Part shown: one piece after another, positions 1 through 64,000 of the stretch
How the letters are laid out: every line of letters begins with the position of its first letter
Position numbering within the stretch: position 1 is the first letter of the stretch
Assembly: GCF_964204865.1 (NCBI RefSeq)
Contig: NC_135257.1
Location: 13,392,001-13,456,000, forward strand
Length of the DNA: 64,000 nucleotides
Direction of reading: 5' to 3'
Origin: Styela clava
Lineage: Eukaryota
Position numbers and translations under genes: made by a program
The notes under the pieces: model-generated
What the model saw: the letters and a program-made list of their open reading frames with translations, nothing else
The model's database searches: none
What the model was told of the DNA's origin: nothing

Positions 1-920
1 GAAACTTTTAGGGTTTGTTGGTAATAACAATTATCTAAATCTACAGCAATTCCCGATATTTTATATTTCTGTTATGAATAGTTTCAACGGAAAGTCTACA
101 CTCTACAGATATTTTAGCAATAATAGTTAAATCGGAAGTGTGCAATTGACATCCTTATTTATTCAAGTGATAGAACAGACTGTCCGTTCACATTTTGCAT
201 TCTGTAGGCCTATATATATTTGTGCACTTGTTGATGTTATATTTTCTAAAGAAGGCAATGTGAATACATAATTTTTTTGTTTATACTGTCTGGCTATGTG
301 GAACATGCATTGTTCCTTGGAAGAGGAGGCAAAATAGATCAATAGATTCACATTTTCAAGAAAATAGTTATTCATTTGTCCTTCATCCAGTCCTTTTACT
401 GTGCAAATATATAAAATTCTATCATATCCCAATTTTTGATGTTTTATCATTGTAGTGCTATTTACACACACTTTTACAATTACAAATATAGGCTTCACTA
501 TATATATATACCGGTACTCTATCTAATGTACTGTGATATCCACCCCCAAAATATCAAACAACTATATTTTTGTTTAAATCTATTAACAATGAACTAAATT
601 TTTATCTTATCTTATCAAATTGTGAAGGATAAAAATGAATTCCTCTAGTTTCAAATTGCAAACAATAGCGTTGAAACATTTGCATCATGTCTTCATTGTA
701 TAATTTATAACTTGAATATAGCACAACATAATAACAATGAAACTGAAAGAGACATGGCATAAGACCTAATATTATATATATAAAAGTACTCCAGTAGTTT
801 TCTTACTGTTTTTATTTTTTTCTAGAATATAATAGTTGTACTAAATAGTATACTGCAGTATTATAATTCTTTTTAAATAGATATTTGTTCATCGTTATAC
901 CTCAGTATTGAATGATCTTG

Positions 921-2492
921 TCACTTCAAACTTTCCATCAACTCTGGATTTTCAACCGTTTTGGAAGGATAAAGTTGTACAATGATTCCTTTCTCAATGA
1001 GTTTGTTCCACATTAAACTAATTTGATGAATAGTTGGATTCAGGGTTGGAAATGCCACCCAGACAACCCATTCATCTGAAAAGATATTGATCCGATATCA
1101 ATACTGATATAAATCGCTCTAGGAATCTACACATATTCAATTGGTTTGTGTCACTTTTTTGAAATTTTGAAAGATTCGTTGTCTTATGTATAGCCTGGAG
1201 AGGAAAAAATAGTTTAGTCCGGTATTGCAGTTTTATAGTTGGTTGCTTTTCCCCCAATTTCCTTATGTGCAATGTGGTGCTACCTCCACTGGTGAGCAGG
1301 CATTCCTTGTGAATGAACGTCCTTGAATGTTTTTAAGTGGGTGATTTTAATTACTTACCGTACTCTTGAGTGAGTTTAATCCCTTATATTGTGAGTTCTA
1401 CCAATGCTACTGAGAGTAAATTGTCATTGAAACTAAATGAAAAGCGGAATAAAATACCTGAAAGACTGCAGAATGCATTGACCAAAAAATTCTTTTCGTC
1501 ACATAGAGCCAGAATATCACCATTGAATAAGGCATCATCTGAATATTAAAATGTTTTAACTTTTTGATTGTCAATGTATTTTACCATTGCCAATTTAATC
1601 TGTAAATTTAATTATACATTACCTATTTTTTTCGCTTTATCATTTGTTCCTCCATCTGGTGTTAGAGTGTGAGAAGCCAAAGCAGCTGGTTCTGTATCAA
1701 AATATTGAATTTTTTATTTCATTTTACCTATATAGGTATATTTAAAAATAATACCTTCACTCATTTCCCCATAATAAACGCCGTCTCTTCGTTTGGTCGT
1801 ATGACTTGTAAAGGTTTGGGGAGGAGAACTGAAATAAAGTAAAATGTACAATTACATATCTTCTGGTTTTGAATGCAGCTTTGTTTGGGTTGGACACTGA
1901 ATAGTCTGATCTTTCAATTCAAATGTAACTAAATTCACTTGTATACTTTAGTTTAAATATTGCAGTGTTAAATCATTGCTTCGTTTTTTTTTCAACTCTT
2001 TTCAATTTCTTTGAAATATATTATAAACATACTTCTCATGTAAATCAGTATGCACCATTCGCATTCCTTCATTTGTATTGGAGATATTCCGTAATCTTAC
2101 ACCTATAACATCTTCTTTCATGATCTCATCGTTGGTGTGTAGCACCAAGTACCAGTCATTCTTTACCTGCGCACAATAATAAGAAAGCCGAGTTCAGTGA
2201 AGATGTTGAAATCTCCAGATATACCATTGGGAGTATGGGAGATGAATGTATTTGAAGTCCTAATGTTGTTTTAATCAAGTTTTTGAAAAAAAGTGTAAGC
2301 GGATAATGAATGTTTCATATATATTAAAGATTGATTGAAGGTTAGGGCTTTACTATTTAATTATATACATACTTTATCCCAGTCGATATCTTCATTGTTC
2401 TCTGGAATTTTACATTTTTTTGCCTGGTTAATCTCGATGCCTATAGCAAGCATCAAAAGTGAAATACGCAATATGTTCTTCATGGTCATCAT
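921..2492 (-). CDS. Secreted lipocalin-like protein, array copy A (6 exons, 210 aa)
   Basis: Manual splicing: exons 2492-2373, 2166-2033, 1828-1755, 1691-1623, 1538-1458, 1075-921; all GT-AG, phases 0,2,1,1,1, open frame of 633 nt. Protein MMTMKNILRISLLMLAIGIEINQA-KKCKIPENNEDIDWDK|VKNDWYLVLHTND...LALCDEKNFLVNAFCSLS|DEWVVWVAFPTLNP...MESLK*. It has a signal peptide and an SCR1-like DWDK-x(4)-WY motif, and is colinear exon by exon with the canonical lipocalin at 43465-45489. Confidence 0.85.
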
Positions 2493-4641
2493 TTTATTTT
2501 AAAGCTGCTAAATCTTAGTTTTAAAAACCACAATTTTATGTACTTTCCTAACCCTGAAAACTTTTAAAGTTTATTGGTGAATTATCCAAATTTACAGCAA
2601 TTTGTGAGATTTCAGAATTAGATTATGAATAATTGAATCGAAAAGTCAATAGATACTGTAGCAATAATATTTGAATCGGAAGAGTGCAATTGACATCCTT
2701 ATTTATCCAAGTCATAGAACAGACTGTCTGTTACAGGTCTTGCATTCTGTACATATATTGGTGTTGTGAAGATGTTAAAGTTCCTGAAGAAGGCAGTGTG
2801 AAACGAGTATCGTATTTTTTTGTTTTGTTTATACTGTCTGGCTATGTGGAACATGCATTGTTACTTGTAAGAGGAGGCTAAAGAGATCAATAGATTCACA
2901 TTTTCAAGAAAATGTTTATTCATTTGTCATTCATTCGATCCTTTTTCTGTACAAATTCGTAGAATTCTATTATATCCTAATTTTTGATGTTTTATCATTG
3001 TAGTGCTATTTACACACACTTATACATTTACAAATATAAGCTTTAATAGATATATATATATGTATACTATATCTAATGTACTGTGATTTCCACCCCAAAA
3101 ATATCAAACAACAATTCAGTATCAGTAAGTCTGCTATTTTTGAAAATATTATTCTTCTGTATGCACAGTACCATAATATTGGGTTTGAACTGCAAATTCT
3201 TTTTCTTTGTCCACTACCTACTTGTATCTTACCCACAAGGAAACTTTAAGGACATGATTGAATGACAGTGGCAATTTTTTTCAACTATCGGTGACCAAAA
3301 TATTTGACCTAACGTGTGCCGGTTTTGGACAATATGACAACTTATTGTAGACATGAAATTTGAAAAATACTTAATCTATTGGAATGGCAGAATAAATATG
3401 GCATAATGCATTGTTTAATTGTTTTACAATATACTTTGCCATTTTTTTAAAAGGCGTAAGTTAATTCGAATAAATCACAAACAATATTAAATCTTAGGTT
3501 CTAACATCGACATCTGGTTTTTGGTTTACATCCATTTATCAGGTCAACTCATAGGGTGCGAAAAATCATGAAATGTAAAAGAAACATGATGCGTTTGTCA
3601 AAAACTGAAGGTTTTTGCAATTAGAAAACGCCAGTAATTTTTGTGTGCTAACTAGATCATAAAACTGAAAATGCAAAAATGATGCAATAACGAGTCTTCG
3701 CAGTGACATATTCATCACTGTCCTAGTTCTGATTATGCCGACTACATTTACGGTGCTTGGTGCCTACTACTTTTATGTGTGCTTTGCAATCGAACGCAAG
3801 TATAACCTAACAAGAAAGATTCAGACGCAAGAGAAACTGCTTTTCTATGAATATTAAATTAGATATCCAAATTACAAAAATCGCCACATGGTGCGAAGAT
3901 GCATAAACTGAATTGCAGTAACAGATCCCCCAGATTCAGTTATTCGAATTGTCCGTTCCTAGTCAAGTCACTGCAATAAGATAAAAAAAAAAGGGAGTGG
4001 AATATTTATGTCCATCTCATGTTGGCTGTGCAACAAAGCCTTTTACTCAACTATATAGCATTAGCATATTAATATGAGGCAGACACAAGCAGAAAGACAA
4101 AAAGACTTCGATGAGAGAGGAGGCAGAAAGGGAACAATAGATTCACGTTTCCATGAACATGTTAATACATTTAGGGGCTTCATCCATCTTTTTTTGTACA
4201 AACATTTAAATTCTATCATATCTAGTGTTTTGAACATGTGTTTTTGATATACTGATATACTTCATATGTGTTTAATTGTACTTTACAGGATTTTATTACA
4301 GATCTTGAGATTTTTCAAACACTGATAACGAATTCCCAAGGTCGCAACAATAAGTATCAAAACTAAATACAATTAGGCATGTTTATCTCATATTTTTATG
4401 TTAATGGATTGACGTGGTATTTTAGAGTAGTAATGTTCTTATTTTGGCGCAAAAACCGCGAGTTAAGTTGGCCACAATTATATTGATATAGAAATGAATT
4501 TTAGATTCTCGTAGCTGTCATGAATTGAATATGTTACGCGACAAAAAAGTCGATATGCGCTGAAATAGTCGGCTATTTTAACGAGCTCGTAATTGCGTCG
4601 ACTGTTTCAGAAGGAAATGGGAATTTCCGTTTTTGAAAATT

Positions 4642-4677
4642 GAGTGAAATAAACCTTATAATTGTCAAGGTTAGCAT
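4642..4677 (-). pseudogene. 5' remnant of a lipocalin array copy (ATG and ~12 codons; gene body lost)
   Basis: Reverse strand reads ATG CTA ACC TTG ACA ATT ATA AGG TTT ATT TCA CTC, matching the start of exon 1 (copy D: MLTLKNITFISL). It is followed on + by the conserved upstream block (4680-5240). Exons 2-6 are absent from 3110-4640. Confidence 0.65.
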
Positions 4678-5622
4678 TATATTTTAAGGCTGCTGAAACT
4701 TAGTTATGAAAACTACAGAATTACATCTTTTATAACCCCGAAAATTCTAGGGTTGGTTGGTGAGTTATCCAAATCTATAGCAATTCATGATATTTTATAA
4801 TTCTGTTATGAATAGTTTCAACGAAAAGTCTGCACTCTACAGATATTCTAGCAATAATAGTTAAATCGGAAGTGTGCAATTGACATTCCTACTTATCCAA
4901 GTCATAGAACAGACTGTCTGTTCATGTTTTGCATTCTTTACATATATTTGTGCACTTGATGTTATATTTTTTGAAGGAGACAATGTGAAAACATATTTTT
5001 TTTTGTTTATACCGTCTGGCTATGTGGAACATGCATTGTTCCATGGAAGAGGAGGCAAAAGAGATCAAGAATATGTTTATTCATTTGTGCTTCATCCAAT
5101 CCTTTTTTTGTACAAATATTTAGAATTCTATCATATTCTAATTTTTGATGTTTTATCATTGTAGTGCTATTTACACACACTCATACAATTACAAATAGAG
5201 GCTTCACTATGTATATATATACTCTATCTAATGTACTGTGATATCCACCCCCAAAATATCAAACAACTATATTTTTGTTGAAATCTATTAACAATGAACT
5301 AAATTTTTATCTTATCTCATCAAATTGTGAAGGATAAAAATGAATTCCTCCGGTTTCAAATTGCAAACAATAGCGTTGAAACATTTGCATCATGTCTTCA
5401 TTGTATAATTTACAACTTGAATATAACACAACATAATAACAATGAAACTGAAAGAGACATGGCATAATACCTAAAATTCTATATAAAAGTACTCCAGTAG
5501 TTTTCTTACTGTCTTTATTTTTTTTAGAATATAATAGTTGTACTAAATAGTATACTGCAGTATTATAATTCTTATTAAATAGATCTGTGTTCATCGTTAT
5601 AACTCAGTATTGAATGATCTTG

Positions 5623-7285
5623 TCACTTCAAACTCTCCATCAACTCTGGATGTGCAACCGTTTTAGAAGGATAAAGTTGTACAACGATTCCTTTCTCAAT
5701 GAGTTTGTTCCACATTAAACTAATTTGATGAATAGTTGGATTCAGGGTTGGAAATGCCACCCAGACAACCCATTCATCTGAAAAGATATTGATCCGATAT
5801 GAATACTGATATAAATCGCTCTAGGAATCTACACATATTCAATTGGTTTGTGTCACTTTTTTGAAATTTTGAAAGATTTGTTGTCTTATGTATAGCCTGG
5901 AGAGGAAAAAATAGTTTAGTAGGGTATTGCAGTTTTATAGTTGGTTGCTTTTCCCCCAATTTCCTTACATGCAATGTGGTGCTACCTCCACTGGTGAGCA
6001 GGCATTCCTTGTGAATGAACCTCCTTGAATGTTTTTAAGTGAGTGATTTTAATTACTTACGGTACTCTTGAGTGAGTTTAATCCCTTATATTGTGAGTTC
6101 TACCAATGCTACTGAGAGTAAATTGTCATTGAAACTAAATGAAAAGTGGCATAAAATACCTGAAAGACTGCAGAATGCATTGACCAAAAAATTCTTTTCG
6201 TCACATAGAGCCAGAATATCACCATTGAATAAGGCATCATCTGAATATTAAAATGTTTTAACTTTTTGATTGTCAATGTATTTTACCATTGCCAATTTAA
6301 TCTGTAAATTTAATTATACATTAGGTACCTATTTTTTTCGCTTTATCATTTGTTCCTCCATCTGGAGTTAGAGTGTGTGAAGCCAAAGCAGCTGGTTCTG
6401 TATCAAAATATTGAATTTTTTATTTCATTTTACCTATATAGGTATATTTAGAAATAATACCTTCGCTCTTTTCCCTATGATAAACGCCGTCTCTTCGTTT
6501 GATCCTATGGCTTGTAAAGGTTTGGGGAGGAGAACTGAAATAAAGTAAAATGTACAATTACATATTTTCTGTTTTTAAATGCAGCTTTGATTTGGGTTGA
6601 ACACTGAAATGTCTAATCTTCCAATTCAAATGTAACTGAATTCACTCGTATACTTTAGTTTGAATATTGCAGTGTTAGGTCATTTCTTCAGTTTTTTTTT
6701 ATGAAACTTGTTTCAGGTCATCTGAAATAAATTATAAACTTACTTCTCATGTAATTCAGTAATCACCATTCGCATTCCTTCATTTGTATTGGAGATATTC
6801 CGTAATCTTACACCTATAACATCTTCTTTCATGATCTCATCGTTGGTGTGTAGCACCATATACCAGTCATCCTTAACCTGCACACAACAATTATATGGTT
6901 TGCAATTTCTACTGAATAATTTCATTATGCAATGAGAGTTTTTCTAAATCTCAACTTCTAACACCTGTGACGCATTTGGAAAGTCGAGTTCAGTGAAGAT
7001 GTTGAAATCTCCAGATATATTATTGTGAGATGAATGTATTTGAAGTCCTCATGTTGTCTTAATCAAATTTTTGAAAAAAATGTAAGTGGATAATGAATGT
7101 TCCTTCTATATTGAAAATTGACTGAAGGTACCGGTAAAGGTTTTACTATTTAAATATATACATACCTTATCCCAGTCGATGTCTTCATTGTTCTCAGGAA
7201 TTTTACATTCTTTTGCCTGGTTAATCTCGATGCCTATAGCAAGCATCAAAAGTGAAATATGAAATATGTTTTTCAAGGTCAGCAT
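5623..7285 (-). CDS. Secreted lipocalin-like protein, array copy B (6 exons, 210 aa)
   Basis: ATG at 7285 (MLTLKNIFHISLLMLAIGIEINQAKECKIPENNEDIDWDK), exon 2 VKDDWYMVLHTNDEIMKEDVIG..., TGA at 5623-5625. Same exon structure as copy A and frame intact. Confidence 0.85.
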
Positions 7286-8380
7286 TTTATTTTAAAGCTG
7301 CTAAATAACTTAGTTCTATAAACTACAAAATTATGTACTTTTATAACCCGGCAAACTTTTAGGGTTTGTTGGTGAGTTCTCCAAATTTACAGCAATTTGT
7401 GAGATTTTATAATTCTGTTATAAATAGTTTCAACGAATGGACTATAGATATTTTAGCAATAATATTTAAACCGGAAGTGTTCAATTGACATCCTTACTTA
7501 TCCAAGTCATAGAACAGAGTGTCCGTTCACATTTTGCATTCTGTACATATATTTATGCACTCGATGATGTAATATTTTCCAAAGAAGGCAATGTGAATAC
7601 GTAATTTTTTTGTTTATACTGTCTATTGTGAGATGATATTGTAATGTTTAGTGTCTGTTCACGTTTTGCATCCTGTACATATATTTGTGCACTTGATGAT
7701 GTTATATTTTCTAAAGAAGACTATGTGAATACATGATTTTTTTGTTTATACTGCCTGGCTATGTGGAACATGCATTGTTCCTTGGAAGAGGAGGCAAAAG
7801 AGATCAATAGATTCACATTTTCAAGAATATGTTTATTCATTTGTGCTTCATCCAATCCTTTTTCTGTACATGTAGAATTCTATCATATTCTAATTTTTAA
7901 AGTTTTATCATTGTAGTGCTATTTACTCACATTTATCCAATTACAGATATAAGCTTAAATGAATATATATATATATATACTCTATCTAATGTACTGTGAT
8001 ATCCACCCCCAAAATATCAAACCACTATATTTTTGTTTAAATTTATTAACAATGAAATAAAATCTTTAAATTATCTCATTAAATTAAGGACGATAAAGAT
8101 AAATTCCTCTAGTTCAAAATTGCAAACGATAGCGGTAAAACCTTTGCATCATCTCTTCATTGTATAATTTCCAACCTAAAGATAGCACAACATAATAACA
8201 ATAAAACTGAAAGGGACATGGCATAAGACCTAAAATTCCAACACAAAGTACTTCAGTAGTTTTCTTTCTGTCTTTTTTTTTCTAGAATATAATAGTTGTA
8301 CCGAATAGTATACTGCAGTGTTATAATTTTAAATAAATGGATTTCTGTTCAAGGGGATAACTTAGTATTGAATGATCGTG

Positions 8381-10016
8381 TCACTTCAAACTTTCCATAA
8401 ACTCTGGATGTTCAACAGTTTTAGAAGGATACAGTTGTACAATGATTCCTTTCTCAATGAGCTTGTTCCACATCAAACTAATTTGATGAATAGTTGGATT
8501 CAGGCTTGGAAACGCCACCCAGACAACCCATTCATCTGAAAAGAAATTGCCCCGATATAAATCGCTCTAGGAATATACATATATGCGATTGATTTGTGTC
8601 ACTTTTTTGAAATATTTGTTGTTTTATGTACAGCCTGGAGAGGAAAGCTTAGTCTGGTCCGTTATTGCACTTTTAGTTGGTTGCTTCCCCCCCCCCCCCC
8701 AAGTTCCACCTCACACGCAATGTGATACTACCTTCACTAGTGAGCAGGCATTCCTTGTGAATGAACCTCTCAAGTAACTGATTTTTATTACTTACTAATT
8801 ATATTACTTAGTCTTGAGTGAGTTCAATTTCCTTCATTGTGAGTTCTATCAATGCTACTGAGAGGGAATTGTCATTGAAACTAAATGAAAAGCGGCATAA
8901 AATACCTGAGAGACTGCAGAATGCATAGACCAAATAATTCTTTTCATCACATAGAACCAGATTATCACCATCGAATAAGGCATCATCTGAATATTAAAAT
9001 GTTTTAACTTTTGGAATGTCAATGTATTTACTACCATCATCAATATATTCTGTAAATTCAATTATACATTACCTATTTTTTTAGCTTTATTATTTGTTCT
9101 TCCATCTGGTGTTAGAGTGTGTGAAGCCAAAACAGCTGGTTCTGTATGAAAATAATAAATTTTTTATTTCTTTTTTCATTCCAACTATATAGGTATATTC
9201 AAAAATGATACCTTCGCTCTTTTCCGCAAAATAAACGCCGTCTCTTCGTTTGGTAAAATCGAATGTTAAGGTTTGGGGAGGAGAACTGAAATAAAGTAAA
9301 ATTTACAATTACATATCTGCTGCTCTGATTTGGTTTGGAAACTGAGTATTCTGATCTGTCAATTCAAATGTAACTCAATTCACTTGTATTACTTTAGTCT
9401 GAATATTGCGGACTTTGTGGTGTTAAGTAATTTGTCCAGTTTTATTTTTTGAACTTGTTTCAGGTTATTTCAAATAAATTATAAACTTACTTCTCATGTA
9501 AATCAATAACCACTATTCGCATTCCTTCATTTGTTTTGGTAAAATTCCGGAATTTTGCACCTATAACATCTTTTTTCATGACCTCATCATTAGTGTGTAG
9601 CCCCTGATACCAGTCATTCTTAACCTGCACACAACAATATGGTTTTCAATTTCTACTCAATAATTTCATTATGCACTGCGAGTTTTACCAAATCTCAACT
9701 TCTAACACCTGTGACACATTTGGAAAGTTGAAAGTTTGGAAAGATATATTATTGTGAGATAATTTTCTTGAAGTCCTAATGTTGTCTTAATCAAATTTTT
9801 GAAAAAAGTGTAAGCGGAAAATGAAAAATGTTTCAAATATATTAAAAATTGACTGGAAGTGAAGGTTTTACTATTTCATTATATAGGCCTACATACCTTA
9901 TCCCAGTCGATGTCTTCATTGTTCTCTGGAATTTTACATTCTTTTGCCTGGTTAATCTTGATGCTTATAGCAAGCATCAAAAGTGAAATACACAATATGT
10001 TTTTTAAGGTCTGCAT
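8381..10016 (-). CDS. Secreted lipocalin-like protein, array copy C (6 exons, 210 aa)
   Basis: ATG at 10016 (MQTLKNILCISLLMLAISIKINQAKECK...), exon 2 VKNDWYQGLHTNDEVMKKDVIGAKFRNFTKT..., TGA at 8381-8383. Frame intact. Confidence 0.85.
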
Positions 10017-10983
10017 TTTATTTTAAAGCTGCTAAATCTTAGTTTTAAAAATCACAAAATTATGTACTTTCATAAACCTGAAAACTTTTAAAGTTTGTTG
10101 GTGAGTTATCCAAATTTACAGCAATTTGTGAGATTTCAGAATTAGATTATGAATAATTGCATCGAAAAGTCAATAGCTACTGTAGCAATAATATTTGAAT
10201 CGGAAGAGTGCAATTGACATCCTCACTCATCCAAGTCGTAGAACAGACTGTCTGTTACAAGTCTTTCATTCTGTACATATATTGGTGTTGTGAAGATTTC
10301 ATATTTACCCAAAGAAGGCAGTGGGAAATGAGTATTTATTTTTTGTTTATACTGTCTGGCTGTGTTGAACATGCATTGTTCTTTGGAAGAGGAGGCAGAA
10401 GTGATCAATAGATTCACATTTTCAAGAAAATGTTTATTCATTTGTCATTCATCCAATCATTTTTCTGTACAAATATTTAGAATTCCATCATATATCCTAA
10501 TTTTTGATGTTTTATCATTGAAGTGCTATTACACACACCTATACAATTACAAATATAAGCTTTAATGGATATATATATATATACTCTATTTAATGTACTG
10601 TGATATCCACCCCCAAAATATCAAGCAACTATATTTTTGTTTAAATTTATTAACAATGAATTAAATTTTTATCTTATCTCATCAAATTGTAAAAATTAGA
10701 AATGAATTCCTTTAGTTTAAAATTGCAAACAAGAGCGTTGAAACATTTGCATCATGTCTTCATTGTATAATTTTCAACCTAATTATAGCACAACATAATA
10801 ACAATGAAACTGAAAGATACATGGAATAAGACCTCACATTCTATATAAAAGTACTCGCGTACTTTTCTTACTGTCTTTGTTTTTCTAGAATATAATAGTT
10901 GTACTAAATAATATACTGCAGTGTTATGATTTCTATTGAATGGATTTCTGTTCATGGTTATAACTTAGTATTGAATGATCTTG

Positions 10984-12609
10984 TCAGGTCAAACTTCCAT
11001 CAACTCTGGATGTTCAACAGTTTTTGAAGGATAAAGTTGTACAATGATTCCTTTTTCAATGAGCTTGTTTCACATTAAACTAATTTGATGAAAAGTTGGA
11101 TTCAGGGTTGGAAATTCCGCCCAAACAACCCATTCATCTGAAAAAACATCGAGCTAATATTAGGAATTTACATATATGCAAATGGTTTATGTCACTTGTT
11201 TGAAAGATTTGTTGTCCTATGTACAGCCTGGGAGGGAAAAATAGTCTGGTTAGTTATTGCACTTATAGTTGGTTGCTTTCCCCCTAATTTCCACCTCACA
11301 TGCAATGTGATACTACCTTCACTAGTGAGCAGGCATTTTTTGTGACTGTACCTACCAAGTGACTGATTTTTATTACCCACTAATTATAAAACTTACTCTT
11401 GAGTGAGTTTAATTCCCTCTATTGTGAGTTCTATCAATGCTGCTGAGAGCAAATTGTCATTGAAACTAAATGAAAAGTGGCGTAAAATACCTGAAAGACT
11501 GCAGAATGCATAGACCAAATAATTCTTTTTATCACATAGAGCCAGAATATCACCATTGAAAAGGCGTCATCTGAATATTAAAATGTTTCAACTTTTTGAA
11601 TGTCAATGTATCCATCACCATTCACCAATCTAATATACAAATTCAATTATACATTACCTATTTTTTAGCATTATTATTTGTTCCTCCTTCTGGTGTTAGA
11701 GTGTGTGAAGCCGAAACAGCTGGTTCTGTTTCAAAATATTGAATTCTTTATTTATTTTCGTTACATTTTAACTATATAGGTATATTTAAAAATGATACCT
11801 TCGCTCTTTTTTCCGTAATAAACGCCGTCTCTTCGTTTGGATGATTCGATTGTAAAGGTTTGGGGAGGAGAACTGAAATTAAGTAAAATGTACAATTACA
11901 TATCTTCTATTTTTGAATGCAGCTATGATTTTGGTTGGACACTTGAGTAGTATGATCTGCCAATTCGAATGTACGGTAACTGAATTCACTTGTATACTTT
12001 AGTTTGAATATTGCAGTGTTAGGTCATTTCTTCAGTTTCTTGTTTCAGGTCATCGGAAATATTTTATAAACTTACTTCTCATGTAATTCAGTAATCACCA
12101 TTCGCATTCCTTCATTTGTTTTGGAGATATTCCGTAATCTTACACCTATAACATCTTTTTTCATGACCTCATCATTGGTGTGTAGCACCATATACCAGTC
12201 ATCCTTAACCTGCACACAACAATTATATGGTTTACAATTTCTACTGAATAATTTCATTATGCAATGAGAGTTTTGCTAAATTTCAACTTTTAACACCTGT
12301 GACACATTTGGAAAGTCGAGTTCAGGGAAGATGTTGAAATCTCCAGATATATTATTGTGAGATGGATGTATTTGAAGTCCTAATGTTGTCTTAATCAAAT
12401 TTTTGAAAAAAGTCTAAGCGAATAATGAATGTTGTATTTATTTTAAAAATTGATTGATTGAAGGTTTTACTATTTAATTATATACCTACCTTATCCCAGT
12501 CGATGTCTTCATTGTTTTCTGGAATTTTACATTCTTTTGCCTGGTTAATCTCAATGCTTATAGCAAGCATCAAAAGTGAAATAAATGTTATGTTTTTCAA
12601 GGTTAGCAT
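10984..12609 (-). pseudogene. Lipocalin array copy D, probable pseudogene
   Basis: Exons 1-3 are intact. Relative to copies A-C there is a 1-nt deletion in exon 4 (6 vs 7 T at ~11661), a 1-nt deletion in exon 5 (~11560), TGG->TGA at 11070-11072 in the ancestral frame, and a further 1-nt deletion near the stop. Confidence 0.8.
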
Positions 12610-12674
12610 TTGTTTTAAAGCTGCTAAATTCTAGTTCTATCAACTATAAAATTAAATATTTTCATACCCTAGTT

Positions 12675-13525
12675 CAGTGGTCTTCAAACTTTTTGAGACA
12701 CGACCCCATCTACAATATTATTACGTATGATAAGCACTCGCATCCCGAGTTATATACATATATATGTTCACCTACAGACACGAAAAAAATATTTATCAAA
12801 TTCGGAAATTTATTAAAAGAACCCAACAACAACCATATTTATTCAGTGTGAAGAATGCGACTGCTTCTTTCCAACGAGATCTTGCATTCGTGGCTTAATG
12901 TTGCTTAAGGTCAAACGCAAATCCTGTTCTACGTTTAATCGATTTCGGTGCTTTGATTTAGGCAGACTCATAGCACTAAAAGTCAAGCTTTCAAAAAGAT
13001 TGATCATACGATATTTTTCTTTTATGTTTATCAGCCATTTAATAAATTGTAATTATCAATATGACGGTAGGCTGGAAAATGAGGCTTTGCAGTAAAAGCA
13101 ACGGCCACTGTACAGTACATTTAAGACACAATAACGATTTACTTTAAAATATAAATTACTGTCGTTAAGCAATAGCCTTTTTATAAAAGAAGTCACTCCA
13201 ATTCGAAATATTGAAACTTGCTAGCCTATGTAGCGTTATTCAACTTAACAGTGCAGACTACACGCTGTTGTGTATTTGTGTCATAGAACGCTGTTTTTCA
13301 CACGGACTAAATTTGTGATTATGATGTCATAATTGATTTATCGTAATTGCTCTTGGTATTACCTGCTTGTTATTCATATTTTTGCTTGAAGTATCTAGCG
13401 TTTAGCCGAGAAGTCACACACATAATAAAAATAATAAAAGAAATGACAACGATGGGCACTCGGCACCCCAGAAATATATAAGGCGACCCCACTTGGGGTC
13501 GCGACCCACACTTTGGTGACCACTG
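12675..13525 (-). mobile_element. Non-autonomous hAT (Buster/Charlie-type) element with a transposase C-terminal remnant
   Basis: TIRs CAGTGGTCTTCAAAC / CTTTGGTGACCACTG; perfect 8-bp TSD CCCTAGTT (12667-12674, 13526-13533) with central TA. The minus strand at ~12990-12844 encodes ...FSAMSLPKSKHRNRLNVEQDLRLTLSNIKPRMQDLVGKKQSHSSH*, typical of Buster/ZBED5/SCAND3 transposase C-termini. Confidence 0.9.
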
Positions 13526-15911
13526 CCCTAGTTGATTGTGATATTTCAGAATTATTTTATGCATATTCGCAATGTCTAAAAAAGTTTATACACATACTGT
13601 AGAAATACTATTCAAATCGGAAGAGTGCAATTGACATCCCTATATATCCAAGTCCTAGTACAGACTGTCCGTTACAAGTTTTGCATTCTGTACATATAAT
13701 TGTGCACTTGATGACGTTATATTTTATAAGAAAGCAGTGTGAAATAAGTATTTTTTTGTTTATATTGTCTGGCTATGGGGAACATGCAAAAGAGATCAAT
13801 AGATTCACATTTCCAAGAATATGTATATTCATATGTGCTACATCTACCGTAATTCTTTCCTGTACAAGTATGTAATTTAATCGTATCCCAATTTTCAATG
13901 TTTCATCATTGCAGTGCTATTTCTTAGGGATGGGACGAGATTCGGACTCGAATTTCGAGTCCACGTCATTTTTACTGAGTTCCGATTCAATTCTCTTTTT
14001 ATTGATTGACGCTTGGGTTATGCGAGTTCACCTTCATAAAAGTCAGTATATGCAATATTTGAATGAAAAAATGTGAATCTTCACTTAAGCTCTCTAAAAA
14101 TATTGTACATGTCGTATCACAGGCTCTTATCAGACAAATTTAATTCATTTCATCGCTAATGACCACATACCACATTAACCAATAAATTACTCTTCGCACA
14201 CAAAATAGAAAGTGGAGCACCCCAAGGGAAATTCTATTAACACTATTTCCAAGTACAGCGCGTTCCATTTTGCTGTAAACACCTTTAAATCGGTGTTATG
14301 ATAATTCCTTTTTTGTACTTGCACGTAACGTGAGAGTCATTATATAATCATAGGTGATGAGATAAATAAAGGGGTGAATTTGCAAGCCAAATTTTCCACT
14401 TTGAAAAGCGTTATTATAAAATACTAACTAAAATGAAAAATTATCGTTTTATTTAAAAAAGGAATTTTTTGAGGTTTTACACCATATTAACTAATATTTC
14501 AGTGTAGTGTAGTTTACAGGCTTCAGAAAGCAATGACTTGTACCAACTGTATCATAAAATGACTTGATCACCTGTCTGTGTGTGCAGATGTACATGGGTA
14601 CAATTGAACTGGGTCAAATTTAAATGAGGGAAAATGTCAGCAGGTGCATATGTATGTCTGTGCAAATGTCTGCTGGTGCGAATACCTATGGGTGCAAACA
14701 ATCATGAATGCAAATGTCTGTGAGTGCAATCTTATATGGGTGTTAATGTGTTTGTTCAATTGTCAATGGATGAGAATGTCCGCAGGTACAAAAGTATAGA
14801 ATGTCCGCAGGTACAAAAGTATACAGTTGCTGTTGTTCTAGGTGCAGTTAATGGTACCGATATAAGTATGTGGGTGCAAAGCTTTTTTTTTGGTATAATA
14901 ACCATTTTGGGTAAATGATGTTATTTTGTGATGAAATGTTTAAGAAAATATTACAAAAGATGTACCGTAATATCATTTTTGTTTATACTTGCAAAATATG
15001 TGGCAAAATCTCTATGACATACCGGTAATAGCATGGTGATCATAAAGCTGACCCCTGAAGTAATCAATAAATTTGGGAAGCTCTTTGTTGTTAATTTGAT
15101 TTGTGTATCTAAAAGACTTTAATACTTCCTTGTGCACTTCATGATTATTGCATCTCAGTTGTTGGAATTTTATCTTATACCCAATCTGATATTTTTATTT
15201 TTTATAAATGCAAGATTATGAAAATCTTTTGACTTTCTTATTTTTTTTAAGTCAACTTCTCTACATCTACTTTCAACTATCCTTCTAAAGAAGTATTCAC
15301 ATAAACTTTGAATTTTCAAGTTATTTGTAGCTTCACTATATTCATCCATGATAATGTAGTTGAATATCACCTGCCCACTAAATATTATATTGCCTCGAAA
15401 ATACATATTAAAGTTTGGATATTTTTGCCTATCTCTAGCTAGGAAACTTTTGCCATTTCCAAAACTCATCTTCATATTTTAGCCTACCTATTTCAACTAA
15501 ATAACTTTTGCCACTCCCATATTATCTCATCTCCCATCATTTGCGGGAATATAATTGAAATGACAAATATTGATTTTCTATTTAAATATGTCGCCTGTGA
15601 TAAATACCATTATGGAATTTAAAAAGAAAATATTTTCTCTGACAAACATACACCTTGTTCTATGATTGTGTTGCGTAATCTATTTTCATTTTAAGCTCAA
15701 AAATGTACTTTAATGGTCATTATTCAAGGAAAAACTTTCTACAAATTTGATTATCCGAAGCAATAAATTTTTGAACTTGTTTCAATTATGATAATCATAT
15801 TATTAAACATTAGAGCGCAATTGTGAATACAGTTAAAATAGTAAATTTCACCAAATTTCTGTTTCCTAATTTACGAAAAATGTGGATTATAATGAATTAC
15901 TTTGCTTACAG

Positions 15912-18900
15912 GATAAAGAATATTTGCAAAAGCAGCTCAATGATGCAACAGCTAAATTGGACACCAGTTCTGAATTGTTGAAGAGAACAGAAGATCAGTT
16001 AGAAAATGCAAAGAAAGCTCGAGAAGAATTGTATGAGAAATATGTTTCATCCAGAGATGAAAATAGACTTGAATACGAGAGAAGACTGCAAACAGAATTG
16101 GATAGAATACGGTAAGTTTTTTTATATGACATATTTATGACCCTGAAATCTAACCCCAAATCCATCAAAACTGTATCCATAAAAAAAATATTCCAACTTA
16201 CCCAATATTTTTCACCATCAGGGGCAGCCCTGTCCTTACACCGACCTGCCGTGGTTACGGCACCAAAATTTTACCCGCCATTGGTTTTCAATTTGCTGTC
16301 GCGTTAACGGCAGCTCATCATTGTTTGTGCCAGCTAAAAAGTGAGTTGCCATAAGTTTAGCCATAGCGGCCAGCCATGGTTTGGAAATACCGCCATGGTT
16401 TTGCGGCAGCTTCAGAGGCATTGAAATACTTAAAGCTGCACTTGCAGTATGGAGCACTTTGAGAACTTATGTCCTACCCAATTTATTACACTTTAGCTGA
16501 GGTGCATGGGATTTTAATCTGCGATGCTAAAATAGTTATATTTATCGCTTTAACAACTAGGCCACCACTCCCACTTGAAATCATTATTAATAGAGTATTA
16601 CTGAATCAATTATAGTTAGTCCATAGATGAGAAAAATTTGTATCAATAATTGAATATTAAATACAGAGCATAGCCCAAGATAGTGTGAATTAGAGTAAAC
16701 AGAATATAAAAAAAATGAAATTTAAGTGGACTGAATTTTCAATGTTATCCTGGCGATTTACACCAACCCTAAGTATTTTTAGAAAAATTGATATCAAACA
16801 GCGTAAAAATGCTGTTTTAAGATAGATTGTGGATTGGGAAAAATTTACAATTGACCTTGGTTCCAAGTTTATTAAAAATTTTTACTCCAGCTCTGATTTC
16901 CTAATGAAATAAAATTTTTATAATGAATGTTTGGGCGTGCACCAGCCTTTTTTAATAGACTGTTATGAATTATGACCTCAATTATTATTGTAAAAGGCGG
17001 AAATTCCAACTCTCACGTCTGACTCTGTGGATTTCAAATTTTGCTATAGAAAGTTTTAGAATGCGGCTCTGGGTTTTATTCCAATGAAAACATGTCAAAC
17101 TTTCGACTCTGCAGCGCCGGTTTTTAAGTGTGACTCGTATCTAATAATATACTTTTCCTATTAATTAATATACCAGGATGCAGACTGATACTGAAATTGG
17201 TAAACTTCAGACTGATACGAAAGAATCATATGAAAGAGAGAATCGTGGTTTACGCGAGGCAAGAGATTTGGCCAATCAAGAACGCGATCAGGTATTGTAG
17301 TACTTGGGTAAATTTTCTACTGTTCCGATCATTGATAATTAAGTTTGGCATATATGTTATAAACGTATGGGGAGTGTAGACATTCATTTTCATCACTTGA
17401 TGGATCTAAATTTAGAATATTCCCTTTTCATTGGCTTGACTTGTCCAGAATTGAAACTTGTTTTGGACTTTATTTGAGTATTTTTTTTTAATGTTCATTT
17501 TTTTGCATTGGTTGCCCCTCTTGCCATCTTAATCACCGATCATCGAACCAATATTTTTCCCAAACCCACTATATCGTAATAAATATTTTGCTTGGAGATC
17601 ATTCTCCTTCATTTCTGAGTGAGTGCGTGACCATGTTTCGAGCAAATTTTTTTAATATCCGATTACATAAAAATCCTACTTAATTTTTTCGTGCTTCTGA
17701 TATATCTCAAGTTACTCATCTTGGATGATCATAACCATCTGTAACTGCATAATAGTATTTACTAGGAACAAATGGAATAAATAAAAGCTCAATATCTTTT
17801 GTTAAAAAAATTAAAATTACAATTGATGTTTTTTCCAGGCCGTAAAGTTTAGGGACGAAGCCGAGAAACGAAGTGAGAAGTATCTATCTGAACTCCGAGC
17901 TTTAGAAGCCAGTGTGGATTCTCGAATTAGTGATTTCCAAAATGAAGCTCGGACAAAATCATTTGAACTTGATAGGCTACAAGTGAGTAACATGAATTGG
18001 GTGTTCAATTTAATCAACGTCATGTTTTCCGTTCACAAGACTACCATGTCTAGGTTTTTAAGTAGGTCTTGTTGGACACAAAGTGTGTATTGTGTATATG
18101 TATAAGTTTCTGAAATTGGGACCTATGGTGTAAATGCTTTAAGATGAATAGATGGACATAAAGATGACAGCTTAGATTAATAAACTCAAAATATTATTTT
18201 TCAATTCTGCTTTTAACTTTAATTCAATTTTCCAGAAGTTTCATTTTGTTCTGAGTTAAACCTAAACAATATTTTGAATGTAAAATTGAATCTTACTATT
18301 TTTAGTTAATGTACGAAGAAACAAGCAAAAATCTTCTCAAGTCAAATGAAGATTGCGAAAGATTGAATAAAAAACTGGAGATTGTCACATTGGATTATAC
18401 TGAGTTAGAAAAAAGATCATCAGTCACAGAAACCGAACTCAAATCGGCAATCAGGGAAGCAGAAGCTAGATTGACATCATATGAAAAAATGGAAAAGGTA
18501 ACGAGGCAAATTTATGGCTTGAAATCGAAACATTTTGATGAGGTATGCAAATGATGTGCACCTACAAAACAGATTGGAAATTGATTGCTCAGTCTGGCCT
18601 AAATAATTGGAAAAAGTGGTGAATTTTATGAATTCTTCTTGCAGTTAAATGAACATAGGAAAGTAGTTTGGTATATCAGTGGTTCCTGACCTTTTTCAGC
18701 GCTATTGATCTCCTTGATAATTTTATTAGGTTTGGGTACCCTTCTTAATAAAAACAAGTAGTCTCGGCTTGAAACATTATTTTATCAAAATCGCACAAAG
18801 AAAGCGAAGACACTCAAAATTTAAAGGGTGATATAAGATGTGCTCTGTCAAAAATTCCTTGCATAGTTGAGGTACCCAAGACCAAATATTATTAGTAAAC

Positions 18901-21421
18901 ATGCCATGACAACCTGATTGAAATGAATAAAACCAATCAATCGCCCATATAAACAAGGTTTTGTGTAATTTGTGCATTTTTTTTTCTAGGAACTTGATGA
19001 TGTTGTGATGCAAGCAGCAGAGGTTGAAGAAGATGATGAAACAGCAGAGAGAGTTCTTTTCTCATATGGATATGGTGCTAATGTTCCCATCAATGCAAAA
19101 ATGAGAATGAAACAGAGTGTGCATTTGGCTCGCAGGTGTGTGTTTTTGACAATTCTTGTTTACTATGTGATCAACCAATAAGCCTAATTTGAGCTCTTCT
19201 GTTTTAAAAAAAATTCTAGGTTTCTTGTTTGCAATTGCTACTACACATACCTGTACTTATGTGTCTAGTTTTAATTTAATACATTGCACTGAATATCTAA
19301 ATAATGGTGACATAACATTTTTATAAATGTTCGACTGCGCTAATGCAAATACGGATTGCCGTCTGCAAGTTAGGGTATTGGTGATATCAAATTGATAACA
19401 ATTCTTGAATTATTGGTATTATGTAGCGTTATTTGTCAGAATTTATTTGCCGCTTTTTCAAATTTATTACAATGTCGGTGTTTCAATTTATAATAGAATT
19501 CTGCAACTGGAGAAGTTGAATACAAGCCTACATGCTGAGATACAAATAAAAGAAAGAGAAATGAAGAAGGTTTGTGATCTTTCCAGTTGCCATAACCCAA
19601 TCATGTAAACATCTTCCATGATTTAGTGACTCAAATATATTAATGCCTCGTGGTTTAGAAAATGCAGGTCATATTTTTTTGATACACGAGGCTTATTCGT
19701 TCAATGTACTTTGAACAAGGCGCTACTGATATTTAAAGAGCAACTAATATTTGGAAAAACAGGATTTGTTGTACTTTTGCATTACCTACTCAATCCATTA
19801 CTTTTGGTGAGGTGCATGGAATTTAAACCAAGATGTATAATCTGTGGTGCTGAAAGTATGCCGCTTCAATGATAGGGCATCATGCTCATCTATAATGATG
19901 ATGTATGAAAGGATTGCTTGACTCCCCTCATTGCAAGGTTGTTCACTGCTGCATGCTTGCTTTATTGCATCATAATTACATGTCTGGAAAATAACTATTC
20001 CCATTGATATAAAATTCATACCCTGAAACACTGATACTTTACTTTTGTTACAGATTAGCCTACAGCTGGAAAATGCGGAGAACCTGATTGATCAATGCAA
20101 ACAACCGTACAGTTATCTAATAGAGGGAATGCAACAACGTGACTTGGAAATTTCATCGCTGAAAAAAACTTTGTCCAAACTTGAGAATGATTTTGATGAA
20201 AAAGATAAAGAAAATAAACATGTTGGTTTTTATTTCAAGAACTAGGTTAAGTATGATCACTGAAGTTCTAAGTGTGAAATTCATACCAAATTTTTATCAC
20301 CATGCAGTTGCGAAGGGGTGAATTACCGAATTAGTCACAGACCACTGAAGAGAAGTACTTCTAGAAAAATAATTTTTGCCCAAGGTTGTTTTGAGACTCT
20401 GTATTTTCTGTATCTATGTACTTCTGCAACAAATCACCACTGACATACTTGTATTTCTGCAACGATTCACCACCGACACAGATGTATTTCTCCAACGGTT
20501 CACCACTGACACAGATGTGTGTCTGCAACAATTCACCACTGACACACATGTATTTCTCCAACGGTTCACCACTGACGACACGCATGTATTTCTGCAACAA
20601 ATCACCACTGACACACATGTATTTCTGCAACGATTCACCACTGACACAGATGTGTTTCTGCAACAAATCACCACTGACACACATGTATTTCTGCAACGAT
20701 TCACCACTGACACAGATGTGTTTCTGCAACAAATCACCACTGACACACATGTATTTCTGCAACGATTCACCACTGACACAGATGTGTTTCTGCAACAAAT
20801 CACCACTGACACACATGTATTTCTGCAACGATTCACCACTGACACAGATGTGTTTCTGCAACGATTCACCACCGACACACATGTATTTCTCCAACGGTTC
20901 ACCACTAACACAAATGTATTTCTGCAACAATTCACCAATTACACAAATGTATTTCTGCAGCAATTCACCACTGACACAGTATTTGTGCAACAATTCACCC
21001 CTGACCAGCGAATTTCTCAAATCACATTGATTCAAATAACAACAAATGGGTTATCAATCACACACGCACAACCGCTGAGATGTGAACTTTTCTATCAAAA
21101 AATTTTCTTTTTCAGCTACTTGATGTTCGGAAGAAGTTGTCATTGGATTTGGATAAATTACTCAGTCATAGACAAGAGATGGCTGTAATGCGACAAGTTG
21201 TGAAAGGTTTAACACAGCAGAAGTTTTCCCCTGAAGATGGGAATGTTCTGGCTGCACTCGATTCCAACAAAAATACTAATTTGAAATTGACTTCTCATGA
21301 TGATAGCAGAAGCGATAAACAACTATCAGTTTCAGCACTACGACCTGCACCAGTTGTTTTCACTAAAGAACGAAATCTTAGATTTGATCCGCAACAATAC
21401 AAGAAGTTCAACTCGTCTTAA
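15912..21421 (+). CDS. PIBF1: Progesterone-induced blocking factor 1 (CEP90) homologue, 3' eight exons; 5' part not in window
   Basis: Exons 15912-16111, 17177-17291, 17839-17982, 18306-18497, 18990-19135, 19497-19569, 20054-20221, 21116-21421 splice in frame. Diagnostic peptides DKEYL...[44 protein letters not shown]...[41 protein letters not shown] match the C-terminal half of vertebrate PIBF1. Confidence 0.93.
20414..21002. repeat. 33-bp minisatellite (~18 units, alternating 66-bp dimer) in the last PIBF1 intron
   Basis: Unit ~TTTCTGCAAC(G/A)A(T/A)TCACCACTGACACA(C/G)ATGT(A/G); accounts for the four overlapping 11-aa-repeat ORFs. Confidence 0.95.
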
Positions 21422-22216
21422 CAAGTCTATGTATAACCAAAAGATTTGTAAGTGTTGAAGACCATATCTATGGCCCAGACTTGACAGAATATCAAATTGT
21501 CTTGGCTGGAATTTATTTTTCTAACAGAATTATTTATTGGATATTTTATTATACTTCAAGTTCTTATAAAATAAAATCAATATTGTTGTGATGATAATTG
21601 TTAAAACCAGAGTTGATTGTAATCAAAGTGGTAATTTATCCAAGCAAATATGCTGGGTAACTGTAATGGGACATAATCGGAAAAAGTCTAATTTGTCAGC
21701 TGGATTACGACAGTATTGTAATCAGTAGAGTTGCAGTTTATATATTTTCATAAAGAAAGTGTGGTTTATGCTTATTTAGAGCAGAAGTTTTTACAGCAAA
21801 CATTTGGTGTTATGGAGCACGTGAAGAGATTGAATATTATTTGCAGACCCCCACAATAAATTTATAAAAAAAAAAAAAAACATTGTTGTCCATCTGACCT
21901 TATGGATTTGGTCATATTTGAATTACTGCGTTGTTGCCACATTTAGACACTACTGTTGCCAAATTTTTTCAACGTTGTTATTGCTCTTTTGAACAATTAT
22001 AAAATTAGCCAAGTCAGTATTTATCAATGAGTAACTCGCGGAGCCCCTAGGCTCCGAGCACTTTGAAAACCTATAGTTCAGTTGTAGGGTGTAGGGTATG
22101 AAAGCCGGCTGAAATCTTCTCAGTTATCCAACATACAATACAATTAGTGTAGTTTGATCCGAGTGGAAATGTGGGTTGGAAGTAATGAAAGCTTGCAATT
22201 ATGAATTGTCTACAAT

Positions 22217-24407
22217 CAGGGTTGTCCAAAATGAATCGAATATCATAGTATTCGAATACCTTTTCGGCTGATTTTCGAAAAAATTCGAATAGTAGCCACT
22301 TTTCGCCGTAAACGTGGTGTTTCGTTTTACGGGAATCTTCGAACGACTTTTTACGCTGTCTCACGTATTGTAATGACGATGAAATAGAATCGGCACTTTG
22401 ATTGTTTATATTCTGTGCGATCGTACGTCGCATAGTGTTGCGACACATTTGCACGTTTGCGTGGGTGGACATTGCCGACATTCGTCTACGAGGCTTTTAA
22501 TTTACAAATTCATTTCCTTCACGTCGAAAAATTGACAATTACCGCTTTTCTATGCCCAATTTTTTGGCCTGATTTTTTTTTGGAGGGCGTCTAATTGAGA
22601 AAGTATGTTTATTTTATTTCTATGTGGCCTGCTTATTAGTCTTCTCAAGCATGATTTGTGTAACCTTATATTTGGGTCTTAGGGTCTGCCAATCATGATA
22701 TTTAATCGCAGGCCGGTTATCGTTACTTTAAAGAGAAACATGGCCACCGAGTGAAAGTGATTTGTGACCCTTTCGTTTTGCCGATTCAGCAGAACACGAC
22801 AGGGACAGGAAAACACAGCTGTGAAATAACCCGTGGACGTACAGTGTAGTACTTATCACATTTCAAAATTATTTTAACATTCGGGTTAATAGGTTGTCCA
22901 AAATGATTGCCGCTTTACAACTTAAATTTACCGCTCAATTGTTAAAAATAGTTAATTCTGTGAGTATGATTCTACCAAACTAACATGATCTGGTTCTAAG
23001 CATAAAATTATTAGCGCATATCACAGGGACACATTTTTCTACCAGTCTTATTGGAGGCCTATATGGAAAAAAAACTTTTTTGAGTGCTAAAAATAGACAT
23101 CGTCCTATTTGCCATGTGGACTTATTAGCCGGGAATGACGGTATTTATAGCCGTCATTGTTACGATATCCAATAAATTGGCACAAGTTGGAAAAACAAGT
23201 TGATTTATTAGAAAATAATTTCTGGCAAATAATTCTGATAACGATAGTTAAAAGTATCGATCCTTTACCAGGATGATTTTTTGTTGCGCAAAATAATCCA
23301 ATCCTTGACTTGTACCAGCATTTAAAATGTCATGTCGTATTAATTTAATTCCGTTCAACGTAACTCATTGTTGTATGGACAATCTGTGGACATAAAATGT
23401 GTGGTAAACTGACCGATATTATTAAATATTGATTCCTATTTTCATATTGAGAAAATAATGAAAGTATTAATACCAAATACCACGGGTATTTGTGGACATG
23501 AAATACGTGGTAAACTGCCCAATTATATTTAATTTTGGATTCGTATTTACAAAATAATAGAACTATTATAATTCTAAAATGCAACGGCGATCTGTGGCCT
23601 TAAAATGTGTGGTAAACTGCCCGATTTACCAACATTTGAGTTATGATTATAGAACTAAATTAACACGGTAAGGCATTTTAAATAGTGGTATCGGTCATGG
23701 ATTCGAATATTTTACGCAGCACAAAATCATCCTAGTAAAAAGTCCATACTTTTAAATACAAATCAATGGCAACCATTATCCAAATTAGTTCCCAAAAAGC
23801 GGGATAAAGTATAAATTCTTTCTCCGACTTGTGACAATTTTTTCGTGAGTGCGAAAATAAGAATCAAGAACTAATTATATTCGGCACAATATCACGGCAA
23901 TCTGTGGACATAAATTGTGTGGCAAACTCGCGATTAATATTAATTTTTGATTCCTATTTTTGTATTTACAAAATACAACGGCGATCTGTGGACTTAGAAA
24001 AGTCGGAAAAATAACTTATACTTTATCCCGCTTTTTGGCAAATAGTTTGGATAATGGTTGATATTTAAAAGTATGGGCGTTTTACTAGGATGATTTTGTG
24101 TTGCGCAAATATTCAAATCCATCACCGATACCACTATTGCCGTATTAATTTAATTCTGTTAACATGACTCAAGGTATATAAAATATATAATGCAATAATC
24201 TGCAAATATGAAATGCCTGGTAATATAACTAGGTTGTAACTTGTAGATAGCAGTTATTCCATCGCTTATTGTATGGAAATTCCTACATACATTTAGATAA
24301 GCTTCAATTAGTGAATTTTATTTTCGAAGTATTCGAAATTTCATATTCGAAAAAAATAATTTCGAATGTATTCGAAATAGTGAACTATTCGGTATTGGCC
24401 ATCCCTG
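22217..24407. mobile_element. Non-autonomous hAT-like element, 2.2 kb
   Basis: Imperfect TIRs CAGGGTTGTCCAA / TTGGCCATCCCTG; perfect 8-bp TSD TCTACAAT (22209-22216, 24408-24415); subterminal TTCGAAT repeats; internal inverted repeat ~23650-23830 vs ~23995-24160; no transposase ORF. Confidence 0.88.
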
Positions 24408-25551
24408 TCTACAATTCTGAAGATATGCTCACAATCTCCGATCTTAGCAAAAATTGTATGAAACCAATAATAATAAAAGTTATTCCGTTTACAATAAGTT
24501 ATCTTTCATTCTATACACTAAGCTTAGCAGATACCTTTATAACGGAACTTCAATGCATGAGCCTCCAAAAGATATTTCCCCAAGTTTCTTAGTGCCTATC
24601 CAGCAATTGGTTAAAAATTATTCAAGAAAGCATGGAGCTTCTAATCCATTTTACCCTCATTGGTATAAAACAATTCACGTGTAGTTGTGTATATTTTATC
24701 AAGTGCATGATTGAATCCAAGTAATGATAGAATATAGAAATGCAATTCTTAAGAAAGAAAAAAAAACTTTGATCTGTACTTGTCATCCAGATAAAATACT
24801 CAATTATCAAAGGTTTATCAGTAATAAGCACAAAATATTTATATATTGGAGGTAAAATAGAATAACATTTATCTATATGGTGAATATATTGATGAATATA
24901 TTAGACTGCATTCATGCTAAAGGGAAAATCTCAATTGACTGGCTTGAGAAATAACTGCACTTCAAAGAATATTGGATTTGATACGCAACAGTGACCCACA
25001 TGATGTGGTAGGCAAAATTATAGAAAAGATATAATGAATCACTGGCTTTATTTATGAGGAAAGACTTTCGTTTGAACAGGTCCGTACAGAAGTATACCAT
25101 AATGACATAAAAAAAATTGATAATCAGATGATAACTTGAGACTTGACCTTATCAGCCCATACCGGGGTGTTCGATTCCCACCTCAATAAGTGTTCGAAAT
25201 TTGTTTGTGAAGGCAGGGTTTGGCACCAAGAATCAATGAGTGTTGTCATAAGTGGAGAGTGGGTACTTCAGATAAAAAATTGGGCTGGTGCTGATACTTG
25301 TAATTTGGGGCAGGTTTAAACAACATGCTTTACTTAGTTGCTTCATTCAAAATTCTCGGAAGCACGTAAAATACAGTTGGAGCGCTAAAATAATGTCCAA
25401 AATGCACTTTTTAAAAGTATTAATGCATTTTCTAATATATAATAAGAAACTGAACGCATCATTTCAGAAGAAAATGAAACCGGAAAAGATTAAGATAATG
25501 AAACCTGGGAAGACCCAAATCAGACACCCTAGCATACATAGCTCACACATA

Positions 25552-28500
25552 TTAAAAATCCTGTATATAACCATCAAATCCACCATCTCGGATGCTACCT
25601 GTGTCAGAACCAGTATCGTTGAGATACATAAGGTCGTAAGGATTATATTGATATCTTAATGATTTTACAACTCCTTCTGTTTTTGATTCAGCAACTGTTG
25701 ACTTATTTTTTGATTCCTTCGTTTTTGTTGTAGCAGCCTCCTGGCGCAGAATGTCTTGCATTGGTTTCGGTAAGACGGACGCGTAAGGATTCTCAGCCCC
25801 GACACCCATTCCTCTTTCTGCCAGTGAGTCAAGTGCTATAGATGAGCCCTCTCCATCACCAGATTGTCTGATGGACGAAAGAGCGTCAGAGTAGAACTGA
25901 CGAGCTTCTAATAATTTGACTTCAAGAGAATTCAGCTTCTTTGTAATCGCCTGAACAAAAATTGAGAATGATAAAAAATAAAATAGGCTTGATTTCTTTT
26001 TGAAACCAAATTAGCACAAAAGCTGATTTGCATTGAATTTTAATAAAAAAATTTCTTGCGGTAAAAGTAAATTTTTTGTAAAGGTCATTTCCTTTGTACA
26101 AATAAAAAATTTGCAGTTTATACATACATAACCATCAATTCTACTTTTTAGTAAAATAAGTATGAAGCGAAGCAAACATTATCAAATTTTCATTTATTGA
26201 TAGCTGCACCCAAAAACCAGCATTGATTGTGGTCTTAATAAGAGTATTAATCAAATATGAAGACCAAGAAGTTCGTCAATATCAGCTTAGATTGGAACAT
26301 TGTTTACAAGCATGATCAAGTATTGAAATGCAATCACAATACAGTACATGAGTACATGCATATTTGTTTGTCAGTATATTAGAAACAATACCTCAAGTTT
26401 AATTTGAAAATCCTGCTGGACTTCGAAATAAGGTTTTGCCTTGACAATATTTCTCTGTAAAGTAACTTGATATTTGTTTTTATCATCTTCAGCAGCTTTA
26501 AAAATTCCAGCAGCTTTCATGTGAATTCCGTGTATATAATCTTTTTCTCTTGATGCTTCGTTTACCTGAATTACAATTAATTAAAGGTAATGCCTAATCT
26601 AACAGTGGTTCCCAATCTGTATAAAATGGGGATTCATTATTGGATGATAACACCAACCAACCATAACTGCTGAACATCTATCTCCTCCTCGTAACTCATT
26701 TTGGATTTCTCATACCTCCTTATTATTGCTTGCCTATGCAAGGATTTTAACGCTATCGCAAAAATTGTAATCGTGAATAAAATTCTTACAGCTGTCTCAA
26801 TTATTTGAAAATTAGAAATCAGAATCATTTGAAAATTAGAATCAGAAGATTGCGAACAACTGATCTGGGGCTCGCATCCTTTTACACAGGTAAATTAGTG
26901 AGAATAAAAAAATCTTCACGGACTGGTAATGTTTAATGTTAACAGTCAAGTCCTAGTGGATAAAACAGAACAGTATGTATAGTTTTTTGTTCAGAAAAGC
27001 AGGTATATATATTTGAAACAAGTAATTCATATGCCAAACGGATGACTTATTTACTGCATTGTTCCTGATCTGTATATGAAAAAAGTTTGATCAAGAATAT
27101 AAATTTCTAATAAGTCAAGTTCCAACACACAAAGAGTTGGTTAATTGTAAATAATGCAGCAGTGGCTGCTTGTCTAGGGCATTGTTCAGAGCGGAATCAC
27201 CTCAAATTACTTAGATTACTTAAATTCAAATTACCTTTGAAGTTGCTTGGTTCAACATTTCCTGCCACGTTGTATCAAACTTATCCGATGATAAAGACAG
27301 ACGTTCTTCTGCGACTCGAACCATATCTCTTCCTGCTTTCTGAAGGTTAACTGCTCTTTTATACCTAATGGCAGCCTGCTGGGTCTCCATTTGCGCCTGT
27401 CAATACAACAGTATTCAAAAAGGTTATATTTACAAATAAATCTCTTTCTACAAAAATCACAGTTGACAGAGTCCATAGACTCTAAAAAAATTAGGTACGG
27501 CACATCACTACAGGTTTGGTTCATGGTATGCGACTGAATTTCATTTCTTATTATATTAATACGACTTAGGGATGTGGAGTCGGAGTTGAAGTTTGTCATG
27601 TTTCCATTGGATGGAAGACCGGATGGGAAACGCTGAACTTCCTAGAGACGGTAGTAGGAATTTGAGACATTTAATGATGATAATCAATGTCAAAATTTCT
27701 AACAGAAGTTTGAAAAATTAACTTGGCTAGGCGTTTTGTAACCTCTATTAAAAGAATGCTTGGATATGGCAAAGTTTTTTATCGTCAGAACTTCCGTGGG
27801 ATTACAGAACTGGAATCGAGGTCAAAATTTCCCCGGGACCCCCACAGCCTTGACATTACCTATTAATAATAAATTAAATTAACCGCTGAATGACTGGATG
27901 AGGGATGGGATTTCAATCCCCGTATGGCCATACAGCTTCAAGAAAATCTCAAAATGTATCTGTGTATGTATTTGTTTATGATGGAACCCAATCTCACCTT
28001 TCTTGCTTTCATGACTGAATCGAAGTAGGGTCTTGCTCTTTCTACACAATTACCGAGACTTTGTGAAATTTCTTTCAACTTTCGAGAATATTCTGTCATC
28101 ATAGTTCGATATTTTGCTCTTGTTGACTGAAAGTATAATAAAGTGTACTTCAAGACATAAATGATTGAAAATGTATAAATATGAATTTGTAACTTGATGA
28201 GAAATAATAGTGTAAAGAGGAACAGCCATGCAAAGGTCTCAACTTTATGGGAATCACTACTCAGTACTCACTATTTACAGATACTGATCTTGTTATTTTA
28301 CATTGAAATATTTTTTAACAAAATTATAATATCAAACAAATCTCAATAAAATGATATGGTTGTTAGGTTCATATCAAAAACTACACAGGACACGGTGCCT
28401 GTCAGAGTCCACTAGAATCAGTTTATGCACTTTGTGGGAGCAAAGGTGACTTATGAAATTTGTCTTACTTCATGGAATAACCTTTCTTATTCTCTATAGC

Positions 28501-31500
28501 AGGGATTTAGAGTTGAATTTTATGTTGTGGTAAACAAGGCTTCAGATCTGCAAAATTCTGTGTCTATCTGGCATATATTTTTTTTTATACAAAATATAAT
28601 TTGCATTTTTTATCACAGCCATACATAAAATCAAGACTTAGTGAAAATTGTTTGTGAAATGAACTATGAATTAGAAAATCAATAGTTCAAACTTTGAATA
28701 AATAAAACACTACTACGTGGAAAACAAAATAGAACGTTATTATATTATATTAAGACAAAATATCCAAACAACATACATCTAGTTGAACTTCGAGTCGTGT
28801 GATACTATCGTGAGAACGTTGTAGTTTCTCTAAATCTGATTGTAAGTTTTTAGTTGCAGGAGTTGAATAGGAAGTCAATGTTGATTCAGGAATACTCTGT
28901 ATGTCGGTCAAACTATCAACTGAACCAGATCTTTGTAAAGTTGGATTCTTACGAAGATCATCAAGCTTCAAATAGAAAAATTTTGATTATAAAAAATTGA
29001 AATACCAAAATACCGGAAGCGGAAATACACGAATACCAAGATTCACTCTATAAAACGAAAATCAATATGAAACAATTATATTAAAAATAGACTTTAGTAC
29101 AATAAGGTAAGACAAATCCCCAATGACATAGGAAAACCTAAATTATAAAGGTTAGTTCACATATTACACCCAGTCACATGTACATATGTGTCAAAGTTCC
29201 ATACTGAATAGATAAGCAAAAAATAACAGAACTATCAGGTGGAGAGATACCTAAAATTTTTTTTATGTTTTGTAGCATTTAAGGGGTTTAAAATAAAATT
29301 GCTGAAAGTATTATTCATATTGTTCATATGTGGCTAGATATAAAAATGTCAGAAAAACATATAATTATTTGCATCTGGCTAAAGGATCATAATTCTTATT
29401 TCACAGTATCAACAAAAAAGTATCCATACAGAAGTCTTCTAATAAGCAATCTGAATTTCAATTAATCCATACAGAAAACAAAATTTGATATTTGAAAACA
29501 CAGGACATACCAGGCTTAAAAAAAAAATTGTGAAATTTAAATTATAAACAAATGTGATTTGCAGACAATGTTTAAGGCTGAACCAAACAAGATAATACAT
29601 TCAATCACAAATCAGGTAATATGTAACCAAGATTAAATGAACTCATAAAAGGAATGTGGAAAATTACCCTGTTATGATTATAAACCTAAAGAAAATGAAA
29701 AAAAAAAAACCCAAAGAAACAAATTTGTGTCACTCAACAGTGGATCGAGAAAAATGAGATTGATAAAAGTGTAGACAGATACAAAATCAGCAAAAATCTT
29801 ATGAATTTGTGCATTCTTTATGCTAAATTTAAAATCACACTGAACATAGACCAGTTGGTAATATCATCAGATATAAAATTCACCTTGGTTTTATAAAGAG
29901 GTTGCAATTAGTAATGCAACAACCCAATTCAAGCTGAGGAAACGTATAAGTCATAAGTGAATTGCTTTCTTTTTATTGAAATCAATCAATTATCATCATT
30001 CAATTATTATTCTCCTATGAATACATTGCTTGTACTGGACTCTGTCTGTCCATTGGTAATCAATATGTATCAAATCCAAGTTTTCATTGACATTATTATA
30101 ACTTGTGAGAGTACGATTATTGATGGACGGTATGGTATGACAATATTATCAATCAATAGACCTGCCAGGTAAATCTGAGATGGGTTAGAAAATTTCCCCT
30201 ATGAATTCGCCCTTCTATGAAAATATTAGGTTTCCAAAATTAAGATGATAATTGCTTTGTTGCAAAATAATAATATAACCACCATTAATAATAATTTTCA
30301 TTATCCATTGATAGTTTGATACTAATGTAATATGTCATATTACGATTGTCATAAAACAAATCAATTTTACAATATAAAACATTTACCGTATTTACAAACT
30401 GTCTAAATTTTTTCATTATAAAAGCATATTTTGTTGTATTTGATGTGTATTGCATATTGTCACAGAGTTTGGAAGGATTAGAATATTTATTGAACACAAC
30501 AACTATCAGGTTATCTCAATTAAAAAATGAGGTATTTAAGAAAAAAAAATTCTGAAGGAATAAGTCATATTCACTGATTATCATTCTAGAAGAAAGTGAA
30601 GTTTTTACTACAGTAAGTTTTGATTGTACGATGAAAAAGTAATGTATATTGAAGATATATCGGAGGATATTCAAATGAAAATATATTCTAAATTATTCAT
30701 CAGCTAATGAGACATAATTGAACATTTTTCAAGTACTAATGTAATGACCCACTTTATAGATTGATAAGCAAATATGCATGTAGACTAATCGACAATAAAT
30801 TAAAAAAACAGCTTCAGTCTAAAGCACAAACATGCACTTATTTATTCATAAAATTTTATCAGGTCTAACTTTTTAGCAAATAACCAAATTTAAATGTAGC
30901 TATCTGCACAACCATATATGTACTTTTGACTATTTATAGATGCCTAAAAAGGCTAATAATAAACAAATTGCATCATTGTGATATACCGGTCTTATATAGT
31001 ACCCCGAGGCAAAAATACGTTGCATATCAGATGTATTTCAACTTATAGTTGTGACTTGTGAGTCATAACTAGCACACCCAGAATATAGGATTAAATAAAA
31101 TCCACATTATATTTTATTCGAAAAATGGGGCAGTATAAAAATTGGGTTATAAGTGTTGGCCACATACAGAACAAGGCCTCCTATAATAGATTTAAAAATA
31201 ACATGATGAAGAAAAATAAGTTTAAGCGAGACATCTAACAGCTATCATACTGTGATGTAACTGTGAATTGTAATCACATCTTTGATGCCCTGAGGTTACA
31301 AATGATTGACTTCACAGTTCAAGCATTTTAATGACCCTAATAAATTATCTTTTGCTTGATATACTTGAGTTTTCGAATACAAAAAAAAACATTATCAACG
31401 ACTAAATTCTAATGAAACTAGTAACTACCTTAAATATCATAAAGCTAAGTTTCAAACTTCCATAAATCATGATGGATGAATGCATATGGATATGATGATT

Positions 31501-33432
31501 ACTAATACCACCCATGCATCAAAGTTCAATTCATTAGCTAGTGTGCCATAGTTGAATCACACAATAGTAGTGTGATTCATCCTTGGCCCATCTGTGTTTA
31601 ATGCATAAATCTAGAAACATCATTTAATGTAATCAAAGTAGATAGAAATTAGGGAAAAAATGTGGAATGATCAATACGATTTACCCGCAATGCATTAGAA
31701 TTGAGTATCATAATTGCCCTTCTTACTCTAACGAAAGAAATGAAATGGATTTAGCAAAAATATGAACAGTGATCCATCTCAATCAGTAATGTAATGGATC
31801 CATCTGTATTTGAACATAAACCAGCATGCTCATTAACTGCCATTGATACTTACAAAGTGAATGACTGAACGAATCGGGTGACGCTAAAATATAGACAAAT
31901 ATGAGTATTTTTCTACAAAATTTTTCCAATTTTTTTTCATATACCGGTAAATACCAAATTTTTTTTATAGACCTTTTACTCTGAACAAGGCTCTGTACAA
32001 GGAGCTACTGCTTGTGAGAAAACACTTTATTTTGAATGGGACAGAATCTATCCGATTTGTAGGTGACATGGGATATATACCAATTTAAAAAAATATATAT
32101 GTAAACTATTAACATTGGATAAAAAAAAATATTTCATAAGTTTTTGACAAAATATAATATGTACAATGATAGTTTATTGCTTTTTGCTGCTAATTATTCA
32201 ATTTTCAACCAAATATTAACGTTTCCAATACAGAGTCATGCTGGTTAAAAATATGTTGAAAGTTAGTATTTGAACATTACACTCATTAAGGTACCGGTAC
32301 ATCAAATATAAAGGCAATATATTTTCAAACTGGAATCTTATATAATAGTTAAATTCACTACTGTCTGGGTTAATTACAAATAACATGATAATTATATATA
32401 AACCTGTGATTGTAGGTTGGTCAGTTTGTCCACACTGTCTATTCCACTACAGCTAGATGATTGATGGAAACGTTTTTTGATGAATTGAAGCTCGGATGAA
32501 AGTTCACTATCAGGAGAAAAACAACTGAGTGTACTGAGTGTGTCATTTAATTCTGAAGCAGCATCCATATCAGCAAGGTCGAGGAAGGACTTCTTGGAAG
32601 TTTCATATGACTGGATAAAAAAAAAATAAAGTTATAGAAAAAAAAGAGAAAAATTGTTCTAAATTAAACAGAAATGTTCTAAATTACAGAATTAAACATA
32701 CAGATGCCCATTTGTAATAGCTCAAGTGCTCAGATGTGTTGCCTCTATTCAATCAATAGATAACATTACAGACTCATTCTTCCCCAAAAATAAGCATTAT
32801 TTTCAGGGTTATGATGTACTGAAACTAATAATACACAACTTTACCTAATTTTTTTTACATAAATGATGCTTCATCTGATAAAATGATTTCTAAAAATGAT
32901 ACTAGTTTAATTTATATGAGATGCAGTTACCTGTAGATCGAGAAGCATTCTAGTATGATCATTGACTAAATTTTTTTGTTGCATCAAAAGTTCTTCAAGT
33001 TCTTGAGCAAGGAATACTCCCAATTCACTACACAGATATAACTCTTTTTCTTGTTTTTCATTTTCTTCTTCCAAATCATCAAAACACGATCCCTGTTGTT
33101 GATCTTGTAAAACAAAATAGAAAACACTGGCAAAAATATTCATAGTCAAAAATATCACAGACAGATTTATTGATAACTGAAATTTATTAACTCTGTACAC
33201 AGATACAGTCAAAGTGCCTAACTTCGGACGAAACACATTAGCTGAAACTTCAATTGCTTACATCGCCAGCTATGTAAACATCTTCAGTTGCCAATTTTTC
33301 ATATTAAAAATTCATTTCACCTGTAACTGCCCCCATCATATTAGAAGAGAACTCATAGTTATTATTCAATGTTCTTTCTGGAATAAAGTCACAAGGAGCT
33401 TGATTCATGAAGAAAAGTTGTGATACATCCAT
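25552..33432 (-). CDS. SH3 domain-binding protein 5 family (SH3BP5/SH3BP5L-like, Rab11 GEF family), ~514 aa
   Basis: Exons 33432-33321, 33103-32931, 32610-32404, 28965-28777, 28126-27998, 27396-27235, 26565-26392, 25950-25552 join in frame. Family motifs: ITRLEVQLD, LGNCVERARPYF, AQMETQQAAIRYKRA, DTTWQEMLNQATSKVNEA, IVKAKPYFE, RGMGVGAE. The last five exons are secure; linkage of the first three is inferred from splice phase. Confidence 0.85.
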
Positions 33433-34117
33433 ATTTGATAACCCTAACCTGCTATATAAAATCTGTAATATATATGCCAAAATATTTATATTATAGATTA
33501 GTTACATTTACTAGCCTACTATATACAGATATATTCTTGATTTTATGCGTACCAGTATATATTATTTTCAATCCAATATAAGGAAAAGTGTTATTTGAAG
33601 CAAATGAAATTTGACAATGTAACGAAAAATATGTTCAATTCAATTACGAATTATAGACAAAAATGTATTTTCGAACTAAATTGATTGAAACTTTTCTGCA
33701 ACAACAATATAAAATACAGTTTTAACGATGAATGCAAATTTTCAAGTTCAAAGTTCTTGAATATGAAACACATACCGGTACTGTATTTGATTTTTCAAAT
33801 CCGAAAATGTTTTTGCAAGGAAGTGAAAATAATACAAAGCTATATCAATATGCCCTCCGTGACTGTTTTATAAACACTTTTACTACTATAAAACTTCCTG
33901 AAATTCCATAATACTGTAATATTGTCATAAAGCAGATATTGTATCTAAGTTCTGAAGTTAGGCAGGGTTGGCTGGTAGGGCAAATAAAAGAAGATTTGAA
34001 TTATCTGGACTGTGTACTTTCACATCACAATGATCACCATGTCATATCACTAATCAACTGTACGGTACCTACAGACCTACATGGCTTACAGATAGTTTGG
34101 AACCCACAGGCTGAAGT

Positions 34118-37100
34118 ACCAAAGTTACCGTACCCCAGCCCACACTCGCTCAGCCCACACTCAGCCTGACGTCAAGGGGTTAACCAACTATTTTACTGAC
34201 TTTATAAACGTAATTACATAAAAACTTGGTGACTCTGACAATATAGAGACCATATCTGATATACACAACGCAAATACAATACCAAGCACGGCCCAGTTAC
34301 CCCTAGTATGGCCTGACAAAAACGAGTGTGGGCCAGCGTCACACGAGTGTGGGCTACTGGCATCCCACGAGTGTGGGCTAGCGTCACACGAGTGTGGGCT
34401 GACGTTCTGACAATGTTTCACCGTAAGTTAAGGCATCCTAAACGTTCACAGATTACTAAATTACATATATCCATGTTTAACTCAGCGCCAGAACCTCTCA
34501 AAGTCCGGCAATTGATGGCACAAAATAGCCACAATTGCCGGGAAAATGAATCAAAATCAGCTGAACTATGATATCTCTAATCACTGTTGCCAGATATATA
34601 GGTGGACAAGCATGAATTCACAGGAAGGTTTCACAACAAAAAAAATTTATATTTAAGCGAAATATCAAACCTATTCATTTCCATCAATAAGAATGAGGTA
34701 TGAACAAATCGAATCTGATTTGCACAAATACATCTTTTAGAATGAAGATTGAACAAGCAAATTCAAAAGCAAATTAAGTAACATTTACCCAAAGAGATAC
34801 ATTGTCTTGATGGCTTTGAAGTATGATTTCGGCACTTCTAATACTTTGTACGCCATGTAATCGACTTATTACATTATATATCCAATTATACAACAAATAA
34901 CGAAAAATTCAAAAATTCTACCGGGGGGAAAGACTTTGAAAAAAAAAAAATCTACCTATGTATAAAGATAATCCTATTTCCCGACAATGGTATTTTATGA
35001 CAAAATGCAACAAAGAATTGAAACTTTTCTATTAATTTGTACATTATATAGTGAATTATCTTACAAATAGTAAAAAATGAAAAAAAATTTACCGGGGGGG
35101 AAAGACTTTAAAATAAAACCGGAATCTACCTATATCTGACGATAATCATAATTCCCGATAATAGTATTTTATGACAAAATGCAACAAGAAATTGAAATTT
35201 TTCTATTTGTTTGTACATCACGAAATTTGCTTATTATATTATATAATGAATTATCTTACAAATATCGAATATTAAAAAAATTCTACCGGGGGAAAGACTT
35301 TAAAATAAAACCGGAATCTACCTATGTCTAACGATAACGGCACTATGTAATATGATAAGAAATTTTCGTGATGTACAAATTGATAGAAAAGTTTTAATTC
35401 CTTGTTGCATTTTGTCATAAAATACCATTATCGGGAATTATGATCATCGTTGACCGTAGGTAGATTTCGGTTTTATTTTTAAAGTCTTTCCCCGGTAGAA
35501 TTTTTTTTATTTTTTAGTATTTATAACATGAGTCACTATTTTATATAATAGACAAATTTCGTGATGTACAAATTGATAGAAAAGTTTCAATTCCTTGTTG
35601 CATTTTGTCATAAAATACCATTATCGGGAATTATGATTATCGTTAGACATAGGTAGAATCCGGTTTTACTTTAAAGTCTTTCCCCCCGGTAGAATTTTTT
35701 TATTTTTCAGTATTTATAAGACGAGTCACTATTTTATATAATAGGCAAATTTCGTGATGTACAAAAACGATAGAAAAGTTCCAATTCCTTGTTGCATTTT
35801 GTTATAAAATACCATTATCGGGAATTATAATTATCGTTAGACAGAGGTAGATTCCGGTTTTATTTTAAAGTCTTTCCCCCCGGTGGAATTTTTTTTATTT
35901 TTCAGTATTTATAAGATGAGTCACTATTTCATATAATAGGCAAATTTCGTGATGTACAAATTGATAGAAAAGTTTCAATTCCTTGTTGCATTTTGTCATA
36001 AAATACCATTATCGGGAATTATGATTATCGTTAGACATAGGTAGATTCTGGTTTTATTTTAAAGTCTTTCCCCCTGGTATATTTTTTTCAATATTTGATA
36101 TTTGTAAGATAATTCATTATATAATATAATAAGCAAATTTCGTGATGTACAACCTAATAGAAAAGTTTCAATTCCTTGTTGCATTTTGTCATAAAATATC
36201 ATTATCGGGAAATATGATTATCGTTAGACATAGGTAGATTCCGGTATTATTTTGAAGTCTTTCCCCCAGGTAGAATTTTTTTATTTTTTAATATTTGTAA
36301 GATAATTCACTATGTAATATAATAAGCAATTTTCGTAGTGTACAAATTGATATAAAAGTTATAATTTATTGTTGCATTTTGTCATAAAATACCATTATCG
36401 GGAATTATGATCATCGTTAGACATAGGTAGATTCCGGTTTTATTTTTAAAGTCTTTCCCCCAGATAGAATTTTTTTATTTTTCAGTATTTATAAGATGAG
36501 TCACTATTTTATATAATAGGCGAATTTCGTGATGTACAAATTGATAGAAAAGTTTCAATTCCTTGTTGCATTTTGTCATGAAATACCATCATCGGGAATT
36601 ATGATTATCGTTAGACATAGGTAGATTCCGGTTTTATTTTAAAGTCTTTCCCCCCTGTAGAATTTTTTTATTTTTCAGTATTTATAAGATGAGTCACTAT
36701 TTTATATAATAGGCAAATTTCGTGATGTACAAAACGATAGAAAAGTTTCAATTCTTTGTTGCATTTTGTCATAAAATACCATTATCGGGAATTATGATTA
36801 TCGTTAGACATAGGAAGATTCCGGTTTTATTTTAAAGTCTTTCCCCCCGGTAGAATTTTTTCAATATTTGATATTTGTAAGATAATTTACTATATAATAT
36901 AATAAGCAATTTTCGTGATGTACAAATTGATGGAAAAGTTTCAATTCCCTGTTGCATTTTGTCATAAAATACCATTATCGGGAATTATGATTATCGTTAG
37001 ACATAGGTAGATTCCGGTTTTATTTTAAAGTCTTTCCCCCCCCCCCCCCGTAGAATTTTTTTAATATTCGATATTTGTAAGATAATTCATTATATAATAT

Positions 37101-38231
37101 AATAAGCAAATTTCGTACGGTACAAACAAATAGAAAAATTTCAATTTCTTGTTGCATTTTGTCATAAAATACTATTATCGGGAATTATGATTATCGCCAG
37201 ATATAGGTAGATTCCGGTTTTATTTTAAAGTCTTTCCCCCCGGTAAATTTTTTTTTATTTTTCACTATTTGTAAGATAATTCACTATATAATATATTAAG
37301 CAAATTTCGTGATGTACAAATTAATAGAAAAGTTTCAATTCTTTATTGCATTTTGTCATAAAATATCATTGTCGAGAAATAGGATTATCTTTATACATAG
37401 GTAGATTCTTTTTTTTATTCCAAAGTCTTTCCCCCCGGTAGAATTTTTCGTTATTTGTTGGATAATTGGATATATAATGTAATAAGTCGATTTCATGGCG
37501 TACAAAGTATTAGAAGTGCCGAAATCAGACTTCAAAGCCATCAAGACAATGTATCTCTTTGGGTAAATGTTACTTAATTTGCTTTTGAATTTGCTTGTTC
37601 AATCTTTATTTTGAAAGATGTATTTGTGCGAATCAGATTCGATTTGTTCATACCTCATTCTTATTGATGGAAATGAATAGGTTTGATATTTCGCTTAGAT
37701 ATAAATTTTTTTTGTTATGAAACCTTCCTGTGAATTCATGCTTGTCCACCTATATATCTGGCAACAGTGATTAGAGATATCATAGTTCAGCTGATTTTGA
37801 TTCATTTTCCCGGCAATTGTGGCTATTTTGTGCCATCAATTGCCGGACTTTGAGAGGTTCTGGCGCTGAGTTAAACATGGATATATGTAATTTAGTAATC
37901 TGTGAACGTTTAGGATGCCTTAACTTACGGTGAAACATTGTCAGAACGTCAGCCCTTACTCGTGTGACGCTAGCCCACACTCGTGGGATGCCAGCCCACA
38001 CTCGTGTGACGCTAGCCCACACTTGTGTGACGCTGGCCCACACTCGTTTTTGTCAGGCCATACTAGGGGTAACTGGGCCGTGCTTGGTATTGTATTTGCG
38101 TTGTGTATATCAGATATGGTCTCTATATTGTCAGAGTCACCAAGTTTTTATGTAATTACGTTTATAAAGTCAGTAAAATAGTTGGTTAACCCTTTGACGT
38201 CAGGCTGAGTGTGGGCTGGGGTAACTTTGGT
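34118..38231. mobile_element. Foldback/Mutator-like non-autonomous element (4.1 kb, very long TIRs, 9-bp TSD)
   Basis: Ends ACCAAAGTTACC... / ...GGTAACTTTGGT; TSD GGCTGAAGT at 34109-34117 and 38232-38240; ~780-bp unique inverted arms (mirrored ORF pairs 34188/37930 and 34326/37780) containing ~21-bp subrepeats (CACACGAGTGTGGGC...). Confidence 0.9.
34900..37450. repeat. ~194-bp satellite inside the Foldback-like element; orientation flips at ~35340
   Basis: CGTGATGTACAAA recurs at ~35367, 35560, 35753, 35948, 36141 ... 37308 (about 11 units). About 2.5 units lie in the opposite orientation at 34900-35340. Confidence 0.92.
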
Positions 38232-38437
38232 GGCTGAAGTGCAGAGATACGGTATATATTTATCGTCTCAAAGAAGTCTCGATTGCTGTGATCTTATTAA
38301 AATATTTCATTAATGAAATAAGAGTATTTCGTTATTATTATTTGGTTTTTCACTTTTTGAAAGTGGAAAAGAGCTTACAAGTTCCAACACAAACAAGTTC
38401 ACATATCAATCCTAACCCCCACCTGACTACATCTTAA

Positions 38438-38674
38438 GTCTCGTGTAGTTTCGTACCTAACGTACTTCTAGTGTGCGTAGCATAACAATTTTTCCACGTA
38501 TCAATCCTAACCCCAACCTGACTGCTTGTTGGGATATGTTTGTAATTTTTATAACAAATTGAGTAACTGTATACTTCTTGCTGCCCGGTTTTATCTGGGA
38601 GTTACAATTGACATATCAAAAAATTGTTATGCTACGCCCACTAGAAGTACGTTAGGTACGAAACTACACGAGAC
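38438..38674. repeat. Inverted repeat / MITE-like structure (~56-bp arms)
   Basis: GTCTCGTGTAGTTTCGTACCTAACGTACTTCTAGTG..CATAACAATTTTT (38438-38493) vs its reverse complement (38619-38674). The same motif recurs at ~62765-62805. Confidence 0.7.
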
Positions 38675-41069
38675 CCCGCTTTTCTACTGTACCGGTACTG
38701 TAAAGATATAATGCTTCTTTTCCGAATAGTCTACCATAGGCTTATATACTTCGTTTGACATTCCCTGTCAATATATTTGATGATTGCTCTCTTGTTTTGA
38801 TCAGCACACAAAACTTCAAAGTGAATAAACGAATAAAGCTCACAGAAATTTGTAAGTAATACTGTTATAGAAATTGCTTTTGTATCCTCTAAACCAGTGG
38901 TTCCCAAACTGTGGGTCGCGACCCCCGATGGGGTCGCGTGAAGATTTTCTGGGGCCGCCTAATGTCTTCCAAACATGCGCACACAAGAGACTAAGATTTT
39001 GAATTTGGAAAATCAGATTTGAACTGCTCGGCAGATACCATAAAAATGCTTAACTTCGGATTTTTCAGCAATAACTCGACCATTTATTGTCCAAACGGCC
39101 CCAAATTTGATCGGTAAAACTTTCATGCGGTACCTTTCCAGTTGGTCGGCAGCAAAGTGATTAGAGTTTTTCGTAACGACGCAAAGTACAATTAGGCATT
39201 GACGTTCAGGCGACGTTGTTCTGCGGAACGTTGTAAATTACGCAATCGCGAATTTTGTCGTTCACAGCTGGAGTTCCAATTATATCAGTATTGTAGCATC
39301 GGCCGCGGTTTAAATAATACCTGCTTTAAACGTATGCTTTAGGACGGTTAATGATGTTCTACACTTACCAGGGTAAGTGATAAGTATTTTTCATAAGGAA
39401 CGCAGAGCTGCTACGTTGCAACACTTTGGTCGCAACGTAATTGCGAAAGATCGCTGCGTAACGAAGTAATTAAGGAACGTCGCTGTTTAACTCAAGTTTG
39501 CGCAGCGGACATATGAAGAATTGGAGAACATTGAATAAAATAGAGTATACAATTTTACTGGTGTACGATAAATTCAATCTAATGATACTATTCGAAAGCT
39601 ATTTTTAATCTCTACAAATGTCAAACTTACAAAAGTATATGTGTCGATATCATATTAGATTAAAACAAGAACAAATCGGAGGTTTTGTCATTTAATTGGA
39701 AAGTTTTTCAAAAAAATTCACGCTTCCAATTTCGCCGATTTTTGTACGATAATCGGGACATTTTATCCCCATCTCATAATTATAATTAGTCTCCTAGATT
39801 GTCTCTCAAACAATATAAAACTTGTCTAAATATAATGTAAGGTTAGTGAGATATGAGGTTTCGAAGTTGCATAACTCACACGCGATACCTGTAGTAAGAT
39901 AACTATCGCGCGATTCGATGGACACATAATGGCGTCCGATATGCATCATCGCACACGGTGTCCCCACTTGGTTTCTGGTCACTTTGGTCGGCAGGTACCG
40001 GCATTAGTAAATGTAATTGAGTGACAATGGTACGAGTGCCAATATTATTTTATAGCTCTTTTGATCATGTTACATCCCAATGAGTAGTTGACCCGATGGT
40101 ACGCGAATCGGATTTTTATTAGGCTGAGAGAAATTATATTGATTTGTGATTTTGTACCAGTGTAGCCGCTTGGTCACCGAAAATACAAAACAAATTGCTT
40201 TATCCGGCGATTGGACCTTGATCAGGTGTTTGGCAAGTATGGTATTGATTGACAGGCGGGGTCTTGACCAAAGTGAATATAGTCACTTTGGTCTTGACCG
40301 AGTAAATATGAACCTTTAGGTTTCGATCCGTTGCGAGAGCGCTTTGTTAATTCGCGCACGTGTCTAAAATCTACGAGTAGGCTACGTGTTTCGTCCACAC
40401 TGCCTCAACATGAAGGTGAACATTTTCGTATTGTAACATTACGTATTTAGACGTTTCATACAAAATTATGAAGCGTTCCGAGCAGTCAAACACAAAACCA
40501 CAAGTTCTAGCATAATGAGGGAACTTAAAAGATGGGATTCCATACGCTGTTTTTCCTATTTTACATTCATGCTCTGTTTTACTTTCGAATTAATGATTGA
40601 AAAAAAAAATTTAAGAAAAAATAATATGTTAATATAGAACTAAAAATAACAAAGACGCTCGCTGTTGGAATATACTGAATAGGATTTCGAGTTATTGTAT
40701 ATTTAGAAACAACCTTACTATTTCCGAATATCGTACGCGTCCTTACAATCTACCACATTTTATCAAGTACACTAATTCCAATCTAACAGATTATCACACC
40801 GTGGTTTTCATACGATTCCATGTGTTATCAAATCTTCTGAGGTTTCCCCGTTTGGAACGTCTACTTGCAGTCGATAAACAGCAGGTACATTGTGATTAAA
40901 CTTATAATATGTTGATTTTTGAAGTTGCTGAACGTTTCTAGTGGGGTCGCGAGTATCTGTAAGCTTTGATTCTATAAAAATTGGGGTCGCGAAAAAAAAA
41001 GTCATCTGCTTTCCATTGAAATGAGGGAGCTTATGAATATTTAGAGAAATTGATAACGGCACATTATCA

Positions 41070-41262
41070 CACACCATCAACGAAGTGCTTTTCGCAAACA
41101 GTGAAACACAAGAGAGATGACTTCTGGACTTGACACCAAGCAGTCCTGCCAATAGATGATATCCACATTGCGCGACGTTGCGGATCTTTTGAAAAAAGTG
41201 GAATATAACTGAATTTTGTATATACTATACGTACAGCCAACGGAACAATACGGAATAACCAT
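41070..41262 (-). pseudogene. Degenerate THAP (C2CH zinc-finger) domain, probably a transposon relic
   Basis: Two frames give MVIPYCSVGC... and ...FSKDPQRRAMWISSIGRTAW...VCEKHFVDG, matching the THAP pattern C-x(2-4)-C...FP-D--RR--W---I-R--W...VC--HF, with a frameshift and no downstream transposase. Confidence 0.7.
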
Positions 41263-41357
41263 TTTAAACATCCAAACAAAAGTTTTGTATTTGAACTTAA
41301 TTTACCACAATTATCTTTTTACTTTTTAGATAGATAATACAGCGATATTGGACGTCT

Positions 41358-42649
41358 AAGTGGTTCCCAACCTTCCTATCCTGGCGGACCGGTAAAATTA
41401 AATTAAATTTACTCGCGGACAGGCGAAAAATTGAAATACCCGGAACAGATAATATATTGCAATGTCGGGAACTCAATATGATTTTAGACTGAAAAGACAC
41501 ACTTAAAAACATTTCACACGAAAAAAAATTATCAAATGTTGTGCTGGCCAAAAATTGAAATGGGTGAAACATAAAATAATAACATCTATTTTCGTAGTAA
41601 AATGCAGTACTGGGCACCCAATATGCGTAAAAAAGGCACGCAGAAAACATCTCACATAAAAACATGTACATAGCAAATCATGTATAAACACAATTAACTC
41701 TAGTGAGAATTATGCTGCTGTTTCGTTTCCAATATAGGATTGCAACTGAGGCCTCAAATGAGTTTCTGCAACACGTTGCTCAGCAGAGGCGTGCAGCCAA
41801 TTTCTTTGCTTCGTTTCAATTGAAGCTAGTGATGAAATTTTTTTTTTTTTTGCAAAACGCAGTAACTGGTTGAAAACACAAACAACAGCTTGATAACATA
41901 GGGATTGGTATTCGTTATCAAGAGATATTCAAATTTAGACAGTGATTCTTTCTTTATCTGGACTGTGAAGTAGTGCGCGTCTCGTGACCGCATGTAGGGT
42001 CGCAACAAGTTCATATCTTACTGGATTATTGAATGTATGTATGTATGTTTATTCGTCTCGTAATAGTGAATACATAAATAAATGAACAATTATTATTATT
42101 TGAGACGGGATGCATGCACAAGACCGTGCTGGCCTAAAACACAAATGTGCAGCATGCACCCCTTTTGACAAATATAAAACAAAAAACATTAGATTAAATA
42201 TGTATAATTTGGTCCCTATATAGACAGTTGTGCAAGGGGGTGCAATGGGTCGGTTGGTGTGGTGGAAGTGGTAAGCGTGGAGTATACAAAACTGTTTATA
42301 CAGGGGAGTTTATAAGACAAAATATATATATATAGAGAGAGAGAGGCAACACAACACCAAATATTATACTGTTCTTGACTGTATTCTAGTTTAAACAAAG
42401 AAAATATACATAACGTTTTATACGGAACTTGCGAGATTTGATGGAGCGCATTCGCGATGAATCGGAGCCGAAAAAGCTAAATGTGTGATTACTCGGCGCC
42501 AAGATGTCGCAATATGACGGCGGAAGAGAAATTGCGTAATAAACCAACGCAACCTCGTCTTCGGTAAAGCGATTGAAACGGCATGAAAACAACGAAATTT
42601 CCTCCGGACCGGAAAAAAAGCTTCGCGGACCGGCGGTTGGGAACCACTG
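41358..42649. mobile_element. hAT-like non-autonomous element (decayed)
   Basis: Ends AGTGGTTCCCAACC...GCGGACCGG and CGCGGACCGGCGGTTGGGAACCACTG; TSD not recognisable. Confidence 0.55.
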
Positions 42650-43464
42650 TCCTATTACCTGTTTGTGAACGGAAATGACGCGGGCCTCAAACAATGGCGG
42701 AGATCCAACTGGTCGCCTACCAGCTTGTTCTTTAAATTGGTCATACAAAGTGTATTTTCAGTATAATGGAAAAATAAAATACTCTGATTACTGCATCAGT
42801 GCTTTTTACACTTACATGCAAATCTTCTGGTGTGATTCACAAGCTTACCATTTTTTTTTTTTTTGGGCTGGTTACACCCACAACGTTGTATTCCGACAGG
42901 ATTGGCCAATCTGTTATGGCTGACTAGGTGGGTTGGTCGTACAGTTGTGTATGCGACAAGTTCGCAAGTCTCAGTGGAAGTTTTTAACTTTAAAGACGAA
43001 TATCACCAAATGAGTCTAAAAATACGACTGCTGTAGGCTACTTATTTTGATTATCATATCAAACTTGGTAAATTTGGCCGTTGCATTGATGATAAATGGT
43101 CGAGTTACGTGGAAATTACGGCCATTTCATCCAAAGTTATGCACTTCGACGATAGTCACTGTGGGCATTTTTGCTTATTACTGTTTTGTTTCATCATAAA
43201 CTTTGTTTTCGTCCAGATTGACAATGATGATATCATTGGTAAATGCAGCATCTCATGCCGCCTGCATTTTGGTTTTATATATTCTGAGTACGAACGTGCG
43301 TAATCTTGTTTTATCAGGAGATAATCGTTTCGGAGTTCATAGCGTATTTGAGCGTAATCGCGATGGTTCAGCACGACCCATATTGTTATGATTTGATTTC
43401 AGAAAATATATCGTTCGAAAAAGTCGTGGATTACCATTTGTAGGAGTAGCCTTTCAAAGTAAGG

Positions 43465-45489
43465 ATGGTCTTCATCAGCTTGACATCGATCCTGACTATT
43501 TGTTTCGTGTCTACGACAGTCGGTAAGCCACGAATTGAAAATGGAAAAGAAAAGTGCACTTTGCCAATTTTCGACGAGGTCAATTATAACATGGTAAGGT
43601 AATTTAACTGAAGCTGAAATTACAATGTCTCTTCATATACAGTAAATTTCGGATAACTTCATGATTAAGAATGCCATAGCGAGCAAAAAAAAATGTTTTC
43701 GCCAGTTACTACAAGCGTTTATCCGTTCATTGATCATTGAAAAAAAGATTCACGAAAAAATGTTCCATTGATAAAAATAAGAATAAAACCAAAAAATACC
43801 CACAAAGTTTGCTATTGTAGAACGATTCGAATAGAGCAAGAGTAAACAAAGTGAGACCGTTGTATCGTTTTAGCTTCCTCATTCTTGGTATCACATCCTG
43901 AACACAAACGATCCCGTTGAACACCACGTCCCATGTTATGCATTCCTATTCTTCCACGATTCTCACGACGACGATTCCTACGGAGAATTTCAAGATATTT
44001 CCTCGGCAGAAAAGTGAATACATTTTAATTCGTTTTAATGATTATAATTCTATTTTTGACTAAGTTTTTTTGAAACGCCGTACATATTGTTATATATATA
44101 CTGTATTACACATGGAAATGATATTTACCTTGGACTAGTGGTATTTTAACTTAAGAAAGGAAAATAACTCGATACGATATTGGGTTTACGTTATAAAACG
44201 CTTTTCATTGAAAATTAAATTTCAATGAAAAATTCCCTGAATATGATCGCCTCGATTTTCTTCGATTCTCATCGATTTGCGCAAACAACTTAATATTTCA
44301 TTTTGAAAGATGTATCGACGGCTGTTATTCCAAATTCTGTTGTGAAACCAATAAAAAATAAGTGTTTGTCGCAATAGTTTGTGAGCAAAATTACATATAG
44401 TTCAATTGATCCGTCGAACCCAACACCCAACGAAAGTTTGTGCACCCATCAGAATACAATATATATACATTTCAAATATTTTCTTTATGATAATATGCTT
44501 CTCTATTTTTGCAGGGGTGCAATAAGATTTAGTGGGGTAATACCAGTTCATTGGTATCATAACGGAAGCTCTATCATTAGATTTGACGAAAAGTTTGGTT
44601 TGTAAAATTATGATTTATCCAACTGTAATTCTTCGCCGTGAAATATTTCCTTGATAATGATATTTTCTGATCTAGAATACTTGTGGTTGAATGAAGCAAA
44701 AAATAACGGAGCCGGAGATAACGCATTTGCAGGTATACATGACGGTCGACCGTCTTCTCTCGTTGCGTGTATTGTTACGTGCATCAATGTTTGTATTACA
44801 CAAAAACTCCATATTGCTGCGCAACACTGCAAACCTCGGCGGATACTCCTTTGTTACAAAGCTAATGACCTAATATTACTAGGGTGTTTATGAGATGACG
44901 AGGGTATTGGATTAAAATTTTACAAACACGGAACTAAAAATTTTCTTAGAATTTAGTGTCCTCACCTGTTTAGGAGTGTGTGCATTATGTTGTATAGCAA
45001 ACCACTATATTTTCTTTAAAGACGGGGGTGCCACTTAAAAAGATAAGAAATATCACATTCTTTATTCTTCATCAAAGATGCGACTAATTTTCAGATTGAA
45101 TGATGAAAACACATTTTTATATAAAAATTGTGAACCTGCCGTTTTATTATCTTTACAGAAATTAAAAACTTTTACGATCGACCCATGAGTTGTTTTACAG
45201 ATTATGAGCGTTATTTTATGTGCTTGCAATGCAACCACTTAGGTAAGTATCATTTGGTGATATTCCTTGTTTGTTCCACACTTATTCGAATCATTAAGTT
45301 GAATATTTATCTCGCACTGTTTCAGGTAAACGTTACATATGGATCCACAGCCGCAATCCGCATCCCAGCGCACAAGATATTTTACGAGCTCGAAATAAGC
45401 TTGTTGAAATTGGCGACGGCTGGAGCTCAGTTCCACTGCACTTATCCGACTGCCGTAATTTTGACGAACCAGAAAAATTTTCCTATTAA
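43465..45489 (+). CDS. Secreted ApoD-like lipocalin (6 exons, 218 aa)
   Basis: Exons 43465-43593, 43874-44013, 44515-44597, 44676-44732, 45159-45242, 45326-45489 (phases 0,2,1,1,1; 657 nt). Signal peptide MVFISLTSILTICFVSTTVG; KCTLP..VNYNM|LPHSWYHI (SCR1-like), FTDYERYFMCLQC (SCR2 TDY), YIWIHSRNP (SCR3), C-terminal Cys in LSDC. Not recovered by the ORF track. Confidence 0.88.
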
Positions 45490-47349
45490 ATATTATGATG
45501 TACTAATTGATTATGTGAATATAACATTTCTTGCATGATTTCAGAAAATTTGAAAAAAAATGTATGTCAATCTTTTTTGTTGCGAATGTGTTACTTGTGA
45601 GATTATACAATATATATATATTGGGTGTTTTCCGAATCTCAATTTACTTGTTCATTTCGATAACATTGGATAACTCGTGGAAACACGCTCAAAATAGCCA
45701 CCAAAGATCTGACAATGGTGAAATATAGGAACCATTTTCAAGAGTAAGCTTTCGCTCACTTTTGTGAGATTATTTCAACGTTCAAGGCATGCAACACGCA
45801 GCAATAAAGCGCTATGGCCAGTGACGGATTTACTATTAGGTAAGGTGGCCTCGACGGTAAATTTTGACCATTAACTACTAACCTATTATTATGATTAGGT
45901 CGTTTTTATTTTATATAAACGAATTGAATATTATATATACGAATTTATTTTTGTGAAGCTAGCAGAAAATTGCAAAATTTGAGCCGGCAGAATGCGGAAA
46001 ATTTCCCACACATTATTATTAGTTTTGCGATAGTATAATAATAATTAGTAATTACACTAATATTCTTATCAATATTTAATAAACACGCTAAAATGACTAT
46101 AAAAGTGCATAATAAAATCCTATATTTTTATAGGTCAACCATAGAATCAACTCCAGCAATCCTCCTGGCCCGGAGAGTTACCTGCTTAACTAGAAATTTA
46201 TTTTGATTAAGATGTCGGATTATCGGTGAGTCGTTTACTAACAAATCGGAATAGAGTAAATTATTATAGAAGAGACGTACAATTTTTGACTCAGTTCAAA
46301 TACCGCTTTTCGTTAAAACGTCGGTTGAAAATGTTAGCGAGAGCCATTTTTTTGTTTTTCTTACATCATATTGGTTTTTCTTACAGATAGGAGCGGATGC
46401 AATAACAAGACTCCGTTTGAGTCTGTACTCCATTGTAGCGATAAAAAAGAATTTGAACTGGCTAATGCCACTGTGCATTTTTCGACATAAGTTTAGTTTT
46501 GAAGCACTAACGCATGAAAATGAAAGCTAGCCAATCGTGACCTGATTAATTGTGGAAATTCTACGGAAAAGTAATGCACTTACTGTCAATTACTTTATGC
46601 TCAAATAGTTTACGACTATTAGGATAAACAATGAAGCGACCGTAAGGAATAACTATAGGCTACAAGAATGTGACGACATTCACGAAACAAAATATTTACA
46701 GGTAACCCACACAAAATTATACCGGCTACCTGGCGGGGAAGAAGAACATGATAGTTTCGATAGCATTTATGGTAATCAGTTTAAAAATACGTATTTAACT
46801 CGAATAACTTCGATTACACGACAATGGTCGTTCTGATTTCTGCCTGCGGGCGTTATAATTAATGATACTTTCTCCTGATTCCGTGCGTTGCGTTAATGCG
46901 AGCGTTATTCGATGATTCTTGGTCACTTGAGAAACTATCACGTTTCCGATAAGTCGTGATGGGCGTGAAATGATTTTCTTTCGACGAATCCTAATAAATA
47001 GCGACAACTCGTACCATGTTTATCATTTGCATTGAAATGTGCACAATATGTAAATCTATTGAAAAACGAGAGTTGAAAATGAAAATTCGAGTTTTCATCA
47101 CGTAAACTGTTACTACTTCGTGTAAAACATTTTCAACGTATCAGTTAATTGCATTGCTGCCTTCTGATGGACATCGCAAGAAAATCAGGCACACCAATGT
47201 AGTTTGTTTTATAGTTTTATTGATAGATATTCGGAAAATAGACAAGTGTTGTTTCTACTTACCAATTTTAGTGGTGCTACAGATAAAATACAAGTAAAAG
47301 AGAGCCTTTAAATTTAAGTTTTAGATTTTGTAAAAGTACGTTTTTAACT

Positions 47350-50095
47350 ATGAACTATCTAAAACTTTTCATCTTGGTGGCTTTATTTGCGACTATTTCT
47401 GCAAAGAAAGCGAGAAGAAGGAAAAGAATACACATAGAAATTGTATCGGTGAGAAACATTTTGTTTTAATTTAATTTAACATATATATATATATCATATA
47501 GCATAATATTTATGTCTATATATCATTTATGGTTACAGAAAAATTCGACTTCGTTTATTGCTCGTTTTCGACAATACAAGAGGGTCAAGAAATACTTTGT
47601 GAGCATCTCTGAAAAGGTGATAATTTTTCCTGTTCAAACATTTGAACCTACTATTCACATTGCTAGAACAACGAGAATAGTGATAAACAAAATAAGGTGC
47701 TCCTGAAGTATGCGCACCAAGATGTCGCATAACCTGAACCCTAACCTGGTACACAACCTGAGTTCAGGTTGTGCGCCATCTTGGTGCGCATACTTCAGGA
47801 GGTCCCAAAATAAACATTTAATATATATATCATTGCCGTAGCGTATCATCTAATTCGGCGGATATATCGAAAAACTGTGGGTGTTTTGGGGGAAAATGAT
47901 TCAATAAGATGAAATAATAGAGATATTTTTGAACACAGGGATTTTTTTTGAGTAACTGAATAAATCAAGACGTTATTATGTTCGTTACGTTGTTGTAGAT
48001 ATAGCACACGTTTTGTATGAAATGCATTGATTCAGAATATAGCCTATGAATTCCAGTCGATGTGCAGCATCCAAGATAACATGATAAAATTGCTTTACAT
48101 ATAAATAATATACAGTATATATATTTTAGTATCTGGCAGACGCACCCTCTGACTACGTAGTTGACTTAGTGAAATCGGATATGGATGAAGAAGGATATTA
48201 CGAAATCAATGCTGTAAATTCATTGCGACCCGGAATTCTGTATGAATTGGTTATTTTTAACAAGAAAAAGTATTCGAACCTTCGTTCTATGGACTTCTAT
48301 ACTGGTGAGTAAACTGTCAATAACTGTGACCAACTTTTGATTTGAAGCTTGCCATTTGGCCACTGGAATGTCTCAAGCAGAATGATAACATCCTTTGGCT
48401 ATTTGCTGTGATAGTAAATAAGGTATTGCTTACATTCTTTTGCCCTCGTAAAGCATATATATATATAGCTGTTCCACTATTTTTCTGTAAAATATCATTT
48501 CTTCACACAAGTTAGAAAAATGAATTACGATTTTATAATTTTAGACTGCGACGCATATACATTTCAGTGCATGAACGGAAGAGGAAAAAGAGCGTATCAA
48601 ACTTGCCTAGAAAAAACATCTTTGTGTGATGGGACCGCTGATTGTAGAAAAGGAGAAGACGAAGTAACGAATAAAAACGGATCGTGGTAATGACAGACTT
48701 TAATACATTTGCTGACAAGTCACAAGAATCTATAGAAATATATTGTTAATTATATCAATATATAATATAAAATATCAATAATGCAAAATAGTAAAATACT
48801 GTACCACGACCTGGCATTGCATTGCTAGTTTTAGCGGCATACCACAAGGTTAATTGTTTTGACTAGGAACAAGGAATTCATGAAGTGGGGTTAAAAAGGG
48901 TTTGATAAAAATATTACGATGCAATGAAATTTTCATGTTTGATAGAATTTCTCATTTGATTTGCGGTAAATATTTTTCAGTGCCGTCTCTGTGCCTGACA
49001 GACCAACTATTCCGCCTCCATCCCCACCACCGGCTGATGCACCTTGTATATTAGCACTTGAAAAAGCTGTTCGCGAGTCTACTACACCTCTTCCGGGTAT
49101 GTATTACAGTCGCTTCTTCGTGCGCTTGTGCTTCAAATAAACGTTTGTTATAAAATACAAATTTCCATGTACATAGTTTGATTCTGAAATTGGGGATTGA
49201 TAGAATTTGCGACAAATTGTTTAATATTTGACTGTTGTTACAATTTTCATCAAGAAAATAATCTTTTATTATTTCAAAGTTAGTGTTAGTGTTTCATCGA
49301 ATTCCTCATTTCGATACTATTAGAAATACGCTAATTCAAAAAGATTTACAATTATAACTTTCCAGCAGTATTATCATAACTGAATCATTTTCTCAGATTA
49401 TGGACTTATTCATATATCGATATATATATTACATAAGTCAAAAGAAAGATTATTTAAAAAGTAGATTTGAAAAAAATAATTCTCGAAAGCGTGTCTGACT
49501 GCCAGAAACGATAACATCTGCAATATTTAACAACGCAATGTTTACAATATGCATATATCGCGAAAATGTCCGTTCAATAAAAAATGACGTTTTTTGACAG
49601 AATGTGACGAGAAAGGTTTGTTTATTGCCATGAAATGTGGTGAAGACGCATTTACTTGTCACTGCCTTCACCCAGAAACTGGAGAAATACTGGATACACA
49701 AACTTATTTTGAGCCTTTTGTTCATTGGGATTTTTATGACAATTGTCAGAAACGTAAGTGATAATTTTTATCTATTTCGATAAACTAAGTAGGGCCTAGT
49801 GTATTTTGCAAGACATAAATAGTCAATTCTGAAGTCTTTTGGTAATTTTACAGTATTTTTGAATGTTGTTTCACATAATTTAAATATAAGCTTGTGTTTT
49901 CACACATATATATATATATATGACAAGCTGAACCTTGAAAGTATATCTGGAATATATATAATTTGGTATTTCGAGTGATATAGGTCATGTTTCACGCAAG
50001 CGTTTTGGTTATTTATTTTTTCAATTATAATTTTATAAGAAATGTAACTGTTATTTTCAGTGAGAGAAAAAGATCCAAAAGCCAAGACCGCATGA
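47350..50095 (+). CDS. Secreted protein with FN3 + LDL-receptor class A + thyroglobulin type-1 domains (7 exons, 265 aa)
   Basis: Exons 47350-47448, 47539-47616, 48130-48304, 48545-48686, 48981-49096, 49601-49753, 50061-50095 join in frame (798 nt). Signal peptide MNYLKLFILVALFATISA followed by RRRKR; FN3-like NSTSFIARF..YFV...SLRPGILYELVI; LDLa CDAYTFQCMNG..C..LCDGTADCRKGEDE..C; Pro-rich linker; Tg-1 PC...PECDEKGLF..KC..TCHCLHPETGEILDT..C. Confidence 0.85.
47700..47801. mobile_element. ~100-bp hairpin MITE in intron 2
   Basis: CTCCTGAAGTATGCGCACCAAGATG.CGCA.AACCTGAAC / GTTCAGGTTGTGCGCCATCTTGGTGCGCATACTTCAGGAG, ~40-bp near-perfect arms. Absent from the duplicated copy at ~51450. Confidence 0.75.
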
Positions 50096-51049
50096 TTGTG
50101 AGACATCCATGGAGATGATATTTTACGGACATTCATTTTGAATGACCAAATTCGCATTGTTTTATGAAAGAAGCCTGCTGGCAAATGTATCTTATTTGTT
50201 GAACAAGTAAACGTGCATAATAACTCTGCGATATTTGGCTTTTATTCCAATATGACTAAATCTTTTGAGTCTTTTTTAACGTAATACAAGCAATGTGTAA
50301 AATAAATGATTCATTGTTGAAATTGAGGTTGTGTTGTGATTTGAACTGCAGGACATAGACTTTTGAGTTGGGTTTGTACGTTACAGGAAAATATAGAGGA
50401 GTTCAGCAGTTTTTGTTATCAGTGAATCAATGTTTTACGGTCTTTCACATATACGATTATTCCATATACATAAATTATTACAATCCTTATATTCCCGTAG
50501 TTTCTCATCAAGTCTTTATCAGAGCTATTCGCTGACTTTGGGACCTAAATCCACGATTACTTCACTTCCACGAATATTTAAACATTAAAATAAGCAACGA
50601 TTACGACAAGGATTGCAATATATTCACATGACATAAGAAAATAAATCGTTCTTGTCACATGTCTGTTTTTGCGGGGGCGGACAGGATAAGCATTTGAATA
50701 TTGTTTAATTTTCAGCTATTACTACCCCGGGGCATACAAATAACCATTGTAATGAGCGTGATAGTTCTTTACGTCGAAACATGACACTAACAGACAAACT
50801 GATAGTGCTTCAACGCCAACGGTGACTCGTACAGCAAAATACAAACAAACAAATCGAACAACAGTATCAATAATTTGCACTATTTTGTATAAAAAAACAA
50901 AGACAACTTTAATCCTATTAATTTAGTCCAATTAGTTTATTTTGTTGACATTTTCCAGACTTTGCGACAAAAGACATTTGTATTTCATTTGCAGTCGAGT
51001 GAAACACTGGTGTTGACGGTACTCGCCTTATCCGATCTGTGTGTTGTTC

Positions 51050-51720
51050 CTATTTTAGTGGTGATTCTGATTAAATCAATTAAATATATATATAGGCCTA
51101 CAACAGATTTTGTAATGATACGTACTGTCAATTATTCAAAACTTTTCATCTTGGAGGTCTTATTGGAGACTGTTTCTGCGAAGAAACCGATACGAAAAAA
51201 ATACTAAATACGGAAATTGTAACCTGTTTTCCTATATATCCATTAAATTTGTCAATTATTTCTTACATCAACCGATTTATGTTATGTTTGGTTTAGAAAA
51301 ACTATACTTCGTTTGTTGCTCGTTTTCAACAATACAAGAAGGTTGAGACATTCATTTTGAGCACATCTGACAAGGCTACACTTTTTTGTTTGAGCATAGG
51401 AACTTAGTGTTGGCATTTTTAGAACAACGATGATCGTGGCCAACGAAATATAAAATAAATATCACATATATATAGTCACAGTTTACGTATTATATAAATC
51501 GACAAATATGTGCTAATGTTTGGTCATTTTTATTTGATAATGAGCAGTTTTGGAGAAAATGATTCAATGTTACATGAAATAATCAACATTTCAAACATAA
51601 GATTATTTGAATAAAAGGTATGAGACAAACATTGTTTCCAAATCGTATATATTTCGGTTTCCGACAGACGCTTCAGTTTATCTGATCACAGCAGACTCCG
51701 TCAAATCGGTTACATATGTA
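51050..51720 (+). pseudogene. Decayed partial duplicate of the FN3-LDLa-Tg1 gene (exons 1-2 and a trace of exon 3)
   Basis: AAAACTTTTCATCTTGG..GACT.TTTCTGC.AAGAAA (51138) matches exon 1, and ACTTCGTTT.TTGCTCGTTTTC.ACAATACAAGA.GGT (51306) matches exon 2. The ATG and both donor sites are lost. Confidence 0.75.
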
Positions 51721-52474
51721 TTTGAGCATTTTTCTCAGTTGTTTTTCGCTATTTAGGTTTTTTCAAATCATATATATGTGAATTTTTATACCAATCATTA
51801 CTTTGTTAAATTTTTGAAGTACTGAAGTTTCTTTACGTGTCCATTGCTTCGTATATACTTTCAATTGGGACTCGCTTTAAATCTTGGTGTGCCAGACTCA
51901 TGATGGCCATGTTATGGTTTTTTCGCGACTTTCCGTCAATGGCGATGAAATCCGATATTCTTATCATCTAAATTCTAATGTATAATAGTTTGTGTTTAAA
52001 ACATTCGTGATTTTTTGCATGACGAAATAAACTCATTGTTTATCCACTTTGTGTCCAACAAAAATTTGACCATACAACTAATACCACTCCGTGTCTAATA
52101 ACATAACACCAAACATGCAGGGAGGATCTCCAGGAAAGATGTCAAAAATTAGGCAAAATCCAGTCTCGTGCATCGTGGCAGAGAAAAGCAAACTATATGG
52201 TATCGCTAAGTTGAGAGACAAAAACTTCCGATTTTTTAAATAGGCAGATGAACATTTCAACATTAGGCTGAATTTCAAAAAGCAATACACTTCTTGGAGA
52301 TTTCCCATGTGACATCATAATTACAATTATGCATAGTGAATGCTGAATCTAATTATAACCCATTATCTGGTTCAATTGAAGTCGCATAATCATACCCTTT
52401 TTAACTGATAATATTAGGTCTGTATCCGATCCCTTGCCATAAGAAATTCACATAAACATTTGCAATGTAAATCT

Positions 52475-55400
52475 TTATATTTCAGGAGAACATTCTGGAA
52501 CATTTCCAAATAAAGACATGAATAGTTGATTCCTAGCTTCGTGAGTAAAATCTGACTGATCATTTGGTGCCATGAAGCTCTGTAATTTTTGATGTATCTC
52601 ATACCTTTGAAATATCATGTATTATTATCATTTTTTAGGTTCCATGTGTGTGTTAAAACCCGTCAAAAGGTTGCATTAAAATATTAATATTATATTGAAT
52701 TATTATATATTTCATATATTGAAATATTCATATTATGGTCTCATAATCATCTGTATTGCGATTTAGAATACAGAACACTGGAAAAAAGTAAATACTTTTA
52801 TAGTATATCAAGCGAGTCAATTTATTATCAATTAAATTCCACTCCAGAAAACGTTTTCAATGTGTCCCTAGTTTCTAGCAGACTACTCCAAATAAAACTC
52901 TTCAAAACATTGGCATTGGGTCCTCAAATCTCATAATCAAATTGCATAATTCAAGTAATTAATCCAAAAACTGTGATAGATAAATGAGAAGTCAAAAATT
53001 TGAAATAAATACTCAAGTTCATACCTTATTTTTCTTCCTTTACTTGCTTTTGTGTCAACATTTTTCTTTGCTTTACTCCGTAATCTTTGTACTTTTAACC
53101 ATTGCCTTGAAAATTATTTCAAATTGGAATTCATAAAAATCTTTAGTGATCACTTTGACAAGACAATTTACCACCACAACACAAAAATATTTCATTTATT
53201 TTTTATAATTTAGGAAAGCAATATTCATGGTACTTTTAACCATTGCCTTGAAAATTATTTCAAATTGGAATTCAAAAAAAAAATCTTTAGTGATCACTTT
53301 GACAAGACAATTTACCACCACAACACAAAAATATTTTATTTATTTTTAATAATTTAGGAAAGCAATATTCATGAATAGACATTCACTAAAACTATTGAAT
53401 CATTTTCATAAAATTCATCAGATACCTTCAATGCATGATCAAATTTTATGAAAAATAAAAATTAATTTTCAATTCAATTAAATTTTTATATATGATATTG
53501 CTACAAATATGTACAAACCTCGTAAGTTCAACTGGATCTGATGAACCTCCAGGTCCTGATGATTTTTGTTCAATGAGTTGTCGAAGTAACTGGTGATAAA
53601 AGTCATCGTCATCATAGATTTCAGGCAGATATTCTTTTAAATGACTACTGTGGTTGTCGGCATCTTCAACAGGTGTCTATTGATTGAAAACAAAAGCTAA
53701 AGGGCAAAAAGCAACAGTTGACAGGGATGGGTGAAGTCAATAACATAGACCTGATATGAGTAAAGGACTGAAGCTTGGCACACAACTCTGTTCAATTATT
53801 CGTGCCTTCTTTGATCTTAAGGCAACATGATACTAAAATAAATTGTCTTTGAAAAACAAATATATTGTGAATTATATTTATTAGGACTTTCCATTTTTAT
53901 TCCAAGGTAGAAATTCAATAAGACAGCATATCCATGTTGCGAACCAAAAAAGATTAATGCCCAATCACCAGTCCAGATCAGCTTTGGAAATAGCTGAGTT
54001 ACCCGTAATTATTCGAGATTGATGGATACGGATGCTGAAGGAGTCAAGACGTAACCAGCTTAGGAATCCTTTCACACATAACTCCTTATACCAACATCTC
54101 AAACCAAATTCTGGACCAAAAATTTAACATACTAAACCACAATATTTCACAGACCTCTAGTTTATTAGACTGAGTCGTTCCCAGTATACGATAGTTCGTT
54201 CTTTTCAATTGTGTCCGCTTGATTAATCTTTCACGGTCTTGTAATATATCTTCTATCTGAGAAACTGTCGACCGTTCAAAATTTGAGAATGACTGAAATA
54301 TAAAGAGTCATAATTGTTATGAAAGAGGTAAAGTAAAACATTATGATATTCTTAACTCTACAAATATGACGAATACTGATTTACGTATGTATACCTTTGA
54401 TTTTGATGTCGCTGTTAATCTTGTTTTATCATACCACAACTTCAGTACTTTATTCCTATGAGTTTTATATGAAGTAAATCTGTCTTGGATCATATCATTC
54501 ACCTCTTCCATCGACGTTGTACTTTTCCGCTTGTTATTACTATGCATAAAAAATAACAATAAATTTAGAGATGACTACCCACAACATTTCTATTGATGTG
54601 TGTCAGTCAATGGGAACATTACACAAGATATATCTCTTCAATGTGCACTGTGATTTTGTAGTGTCATTCAAGTCCCAAGCATTATAAAATAAATAGAGCA
54701 ATATGATCGCATAATGTTACTGCTGCAACAGCAGATCCAGACGATTAAAATTTCAATATACCAGTGCAAAAACTTCAGATTTTGATGACGATAAACTTGG
54801 AGATACTTCAATAAAATTCATTATTTAATACTATTGAAAAAAACTAACAATTTCACATACTAAAGCTAACGTATCACTGAGATTTAGGTACCATGAATGT
54901 ATTCAATTTAGGGTTTTTGACAATAAACATACCTGATTTTAGAATCTGCTATTGACTGAGTTTCAGGATTTTGAGTGAGAAGTCTCCTTTCTAATTCTAA
55001 CAATTTGTATAAAAGATTAGACAAAATTTTATCCGCAGATGAAAGAGAAGCTGGTAATTCAGTTTTAAATAGTTCCATCTTATCATATTGAGGTAATCTG
55101 TTAGATATTGTAAGTATCTTCTGAAATTTGATTCGAGCTTCAAGCATATTTTCCCACAAACCTAAAAAATATAAAAAAAATTCTCAAAAAAACAAATTGA
55201 ATTTATTCGCAAAGTCAAATAGTCAATATCTGTCTGTTCACATCTATCATTTGTTTATGTTTATCCTCGACAAAGAGCATCGATAACTTTGAACTAACAG
55301 TAAAAAGTGTGCTCTTATACAAAATGTGAGGTAAGCAAACAGAAAAGTTATGGCCCTACTACATTGTGCAGCAAATGAAATTTTAGCGAATATACCGTAG

Positions 55401-58063
55401 ATAAGTATTGTACAATACATTCAGGTATCGTTTTCGTTATATGACGTCTTTCACTTTAAACAAAGCTCTATACAAGTCTCTATTACACCAATATGTAAAC
55501 AGCTGCTTTTTTCTTAAGGACCTCAATCATTCACCTTATTACACCCTGAGTGAGGTGGTGATCATAGGTTCGAACCATGGATCTTTAATGCCAATATAGT
55601 TGAGCCCAAAACTCTAGCCATCATAGGGCTTCGCTCTAATGATATAAGTATGACCAAACAATTACATAATCCAATCAATTTGTCATTCCCATCAAAAATA
55701 TTGTCCAACATTAGATGAATATTAGAATTAACCAGATTGGCAGATAAAACTAACAAATTTTAATTAATAAAAGAAACGTAAGTAATCTCACAAAATTGAT
55801 TTCTAGTAGCTCTCGATTTTAATAATGGATCAGCCTTTTTCCTATTTTGAAATATTTTTAAACTGTCATCGCCATCTCCATCGGCTTCATCAGAATCAAT
55901 TTCTTCATCCATTCCATCATCTTCATCTAGCATAATGTCTCCAACTTCACTATTATAGCTAGTATCACCATTCATTTCTCTGCATTAGTAGTGAAAAACA
56001 TATTCAAATCAAGAATTTGGATACAGGATGTCAATAGATATAGAAAACAACATAATAGAAGTAAAAGAATATACCTCTCAATATCTTCATCAGTTTGATC
56101 ATCTCCACTGTCAATATTTTCATCTTCAGCATTCCCATTCTATAAATAAATTGCAATTATATAAAACACATTCTAAAAAAGACATTTTTCATCACCCAAA
56201 CTTGACAAATGATAAACTTTTGTCCTAGCACATGAATAAATACAGCCAACCTACACTACCAAACTATATTATCAACAATGACACGAGGATAACGATAAAA
56301 TCAGGTAGAGATACTAATAAATAAATAAATGCTTTTTTAGACATAGTGAAGTTCAAGAAATGCAAAATTTTTTCCTTATACTCGGACAGGATCGAAACAG
56401 AGGATGAAAAACAATTATAGCGCAATTTTTATCCTAATTCTTGCTGTGGCTGCACACTTGCACAGACTATCTCGTCTATGATATGCACTAACTGGAAAAT
56501 ATTTTCAGTCAAAAACACCTCGACAGCAAAGATATTTGATATTCTCATAAAGACTAAAAACGATATTTGGAGGTCATGATATTCGAATTACAAAAGAATT
56601 CTACTATCGTACATGATTTTTCTCACTATTCTTGACGATACAGAATAAAACGGAAATGTAATCTAAATACCTTAATGCACTTCATGATAGCAACAATATT
56701 TACCTCCAGTTCAATGTTATCTTCATTGCCAGACTCACTTCCATCACCATCTGATGTTTGATTCCTTGATACAACTTTACCCCTATATAGCTCTCCCATG
56801 CCTTCGAGCGACTGCATTTTTCTTCGGCCAATTCCAGGAACATGTTGAATAACTGTTCCATCTTCAGCATCACTATTCAAATCATCTTTCTCTACAACTT
56901 TAGCTCTGGTTTCTAAACAAAAATTCTACCATGTAAAAATACAACAATTTTCATTAGGTATAGATAGTCGTAATATATCGTTTTACTTAGTTCGTCACTT
57001 CAATCATGGAGTAACATTTCGGTCAGATATGCTAAACCCATAAAGTACAGTCATTTCAAAACTGGGTAGCACATACAGTTATTAGTTTCTGGCATTACTG
57101 CATTATATAAAGTAGAAATGCAAATATCAAACAAAACAGATGATCTATATATATTTTAATTCAAGAAATTCAAGAACAAGGAGTCTATGATCAAGGATAC
57201 AATTTTTCTAAACCAAAAAAATCTTCAAAACAAAATTGAAAGCCTTTTAGGGAGAAGTTTCAATCTCCGAATAATTGAAATGTGACAGTGATTCAGTAGT
57301 TGAAGAGAAAACAATTCAATTTATACCAACCACAATATTCACAAACAATGTTTGAGTAATAATAATAATACTGGGTCACTGGTTACAGCAGGGGTGCACA
57401 ACCTTTTCTCGTTTGACGGGGGCATTACATTTTTGTAAAGCTGACTTTTTCAACGAGTGGCGTCATCGCGATCAGGTTTCGAACAATAACTTCTTTACAT
57501 AAACGCCAAAAAAATCTAATTTCATCTGGAATTAAAGAACCGTTTCTCTGTTAACGATATCCCGCTTTAGAGATATGAAAGAATATTCAGAGCTGTTACT
57601 TTTTTATAATACTGATAATTTATTTCCATTACAGACACAAGTAATGATATGATTTTTCGTAACACTCAAGCGCCAACATAAAACATAAATTATTTTTCAG
57701 TAACACACCAGCACAGCTGCACATTTTACCTGCGAAAGCCGCATGCGGCCGTACGGCTGCAGGTTGTGCCCCCCTGGGTTATAGCGTTCAGTCAAAGAAT
57801 ATTATGAGTATGTAGGTACCCAGCAACTCAGTAGCAAGCCAAAAAACACCCCTAAATGGTCAGGTCTATTTAAGTCTTTAGGTGCCATAGCACAACCACA
57901 ACTGTAGAAGTGCATCACAGTTTTAGCAAAAAAATGTGCATAAAGTGAACAGTAATGCATTGAGTGTTATATCACAAGTACCTTCATAAATATCATCTTC
58001 TGGGTCAATGCTCTTCACACTCGGATCGAAAAGCCTAGCAAGTTGTTCAGCTAAAGATGTCAT
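52475..58063 (-). CDS. AATF: Apoptosis-antagonizing transcription factor (Che-1/Bfr2), 10 exons
   Basis: Exons approximately 58063-57982, 56912-56704, 56140-56075, 55979-55791, 55161-54934, 54538-54395, 54293-54155, 53676-53518, 53107-53024, 52604-52475. Peptides [96 protein letters not shown]. Confidence 0.93.
53090..53373. repeat. ~140-bp direct tandem duplication spanning an AATF 3' splice site
   Basis: TACTTTTAACCATTGCCTTGAAAATT...GCAATATTCATG at 53090-53229 and 53231-53373. Confidence 0.9.
57389..57776. mobile_element. hAT-type MITE in AATF intron 1
   Basis: TIRs CAGGGGTGCACAACCT / AGGTTGTGCCCCCCTG; TSD GGTTACAG / GGTTATAG (7 of 8 match, central TA). Confidence 0.8.
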
Positions 58064-58736
58064 GATGACATTTAAAATTGTTATGTATACTTTAAACTTG
58101 ATTTTGTACTTGGTTTTCTAAATAAAAAAAGCAAACATTCAATAAACTGATAAAGGTCGATACCCTTCGATTGACATTATTAACAAACATTTATGAATGC
58201 CCAATGTAAAATTTCAGATAGTGGCAGTCTCCATGCATTTTAATGAATTTTAGGAGAAAAGAACAAAAACTCTTGAGAAAAGTGGGTATGTAAGTACTTT
58301 ATTGGATTTTATCGTCACAATCATTAATTCAACAACTTTTTATTGTAACATTCAGAAAATTCAAACCTAAATATCAGAATTATGAGATCAGTTACAGAAG
58401 AGCATCCATTTGAACTACAGTACCAGTTTGTGGCAAAGATGTGACTAAATGATACAAACCACAATCATAATCAAATATAAGAAACTCCATTCAAAGGCAA
58501 AAATTCCAAAATATGCACTCATTAAAATAATACGGTTACGACAAATTACACATTCTATACTTGTCTATCCATTTATATATACACAAATCAATTTACAAAA
58601 TAATGATATGAGAATATCACTTTTAACAAACAGACATTCAACATGATGAAAACATTGGCAAATACAGTAATTCTCACAAGTTCAACCTTGAATTTTTTTA
58701 TGATCAAAGTAATGCTTATAACTTGATAATATATAG

Positions 58737-60323
58737 TTAATATTTCTTATAATTCGAATCTCCACCCTTTCGCTTTTCAATAATTTGATTGATTTGCATC
58801 AGTTCGCGATTCAATTTTTGTTTTTCATTCTGCTCCTTGGTTCGTCTTGTTTTTCGACCTCCTGTCATTTTTATTCCATACTGGAAGGCAGCTTTAGGCA
58901 TTGCTTCTTTCTGAGACATGTAATTACTATATTCTTCTTGAGTATCAAAGTCCCATCTTCCAACTGGACCTTTCTTACTACCTTGATCCATTTTACTGTA
59001 ATCTGCTTCATCATCACTATCGTCTCCTACGCCTGATAAATTGTATTGCGCTGATGGATAGCATTCCATGTAACTGTCAGATGCCCCCGCTGTGCCAATG
59101 AGTGGATTGCCTTTGCCAGACTCTTTCTTTTGCTTTTTAGTTTCTTTGGTTTGGTCTGGTTGTGACGACCCTGCATATTTTTCATTGACATTTTTTACAA
59201 AATTTTTCACTGAAGCAGCAACAGCTTGTTTTGATTCAACCATTTCTTCTTCCATTTTAGGTTTCTCAAAATAAGAATGAGCATTTTTTGCAGGCTTGCT
59301 TCTGTTCTTTTTTAGAGTAGGAACATATTCACCAATATCATCAAATATGCCCATGTCTGCTTCAATGGGTCTTTTATGTGGCCTATCATTTTCAGTCTTT
59401 ATCTTTCTATCTTTCTTCTTTCTATGCTTTTCGCGAGCACCTTGACGTAAATATGACAATATCTGAGTCAGTTTATTAATAACAATATCGTTAGTTGATA
59501 ATGTTGTTTGAGACTCGAGTGTTGGGCAGTCTGCTTTACTACGAAGCAGAGTAGTGGGAATATCTGTGTCTGCAAACTCATCATCGACTTGAAAAACGTA
59601 CGCCATTCGTCCCGGCAAAAACAATTCATTTCTTAGTTTCATTTGAGGCTGGAAGACAAGTCTGTGTATGTTTTTTGCCATTTTTGTTTTGAACGTAACC
59701 ACTTCTTTCTGTTGCTGCTGTTGTTCTTCTTTCGTGTTTTCTATGTCTTCAGATAAAACTTTATCAAGTTCTTCGTCCTCTCGTTCTTTTGTCGATATCT
59801 CAGCTCGAACCTTTTGTAAAAGAGCGAAATCGAGACCTTTTACCAAGTGAGTATGAGCCATGTCACCTCCAAGATATTTTGATTCTTGGATGACTTGTCT
59901 TCTTTTCTCAGCGGAAGTTCGGTCCGCTTCAGCACTTGGGCCAACGGTTTTGTAATTAGCAGTTGTATTGATAAGATCAGATTCAGCATAATCTCCTTTA
60001 CCTTCTCTCCTCTCTTTTGCTCGATCTCTATATTTCTTTTGAAGTTCAGCCTGCCTTTCCATTTCTTGCTTTTTAAGTTTTGCATACAAACTTTTCTTTT
60101 TTCTTCTTTTTTCAGCAGCCGATTCATGATCTTCTGAATCAAATTCTGATTGGGACGCTGAGACTCGTTTTGCTCGATCATCGTGAGTTTTTTCACCACC
60201 AGCTTTAGGGGTCGTCAAAAATTTTCGAAAGTCTGCATTGGTTAGAGGTTGTTCATTAACATTGCCATCAGTCTCATGATAATGCTCAGGGGGCAGAGGA
60301 TTAGAAAATTCTTCATTTGCCAT
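58737..60323 (-). CDS. IK: Protein RED (IK), spliceosomal B-complex factor; single coding exon, 528 aa
   Basis: RED_N motifs LTNADFRKFL.TP, KYRDRAKERR, IQESKYLGGDMAHTHLVKGLDFALLQKVR, RNELFLPGRMAY, DIPTTLLRSKADCP; RED_C motifs SYMECYP, DYSKMDQG.KKGP.GRWDFDT.EEYS.YM..KEAMPKAAFQYGIKM. Confidence 0.97.
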   Translation of the reverse strand: MANEEFSNPLPPEHYHETDGNVNEQPLTNADFRKFLTTPKAGGEKTHDDRAKRVSASQSEFDSEDHESAAEKRRKKKSLYAKLKKQEMERQAELQKKYRDRAKERREGKGDYAESDLINTTANYKTVGPSAEADRTSAEKRRQVIQESKYLGGDMAHTHLVKGLDFALLQKVRAEISTKEREDEELDKVLSEDIENTKEEQQQQQKEVVTFKTKMAKNIHRLVFQPQMKLRNELFLPGRMAYVFQVDDEFADTDIPTTLLRSKADCPTLESQTTLSTNDIVINKLTQILSYLRQGAREKHRKKKDRKIKTENDRPHKRPIEADMGIFDDIGEYVPTLKKNRSKPAKNAHSYFEKPKMEEEMVESKQAVAASVKNFVKNVNEKYAGSSQPDQTKETKKQKKESGKGNPLIGTAGASDSYMECYPSAQYNLSGVGDDSDDEADYSKMDQGSKKGPVGRWDFDTQEEYSNYMSQKEAMPKAAFQYGIKMTGGRKTRRTKEQNEKQKLNRELMQINQIIEKRKGGDSNYKKY

Positions 60324-60413
60324 AATGCTTTATTGATAAAATTAGTTCAACAGTATTTATAAAATATAAAAAAAAAAATGAATGGCTGAGTATTGAACTG
60401 TCACTGACATAAC

Positions 60414-60760
60414 GGCGCGGCGTTGTGGCTCAACGGGCTAAGCGTTAGGAATACGCTCGCCACCGCACCTCTAATTACTCTGCGTGGGTTCGCAGGTTCG
60501 AATCCCATGCAGGGATGGTTATGTGCGAGAGGATTGCTGGACTTCTCGCCGTCGTTGGGTGGTTCACGTAACCGCTGGTCGGTTACGGCTTCCTCCACCA
60601 CCAAGTCCATGCTTCCGAAAACAAACAATATAACTAATCCCATACCATACCCGACTTGGAATGGTAACCGGACGAGAGGCCGTGGTTCGCCATATGAATA
60701 AGCCTTCTTATCGGCTTTCCTCTCCCCCGGGATAAATAGGTAAATTCTATCCTATCCTAT
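60414..60760 (+). mobile_element. tRNA-derived SINE (~350 bp)
   Basis: GC-rich island with A box TGGCTCAACGG (60426) and B box GGTTCGAATCC (60495), a unique body and an (ATCCT)n tail. Confidence 0.8.
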
Positions 60761-60819
60761 AACTGAAAGAGATTCCAGTTTAAATGAAGATGGATGGCTT
60801 AAACTTGTATATGCCGATT

Positions 60820-62386
60820 TCCACGCTTTGTCGCGTAATGCAATGGTGGTGAAATAGTATCGACACTTTGATTGTTCATTATCTTCTGTGCGAGCGTGCG
60901 CCCTTATTGTTGCGACACATTTGCATGGTCGCAAGATTGGCACTATCGCCATCCCCTTGCAATGCTTCTAATTTACGGATTCATTTGTATTAAGTCAAGG
61001 AAGTCACATAAATACAAATAGTCAGATAATAAATAAGTTAAATAAAGTCGTGCACTTTGTTACAAATTACAACACCCAATAAATTGTCTCATGTCTTAAA
61101 AAACGAGTTGATTTATTGGAAAAAATCCTTTAAACATTTTCACACTTTTGGCAAATACCGTATTTTGATAATGATAGTCAAAAGTATCGACTTTTTATTA
61201 TGATGATTTTCCGTTGCGACAAAATATTCAAATTCATGAACAATAACAGCATTTAAAATGCCTTGTCGTATTAATTTAATTTTGTTTAATAATTAACCTA
61301 ACTCGTGGTTGCGTCAACTAACGAAAAAATAAAAGTATTACCGACAATCTGCAGCATTGAATGGTGTGGTGCACTGGCCAATTATAATTAATTTTTTAAA
61401 CCTATTACAGTACTTACGAAAAACAAATATTGATACAACTCCAAAATACCACGGCAATCTGTGGACATAAAATGTGTGGTTGACTGCCCGATTAGAATTA
61501 ACTTTGATTTATTAATTCGTACTCACGGAAAAATAATAATTTTGATAATGATAGTTGAAAGTATGGACTTTTAACTAAGATGATTATATGTTGCAAAATA
61601 TTCAAATCCATGACCGACAACAGCATTTAAAATGACTTATTGTTATTGTATTAATTTAATTGTTTTTAACGTAACACATAGTTTTGCAGACTCGCGAATA
61701 AATTAATGCATTACTACTCTAAGATACGGCGACCATCTGTGAACATAAAATGTGTGGTAACTGCTTGATTATAATTACAAAATACAAAAGCATTACAACT
61801 TTAAAATAACGCGGTATCTGTAGAAATATAATGTGTGGTAAAATGCTGGATTATAATTAATTTTTGATTCACACTTTCGTACTCACAAAAAAATAATTTA
61901 TACCTTTACCCACTTTCGGCAAATAGTTTTGATAATGATTGTTAAAAGTATGGAATTATCGGTTGTGCAAAGTATTTACCGTAAATCCATGACTGATAAC
62001 AGCATTTAAAATGCCTTCGTATTAATTTACTTTTGTTCGATGTAGCCTAACTCATCAATGCCTCGTCTTACGAAGAATAAAATGTTTCAAAATACCACAG
62101 CAATCAAAAACACAAAACTAATGGTAAACTGCCCTATTATAATTAATTTTGATTCGCACTCTCGTACTTACGAAAATAAAAAGGGCATACTACTATAAAA
62201 TATCACGGCAATCGGCGGATATAAATTTTCTGGTAGCCAGCTTGTAGGTAACGGTAATTCCATTGTTTATTGTATGCTAATTCCGCCATAAAGATAAGCT
62301 TGCATTTATTTTCGAAGTATTCGAAACTTAAATAATAATTTTGAATGTATTCGAAATAGTAAATTATTCGGTATTGGCCATCCCTG
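60820..62386. mobile_element. Second, left-truncated copy of the 22217-24407 hAT-like family, with a ~360-380-bp internal tandem repeat
   Basis: Same right end (TTCGAAATAGT.AA.TATTCGGTATTGGCCATCCCTG) and matching left-interior motif (GTTGCGACACATTTGCA). TTTTGATAATGAT..AAAAGTAT recurs at ~61163, 61540 and 61927. Confidence 0.75.
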
Positions 62387-62749
62387 ATGCCGTTTGAAAT
62401 TTGCTCAATTAGTTTCACAATGTTTATGATATGACAGCACAAAATGAATATCCATGAATGTGGAGAAGGGGCAACATTTTTTAATTATGACCGACTGCAC
62501 TCCTATGGCCTGAAGTAACATCATTGAATCAAATGTCTCAATGTTAAATGGCGGATAAACAGTTCACCAATCTGCCAATAGGATATCTGTATAACTCAAA
62601 ATAAATAACGCCATTTCAGCATTTGGTTAATAATTTCTGAATTTAGTTTAAATCAGAAATAGAGTTTGCTATTGGGGCATCATCGAATAGATAGGTTAGA
62701 TTTTACGAGAAAAAGTTTAGGAATATCAAATATGTCCTGAAGTCACCTC

Positions 62750-63651
62750 AGGATTGACACGTGAAAAAATTGTTATGCTACGCCTACTAGAAGTACGTTA
62801 GGTAGGAAAGTAGGGTGGCTTACCCACTTTGCGACCATCAACTTCATCGATTAAATTAATGCCGAAAAAATTAACGAACCGCGACGATATTTCTCACACG
62901 TTATCGTCCACTTATCCCTCGTAGCTCTGCGAAAAGACACTAAAATGCGGCCACAAATAAAAAAGTTACGACCGAAAACCTGACCGAAGAAAAAAAACGG
63001 ACCATTTTACCATGTCGCCAACTACCCATTGTTCCCTCAAAAAAGCTTGAAAATCCATACAAATATAAGAGATAAAGAGATGAAACTTGGCAGGTGGGTA
63101 GAGTTGTGTTTCTTTCAACCATCTTTAAAGTTTCGCGTTTCTACCTTCAAAGGAGGGGGAGTAGGGGGGTGCGCATTTCCAATACGTCAATAATATCTTT
63201 GTCAACTAATTTGCGACCACCGTGTTTTTGTCTGTTTGATTGTTGTGATGCGGTGCTTTGTTTATAATTTGAAGAATTTTGTTTGAAATAACCGTGTTCT
63301 TAAAATATATAACGGTCAGAAATGCAATTAGAAGCCCATTTTTTCACGCATGGCTGCGTATGCCCCAGTCTCGACACAGCAGAAACGATGTTCAAGGCTT
63401 GAAATCCGTGATCGCACACTGGTCGTTCGGTCGCAAATACGTCTTCAGAGTGTCGTACTTTGGTGGTTTGTATAGCTTTAACCCCTGGTCGTAGAAAGTT
63501 AATTCGAAGTTCAGCGTGTAGAATAAATGCCAATGCACTTACGGTGAAAAAATTAACGGGTTAGAAATATTGGTTTTTGTTTTATAGCGGTTTGAATGAA
63601 ATCGTCCGCAGATTGGCTACACCACCCTACATGAGACCCTAATTTTTCTAG
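62750..63651. mobile_element. Probable dispersed repeat of unresolved class
   Basis: Left part is homologous to the 38438-38674 arms; ACTAG (62786) ... CTAGT (63651) possible termini; non-coding. Confidence 0.35.
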
Positions 63652-64000
63652 TAACACTAAGTGTAAATAATGACTTACAATAACTTACTGTATTCAGATA
63701 TTAGTATGTACCATAGCCCAGTAGTCTCATATTACTGTACCGGTATTACAGTATTAACTGCTGCTGTTGCCAGACTGCAGTATTGTGATCACAACATGCA
63801 GATATGCATACCATACACCTCTGTGAAGCTAGCAGCAAAACACGAAATTGTGACTGACAGAATCGCAGAAAATACCCACGCGTAAAATTAAATGTTCCCA
63901 ATGATTTTTATAAGAAAGTGTATATTTTGATTATTTTCACAATAGCAATTAAAGCAAAACAATCATTAACTACACTCCTCGTATTGTTAATATATGGTAA

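What the first reader, a model, noticed from the sequence alone, without database searches (positions are those of the whole stretch)
1..12609. Hidden tandem array of divergent secreted lipocalins invisible to the ORF track
Seen: the ~2.6-kb repeat encodes a spliced 6-exon, 210-aa signal-peptide protein in three intact copies (A, B, C), plus a pseudogene, a remnant and the flank of another copy beyond position 1. Established: lipocalins carry SCR1 (GxW), SCR2 (TDY) and SCR3 (W/L-x-x-SR) motifs. Here these are altered to DDW/NDW, CDE and WVAFP. Inference: they are outlier lipocalins, identifiable mainly through exon-by-exon colinearity with the canonical gene at 43465 (WYMVLHTND vs WYHILNTND; RNKLVEIG vs WNKLIEKG; identical phases 0,2,1,1,1). 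This looks like a recently amplified, lineage-specific family of small-ligand carriers (pigment, pheromone, lipid or immune); the ligand is unknown. It is the best candidate for an undescribed system in this window.
Basis: partly seen in the sequence, partly recalled or inferred. Interest (0 to 1): 0.85.

Follow-up and report, generated by a model that had tools for sequence, protein, structure and literature searches.

The report
Sea-squirt tandem array of divergent lipocalins
The first 12.6 kb of this Styela clava (sea squirt) window hold a tandem array of expressed six-exon genes for small secreted proteins with a predicted lipocalin ligand-binding barrel; they belong to a family of about 80 loci that public databases list only as "uncharacterized".

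Summary
Window 1-12,609 carries a minus-strand tandem array. It has three intact 6-exon, 210-aa genes (c1 921-2492, c2 5623-7285, c3 8381-10016) and one pseudogene (c4 10984-12609). A spacer (2560-4740) is mostly transposon copies. A fifth copy lies just upstream of the window. All introns are GT-AG with phases 0,2,1,1,1. Spliced contigs from two studies reproduce nine of the ten junctions of c2 and c3 as joints and the tenth as a contig end.

The lipocalin reading is supported:
- The c1 product is identical to a RefSeq protein named "uncharacterized".
- Its AlphaFold model (pLDDT 88) matches only lipocalins: sandercyanin Z 15.1, ApoD 14.6, crustacyanin about 14.
- A family profile finds lipocalins in 19 of 20 PDB hits.
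- The exon/phase pattern is the chordate lipocalin one.

Pfam thresholds are not met. Of the three lipocalin motifs only the Trp and the Asp survive, so these are outlier lipocalins. A predicted 32-residue two-helix insert sits in the E-F loop. The ligand is unknown.

The genes are not absent from public annotation. This scan already reported the same family on another array of this genome (s1-819797). Verdict: a new member of a known kind, of moderate interest.

The parts
921..2492 (-). c1: intact 6-exon lipocalin-like gene, start to stop. Exons 2492-2373, 2166-2033, 1828-1755, 1691-1623, 1538-1458, 1075-921. Product 210 aa.
   Evidence: Read from the sequence; GT-AG; phases 0,2,1,1,1. All six exon peptides are found in order in P0017 = XP_077971098.1. 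AlphaFold model with pLDDT 88.3.
5623..7285 (-). c2: intact copy. Exons 7285-7166, 6877-6744, 6534-6461, 6397-6329, 6240-6160, 5777-5623.
   Evidence: Alignment to c1. Spliced contigs give four junctions as joints (two in both X5 and X7, one in X7 only, one in X5 only), and the E3-E2 junction as a contig end at 6744 that runs on into E3.
8381..10016 (-). c3: intact copy, the most divergent of the three. Exons 10016-9897, 9624-9491, 9285-9212, 9141-9073, 8986-8906, 8535-8381.
   Evidence: Alignment to c1. Four joints in X5 contigs, plus the E2-E1 junction as a contig end at 9626 that runs on into E1.
10984..12609 (-). c4: pseudogene. E1-E3 are open. E4, E5 and E6 each carry a 1-nt deletion, and E6 also has TGG>TGA.
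   Evidence: The E6 match with an internal TGA also appears. RefSeq isoform P0019 joins c4 E1-E3 to c3 E4-E6.
2560..4740 (.). It holds a duplicate of the unit's 3' flank (2653-3153) and two dispersed repeats (about 3200-4100 and 4230-4640), but no exon remains.
   Evidence: At least 20 dispersed copies at 74-80% identity lie on other chromosomes.
1..920 (-). 3' UTR and 3' flank of c1. Positions 31-603 recur in every unit. Beyond position 1 lie a second spacer and copy c0.
   Evidence: c0 is at L012:2226-3792, with all six exons open.
13516..13771 (.). Last fragment of the unit flank. It marks the end of the array.
   Evidence: Repeat families D8, D10 and D12; blastn matches at 13536-13922.
43465..45489 (+). 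My model: E1 43465-43593, E2 43874-44013, E3 44515-44597, E4 44676-44744 (uncertain), E5 45159-45242, E6 45326-45489. Product 222 aa, phases 0,2,1,1,1. It keeps TDY and SR but has HSW in place of G-x-W.
   Evidence: Read from the sequence. The family profile hits E6 (E 2.4e-4), E2 (2.5e-3) and E5 (0.28) in colinear order. No transcript evidence was obtained for this gene.

Best explanation
Window 1-12,609 is one of many tandem arrays of a large, fast-evolving Styela clava family of secreted outlier lipocalins related to the ApoD group.

**The protein.** Each intact gene (c1, c2, c3, and c0 just outside the window) is transcribed from the minus strand and spliced from six exons. It encodes a 210-aa precursor with an N-terminal signal peptide of about 24 residues and an N-x-S/T sequon that is conserved across the family. 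The mature protein of about 186 aa is predicted to fold as an eight-stranded antiparallel barrel followed by a C-terminal helix, which is the lipocalin calyx.

**Lipocalin hallmarks.** The SCR1 Trp (W45) and the SCR2 Asp (D146) are kept. The SCR1 Gly, the SCR2 Thr and Tyr, and the SCR3 Arg (here Pro169) are lost. A predicted 32-residue two-helix hairpin (residues 107-138, largely exon 4) sits in the E-F loop, at the open end of the barrel.

**Function (inferred).** The most likely role is extracellular binding and carriage of a small hydrophobic ligand in the calyx. I could not determine the ligand.

**Evolution.** The array grows and changes by unequal crossing-over, gene conversion and pseudogenisation. 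Amino-acid change is concentrated in strands A-E (exons 2-3), while exons 4-6 are more constrained.

**Shown:** repeat structure, gene models, splicing, identity to RefSeq models, predicted fold, family size. **Inferred:** secretion, ligand binding, the role of the insert.
For: - **Gene models and splicing.**. Word depth on the exons reaches about 500-650 in X5.
- **Identity to RefSeq.** c1 equals P0017/XP_077971098.1, exon by exon.
- **Fold of c1.** AlphaFold gives pLDDT 88.3 and pTM 0.83. Every Foldseek row listed is a lipocalin, led by ApoD at E 1.4e-6. VIA gives sandercyanin Z 15.1 (157 aligned, rmsd 3.1), ApoD 14.6, crustacyanins 13.6-14.1, BBP 13.4 and RBP4 13.3.
- **Fold of a distant paralogue.** P0009 gives the same architecture, including both inserted helices. 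It scores Z 16.0 to sandercyanin at 20-21% identity.
- **Sequence.** With the family profile A3, 19 of 20 PDB hits are lipocalins. The SCR1, SCR2 and SCR3 regions align to bilin-binding protein (best E 0.0089).
- **Language-model features.** The nearest clusters that carry a Pfam family all carry lipocalin-type ones (lipocalin, triabin, RBP4, ApoD-like, VDE), scoring 0.90-0.94.
- **Gene structure.** Six coding exons with phases 0,2,1,1,1 match amphioxus Ambp/ApoM/Ptgds/Rbp4 and vertebrate ApoM and Ptgds (PMC3184775).
- **Constraint.** dN/dS is 0.19-0.47 in E4-E6 and 0.39-0.84 in E2+E3. For c1 against c3, synonymous change exceeds nonsynonymous change (Fisher p = 0.005).
- **Cysteines.** A strand-B Cys and a C-terminal Cys are present together in 8 distant members and absent together in 7 array-type members of alignment A3. 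This is what a lipocalin-type disulfide lost as a pair would look like.
Against: - No Pfam lipocalin model reaches its threshold on any member. The best is P0014 at E 0.0096, and P0017-type proteins give no hit at all.
- Pfam PF00061 and PF08212 find nothing usable in the genome when searched exon by exon.
- The structures are predictions from a 15-sequence alignment, nearly all of it from one species.
- The RNA nature of runs X5 and X7 is the tool's guess. Tissue and stage are hidden by coded run names.
- No ligand, cavity analysis or binding data exist.
- dN/dS over whole genes is high (0.37-0.99), so constraint is weak in part of the protein.
Confidence: 0.87

Rival explanations
1. The proteins have the lipocalin fold but act mainly by binding macromolecules or microbes rather than carrying a small endogenous ligand. 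In this reading they form a diversified secreted recognition or defence repertoire, comparable to tick salivary lipocalins or siderocalins.
For: The family is large and tandemly arrayed, with birth and death of copies. Variable sites cluster in strands A-E: 22 of 61 positions against 9 of 71 in the remainder, p = 0.002. dN/dS in E2+E3 is two to three times that in E4-E6, and reaches 2.55 in one pair. Expression is very high in one sample.
Against: No pair other than c2-c3 shows dN/dS above 1, and the counts behind that value are small. Gene conversion of the 3' half explains part of the pattern: introns 3-5 of c1 and c2 differ by only 0-3%. There are no induction or binding data. The nearest structural neighbours are small-ligand binders.
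Confidence: 0.2
2. The copies are young, effectively neutral duplicates on their way to becoming pseudogenes. Their transcription would then say nothing about function.
For: c4 is already broken. Whole-gene dN/dS for c0 against c1 is 0.99. Divergence in the exons is similar to that in the introns.
Against: Four copies keep all six frames and all splice sites. dN/dS is 0.19-0.47 in E4-E6 against paralogues at dS up to 0.46. The same fold-defining residues are invariant across members only 23-30% identical. Contig depth is high.
Confidence: 0.05
3. The proteins are not lipocalins. The match would then reflect a generic beta-barrel (another calycin such as FABP, avidin or triabin) or a modelling artefact.
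For: Pfam thresholds are not met. SCR3 Arg and SCR1 Gly are absent. P0002 weakly hits Triabin at E 0.018.
Against: All 50 VIA rows for each of the two models are lipocalins, and they cover residues 22-210. The architecture of eight strands plus a C-terminal helix is the lipocalin one, whereas FABPs have ten strands (my own knowledge). The profile search aligns SCR1-3 colinearly. The intron phases match lipocalin genes.
Confidence: 0.03

Closest known systems
ApoD-group lipocalins: human apolipoprotein D, walleye sandercyanin, lobster crustacyanins, Pieris bilin-binding protein
   Same: These are the best structural matches: Z 13.4-15.1 for c1 and 14.0-16.0 for paralogue P0009, with about 150-159 residues aligned. 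They are secreted, eight-stranded barrels with a C-terminal helix. The SCR1 Trp and SCR2 Asp are conserved. Distant paralogues keep TDY-type motifs and two cysteine pairs. The motif after the Trp resembles that of crustacyanin, but this is from memory and is only a lead.
   Different: Identity is only 11-13% for c1. SCR1 Gly, SCR2 Thr and Tyr, and SCR3 Arg are replaced. One cysteine pair is lost in the array subfamily. There is a predicted 32-residue two-helix insert in the E-F loop. No Pfam match reaches threshold. The ligand is unknown.
Chordate lipocalin genes of the Ptgds/ApoM type, and amphioxus Ambp/ApoM/Ptgds/Rbp4
   Same: [quoted passage not shown]
   Different: No sequence-level orthology was shown. 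I could not compare intron positions residue by residue with those genes.
The single lipocalin reported for the tunicate Ciona intestinalis (LCN_Cint)
   Same: It is a tunicate lipocalin. Diez-Hermano et al. 2021 used it as outgroup and reported it as the only one that PSI-BLAST detected in Ciona (PMC8420045).
   Different: Styela clava carries about 79 credible last exons of this family on 12 chromosome-scale contigs. No relative labelled Ciona was recovered, so the relation to LCN_Cint is untested.
Tandemly expanded lipocalin repertoires such as rodent major urinary proteins and tick salivary lipocalins
   Same: Lineage-specific tandem arrays, pseudogenes among intact copies, fast protein evolution, and weak or absent motif conservation (general knowledge, plus PMC5008119 as listed).
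   Different: Different clade and different biology. No function is known here.

Membership tests
Lipocalin superfamily (calycin) | Eight-stranded antiparallel up-and-down beta-barrel with a C-terminal alpha-helix | tested here: met
   In the AlphaFold model of P0017 (= c1), the strands are 45-50, 62-70, 74-83, 86-99, 102-105, 140-145, 151-156 and 162-168, with a helix at 175-187. Foldseek and VIA match lipocalins only, with Z up to 15.1. P0009 gives the same result. This is a prediction, not a solved structure.
Lipocalin superfamily (calycin) | SCR1: G-x-W at the start of strand A | tested here: inconclusive
   The Trp is invariant in the family (W45) and aligns to the bilin-binding protein Trp. 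The Gly is replaced by N or D in c1-c3. It is present only in P0014 (G-F-W).
Lipocalin superfamily (calycin) | SCR2: T-D-Y in the F-G loop | tested here: inconclusive
   The Asp is invariant (D146). The array copies have C-D-E. Distant paralogues have TDY, SDY or ADY, and the gene at 43465 has TDY.
Lipocalin superfamily (calycin) | SCR3: conserved Arg at the end of strand H | tested here: not met
   c1-c3 and most family members have F-P at this position (F168-P169). The Arg is kept in the gene at 43465 and in P0014 and P0009. By Flower's definition (my own knowledge) this makes the array proteins outlier lipocalins, not kernel ones.
Lipocalin superfamily (calycin) | Pfam Lipocalin (PF00061) or Lipocalin_2 (PF08212) above the gathering score | tested here: not met
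   P0017-type proteins give no hit. The best family hits are P0014 at E 0.0096 (16.6 bits against a cut-off of 23) and P0006 at 0.13. Single exons give nothing.
Lipocalin superfamily (calycin) | Chordate lipocalin gene structure: six coding exons with intron phases 0,2,1,1,1 | tested here: met
   for c1-c3, with splice junctions confirmed. The pattern is as described in PMC3184775.
Lipocalin superfamily (calycin) | Secreted: N-terminal signal peptide | tested here: inconclusive
   The N-terminus has basic residues followed by a hydrophobic stretch (residues about 8-19) and a small residue before K25. These residues are modelled as a low-confidence helix outside the barrel. The conserved N67-x-S/T69 sequon fits the secretory route. 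No signal-peptide predictor was available.
Lipocalin superfamily (calycin) | Binds a small hydrophobic ligand in the calyx | not testable with these tools

The most novel reading that the evidence does not exclude
The Styela family would be a naturally diversified repertoire of secreted binders, a new structural subclass of lipocalins with a two-helix lid in the E-F loop and variation focused on strands B-D. The animal would use it for recognition of microbial or environmental molecules, or for self/non-self chemistry. Tunicates, thought to have a single lipocalin, would then have independently built one of the largest lipocalin repertoires known in animals.
Probability: 0.12. Interest if true: 0.65.

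Novelty: new member of a known kind. Interest (0 to 1): 0.4.

Why it matters
A recent survey of lipocalin evolution detected a single lipocalin in the tunicate Ciona and used it as the outgroup for all vertebrate lipocalins (PMC8420045). This work assigns a lipocalin fold to five genes in this array. By profile search, it extends to about 79 loci in Styela clava that public databases call "uncharacterized" and that Pfam does not recognise.

This changes the picture of lipocalin content in the sister group of vertebrates. It also supplies divergent sequences that could improve lipocalin profiles. The predicted helical insert at the mouth of the barrel is a testable structural variant. It does not reveal a new kind of system, because tandemly expanded, motif-poor lipocalin families are well known in other animals.

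Tried and rejected
- **Pfam on single exons.** Nothing for the array gene or for the exons of the gene at 43465. A 63-aa open frame over that gene's last exon gave only Lipocalin_2 at E 0.2.
- **Pfam families against the whole genome.** PF08212 gave no hit and PF00061 gave one hit at E 1.78 elsewhere. Exon-split genes are too short for these models.
- **PDB sequence search with single-exon profiles.** E6 and E2 profiles gave only spurious hits: PsbY, IL-10 and designed minibinders.
- **The search for homologous proteins with P0014.** Only the query itself was returned, so no bridge to named lipocalins in other species was found.
- **Literature.** Searches for Styela plus lipocalin, for the LOC identifiers, and for Styela gene-family expansions found nothing relevant.
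- **The look-up of encoding contigs.** The origin of P0014 and the public gene calls around the array could not be looked up.
- I re-ran the same computation by reading the exons from the data files.
- **The joined step.** I did not splice the exons into one typed protein. I searched exon by exon, by reference, and then used the database protein P0017, which contains all six c1 exon peptides in order.
- **Reading rejected: the spacer is a decayed gene copy.** It contains no exon similarity and is mostly dispersed repeats.
- **Hits rejected as family members.** The 34 hits at E above 1.1e-5, most of them of near-equal score and with an internal TGA, were not counted. They look like a dispersed repeat.
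Full report
**1. What is in the sequence**

The window is AT-rich (GC 0.29-0.39). It is G000:C9:13,392,001-13,456,000 of a 377-Mb assembly. Database names of the encoded proteins identify the organism as the ascidian Styela clava.

Direct-repeat analysis of 1-16,000 finds 18 repeat families with start-to-start spacings of about 2.55-2.76 kb and about 4.7 kb. Blast of the six candidate exons of the first unit finds four full copies, with all exons in order. I call them c1 (921-2492), c2 (5623-7285), c3 (8381-10016) and c4 (10984-12609). All are on the minus strand.

**2. Gene model**

I read c1 from the minus strand. The exons are:
- E1 2492-2373 (120 nt)
- E2 2166-2033 (134 nt)
- E3 1828-1755 (74 nt)
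- E4 1691-1623 (69 nt)
- E5 1538-1458 (81 nt)
- E6 1075-921 (155 nt, including TGA)

Every intron is GT-AG. c2 and c3 keep every splice site and every frame. c4 has 1-nt deletions in E4, E5 and E6 and a TGG>TGA change in E6, so it is a pseudogene in this assembly.

A fifth copy, c0, lies 2.2-3.8 kb before the window start (L012:2226-3792), with all exons open.

**3. The spacer**

It consists of a duplicate of the unit's 3' flank plus two dispersed repeats that occur on many chromosomes at 74-82% identity. c0 plus its spacer and c1 plus its spacer form a 4.7-kb higher-order duplication at 94.8% identity.

**4. Transcription and splicing**

One run search returned nine small runs guessed to be RNA, from three studies, plus DNA runs. 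Run names and organism names are coded.

I laid contigs of X1, X2, X5 and X7 on window 5400-10300. This gave joints with CT..AC ends, which is GT..AG on the minus strand, at exactly the predicted exon borders:
- c2: 5777>6160 and 6240>6329 in both X5 (study P2) and X7 (study P3); 6397>6461 in X7 only; 6875>7164 (cut +2) in X5 only.
- c3, in X5 only: 8535>8906, 8986>9073, 9141>9212 and 9285>9491.
- The c2 E3-E2 and c3 E2-E1 junctions appear as contig ends that continue with the first or last letters of the neighbouring exon.

Word depth on the exons reaches about 500-650 in X5. X1 and X2 carry low-depth contigs that run through introns, which could be pre-mRNA or DNA.

Caveats: the RNA label is the tool's guess, contigs cannot give strand or level, and the tissue is unknown. 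One X7 contig joins c2 E2 to c3 E1. This may be a chimeric transcript or an assembly switch between paralogues.

**5. Getting a full-length protein without joining exons**

I left the joined step out. Single exons gave nothing in Pfam or in PDB sequence searches.

A profile of the last exon from 14 paralogues (A1) was run against 1.84 billion representative proteins. It returned 16 hits, 11 of them proteins of 147-214 aa that match over their C-terminal residues. A search with the best hit, P0001, in the named collection then returned 14 Styela clava proteins. All are called 'uncharacterized protein LOC...' and none has a Pfam domain.

P0017 (XP_077971098.1, LOC120346750 isoform X1, 210 aa) contains all six c1 exon peptides at offsets 0, 40, 85, 110, 133 and 160. 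It is therefore the c1 product, and RefSeq already holds this exact model.

**6. Is it a lipocalin?**

Five lines of evidence agree.
- **Fold.** AlphaFold2 on a 15-sequence family alignment (A3) gives pLDDT 88.3 and pTM 0.83. The model has eight strands, a C-terminal helix at 175-187 and a short final strand. Foldseek against the PDB counts 358 matches at E<=1e-3, and every row listed is a lipocalin: ApoD, beta-lactoglobulins, DigA16/BBP, alpha-1-acid glycoprotein, L-PGDS, Ex-FABP, tick HBP, Per a 4. VIA-align gives sandercyanin Z 15.1 (157 aligned, rmsd 3.1), ApoD 14.6, crustacyanins 13.6-14.1, BBP 13.4, RBP4 13.3 and Blc 13.0, covering residues 22-210.
- **Second model.** The distant paralogue P0009 (30% identical to c1) gives the same architecture (pLDDT 86.3). 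It scores Z 16.0 to sandercyanin at 20-21% identity and 15.7 to ApoD. The same alignment was used for both models, so this is not an independent test.
- **Sequence.** The A3 profile against PDB sequences returns 20 hits at E<=10, and 19 of them are lipocalins (best DigA16 at E 0.0089). The N-terminal P...D...W segment, the D-x-K-N-Y segment and the W-V segment align to SCR1, SCR2 and SCR3 of bilin-binding protein.
- **Language-model features.** Several of the nearest clusters carry no Pfam family. Those that do all carry lipocalin-type families (lipocalin, triabin, RBP4, Lopap, ApoD-like, VDE), with scores of 0.90-0.94.

Against membership by curated models: no Pfam lipocalin family passes its cut-off on any member.

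**7. How it departs from typical lipocalins**

- **Motifs.** Across the family (A3) the invariant positions are W45, D53, T71, D146, C156, W165, P173 and G189. So the SCR1 Trp and the SCR2 Asp survive. In c1-c3 the SCR1 Gly is N or D, SCR2 reads C-D-E, and the SCR3 Arg is Pro169. By the kernel/outlier distinction (my own knowledge of Flower's definition) they are outlier lipocalins.
- **Cysteines.** Distant paralogues keep TDY-type SCR2 motifs and two extra cysteines, one in strand B and one near the C-terminus. These two cysteines are present together in 8 members and absent together in the 7 array-type members. That fits the loss of one lipocalin-type disulfide as a pair.
- **Insert.** Both models place two helices (107-117 and 127-138 in c1) between strands E and F with pLDDT above 90. 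About 32 residues of the 189 in the span 22-210 stay unaligned to ApoD-type structures. Loops E-F lie at the open end of lipocalin barrels (my own knowledge), so the hairpin may act as a lid. That is inference.

**8. Relation to the gene at 43465**

My manual model is E1 43465-43593, E2 43874-44013, E3 44515-44597, E4 44676-44744, E5 45159-45242 and E6 45326-45489. It totals 669 nt, giving 222 aa, with phases 0,2,1,1,1. E4 is uncertain because several acceptor/donor pairs fit.

I searched the A3 profile against all 2,792 stop-free stretches of window 13,000-64,000. This gene's E6 (E 2.4e-4) and E2 (2.5e-3) rank first and second, and E5 (0.28) ranks fourth, in colinear order.

It keeps TDY and S-R but has H-S-W in place of G-x-W, and it gives no Pfam hit by exon. 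So it is a distant and somewhat more conservative paralogue rather than a textbook lipocalin.

**9. Evolution of the array**

- **Overall rates.** Pairwise dS is 0.05-0.21, close to intron divergence (0.06-0.16). Whole-gene dN/dS is 0.37-0.99.
- **Split by region.** E2+E3 give dN/dS of 0.39-0.84, with one pair at 2.55 on small counts. E4-E6 give 0.19-0.47, including comparisons with paralogues on another chromosome at dS of about 0.45.
- **Variable sites.** Among c0-c3, variable sites are denser in strands A-E (22 of 61) than from strand F to the C-terminus (9 of 71; Fisher p = 0.002). Seven of the nine strand-B positions vary.
- **Gene conversion.** Part of this pattern comes from conversion. 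Introns 3-5 of c1 and c2 differ by 0-3%, while introns 1-2 differ by about 11%.
- **Conclusion.** The genes are under purifying selection, weaker in the first half of the barrel. Positive selection is not shown.

**10. Family size and range**

The E6 profile finds 113 places in the genome at E<=1e-3. Of these, 79 have E<=1.1e-5, and 74 of those have no internal stop. They lie in clusters on 12 chromosome-scale contigs (C1, C2, C5, C6, C8, C9, C13, C14, C16, C17, C18, C19). The other 34 are weak hits, most of near-equal score and with an internal TGA, and look like a dispersed repeat.

All named database relatives are from Styela clava. One member (P0014, with G-F-W) comes from an unnamed Logan contig.

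A 2021 survey detected a single lipocalin in Ciona (PMC8420045). I found no paper on Styela lipocalins.

This scan already reported the same family on another piece of this genome: finding s1-819797, a 13-gene array, with an estimate of about 100 loci. My count is compatible with that estimate but lower.

**11. Verdict**

The function beyond 'secreted lipocalin-fold protein' is inferred, and the ligand is unknown.

This is a new, divergent and expanded subfamily of a well-known superfamily, so I rate interest as moderate.

Noticed in passing
window 10984-12609 with 8381-9141: RefSeq isoform P0019 (LOC120346743 X2) consists of c4 E1-E3 joined to c3 E4-E6. A read-through transcript could therefore rescue the open 5' half of the pseudogene. 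P0023, from an older annotation, shows c4 E5-E6 as open, so c4 may be broken only in this assembly or haplotype.
   Followed up: partly
window 6744-6877 and 9897-10087: One X7 contig joins c2 E2 directly to c3 E1, skipping 3,019 nt, with 10 mismatches in the E1 part. This may be inter-copy splicing or an assembly switch between paralogues. The same contig carries 16 loose letters beyond 10087, which could be a further 5' exon or a trans-spliced leader.
   Followed up: no
window 3200-4100 and 4230-4640: Two dispersed repeats fill the spacer between c1 and c2. They have dozens of copies at 74-82% identity on many chromosomes, some of them inside the C16 lipocalin array (C16:8,733,057 and 8,739,887).
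   Followed up: partly
window 58740-60329 (-): A single-exon 530-aa open frame encodes a RED/IK protein (Pfam RED_N E 4e-94, RED_C E 8e-48).
   Followed up: partly
By that note (s1-826021), the lipocalin array would lie antisense in one of its introns. Pfam gave only weak coiled-coil-type hits.
   Followed up: no
window 20364-21185: A minisatellite that is open in several frames on both strands, with repeated units of about 14 residues.
   Followed up: no
window 34191-34568 and 37783-38178: Inverted copies of the same open frames, about 3.4 kb apart. This is consistent with the foldback-like element noted by another reader (s1-826119).
   Followed up: no
genome-wide, e.g. G000:C10:13909198-13909296: 34 weak hits of the E6 profile (most covering positions 7-39, mostly about 29-33 bits, nearly all with an internal TGA) are scattered over many chromosomes. 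They are probably a dispersed repeat that mimics part of the profile, not lipocalin genes.
   Followed up: no
P0014 (Logan contig of 1,385 nt; not in the window): This is the only family member not labelled Styela clava. It keeps G-x-W and an Arg near SCR3, and gives the best, still sub-threshold, Pfam Lipocalin score (E 0.0096). Its organism could not be looked up.
   Followed up: partly

What the first reader, a model, noticed from the sequence alone, without database searches (positions are those of the whole stretch)
205..61983. Recurrent TA-(CCG/CGG/CCGG/GGCC/GG)-TA micro-insertions: apparent transposon excision footprints exposed by paralogue alignment
Seen: where sister copies have a single TA, one copy has TA+2-4 nt+TA. 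Examples: TACGGTA 11972-11978 (vs TGTAACT at 1924, 6631, 9369), TACCGGTA 509-516 and 7129-7136, TAGGCCTA 9884-9891 and 205-212, TAGGTA 6322-6327, TACCGTA 34126-34132 (left arm only of the Foldback element) and 61977-61983. At one site copy A has TACCGTA (1356), copy B has TACGGTA (6058) and copy D a plain TA (11394). Established: Tc1/mariner/pogo elements duplicate TA and leave TA + terminal nucleotides + TA on excision. Inference: very frequent cut-and-paste by at least two families (termini CCG..CGG and GGC..GCC) is a major mutational process in this genome.
Basis: partly seen in the sequence, partly recalled or inferred. Interest (0 to 1): 0.75.

Follow-up and report, generated by a model that had tools for sequence, protein, structure and literature searches.

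The report
Transposon excision scars litter sea-squirt genome
The small TA-flanked insertions are real and are best explained as scars left when pogo-type jumping genes cut themselves out; the mechanism is ordinary, but the scars are unusually abundant in this sea squirt genome.

Summary
Observation confirmed. All listed motifs sit at the stated coordinates. In an alignment of the four tandem ~2.6-kb gene copies, 5 of the 6 single-copy insertions of 4-6 nt turn one TA into TA+GG/CGG/CCGG/GGCC+TA.

The words are enriched genome-wide (377 Mb):
- TACCGGTA has 30,656 sites, against 4,861 for the reversed word and about 3,000 expected from a Markov model. It ranks first of 256 TA-N4-TA words in 12 random 10-kb loci.
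- TAGGCCTA has 9,691 sites against 2,702.
- TACCGTA/TACGGTA rank first of 64 TA-N3-TA words, about 2-fold over Markov, with no excess over their reversed word.
- TAGGTA is only weakly enriched.

Both predicted element types exist:
- A pogo-superfamily, Passer-type transposon reads TA|CCGTATTTTCCGG...|TA. [quoted passage not shown]
- A 2.9-kb family reads TA|GGCC...GGCC|TA, with 442 ends, 437 of them after TA.

Passer is reported to leave 0-4 bp footprints. Scars also stack: TACCGGTACCGGTA occurs 1,090 times against 5.

Not shown: one site seen both filled and scarred, or polymorphism (none at 6 sites, low power). Other first readers of this scan noted the same signature elsewhere in this genome.

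The mechanism is known; the family and the scale look new.

The parts
31..12720 (-). Four tandem paralogous gene units (A 31-2579, B 4765-7381, C 7382-10105, D 10106-12720) whose alignment exposes the micro-insertions
   Evidence: Self-BLAST gives 83-93% identity. MAFFT alignment. Indel census. A signal-peptide exon lies on the minus strand near each unit's right end.
205..212 (.). TAGGCCTA in copy A; copies B, C and D have TA followed by CATATA
   Evidence: a 6-nt single-copy insertion plus one adjacent substitution.
509..516 (.). TACCGGTA in copy A, inside a (TA)n run
   Evidence: CCGG aligns against TATA of the sister copies, so an insertion is an ambiguous reading.
1356..1362 (.). TACCGTA in copy A, at the same site as 6058 in copy B
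   Evidence: The middle letter differs between A (C) and B (G). Copies C and D carry an 11-nt different stretch at this site.
6058..6064 (.). TACGGTA in copy B
6322..6327 (.). TAGGTA in copy B; copies A, C and D have a single TA
   Evidence: a clean 4-nt single-copy insertion. Read on the minus strand it lies 4-7 nt into an intron, just after a GT.
7129..7136 (.). TACCGGTA in copy B
   Evidence: a clean 6-nt single-copy insertion. The sister copies read TT or TG at the spot, so the TA target is inferred.
9884..9891 (.). TAGGCCTA in copy C; copies A, B and D have a single TA
   Evidence: a clean 6-nt single-copy insertion. No indel at this site in the contigs laid.
11972..11978 (.). TACGGTA in copy D; copies A, B and C have a single TA
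   Evidence: a clean 5-nt single-copy insertion. No indel row at this site.
34126..34132 (.). TACCGTA in the left arm of the foldback structure; the right arm (reverse complement near 38225) reads TA
   Evidence: Arm alignment.
61977..61983 (.). TACCGTA with no sister copy
   Evidence: present, but its origin as an insertion cannot be checked.
15020..15027 (.). One of six further TACCGGTA sites in the window. The others start at 31942, 32292, 33773, 38690 and 63738. All have unrelated flanks.
   Evidence: A contig of run X1 spans 14571-15177 with no gap.
38454..38658 (.). 201-bp short inverted-repeat element, TA|CCTAACGTACTTCTAGTG...|TA: a resident TA-flanked element with CC...GG ends inside the window
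   Evidence: 19 of 20 terminal letters are complementary, and TA lies on both sides.
23121..23143 (-). Degenerate end of an old copy of the CCGTATTTCCCGG family, followed by TA
   Evidence: 3 mismatches, none expected by chance. Sequence. The other end was not found.

Best explanation
The TA-X-TA micro-insertions are excision footprints of cut-and-paste DNA transposons of the pogo superfamily and their non-autonomous derivatives.

Proposed steps:
1. These elements insert at a TA and duplicate it.
2. On excision the transposase cuts the 3' ends at the element boundary and the 5' ends a few letters inside. This staggered-cut chemistry is recalled for Tc1/mariner-type enzymes and was not shown here.
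3. Each flank therefore keeps TA plus the first 2-3 letters of the element.
4. End joining then gives the observed words. Elements that begin CC(G) and end (C)GG give TA-CC-GG-TA when both 2-nt tails are kept. They give TA-C(C/G)G-TA when 3-nt tails anneal with a central mismatch, or one letter is lost. They give TA-GG-TA or TA-CC-TA when one tail is lost.
5. Elements that begin GGC and end GCC give TAGGCCTA and TAG(G/C)CTA.

Shown here: the insertions are derived, they sit at single TAs, their letters equal the ends of resident TA-flanked elements, and the words are over-represented genome-wide. One such family is a Passer-type element with an intact transposase and ~99%-alike copies.

Inferred: that excision of these elements, rather than another process, made each scar, and the size of the stagger.

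Repeated insertion and excision at the two TAs of an older scar would explain the stacked scars.
For: Polarity and form:
- 5 of the 6 single-copy insertions of 4-6 nt among four paralogues are TA to TA+X+TA, with X = GG, CGG, CCGG, GGCC, GGCC.
- One foldback arm has TACCGTA where the other has TA.

Enrichment:
- TACCGGTA has 30,656 sites against 4,861 for its reversed word.
- In 12 random 10-kb loci it gives 18 both-strand counts against 1.9 expected and ranks first of 256 TA-N4-TA words. With the window added the figures are 34 against 3.2.
- CpG is not depleted (observed/expected 0.93).
- The flanks of the 16 listed TACCGGTA sites are unrelated apart from two adjacent sites in L011, so this is not a repeat family.
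- TACCGTA/TACGGTA rank first of 64 TA-N3-TA words (22 against 8.8). TAGGCTA/TAGCCTA rank second (16 against 6.7).
- TAGGCCTA has 9,691 sites against 2,702.

Elements:
- L032, L033 and L034 are 2.2-2.3-kb elements reading TA|CCGTATTTTCCGGCGAATAAGAC...|TA, with 25-nt perfect inverted ends.
- Two of the three carry an intact 440-aa ORF. Its Pfam domains are BrkDBD, HTH_Tnp_Tc5 and DDE_1, and 35 residues separate the last two catalytic D.
- The three copies are 98.8-99.1% alike.
- A second pogo family (L030, L031) also starts CCGTATTT.
- A 452-bp derivative (L011:6745-7200) has 397+422 end matches at up to 2 mismatches against 0 for the control. A DNA search with it gave 731 first-look candidates.
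- 12 of 13 recognised ends are flanked by TA.
- The GGCC-ended family has 223+219 exact ends, of which 221+216 follow TA. One copy is nested in a CCG-family copy at a TA.
- DDE_1 gives 126 matches in the genome, against 2 for DDE_3 and 3 for mariner.

Stacking:
- TACCGGTACCGGTA has 1,090 sites against 5.
- The mixed chain TAGGCCTACCGGTA has 43+46 sites against 1+1. Slippage of one unit cannot make it.
Against: - No site was seen both occupied by an element and carrying a scar, so excision itself is not demonstrated.
- TACCGTA is not in excess over its reversed word genome-wide (25,896/26,328 against 27,164/27,458). Its enrichment rests on a Markov model from 120-184 kb of sample. In that model the reversed word is expected 2.4 times as often.
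- TAGGCCTA was seen 0 times against 1.9 expected in the 12 random loci. Its excess rests on the genome count alone.
- TAGGTA/TACCTA are barely enriched outside the window (56 against 44-53).
- None of the 9 small indels that reads and contigs showed in window 9300-15290 is of this kind, and none of the 6 motif sites there varied. Only one or two individuals were covered, and the raw reads gave under 1x depth.
- The wider pairwise census over 251 kb added no further CCGG, CGG or GGCC case outside the window (few paralogous alignments).
- Polarity rests on paralogue parsimony, not on an outgroup.
- The GGCC-ended family has no identified transposase. Its TA could be part of the element rather than a duplication.
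Confidence: 0.85

Rival explanations
1. The words arise from a transposon-independent mutation process at TA sites, such as replication slippage or palindrome-forming repair at TA-rich DNA. This would seed and expand CCGGTA-type units.
For: - TACCGGTA and TAGGCCTA are palindromes.
- The homogeneous chain TACCGGTACCGGTA (1,090 sites) is about 37 times my independence estimate. The mixed chain is only about 5 times its estimate. Some unit slippage probably adds to stacking.
- A509 sits in a (TA)n run.
Against: - Slippage needs a unit to start from. It does not explain why the inserted letters are just CC/GG/CCG/CGG and GGCC, which match the ends of resident TA-flanked elements.
- Other palindromes of the same composition are not enriched: TACGCGTA 0 against 1.7, TAGCGCTA 4 against 1.1-1.5.
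- Non-palindromic TACCGTA and TAGGTA occur as clean insertions.
- Mixed chains exist.
Confidence: 0.06
2. TACCGGTA and its relatives are functional motifs, for example binding sites of a DNA-binding protein at promoters. They would be kept or created by selection and would not be scars.
For: - Sites cluster: 14 of 99 successive gaps are 100 bp or less, against 0.76 expected.
- Unchecked notes of other first readers place stacks at gene 5' ends.
Against: - In the paralogues the motifs appear as whole 4-6-nt insertions at a TA, not by substitution.
- They lie in introns and between genes, in copies that otherwise drift.
- A graded series of 4-, 3- and 2-letter forms fits end joining, not a binding site.
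- Clustering is equally expected from local hopping or open-chromatin preference of transposons.
Confidence: 0.04
3. The scars are real transposon footprints, but they are mostly left by other CC...GG-ended families rather than by the Passer-type CCGTATTT elements. Candidates are the 126-bp CCAGGTTAGGG short elements and the CCTAACG, CCAAGATGG and CCATTCC families.
For: - Five different TA-flanked inverted-repeat families beginning with CC were found in 184 kb.
- A 4-letter scar, CC+GG, cannot tell them apart.
- The 126-bp family is frequent enough to lift GGTTAGG among the most enriched 7-mers.
Against: - The 3-letter forms C(C/G)G need a third letter G/C, which fits CCG... ends but not CCA, CCT or CCAA ends. 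These forms are the most enriched TA-N3-TA words.
- Copy numbers and ages of the other families were not measured.
Confidence: 0.3

Closest known systems
Passer family of the pogo superfamily (IS630-Tc1-mariner group), and its excision footprints
   Same: [quoted passage not shown]
- Inverted ends of 25 nt, TA flanks and a length of 2.2-2.3 kb.
- These match the family description in passages of PMC7386202 and PMC9976928.
- The latter reports footprints of 0-4 bp, which is the size range seen here.
   Different: I cannot say whether CCG ends are typical of the family.
- No tree was built.
- Neither paper's text mentions tunicates (0 occurrences of 'tunicat', 'ascidia', 'Tunicata' or 'Ciona'). 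Their species tables are in supplements I could not open.
- The genome-wide load of scars is not described in the passages I read.
Canonical Sleeping Beauty footprint TAC(A/T)GTA, and the Tc1/Tc3 footprints of C. elegans
   Same: - Same logic: TA duplication plus 2-3 terminal letters from each end.
- The 3-letter form has an ambiguous middle letter, because the two 3-nt tails pair with a central mismatch.
- Here the analogous word is TAC(C/G)GTA. Copies A and B carry the two alternatives at one site.
   Different: - Those elements begin CAG. The ones here begin CCG or GGC.
- Tc1-type DDE_3 transposases are nearly absent from this genome (2 matches).
Genome-wide surveys of DNA-transposon excisions in plants, for example the Asian versus African rice comparison (PMC4423477; I saw only the search listing and the start of the abstract)
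   Same: Excision events are treated as a measurable, genome-scale source of small sequence change.
   Different: That survey compares two species. Here the signal is visible within one genome as word over-representation and in paralogue alignments.

Membership tests
Excision footprint of a TA-targeting cut-and-paste transposon | The long form is derived from a single TA: TA becomes TA + few letters + TA | tested here: met
   Clean in 4 sites (6322, 9884, 11972, 205) and likely in 7129, by parsimony over four paralogues. One more case in the foldback arms. No outgroup was available.
Excision footprint of a TA-targeting cut-and-paste transposon | The inserted letters are the terminal letters of elements resident in the same genome and flanked by TA | tested here: met
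   - CCG...CGG ends: L011, L018, L030-L034, with 12 of 13 ends after TA.
- GGCC...GGCC ends: 437 of 442 exact ends after TA.
Excision footprint of a TA-targeting cut-and-paste transposon | The predicted words are over-represented against composition | tested here: met
   - TACCGGTA is about 6 times its reversed word and about 10 times Markov.
- TAGGCCTA is 3.6 times its reversed word.
- TACCGTA/TACGGTA are about 2-2.5 times Markov, but not above the reversed word.
- TAGGTA is weak.
Excision footprint of a TA-targeting cut-and-paste transposon | The same site is seen occupied by the element in one copy or allele and scarred in another | not tested
No such site lies in the 251 kb I held.
Excision footprint of a TA-targeting cut-and-paste transposon | Presence/absence polymorphism of scars in a population | tested here: inconclusive
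   no indel at the 6 motif sites in window 9300-15290. The data were contigs of one sample plus raw reads at under 1x from a second.
pogo superfamily, Passer family (for the autonomous CCGTATTTTCCGG element) | DDE_1 catalytic domain with DD35D spacing | tested here: met
   DDE_1 E = 7.9e-27. D281 and D317 have 35 residues between them. The criterion comes from PMC7386202.
pogo superfamily, Passer family (for the autonomous CCGTATTTTCCGG element) | DNA-binding part made of BrkDBD plus HTH_Tnp_Tc5 | tested here: met
   BrkDBD E = 7.6e-10; HTH_Tnp_Tc5 E = 1.4e-12.
pogo superfamily, Passer family (for the autonomous CCGTATTTTCCGG element) | TA target duplication, inverted ends under 30 bp, transposase of 400-500 aa, element of 1.6-4 kb | tested here: met
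   TA on both sides of L032, L033 and L034. Perfect inverted ends of 25 nt, a 440-aa ORF, and lengths of 2,214-2,321 bp.
pogo superfamily, Passer family (for the autonomous CCGTATTTTCCGG element) | Placement inside the Passer clade on a transposase tree | not tested
   No reference Passer transposases were fetched.
Tc1 or mariner proper | DDE_3 (Tc1) or Transposase_1 (mariner) catalytic domain in elements with the matching ends | tested here: not met
   Only 2 DDE_3 and 3 Transposase_1 matches in the genome. None of the mariner loci has CCG or GGC ends.

The most novel reading that the evidence does not exclude
In this genome pogo-type excision is not an occasional event. It is the main source of 4-6-nt insertions, and it feeds on itself.

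Each scar offers two TAs in a context that the elements prefer. Scars therefore attract new insertion-excision rounds and grow into stacks and (CCGGTA)n arrays at hot spots, which may be gene 5' regions. This would be a transposon-driven way of making new short palindromic sequence, and even microsatellites.

Support:
- 5 of 6 insertions of 4-6 nt in the paralogues are scars.
- There are about 30,000 TACCGGTA sites.
- There are 1,090 double scars, against about 29 by my independence estimate (TA frequency).
- There are 89 mixed double scars against about 19.
- Short-range clustering is strong.

Not excluded: plain regional hot spots plus slippage, without any preference for scars.
Probability: 0.35. 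Interest if true: 0.65.

Novelty: new member of a known kind. Interest (0 to 1): 0.55.

Why it matters
Cut-and-paste transposons are usually counted by the copies they leave, not by the sites they have left. Here the departed copies are visible as a word signature. One octamer is about ten times too frequent. Most mid-sized insertions that separate young gene duplicates are scars, and some lie within a few letters of splice sites.

This gives a direct handle on the lifetime excision activity of a transposon family in a chordate relative. It also gives a handle on how often excision changes genes and regulatory DNA, and on target choice, through stacking and clustering.

The intact 440-aa Passer-type transposase, with ~99%-alike copies, is a candidate active element of a family already used as a gene-transfer tool in vertebrate cells (PMC9976928).

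Tried and rejected
1. Tc1 and mariner as the agents. The genome has only 2 DDE_3 and 3 Transposase_1 matches, and none has the right ends.

2. Full retention of two 3-nt tails (TACCGCGGTA) as the cause of the CCGCGG excess. All 23 CCGCGG sites in the sample lie in other contexts, mostly a GGCCCGCGG repeat.

3. The 3.6-kb pair of CCG ends on C5 (L018) as an autonomous copy. It is a short derivative with a nested 2.9-kb GGCC-ended element and has no ORF over 103 aa.

4. The 403-aa pogo frame repeated at 2,937-bp spacing (L036) as the partner of the GGCC-ended family. It has no such ends and no similarity to the L018 copy. The transposase of that family stays unknown.

5. L011's TAGGCTA at 7008 as a scar of the nested element. 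It is the family's own sequence beside the target TA.

6. A wider pairwise indel census over all 251 kb held. There were too few paralogous alignments outside the window, and it added no CCGG, CGG or GGCC case.

7. Reads. There was no variation at 6 motif sites, and depth was too low for a population statement.

8. Literature. A full-text search for the octamer returned 509 papers, and none of the 15 listed concerns this topic. Searches for excision footprints with pogo, genome-wide and TA dinucleotide and with tunicate, DNA transposon and indel listed no paper on such a signature in a tunicate. I therefore found none in those three searches. Supplements, where species lists and end sequences of Passer elements sit, were not open to me.


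Full report
WHAT IS THERE

The window is AT-rich (GC 0.29-0.37) and comes from a 377-Mb assembly. Earlier notes of this scan call the animal a sea squirt.

Its first 12.7 kb holds four tandem copies of a ~2.6-kb gene unit: A 31-2579, B 4765-7381, C 7382-10105 and D 10106-12720. The copies are 83-93% identical. The gene lies on the minus strand.

In a MAFFT alignment of the four units the pattern is as described: where three copies have one TA, one copy has TA + GG (6322), CGG (11972), CCGG (7129) or GGCC (9884, 205) + TA.

A mechanical census of that alignment found 27 insertions present in one copy only. Six of them are 4-6 nt long, and five of those six are of this TA-X-TA kind. The sixth lies at the unit's end, where homology stops.

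Caveats on single sites:
- 509 lies in a (TA)n run and aligns as a substitution.
- At 7129 the target TA is inferred, because the sister copies read TT or TG.
- At the shared site 1356/6058, copies C and D carry a different 11-nt stretch.
- 61977 has no sister copy.
- The foldback arms confirm TACCGTA (left) against TA (right).

IS IT MORE THAN CHANCE

Genome-wide counts:
- TACCGGTA occurs at 30,656 sites, against 4,861 for the same letters read backwards.
- TAGGCCTA occurs at 9,691 sites, against 2,702.
- TACCGTA occurs 25,896 times forward and 26,328 times in reverse. That is not more than its reversed word (27,164 and 27,458).

I then took 12 loci of 10 kb from fixed positions on ten chromosomes and modelled word counts with Markov chains.

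In these loci alone (120 kb):
- TACCGGTA has 18 both-strand counts against 1.8-2.0 expected. It ranks first of all 256 TA-N4-TA words.
- TACCGTA/TACGGTA have 22 against about 9 and rank first of the 64 TA-N3-TA words.
- TAGGCTA/TAGCCTA have 16 against about 7 and rank second.
- The reversed word ATGCCAT is expected 2.4 times as often as TACCGTA. This explains why the reversed-word control shows no excess.
- TAGGCCTA was seen 0 times against 1.9 expected, so its excess rests on the genome count.
- TAGGTA/TACCTA are barely enriched (56 against 44-53).
- Palindromes of the same composition are not enriched: TACGCGTA 0, TAGCGCTA 4.

With the window added the picture is the same. CpG is not depleted (0.93). 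The flanks of the 16 listed TACCGGTA sites are unrelated apart from two adjacent sites in L011, so the word is not part of one repeat family.

Scaling the Markov expectation to the genome gives roughly 3,000 expected TACCGGTA sites (about 10-fold excess). It gives roughly 13,800 expected TACCGTA per strand (about 1.9-fold excess). These two figures are my extrapolations from a small sample.

THE ELEMENTS

A scan of the sample for TA-flanked inverted ends found a 452-bp element in L011. It reads TA|CCGTATTTCCCGGCGAATAA...|TA, with 20 of 20 complementary end letters. That 20-nt end has 397+422 matches at up to two mismatches, against none for the control. A DNA search with the element gave 731 first-look candidates, of which 40 were scored at 82-90% identity.

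Profile searches of the genome gave 2 matches for the Tc1 catalytic domain, 3 for mariner and 126 for the pogo-type DDE_1.

Three of the twelve DDE_1 loci returned (L032, L033, L034) are 2.2-2.3-kb elements reading TA|CCGTATTTTCCGGCGAATAAGAC...|TA, with 25-nt perfect inverted ends. Their features:
- Two of the three have an intact 440-aa ORF.
- Pfam finds BrkDBD, HTH_Tnp_Tc5 and DDE_1 in it.
- 35 residues separate the last two catalytic aspartates.
- The three copies are 98.8-99.1% alike.

Passages of PMC7386202 define the Passer family of the pogo superfamily by just these features (DD35D; BrkDBD plus HTH_Tnp_Tc5). Passages of PMC9976928 add TA duplications, inverted ends under 30 bp and transposases of 400-500 aa.

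A second pogo family (L030, L031) also begins CCGTATTT. Of 13 recognised ends of these families, 12 are flanked by TA.

The second predicted kind turned up by accident. The long copy L018 of the short element carries a nested 2,945-bp element that reads TA|GGCCGCGAGCCGAGGCC...GGCCTCGGCTCGCGGCC|TA. This end occurs exactly 223+219 times, mostly in pairs about 2.93 kb apart. Of those, 221+216 follow TA. Two adjacent copies on C1 share one TA. I found no transposase for it.

Several further TA-flanked families in the sample begin with CC. One of them is a 201-bp element in the window at 38454-38658.

MECHANISM

[quoted passage not shown] With ends CCG...CGG, the expected scars between the two TAs are CC+GG, C(C/G)G, and CC or GG. 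With ends GGC...GCC they are GG+CC and G(G/C)C. These are exactly the inserted strings in the paralogues and the top-ranked words in the sample.

Two points come from my recall of Tc1/mariner-type enzymes and were not tested here. The first is the staggered-cut chemistry, with 3' ends cut at the boundary and 5' ends cut 2-3 letters inside. The second is the mismatch explanation for the ambiguous middle letter, as in the Sleeping Beauty scar.

Copies A and B carry the two alternative middle letters at one site. This fits either two independent excisions after duplication or a later substitution. I cannot tell which.

STACKING

Scars chain and cluster:
- TACCGGTACCGGTA occurs at 1,090 sites against 5 for the control.
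- The mixed chain TAGGCCTACCGGTA occurs 43+46 times against 1+1.
- TA makes up 0.085 of positions, so about 0.1% of TAs carry a CCGG scar. Independence would then give about 29 and about 19 such chains (my arithmetic).
- TACCGGTA sites also cluster. Of 99 successive gaps in the first 1.3 Mb of C1, 14 are 100 bp or less, against 0.76 expected.
- Sequences at five such places show mixed stacks such as TAGGTACCGGTA and TACGGTACCGTA.

Mixed chains cannot come from slippage of one unit. They point to repeated use of the same spots. The far larger excess of the homogeneous chain suggests that slippage or same-family preference adds to it.

READS

One call was available. I laid contigs of three runs of one sample and raw Hi-C reads of a second sample on window 9300-15290.
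- Nine small indels (1-2 nt) were listed. None lies at the six motif sites (9884, 11972, 13222, 13845, 14963, 15020).
- Contigs span 13845, 14963 and 15020 without gaps.
- Raw-read depth was under 1x in most unique bins.

The scars in this stretch are therefore present in the sampled animal or animals. Nothing can be said about population frequency.

VERDICT

The correction is that the agents are pogo-type (Passer-like) elements and their derivatives, not Tc1 or mariner proper.

What remains inferred is the excision step at each site.

Other first readers of this scan noted the same signature in other windows of this genome. Those notes are unchecked and are not counted as support.

The mechanism is textbook. 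The particular family in this animal, the scale of the scar load and the stacking are, as far as my three searches show, not described.

Noticed in passing
window 12660-13600: An element of roughly 930 bp at the end of unit D, with inverted ends of the type ...TTCAGTGGTCTTCAAACTTTTTGAGACA. Its depth in the laid contigs is 10-50 times that of the flanks, so it belongs to a high-copy family. A similar end (CAGTGGTTCTCAAACT) flanks the Passer-type copy in L032.
   Followed up: partly
window 6322-6327 and 9884-9891: Read on the minus strand, two scars lie within the first 13 letters of introns, just after the GT. Copy B changes from GTAATG to GTACCTAATG. Copy C changes from GTATGTATAT to GTATGTAGGCCTATAT. 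They might affect splicing of those copies.
   Followed up: no
window 38440-38675: The 201-bp CC-ended short element sits in the central TA of a perfect palindrome, CTCGTGTAGTTTCG-TA-CGAAACTACACGAG. The same CGAAACTACACGAG word follows a stack of TACCGGTA in L011 near 4880, so it may be the end of yet another TA-flanked family.
   Followed up: no
G000 C6:21824814-21839924 and L036: A pogo-type frame (403-aa open frame, DDE_1) repeats six times at exactly 2,937-bp spacing, and identical matches lie on seven other chromosomes. In L036 the coding part is split into 315-aa and 403-aa frames. This could be a tandem array of a transposon or a gene family derived from one.
   Followed up: partly
L019 (G000 C19:5175291-5178491): An intact 565-aa pogo-type transposase that ends in a PHD-like zinc finger (weak Pfam match, E about 1e-3). 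It is flanked by ~26-nt inverted ends beginning TAGTAGGTCGGGG. An identical-scoring match lies on C14.
   Followed up: partly
window 35333-37448 and 34151-38218: A foldback structure with 93%-alike arms of ~1.2 kb encloses about 11 copies of a 193-bp tandem repeat. One repeat unit (37116) reads TACCGTACG where the others read TACATCACG, an equal-length change that I could not explain.
   Followed up: no
L006, L007, L016: A very frequent 126-bp short element reads TA|CCAGGTTAGGGTTAGGCCAT...|TA, with mariner-like CCAGGT ends. It lifts GGTTAGG among the most enriched 7-mers of the sample.
   Followed up: no
window 9548-12171 (table 5c): Contigs of all three runs of one sample join 9548 to 12171 with 37 other letters between them. 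This could be a haplotype or a paralogous array with one unit fewer, that is, copy-number variation of the tandem gene units.
   Followed up: no

What the first reader, a model, noticed from the sequence alone, without database searches (positions are those of the whole stretch)
1755..12208. Amino-acid variation among the lipocalin copies concentrates in short patches
Seen: the exon 3 segment reads FTSHTTK (A), FTSHRIK (B), LTFDFTK (C), FTIESSK (D), followed by YYGEM / YHREK / YFAEK / YYGKK. Exon 2 gives WYLV / WYMV / WYQG and MVHTDL / MVITEL / IVVIDL. Flanking residues (SPPQT, KRRDGVY) and much of exons 4-6 are nearly invariant. Inference: these patches map to barrel strands that could line the calyx, suggesting diversifying selection on ligand specificity.
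Basis: partly seen in the sequence, partly recalled or inferred. Interest (0 to 1): 0.7.

Follow-up and report, generated by a model that had tools for sequence, protein, structure and literature searches.

The report
Sea-squirt lipocalin copies diversify pocket residues
Four tandem copies of an unannotated sea-squirt gene, predicted to encode secreted lipocalins (barrel proteins that bind small molecules), differ most at positions inferred to line the binding pocket, with one codon changing faster than neutral, which likely reflects copies tuned to different, still unknown ligands.

Summary
The patches are real. They lie in four tandem six-exon genes (minus strand) of the ascidian Styela clava, by RefSeq hits. 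The fold is an ApoD/bilin-binding-protein-like lipocalin (AlphaFold pLDDT 93; Z 14.4 to ApoD; HMM E 1e-9), with a predicted two-helix insert and no Pfam hit. Three corrections: copy D is a pseudogene (three 1-base deletions, one stop). Copy B is a recombinant, and Z/A/B share near-identical 3' halves, which inflates the invariance of exons 4-6. Only 9 of the 15 patch residues are inferred to face the pocket. With recombination-aware codon models (my own code), dN/dS above 1 is robust at one site, codon 95 (0 of 2165 neutral simulations reach it); without it the test fails (p=0.22). Pocket-facing sites evolve faster than outward ones: 1.65 vs 1.05 in seven close copies (p=0.08), 0.67 vs 0.35 in eleven diverged paralogs (p=9e-5). 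Those paralogs show no dN/dS above 1 once multi-base mutations are modelled. Best reading: pocket-focused diversification in a birth-and-death family, as in rodent MUP/SAL1 lipocalins. The more novel point is a hidden expansion of dozens of such genes, against one lipocalin reported for Ciona. Ligand unknown.

The parts
921..2492 (-). Copy A, intact, 210 aa. Coding exons 2492-2373, 2166-2033, 1828-1755, 1691-1623, 1538-1458, 1075-921; intron phases 0,2,1,1,1
   Evidence: same protein as RefSeq P0001; contigs of a guessed-RNA run join 1075/1458 and 1538/1623
5623..7285 (-). Copy B, intact, 210 aa. Exons 7285-7166, 6877-6744, 6534-6461, 6397-6329, 6240-6160, 5777-5623. Recombinant: D-like 5' part, A-like 3' part
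   Evidence: RefSeq P0021; MaxChi-type test 0 of 300 permutations
6535..6743 (-). Intron 2 of B: inferred crossover or conversion breakpoint
   Evidence: share of A-type sites 0.34 left, 0.88 right, n=177
8381..10016 (-). Copy C, intact, 210 aa. Exons 10016-9897, 9624-9491, 9285-9212, 9141-9073, 8986-8906, 8535-8381
   Evidence: RefSeq P0027; joint 8986/9073 in two guessed-RNA runs
10984..12609 (-). Copy D, pseudogene in this assembly: 1-base deletions in exon 4 (codon 130), exon 5 (codon 136), exon 6 (codon 207) and a stop at codon 182 (11072-11070)
1795..1812 (-). Strand D patch, codons 91-96 of A (B 6518-6501, C 9269-9252, D 11856-11839)
1798..1800 (-). Codon 95 of A, the one site with robust dN/dS above 1 (B 6506-6504, C 9257-9255, D 11844-11842); residues T, R, F, S, and K in neighbouring copy Z; aromatic or hydrophobic in most of 35 distant relatives; inferred to face the deep half of the pocket
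1762..1773 (-). Strand E patch, codons 104-107 of A (B 6479-6468, C 9230-9219, D 11817-11806)
2044..2058 (-). Strand C patch, codons 77-81 of A (B 6769-6755, C 9516-9502, D 12101-12087)
2143..2148 (-). Strand A patch, codons 47-48 of A, just after the conserved Trp-Tyr (B 6859-6854, C 9606-9601, D 12191-12186); 47 aligns with bilin-binding-protein residue 28
1623..1691 (-). Exon 4 of A: most of a predicted two-helix insertion (residues 107-138) between strands E and F
   Evidence: model secondary structure

Best explanation
The window holds four tandem, recombining copies (three intact, one broken) of a gene predicted to encode a secreted ApoD-like lipocalin, and their differences are enriched at positions inferred to line the pocket, most likely because selection has tuned duplicated copies to different small-molecule ligands, with codon 95 as the main switch. 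Shown: gene structure, tandem array, pseudogene D, mosaic B, clustering of differences, dN/dS well above 1 at codon 95 under my codon models, faster evolution of inward than outward strand positions across the wider family. Predicted: eight-stranded barrel with a two-helix insert. Inferred: which residues face the cavity (from alignment to solved lipocalins and hydrophobic alternation, not from coordinates); secretion (hydrophobic N-terminal helix, no signal-peptide predictor run); that unequal crossover copies and shuffles 5' halves (strands A-E) against homogenised 3' halves. Untested: any ligand. The inferred pocket is polar (H50, D/E81, H83, Q89, residue 95, N/Y153), so polar or charged small molecules are more likely than plain lipids.
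For: Fold: pLDDT 93.4, pTM 0.85; top 40 rows at Z>=8 are lipocalin-type folds, ApoD Z 14.4, rmsd 3.0, 149 aligned; family HMM hits DigA16 1.8e-9, crustacyanin 6.8e-9, BBP 8.2e-9, ApoD 5.6e-7. In/out parity on strands B-D: mean hydropathy +1.38 vs -1.10 in 35 distant relatives. Selection with three segment trees plus introns, 7 close copies: M1a/M2a LRT 16.8, p=2e-4; p=0.002 with multi-base mutations; p=0.004 with D's codons masked. Codon 95 site LR 26.2, reached in 0 of 2165, 0 of 1762 and 3 of 1991 neutral simulations (no, mild, strong rate variation). Single-tree LRT 17.6 vs maximum 6.5 in 36 recombining null sets. Fixed classes inward/outward/rest: 1.65/1.05/0.30, 1.88/1.10/0.30 with D masked (inward=1 rejected, p=0.016); diverged 11 paralogs 0.67/0.35/0.28, p=9e-5, and p=0.0015 with multi-base mutations. 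Eight sites picked in the diverged set give dN/dS 3.0 in the close set (p=0.0005-0.0015). None of the window copies' codon-95 residues (T, R, F, S) occurs at that site in the 11 diverged paralogs, so they were not imported from those. Residue 95 is the same in matched C9 copies under older RefSeq accessions: differences are between copies, not alleles.
Against: Without codon 95: M1a/M2a p=0.22; inward class 1.36, p=0.24; cross-picked sites 1.9, p=0.07-0.08. Inward vs outward in close copies only p=0.083, 0.052 with D masked. In the diverged set the dN/dS>1 class (p=0.028) vanishes with multi-base mutations (LRT 0), codon 95 there drops to 1.6 (p=0.36), and the inward class as a whole is below 1. 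Exon 3 overall has pN 0.154 vs pS 0.160 among A-D. Five residues at some codon among seven copies arises in 24% of 400 neutral simulations. The next-ranked sites after 95 (143, 106, 166) are outward. Outward strand sites at about 1.05 suggest general relaxation in the close copies. Models are my own implementation with naive empirical Bayes; many tests were run without correction; the in/out list was drawn after I had seen the alignments; recombination was not modelled in the diverged set.
Confidence: 0.58

Rival explanations
1. Relaxed constraint plus sequence exchange: redundant young copies drift almost neutrally on strands A-E, exchange homogenises the 3' halves, and the patches are what neutral change and short conversion tracts leave behind.
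For: D is dead; B is mosaic; PHI-like p=0.009; exon 3 pN equals pS, and introns differ by about 0.13; outward strand dN/dS about 1.05; 8 sites with LR>2.7 vs null mean 4.1-7.4, p=0.05-0.47; no signal left without codon 95.
Against: Codon 95 exceeds recombining neutral simulations; non-strand sites stay at 0.30; inward sites are twice as fast as outward ones in diverged paralogs, which general relaxation does not predict, though relaxation confined to the pocket would.
Confidence: 0.27
2. Selection acts on a protein-binding surface (receptor, microbe or complement-like partner) formed by strands B-E, not on the small-molecule pocket.
For: 6 of 15 patch sites are outward; 143, 106, 166, 66 rank next after 95 in close copies; 66, 76, 92, 61 are fast in the diverged set. 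In SAL1 lipocalins most selected sites point out of the pocket (PMC3128046, section read).
Confidence: 0.1
3. The patches are a mutational artefact: multi-base mutations, CpG decay or micro-inversions in a quasi-palindromic stretch at codons 92-96.
For: Multi-base mutation terms improve the diverged-set fit by 16 log units and remove its dN/dS>1 class; several codon-95 states contain CpG.
Against: In close copies the fitted double-hit rate is 0.002 and the test stays significant; Z, A and B differ at codon 95 by three different single bases at position 2; intron rates in segments 1-2 show little heterogeneity.
Confidence: 0.05

Closest known systems
ApoD / bilin-binding protein / crustacyanin lipocalins
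   Same: Eight-stranded barrel, C-terminal helix and ninth strand; N-terminal Cys27 and strand-G Cys156 align with BBP C8 and C115; distant Styela relatives keep the strand-B Cys too
   Different: About 13% identity; the Gly of the GxW motif is replaced; the strand-B and C-terminal cysteines are lost in this subfamily; a predicted two-helix insert of about 30 residues lies between strands E and F; no Pfam match
Mammalian SAL1/OBP and mouse MUP gene clusters
   Same: Tandem lipocalin paralogs with pseudogenes, gene conversion and positively selected sites, some in the pocket (PMC3128046: abstract and one results section; PMC2533699: passages)
   Different: Different lipocalin clade and phylum; no pheromone role shown here; here the fast sites lean inward, whereas most SAL1 sites point outward
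Tick and triatomine salivary lipocalin expansions
   Same: Large lineage-specific expansions of divergent secreted lipocalins (search listings only); they appear among fold matches
   Different: Those serve blood feeding (recalled); the ascidian function is unknown
Amphioxus Ambp/ApoM/Ptgds/Rbp4-like gene and vertebrate ApoM/Ptgds
   Same: Six coding exons with intron phases 0,2,1,1,1 (PMC3184775, passage; here)
   Different: Here intron 4 falls in the insert and intron 5 in the G-H loop; from recalled vertebrate gene structures these are not the usual positions, so the match of the last two phases may be coincidence (not tested)

Membership tests
Lipocalin (calycin superfamily) | Eight-stranded antiparallel barrel followed by a helix and a ninth strand | tested here: met
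   Model strands 45-50, 60-70, 74-83, 89-99, 102-105, 141-145, 151-156, 162-168, helix 175-187; Z 14.4 to ApoD, 40 chains at Z>=8; Foldseek top rows all lipocalins (first model)
Lipocalin (calycin superfamily) | Sequence homology to known lipocalins | tested here: met
   49-sequence family HMM hits DigA16, crustacyanin, BBP, ApoD at E 1.8e-9 to 5.6e-7; the single protein alone finds none
Lipocalin (calycin superfamily) | Pfam PF00061/PF08212 above curated cut-off | tested here: not met
   0 of 6 subfamily proteins hit; 10 of 48 distant relatives hit PF00061 at E<=0.05, 1 above cut-off. A limit of the Pfam model, not of the fold
Kernel lipocalin | All three conserved motifs: GxW, TDY, and Arg after strand H (motif names recalled) | tested here: not met
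   W45-Y46 and D146 kept, but N/D-D-W for GxW, C/S-D-E/K for TDY, P169 aligned with BBP R133: an outlier-type lipocalin
Lipocalin (calycin superfamily) | Secreted (signal peptide) | tested here: inconclusive
   Hydrophobic helix 2-21 precedes the region that aligns with mature lipocalins; no predictor available
Lipocalin (calycin superfamily) | Binds a small ligand in the calyx | not testable with these tools
ApoD/BBP-like clade | Two disulfides (N-terminus to strand G; strand B to C-terminus) | tested here: inconclusive
   Cys27/Cys156 present in all 8 copies listed; second pair absent here but the strand-B Cys is in all 35 distant relatives; no phylogeny against canonical lipocalins was built
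Positively selected pocket-diversifying paralog cluster (SAL1/MUP type) | dN/dS above 1 at pocket sites after allowing for recombination | tested here: inconclusive
   Met for codon 95; not significant for the remaining sites

The most novel reading that the evidence does not exclude
Styela carries a hidden repertoire of dozens of secreted lipocalins with a helical lid, diversified by duplication, half-gene shuffling and selection on a pocket-floor switch residue: a natural anticalin-like library for recognising or scavenging many different small molecules, overturning the picture of one lipocalin in tunicates.
Probability: 0.25. Interest if true: 0.7.

Novelty: new variant of a known kind. 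Interest (0 to 1): 0.42.

Why it matters
Pocket diversification in duplicated lipocalins is known from mammals and blood-feeding arthropods, so the pattern itself is not surprising. What is new is the family: RefSeq calls these proteins uncharacterized, Pfam misses them, and a survey of chordate lipocalins found a single one in Ciona (PMC8420045, parts 1-2 of 4 read). Here 110 exon-level matches on 12 contigs and 50 clusters at 50% identity (18 of 20 looked up are named S. clava, 2 unnamed) point to a large ascidian expansion. Copies A, B and C are 82-92% identical yet differ at one strongly selected residue, which makes ligand-switch experiments directly feasible.

Tried and rejected
Pfam on single exons and whole proteins: no lipocalin hit. 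phmmer of copy A against PDB: nothing. Single-tree M7/M8 on 9 copies including the signal region (p=5e-5) not relied on: it ignores recombination and flags signal-peptide codons 8-9. Three-tree fits with free per-segment scale weaken the test for 8 intact copies (M1a/M2a p=0.095, M8a/M8 p=0.015). Counting residues at one codon is not a test (24% by chance). Import of patches from diverged C16 paralogs: not supported at codon 95. A possible seventh coding exon downstream of the stop: rejected, it carries frameshifting indels in B, C and D. No run is on record as RNA; the spliced contigs come from runs guessed to be RNA and cannot rank copies. Laying reads on exons 2-3 gave only 12 raw reads and mixed paralogs, so no allele frequencies; organisms B and C gave 3 and 1 records, no conclusion. 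No complex prediction: no partner to test. Literature: ten searches; none of the listings describes a Styela or tunicate lipocalin expansion, but subscription papers, including the S. clava genome paper and its supplements, were not searchable. BBP pocket positions beyond those visible are recalled. Three look-ups of earlier scan findings returned nothing. Rows left out of codon analyses: identical or near-identical C16 copies (a2, a5; a4 in the 7-copy set) and incomplete or broken C16 genes.
Full report
What is there. The window is G000:C9:13392001-13456000. Four tandem genes lie on the minus strand between 921 and 12609, each with six coding exons of 120, 134, 74, 69, 81 and 155 bases, GT-AG introns and phases 0,2,1,1,1. 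A, B and C encode 210 residues and equal RefSeq proteins named 'uncharacterized protein [Styela clava]'. D has 1-base deletions at codons 130, 136 and 207 and a stop at 182. A fifth copy, Z, lies just outside the window; five near-identical copies and about a dozen diverged genes lie on contig C16. Contigs from runs guessed to be RNA join across predicted introns of A-type and C-type copies; this shows spliced transcripts of the family, not levels.

Observation. Among A-D, 46 of 187 mature codons vary: 14 of 27 inferred inward strand sites, 13 of 39 outward, 19 of 121 others. Differences cluster (4-codon window at 93, p=0.0002; autocorrelation p=0.005); with D removed the window tests weaken to p=0.07-0.09 and autocorrelation stays at p=0.008. 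Exons 4-6 vary at 21 of 101 codons.

Fold. Pfam finds nothing. A profile search returned 50 clusters at 50% identity. A model from the 49-sequence alignment has pLDDT 93.4 and shows eight strands, a helix and a two-helix insert at 107-138, mostly exon 4. It matches ApoD at Z 14.4 (rmsd 3.0, 149 aligned), then Per a 4, crustacyanins and DigA16. The family HMM hits the same proteins at E 1.8e-9 to 5.6e-7. So this is a divergent ApoD/BBP-like lipocalin with altered kernel motifs.

Which residues face the pocket. Position 95 is mostly aromatic or hydrophobic in distant relatives but T, R, F, S or K here.

Recombination. B is D-like up to intron 2 and A-like after it (0 of 300 permutations); Z and A become identical from intron 4 on at informative sites; a PHI-like test gives p=0.009 (105 triplets scanned, top 14 permuted). 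Introns differ by about 0.13 and synonymous sites by 0.14 among A-D, but A-B introns 3-5 by only 0.00-0.03. The contrast 'variable front, invariant back' is therefore partly exchange. Purifying selection is still real: exon 6 has pN 0.04 against pS 0.17.

Selection. PAML and HyPhy were absent; I wrote GY94/F3x4 site models. For seven close copies with three segment trees fitted jointly to introns and codons, M1a vs M2a gives LRT 16.8 (p=2e-4), with codon 95 the only site assigned. This holds with multi-base mutations (p=0.002) and with D masked (p=0.004). The site likelihood ratio of 26.2 was reached by 0 of 2165 neutral simulations, 0 of 1762 with mild and 3 of 1991 with strong rate variation. 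Without codon 95 the test fails (p=0.22). Fixed classes give inward 1.65, outward 1.05, rest 0.30 (inward=outward p=0.083; inward=1 p=0.039); limiting classes to strands B-E, a later choice, gives 2.18 vs 1.02 (p=0.013). In eleven diverged C16 paralogs, which exclude the window copies, inward is 0.67 and outward 0.35 (p=9e-5; p=0.0015 with multi-base mutations; p=0.004 after dropping three doubtful genes). The dN/dS>1 class of the diverged set disappears when multi-base mutations are allowed, a known source of false positives (search listing only).

Alleles. Proteins under older RefSeq accessions, which I infer come from another assembly, keep the same residue 95 in matched C9 copies, add further K95 copies, and show R to W in one C16 copy. 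The D-like protein there reads through exon 5 and codon 182 but lacks exon 4, so D's decay looks progressive.

How it most likely works. Unequal crossover makes, shuffles and kills copies. The scaffold (helix, strands F-H, loops) is held by purifying selection and exchange. The walls and floor of the pocket on strands A-E change quickly, at codon 95 faster than neutral, likely giving copies different ligands; neighbouring outward residues vary near neutrally. Confidence 0.58. Relaxation plus exchange (0.27) explains everything except codon 95 and the inward bias; surface selection (0.10) and mutational artefact (0.05) fit less well.

Comparison and novelty. It works like SAL1/OBP and MUP clusters (PMC3128046, abstract and one section; PMC2533699, passages) but is not a member of those clades. 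A chordate survey reports a single lipocalin in Ciona (PMC8420045, parts 1-2 of 4) and amphioxus has six (PMC3184775, passages). Against that, one query finds 110 exon-level matches on 12 contigs (150 of 185 candidates scored), and 18 of 20 clusters looked up are S. clava proteins. Ten literature searches listed no description of this expansion; subscription papers were not covered. Verdict: observation confirmed, interpretation partly supported, new variant of a known kind, interest 0.42.

Noticed in passing
G000, 12 contigs: Large unannotated lipocalin-like family, including apparently intronless genes on C1, C4, C5, C6, C8, C13, C14 and multi-exon clusters on C16, C17, C19; one 544-aa relative (P0057) has several repeats and a clear PF00061 hit.
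   Followed up: partly
window 8381-12609: RefSeq isoform P0002 joins exons 1-3 of pseudogene D to exons 4-6 of copy C; either a read-mapping artefact or read-through splicing that would reuse D's pocket half.
   Followed up: no
L005, L006, L013 (C16:15.77 Mb and 16.08 Mb): Three copies with identical coding sequence, one about 300 kb away in the opposite orientation; the deepest spliced contigs laid on the window carry letters of this group.
   Followed up: partly
L009-L010 vs L016 (C16:15.81-15.82 Mb and 8.69 Mb): A block of several genes and gene fragments appears duplicated and inverted about 7 Mb apart (G9 and G13 nearly identical).
   Followed up: no
window 13539-13922 and 4643-4895: Partial copies of the upstream unit without coding exons; 12670-13530 and 2600-4640 look like inserted repeats.
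   Followed up: no
window 20343-21038: 33-base tandem repeat (about 20 units) with open frames on both strands, inside a + strand multi-exon coiled-coil gene (exons near 15900-21400).
   Followed up: no
window 34151-38218: Element with long inverted arms (554 bases, 98%) around a 194-base tandem array; looks like a foldback transposon.
   Followed up: no
window 58740-60329 (-): 530-codon single open frame, recalled as resembling the RED/IK splicing factor; not checked.
   Followed up: no
codons 8-9 of all close copies: Signal-region codons 8 and 9 also scored as fast (posterior 0.95).
   Followed up: no

Follow-up and report, generated by a model that had tools for sequence, protein, structure and literature searches.

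Nidogen, SMOC and testican, which carry a thyroglobulin type-1 (Tg1) module, sit in basement membranes. Thyropins (MEROPS I31: the p41 fragment, equistatin, saxiphilin and the salmon egg inhibitor) share this module, and PMC7863939 gives CWCV as the Tg1/thyropin signature, describes p41-type inhibition as a three-loop binding of the protease, and states that few Tg1 proteins are confirmed inhibitors and that nidogen and IGFBPs have not been shown to inhibit. Here, we describe a gene within a 64,000-nucleotide window of Styela clava whose 265-residue product joins one LDLa and one Tg1 module to a predicted FN3 domain. Like nidogen/entactin, SMOC and testican, it is modular, non-catalytic, Tg1-bearing and predicted to be secreted, and one of its paralogues shares a cell cluster with Nid1 and Lama5. 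However, it is far smaller, and Pfam finds over its 265 residues no NIDO, G2F, EGF, YWTD, Kazal/follistatin or EF-hand domain, the Styela protein having FN3 and LDLa instead. With the thyropins it has the six-cysteine Tg1 in common, and with p41 an equal spacing from C2 to past C5, but it differs in having CHCL rather than CWCV, an acidic hairpin of variable length, an extended C5-C6 stretch that bears an aromatic motif, and a junction to FN3 and LDLa. SorLA/SORL1 and the LDL-receptor family also hold LDLa and FN3 in one chain, and among named Atlas entries the Styela FN3 most resembles a SORL fragment cluster (0.88, a lead only), but here one FN3 precedes one LDLa, and the membrane segment, VPS10, YWTD and ligand-contact Trp are missing. 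IGFBPs are small secreted proteins with a single C-terminal Tg1 behind a flexible linker, the place of their N-terminal cysteine-rich domain being taken here by FN3-LDLa. Finally, ScTG-like (Sc.CG.S284.31) and vertebrate thyroglobulin share the Tg1 module, and two paralogues of our gene were recovered in an anti-thyroglobulin pull-down (PMC12992692), but ScTG-like is a separate gene and accession of 630 kDa with many Tg1 modules, compared to one Tg1 in 30 kDa and 265 residues.

These are known modules in a new order, apparently undescribed. The FN3-LDLa-Tg1 architecture was not found in the literature searched by architecture, although the Tg1 superfamily survey of Novinec et al. (2006) could include it, nor was the accession XP_039271470 / LOC120345934 found in a literature search. 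The words "LDL", "FN3" and "fibronectin" are absent from the main text and six supplements of PMC12992692 as text, and no function is given there for the protein, although its Supplementary Fig. 1 may depict domains. The combination had been called unfamiliar in a preliminary description, and literature and homologue searches indeed yielded no described family. In the sister group of vertebrates, it extends the Tg1 superfamily by a compact domain combination, and it joins three anonymous entries of a published S. clava Tg1 list into one family whose hidden, predicted FN3 domain was missed by Pfam.

The gene has seven exons (47350-50095, forward strand) forming an open frame of 265 codons with six GT-AG introns. 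Its product is identical to RefSeq XP_039271470.2 / LOC120345934, labelled "uncharacterized protein", and corresponds to Sc.CG.S60.17. Assembled contigs were the only transcript evidence, from runs X1-X5 that are presumed to be RNA (none is recorded as such, and the status is the tool's guess) and whose contig depth is no measure of expression level or stage. They bridge all six introns in X1 and X3, 5/6 in X2 and 1/6 in X5. An in-frame stop lies immediately 5' of the ATG at 47350, and since contigs cover both UTRs, reaching from 46942 past the ATG at one end and from exon 6 up to 50500 at the other, the gene is not a fragment of a longer receptor. It could be objected that the exons belong to separate transcripts or to a piece of a SorLA/LRP-type receptor, given that no single contig spans the whole transcript and that SorLA-type proteins also combine FN3 with LDLa. 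This artefact reading, whose probability is practically nil, is already contradicted by the six bridged junctions, the two covered UTRs, the identical RefSeq model, the same exons in two paralogues and the same layout in three single-ORF relatives. Thus, the single transcript that had been proposed stands, and this is a real, spliced gene encoding a small, predicted-secreted, three-module protein.

Table 1. Features of the FN3-LDLa-Tg1 gene and its surroundings (positions within the window).
Feature	Position	Strand	Evidence or remark
5' UTR (minimum length)	46942..47349	+	X1 contig 46942-47447, continuing over introns 1-3; in-frame stop before ATG
Exon 1: predicted signal peptide aa 1-18, basic tract KKARRRKR aa 19-26, first FN3 strand	47350..47448	+	Contigs, hydropathy, RefSeq identity
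Furin-type motif R-x-K/R-R (aa 23-26), directly preceding the FN3 fold	47416..47427	+	Sequence; structural alignments begin at residue 27
Exon 2: FN3 strands B-C	47539..47616	+	Contigs, AF2 model
Small inverted-repeat element (MITE-like) in intron 2, outside the protein	47700..47801		40-nt arms, 95% complementary
Exon 3: FN3 strands C'-G; phase-1 intron at FN3/LDLa border	48130..48304	+	Contigs, structural alignment
Exon 4: LDLa module	48545..48686	+	Pfam PF00057
Exon 5: last LDLa Cys165, Pro-rich linker, Tg1 helix and first loop	48981..49096	+	Contigs, AF2 model
Exon 6: Tg1 core (Cys205, 216, 223, 225, 252; CHCL), aromatic tail PFVHWDF typical of the family	49601..49753	+	Pfam PF00086; ungapped alignment to p41, 1ICF chain I
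Polymorphic stretch: allelic changes at aa 216-220 (C3-C4 hairpin), 238-241, 249	49636..49737	+	Contig comparison
Exon 7, coding part: short charged tail and stop	50061..50095	+	Contigs
3' UTR (minimum length)	50096..50500	+	X2 contig joining 49600-49753 to 50061-50500
Decayed tandem copy of exons 1-2	51105..51450	+	69% DNA identity; no in-frame start codon; stop after basic tract

Three genes of the S. clava genome share all six introns: the present one, a paralogue 83% identical to it (hereafter the C3 paralogue) and a further paralogue only 25% identical that nevertheless keeps them all. Three unnamed, full-length, single-ORF relatives (40-46% identical) show the same layout. This is therefore a small, old family, with six members examined and a three-gene set with common introns. 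In a tree of the six proteins, C9+C3 was the sole resolved pair (100/100). The gene is under purifying selection, with a dN/dS of 0.32 against the close paralogue (Fisher p=3.6e-7). Searching the FN3 exon against longer proteins returned only its own product (1/7 candidates), and the whole-protein search kept 3/450 candidates, every one from S. clava; with a six-sequence profile, 6/7,777 were retained, namely four family entries and two LDLa-repeat proteins. No named member outside Styela came out of these homologue searches, which are of limited reach, and the ESM Atlas gave no usable match for the full-length P0006. Table S3 of PMC9953650 pairs Ciona KY.Chr13.300 and KY.Chr4.23 with the paralogues by BLASTP, possibly as single-domain matches; neither identifier was found in a literature text search. 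A locus at C8:19.69 Mb is an unrelated LDLa gene. The idea of a lineage-specific product of exon shuffling holds in part. Phase-1 introns at the FN3/LDLa border and just past Tg1 agree with shuffling, but there is none ahead of FN3 or at the LDLa/Tg1 border, and "lineage-specific", if taken to refer to this species, is too narrow a term, given the intron-sharing 25% paralogue and the 40-46% relatives.

At the N-terminus, the signal peptide was called by eye and hydropathy. Only the N-terminal 19-mer exceeds a hydropathy of 1.0, the maximum past residue 20 being 0.81. The predicted signal peptide, the RRRKR at aa 22-26 and the lack of a transmembrane segment are as first described. Cleavage is predicted after Ala18. 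The R-x-K/R-R at aa 23-26 lies at a domain border, as in a putative substrate of furin or another proprotein convertase, and such a motif fell within residues 16-31 in 0.7% of 20,000 shuffles. Optional trimming by a convertase would remove the 8-residue basic extension and let the mature chain begin at FN3. The strict motif occurs in 2/6 family members (as RKKR in the close paralogue) and is missing in that form from the other four. Within the LDLa module, the basic insert GRGKRAYQT (aa 129-137, 48577-48603) is likewise variable, loop length and charge differing in 4/6 members. Judged from these alignments, neither the furin-type site nor the basic insert is a family trait.

Pfam gave no FN3 match for the 265-residue protein (P0001), and the sequence evidence consists of a weak Pur_ac_phosph_N match for the paralogue P0020 (E 0.041) and of Atlas fn3 clusters at 0.85-0.88. 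Seven strands lie in residues 29-116 of the AF2 model (mean pLDDT 71.5), and its residues 27-119 match fibronectin type III domains with Z 12.0 and an rmsd of 2.0 over 84 aligned residues, and nearly all of the best 44 Foldseek rows are FN3. These fold searches concern essentially residues 25-122, the LDLa region being modelled at pLDDT 49-58, and an earlier prediction from three near-identical sequences was poor (pLDDT 44.5). On this model, the N-terminal module is predicted to be FN3 by fold, a seven-strand sandwich, in line with the FN3-like domain noted initially. The module is cysteine-free. Its net charge ranges from -5 to +10 across the six members, and therefore no conserved polyanion-binding face is evident.

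The LDLa module scores 25.6 bits with Pfam PF00057 (cut-off 24.1) and its six cysteines, of which Cys119, 126, 138, 145 and 151 lie in exon 4 and Cys165 in exon 5, are invariant in 6/6 members. The acidic positions D146, D150, D156 and E157, which we take to be the Ca2+ cage, are all kept in three members, and three of the four in the other three. With these acidic residues retained, the LDLa is predicted to be Ca2+-stabilised. In LDL-receptor-type repeats, a Trp just before C-D stacks on a ligand lysine. The six members have S (Ser143 here), S, Y, Q, Q and K in this column, which argues against canonical LDL-receptor ligand capture. The LDLa repeat with its GRGKRAYQT, the Pro-rich linker (about aa 166-184) and CHCL (aa 223-226) are all present as originally reported.

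The Tg1 module is of type 1A, with 22.2 bits for Pfam PF00086 (cut-off 20.6) and Cys187, 205, 216, 223, 225 and 252 invariant in 6/6, so that all 12 cysteines of LDLa and Tg1 are unchanged throughout the family. CWCV is replaced in every member (CHCL, CYCL, CHCI, CHCI, CHCM, CECV). The pattern x-G/A-S-T/I-G-Y of the p41/saxiphilin C3-C4 hairpin is found in 0/6 members, whose hairpins, acidic or polar and of 6-7 residues, differ from those of p41 and the two saxiphilin repeats (the whole comparison set for the pattern) and are nearer to thyroglobulin repeat 1. The Tg1 net charge is -6 to -10 in 6/6.

Could the protein be a thyropin-type inhibitor, its Tg1 wedge blocking a cysteine or other protease, FN3-LDLa anchoring it in the matrix and variable loops tuning specificity? 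Besides having the six-cysteine Tg1, exon 6 finds p41 as its first-ranked PDB sequence, in a weak alignment free of gaps (E 0.15), and the genome carries at least 40 matches to papain-family exons. Moreover, 7/10 allelic amino acid differences fall in exon 6 (51 of 265 residues, p=5e-4), mostly in loops that grip the protease in p41; six of these seven align with the p41 hairpin and the segment behind it, which we assume to be loops II and III. Against this, both the p41/saxiphilin hairpin pattern and CWCV are lost in 6/6 members, and exon 6 has a dN/dS between paralogues of 0.33 compared to 0.31 elsewhere. In inhibitory thyropins, Gly and an aromatic residue precede P-x-C in the first loop, but the Styela loop lacks them. 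No intact single-ORF Styela papain-family protease was present in the two loci checked. The cathepsin inhibitor suggested at first is weakened by the Tg1 loop, and we consider it unlikely, if still worth weighing.

Published endostyle data concern the paralogues. The C3 paralogue, whose identifier was confirmed through its sequence in a published supplement, is a specific marker of scRNA-seq cluster 5 (56.9% of cells inside versus 3.0% outside). The authors labelled this cluster "Vascular endothelial cell"; among the 11 markers selected for it are Lama5, Nid1, Coch, Chad, Mfgm, Itih3 and Vgfr1. A complement-C3-like gene (Vco31) and a thrombin-like gene are expressed there too, as is Itih3. Sc.CG.S60.17 has no match among the marker-table rows listed, and the cell of origin we propose relies on the 83%-identical paralogue marking cluster 5, that is on the paralogue's data and not the gene's own. 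The C3 paralogue is a ready marker of VEGFR/laminin/nidogen-positive ascidian sinus-lining cells, which are relevant to the origin of vertebrate endothelium.

We give about even credence to a small, non-catalytic accessory (adaptor) protein of the extracellular matrix or basement membrane, predicted to be secreted. This reading is favoured because the paralogue marks a Lama5/Nid1 cluster, the 12 cysteines are invariant, Tg1 is acidic and its hairpin is unlike those of p41 and saxiphilin; neither Pfam nor hydropathy reveals a catalytic or membrane domain. Among the functions first considered, the evidence accordingly prefers the matrix adaptor. The two units held apart by the Pro-rich linker, a rigid FN3-LDLa and an acidic Tg1, would by analogy bind different matrix partners, bridging or decorating them, and the variable Tg1 hairpin might tune the choice of partner. 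However, Vco31, the thrombin-like gene and Itih3 in cluster 5 fit a haemolymph protein equally well, and allelic changes clustered in the Tg1 loops are met more typically in a contested recognition surface than in a structural linker.

Two other roles were weighed. An IGFBP-like carrier of growth factors or hormones, or a soluble receptor decoy, would suit a small, secreted-type protein whose paralogue belongs to a VEGFR-positive cluster, and in a single-sequence search of the PDB the IGFBP2 C-domain, including the preceding Pro-rich stretch, matches best (E 0.034). This similarity falls short of significance and is of a kind common to Tg1 modules, and Pfam found no IGFBP N-terminal domain, making such a role very unlikely. 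An iodoprotein or thyroid-hormone precursor of the endostyle is more improbable again. The chain contains 14 Tyr, one in an acidic context (aa 77-84), and both paralogues are among the ten endostyle Tg1 proteins pulled down with anti-bovine thyroglobulin (PMC12992692). Sc.CG.S60.17 is one of the 12 S. clava Tg1 proteins listed by accession in the supplement, but also one of the 2/12 missing from the IP-MS list (PMC12992692). The precursor shown there is another protein (630 kDa, multi-Tg1), the close paralogue had a low identification score (6.1) and marks the "vascular" cluster, and the three marker rows found belong to clusters 5 and 13, none to the thyroid-like cluster 18.

Allelic variation bears on a further alternative, a haemolymph or immune recognition role in which a soluble factor of sinus-lining cells would use its polymorphic Tg1 surface to bind ligands that are foreign or vary between alleles (microbial proteases, complement-like components, non-self cells). 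First, at 5/6 exon 6 substitution sites allele A, allele B and the paralogue are all different (binomial p=0.003). Second, both forms occur at about 1:1 in X1 and X4, with a mixed form in X3 and a single one in X2, and the main contigs show no difference over exons 3-4 in X2-X4 or, in X1, over exon 3 and the larger part of exon 4. Third, a C3-like gene is co-expressed in the cell cluster of the paralogue. However, exon 6 has at least 5 (about 7) non-synonymous versus 2 synonymous allelic changes, no excess over neutrality given 126 and 27 sites, so that positive selection in exon 6 is not shown; the Tg1 exon shows 0 differences between the two versions of the C3 paralogue; and the introns are about 5% divergent between alleles, so that relaxed surface loops explain the exon 6 pattern too. 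These tests are post hoc and on one gene, and we regard immune recognition as rather improbable. A bolder version, in which the Tg1 wedge of the family is a diversifying recognition surface, old recombining alleles, different chiefly in the protease-contact loops, being maintained because a matrix-tethered protein traps rapidly evolving foreign proteases or tells self from non-self in a chordate that has no adaptive immunity, we judge still more doubtful. If balancing selection underlies the loop changes, the gene would offer a small, easily expressed model of a Tg module becoming a variable recognition surface.

As for the surroundings, a link to a neighbouring lipocalin had been raised, but no link to this upstream gene was found. 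Its lipocalin identity was not confirmed, and the duplicated segment that carries the C3 paralogue does not contain it. Lipocalin PF00061 had 0 matches in the genome exon by exon, Pfam returned nothing on five ORFs at 43.0-45.5 kb, and a lipocalin motif scan gave six weak matches, one being the TDY motif at 45197. There is almost no contig cover at 44.0-46.9 kb in four runs, which proves nothing alone. The MITE-like element of intron 2 had no match in the intron of the C3 paralogue, and many unrelated contigs map onto it.

The window is AT-rich animal DNA, and the gene studied here has 7 exons, six GT-AG introns of 90-513 bases and 265 codons plus a stop. By searching proteins with exon 3, we retrieved a single record, Styela clava LOC120345934, whose protein (XP_039271470.2) is identical to the translation of the window exons. 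In contigs from sequencing runs presumed to be RNA (a guess of the tool), the introns were bridged 6/6 in the contig sets X1 and X3, 5/6 in X2 and 1/6 in X5. Contig cover also reaches from 46942 through the ATG and, at the 3' side, from exon 6 to 50500, and a stop codon lies in frame ahead of the ATG. From sequence and hydropathy, we judged a signal peptide to be predicted at about residues 1-18; no hydrophobic stretch was found beyond the N-terminus (hydropathy maximum 0.81). The bridged introns, covered ends, upstream stop and absence of a later hydrophobic stretch therefore show that the exons make up a single complete gene encoding a soluble protein of secreted type, as the preliminary description had proposed, and leave a practically negligible chance that it is an artefact.

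The same description had assigned one fibronectin type III (FN3)-like domain, one LDL-receptor class A (LDLa) repeat and one thyroglobulin type-1 (Tg1) domain. The last two, LDLa (aa 118-165) and Tg1 (aa 185-253), indeed pass the Pfam cut-offs, both narrowly. Pfam found no FN3 in the protein, but a structure model folded from six family members (mean pLDDT 71.5, mostly 75-88 in the FN3 portion) has seven strands at residues 29-116, and this part of the predicted model, which the fold searches covered, matches FN3 domains (Z 12.0, rmsd 2.0, 84 residues), with Foldseek concurring. As modelled, the FN3 fold would start at residue 27, immediately past RRRKR. The protein is not a member of the nidogen, SMOC/testican, IGFBP, SorLA or thyroglobulin families. 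In agreement with the preliminary description, which recognised this combination from no named protein, we found no description of the layout in the mostly open-access text searched. Invertebrate secretomes commonly contain new combinations of these three mobile modules.

Two paralogues are present in the genome. The close one, on sequence C3 (LOC120342534, 83% identical), has exons that reproduce its protein P0002; the distant one, on C8 (LOC120327509), is 25% identical, ends in a repetitive tail and keeps all six introns at the same positions and phases (0,0,1,2,1,1). A family search of 1.84 billion representatives gave 25 hits, of which five cover all three modules: the window gene, the distant paralogue and three Logan proteins at 40-46% identity. 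Three more are fragments apparently reading through the family's same introns; the remaining 17 match short stretches, the 10 scanned being Tg1-repeat, LDLa-repeat or low-complexity proteins. None of the 12 cysteines varies among the six full-length members, and the window gene and the close paralogue have a dN/dS of 0.32 (p=3.6e-7). Together, shared introns, invariant cysteines and low dN/dS show that these proteins are an old, constrained family. The suggested exon shuffling is supported in part: phase-1 introns lie at the FN3/LDLa border and after Tg1, but none at the other two borders. The tail of the distant paralogue consists of roughly 12-residue repeats, its length differing by 24 aa between two RefSeq versions. 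In P0003 (XP_039267342.1), the older RefSeq version of the close paralogue, the frame is shifted across aa 164-182, where the last LDLa cysteine and Pro-rich linker lie; an error in the assembly or gene model is the probable cause.

Not every detail is shared across the family. First, the furin-type motif is present and unlikely to stand at its place by chance (0.7% of shuffles), but it is optional: the strict motif occurs in 2/6 members, two others have basic tracts and two have none. Second, the basic LDLa insertion is present as described, but is one state of a loop varying in length and charge across the family, and its RGKR is missing from the close paralogue. Third, the window LDLa has four acidic residues, predicted Ca2+ ligands, at what we take to be the Ca2+-holding positions. 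The Trp of canonical LDL-receptor ligand binding, in the column presumably used for ligand capture, is absent from all six members.

The preliminary description had also considered cathepsin inhibition. According to the available part of PMC7863939, the thyropin p41 grips cathepsin L by three loops with CWCV at the core, and few Tg1 proteins have confirmed inhibition. A Tg1 is present, and exon 6 aligns to p41 without gaps (E 0.15). However, the pattern x-G/A-S-T/I-G-Y, found in the C3-C4 hairpin of p41 and both saxiphilin repeats, occurs in 0/6 family members, as does CWCV. The family Tg1 thus lacks two sequence features of thyropins, the CWCV core and the p41/saxiphilin-type hairpin, which makes protease inhibition less likely; we consider a thyropin-type inhibitor unlikely.

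P0039, the older RefSeq version of the window protein, differs from it at 10 positions. Exon 6 encodes 51 of the 265 aa but holds seven of these differences (p=5e-4, post hoc): the C3-C4 hairpin has an indel and two changes, a further three fall at 238-241 and the last at 249. These changes occur about 1:1 with the genome form in X1 and X4, in mixed form in X3 and not in X2, in contig tables that may hide isolated variants. The genome carries just two loci for exon 6. The two forms fit alleles; they may also be a collapsed duplicate. At 5/6 substitution sites, allele A, allele B and the paralogue are all different from one another (p=0.003, also post hoc). This pattern calls for caution: replacement changes are not in excess of the neutral expectation (5 listed and about 7 in total, vs 2 silent; 126 and 27 sites), dN/dS between paralogues is the same in exon 6 (0.33) as in the rest of the gene (0.31), and the two versions of the close paralogue do not differ there. 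The variation may reflect either diversifying selection or tolerant surface loops. We regard a polymorphic haemolymph or immune recognition protein as improbable.

In the accessible part of PMC12992692, the window gene (Sc.CG.S60.17) is among 12 S. clava Tg1 proteins listed, and is one of two missing from the ten recovered from endostyle by anti-bovine thyroglobulin pull-down. The ten include both paralogues, the close one scoring low (6.1), as an iodoprotein might be, but the missing window gene and the different, 630-kDa protein shown there as hormone precursor leave this reading very remote. Among the marker rows listed in PMC10980280, the close paralogue is a marker of single-cell cluster 5, at 56.9% of its cells vs 3.0% of cells elsewhere, and of integrated cluster 13. 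The published tables use P0003, and a sequence printed in a supplement of PMC9953650 confirmed the id. Cluster 5, labelled 'Vascular endothelial cell' with selected markers Vgfr1, Lama5, Nid1, Coch, Chad, Mfgm, Angl2, Ecel1, Itih3, Vco31 and Thrb (PMC10980280), has a matrix-secreting profile, also with plasma-protein genes. The window gene has no row among those listed, so the inference on site draws on the close paralogue.

We give about half of our confidence to a small secreted accessory protein of the extracellular matrix, whose working would most resemble that of Tg1-bearing matrix proteins. It would be exported and could optionally lose its basic extension by trimming; Ca2+ would stabilise the FN3-LDLa unit, a Pro-rich spacer would keep the acidic Tg1 unit apart, and each unit would bind a different partner. 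That it carries growth factors is highly improbable.

The segment in common with the close paralogue begins at about 46.46 kb and leaves out the upstream gene near 44.5-45.5 kb, which is probably the 'lipocalin' described earlier; that identity was not confirmed, the ORFs tested having no Pfam match. The upstream gene contains a TDY motif and is part of a multi-copy family with 43 matches, many of them in clusters on C1, densely so at 6.86-6.95 Mb. The window and C3 loci have both shed partial tandem copies. Hundreds of unrelated contigs pile up on the intron 2 repeat, so this repeat is abundant in transcripts or in the genome.

Features of the window and of the paralogue loci
Feature	Position	Strand	Remarks
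SH3BP5-like gene	25555-28267	-	
Long tandem array and short-period minisatellite	about 34150-38220 and 20370-21190		array of about 193-base units, with inverted counterpart; minisatellite yields spurious open frames
Upstream gene	about 43400-45540	+	
LOC120345934	47350-50095	+	
MITE-like inverted repeat	47700-47801		intron 2; 40-nt arms, 95%
Decayed tandem copy of exons 1-2	51105-51450	+	about 1 kb past stop; 69% DNA identity, start lost, stop after basic tract
AATF/Che-1 exons	about 52900-57000	-	downstream of decayed copy
RED/IK gene	58740-60329	-	coding region a single 530-aa open frame
Decayed LDLa exon copy	L004 (C3 locus) 4214-4350; G000:C3 about 12,830,200		just behind close paralogue; 80% DNA identity to window 48611-48731
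Insert in intron 5 of close paralogue	L004 about 1435-3080		about 1.6 kb, apparent inverted ends, missing from window gene; probably a DNA transposon
LOC120327509	G000:C8:13105588-13108094		distant paralogue
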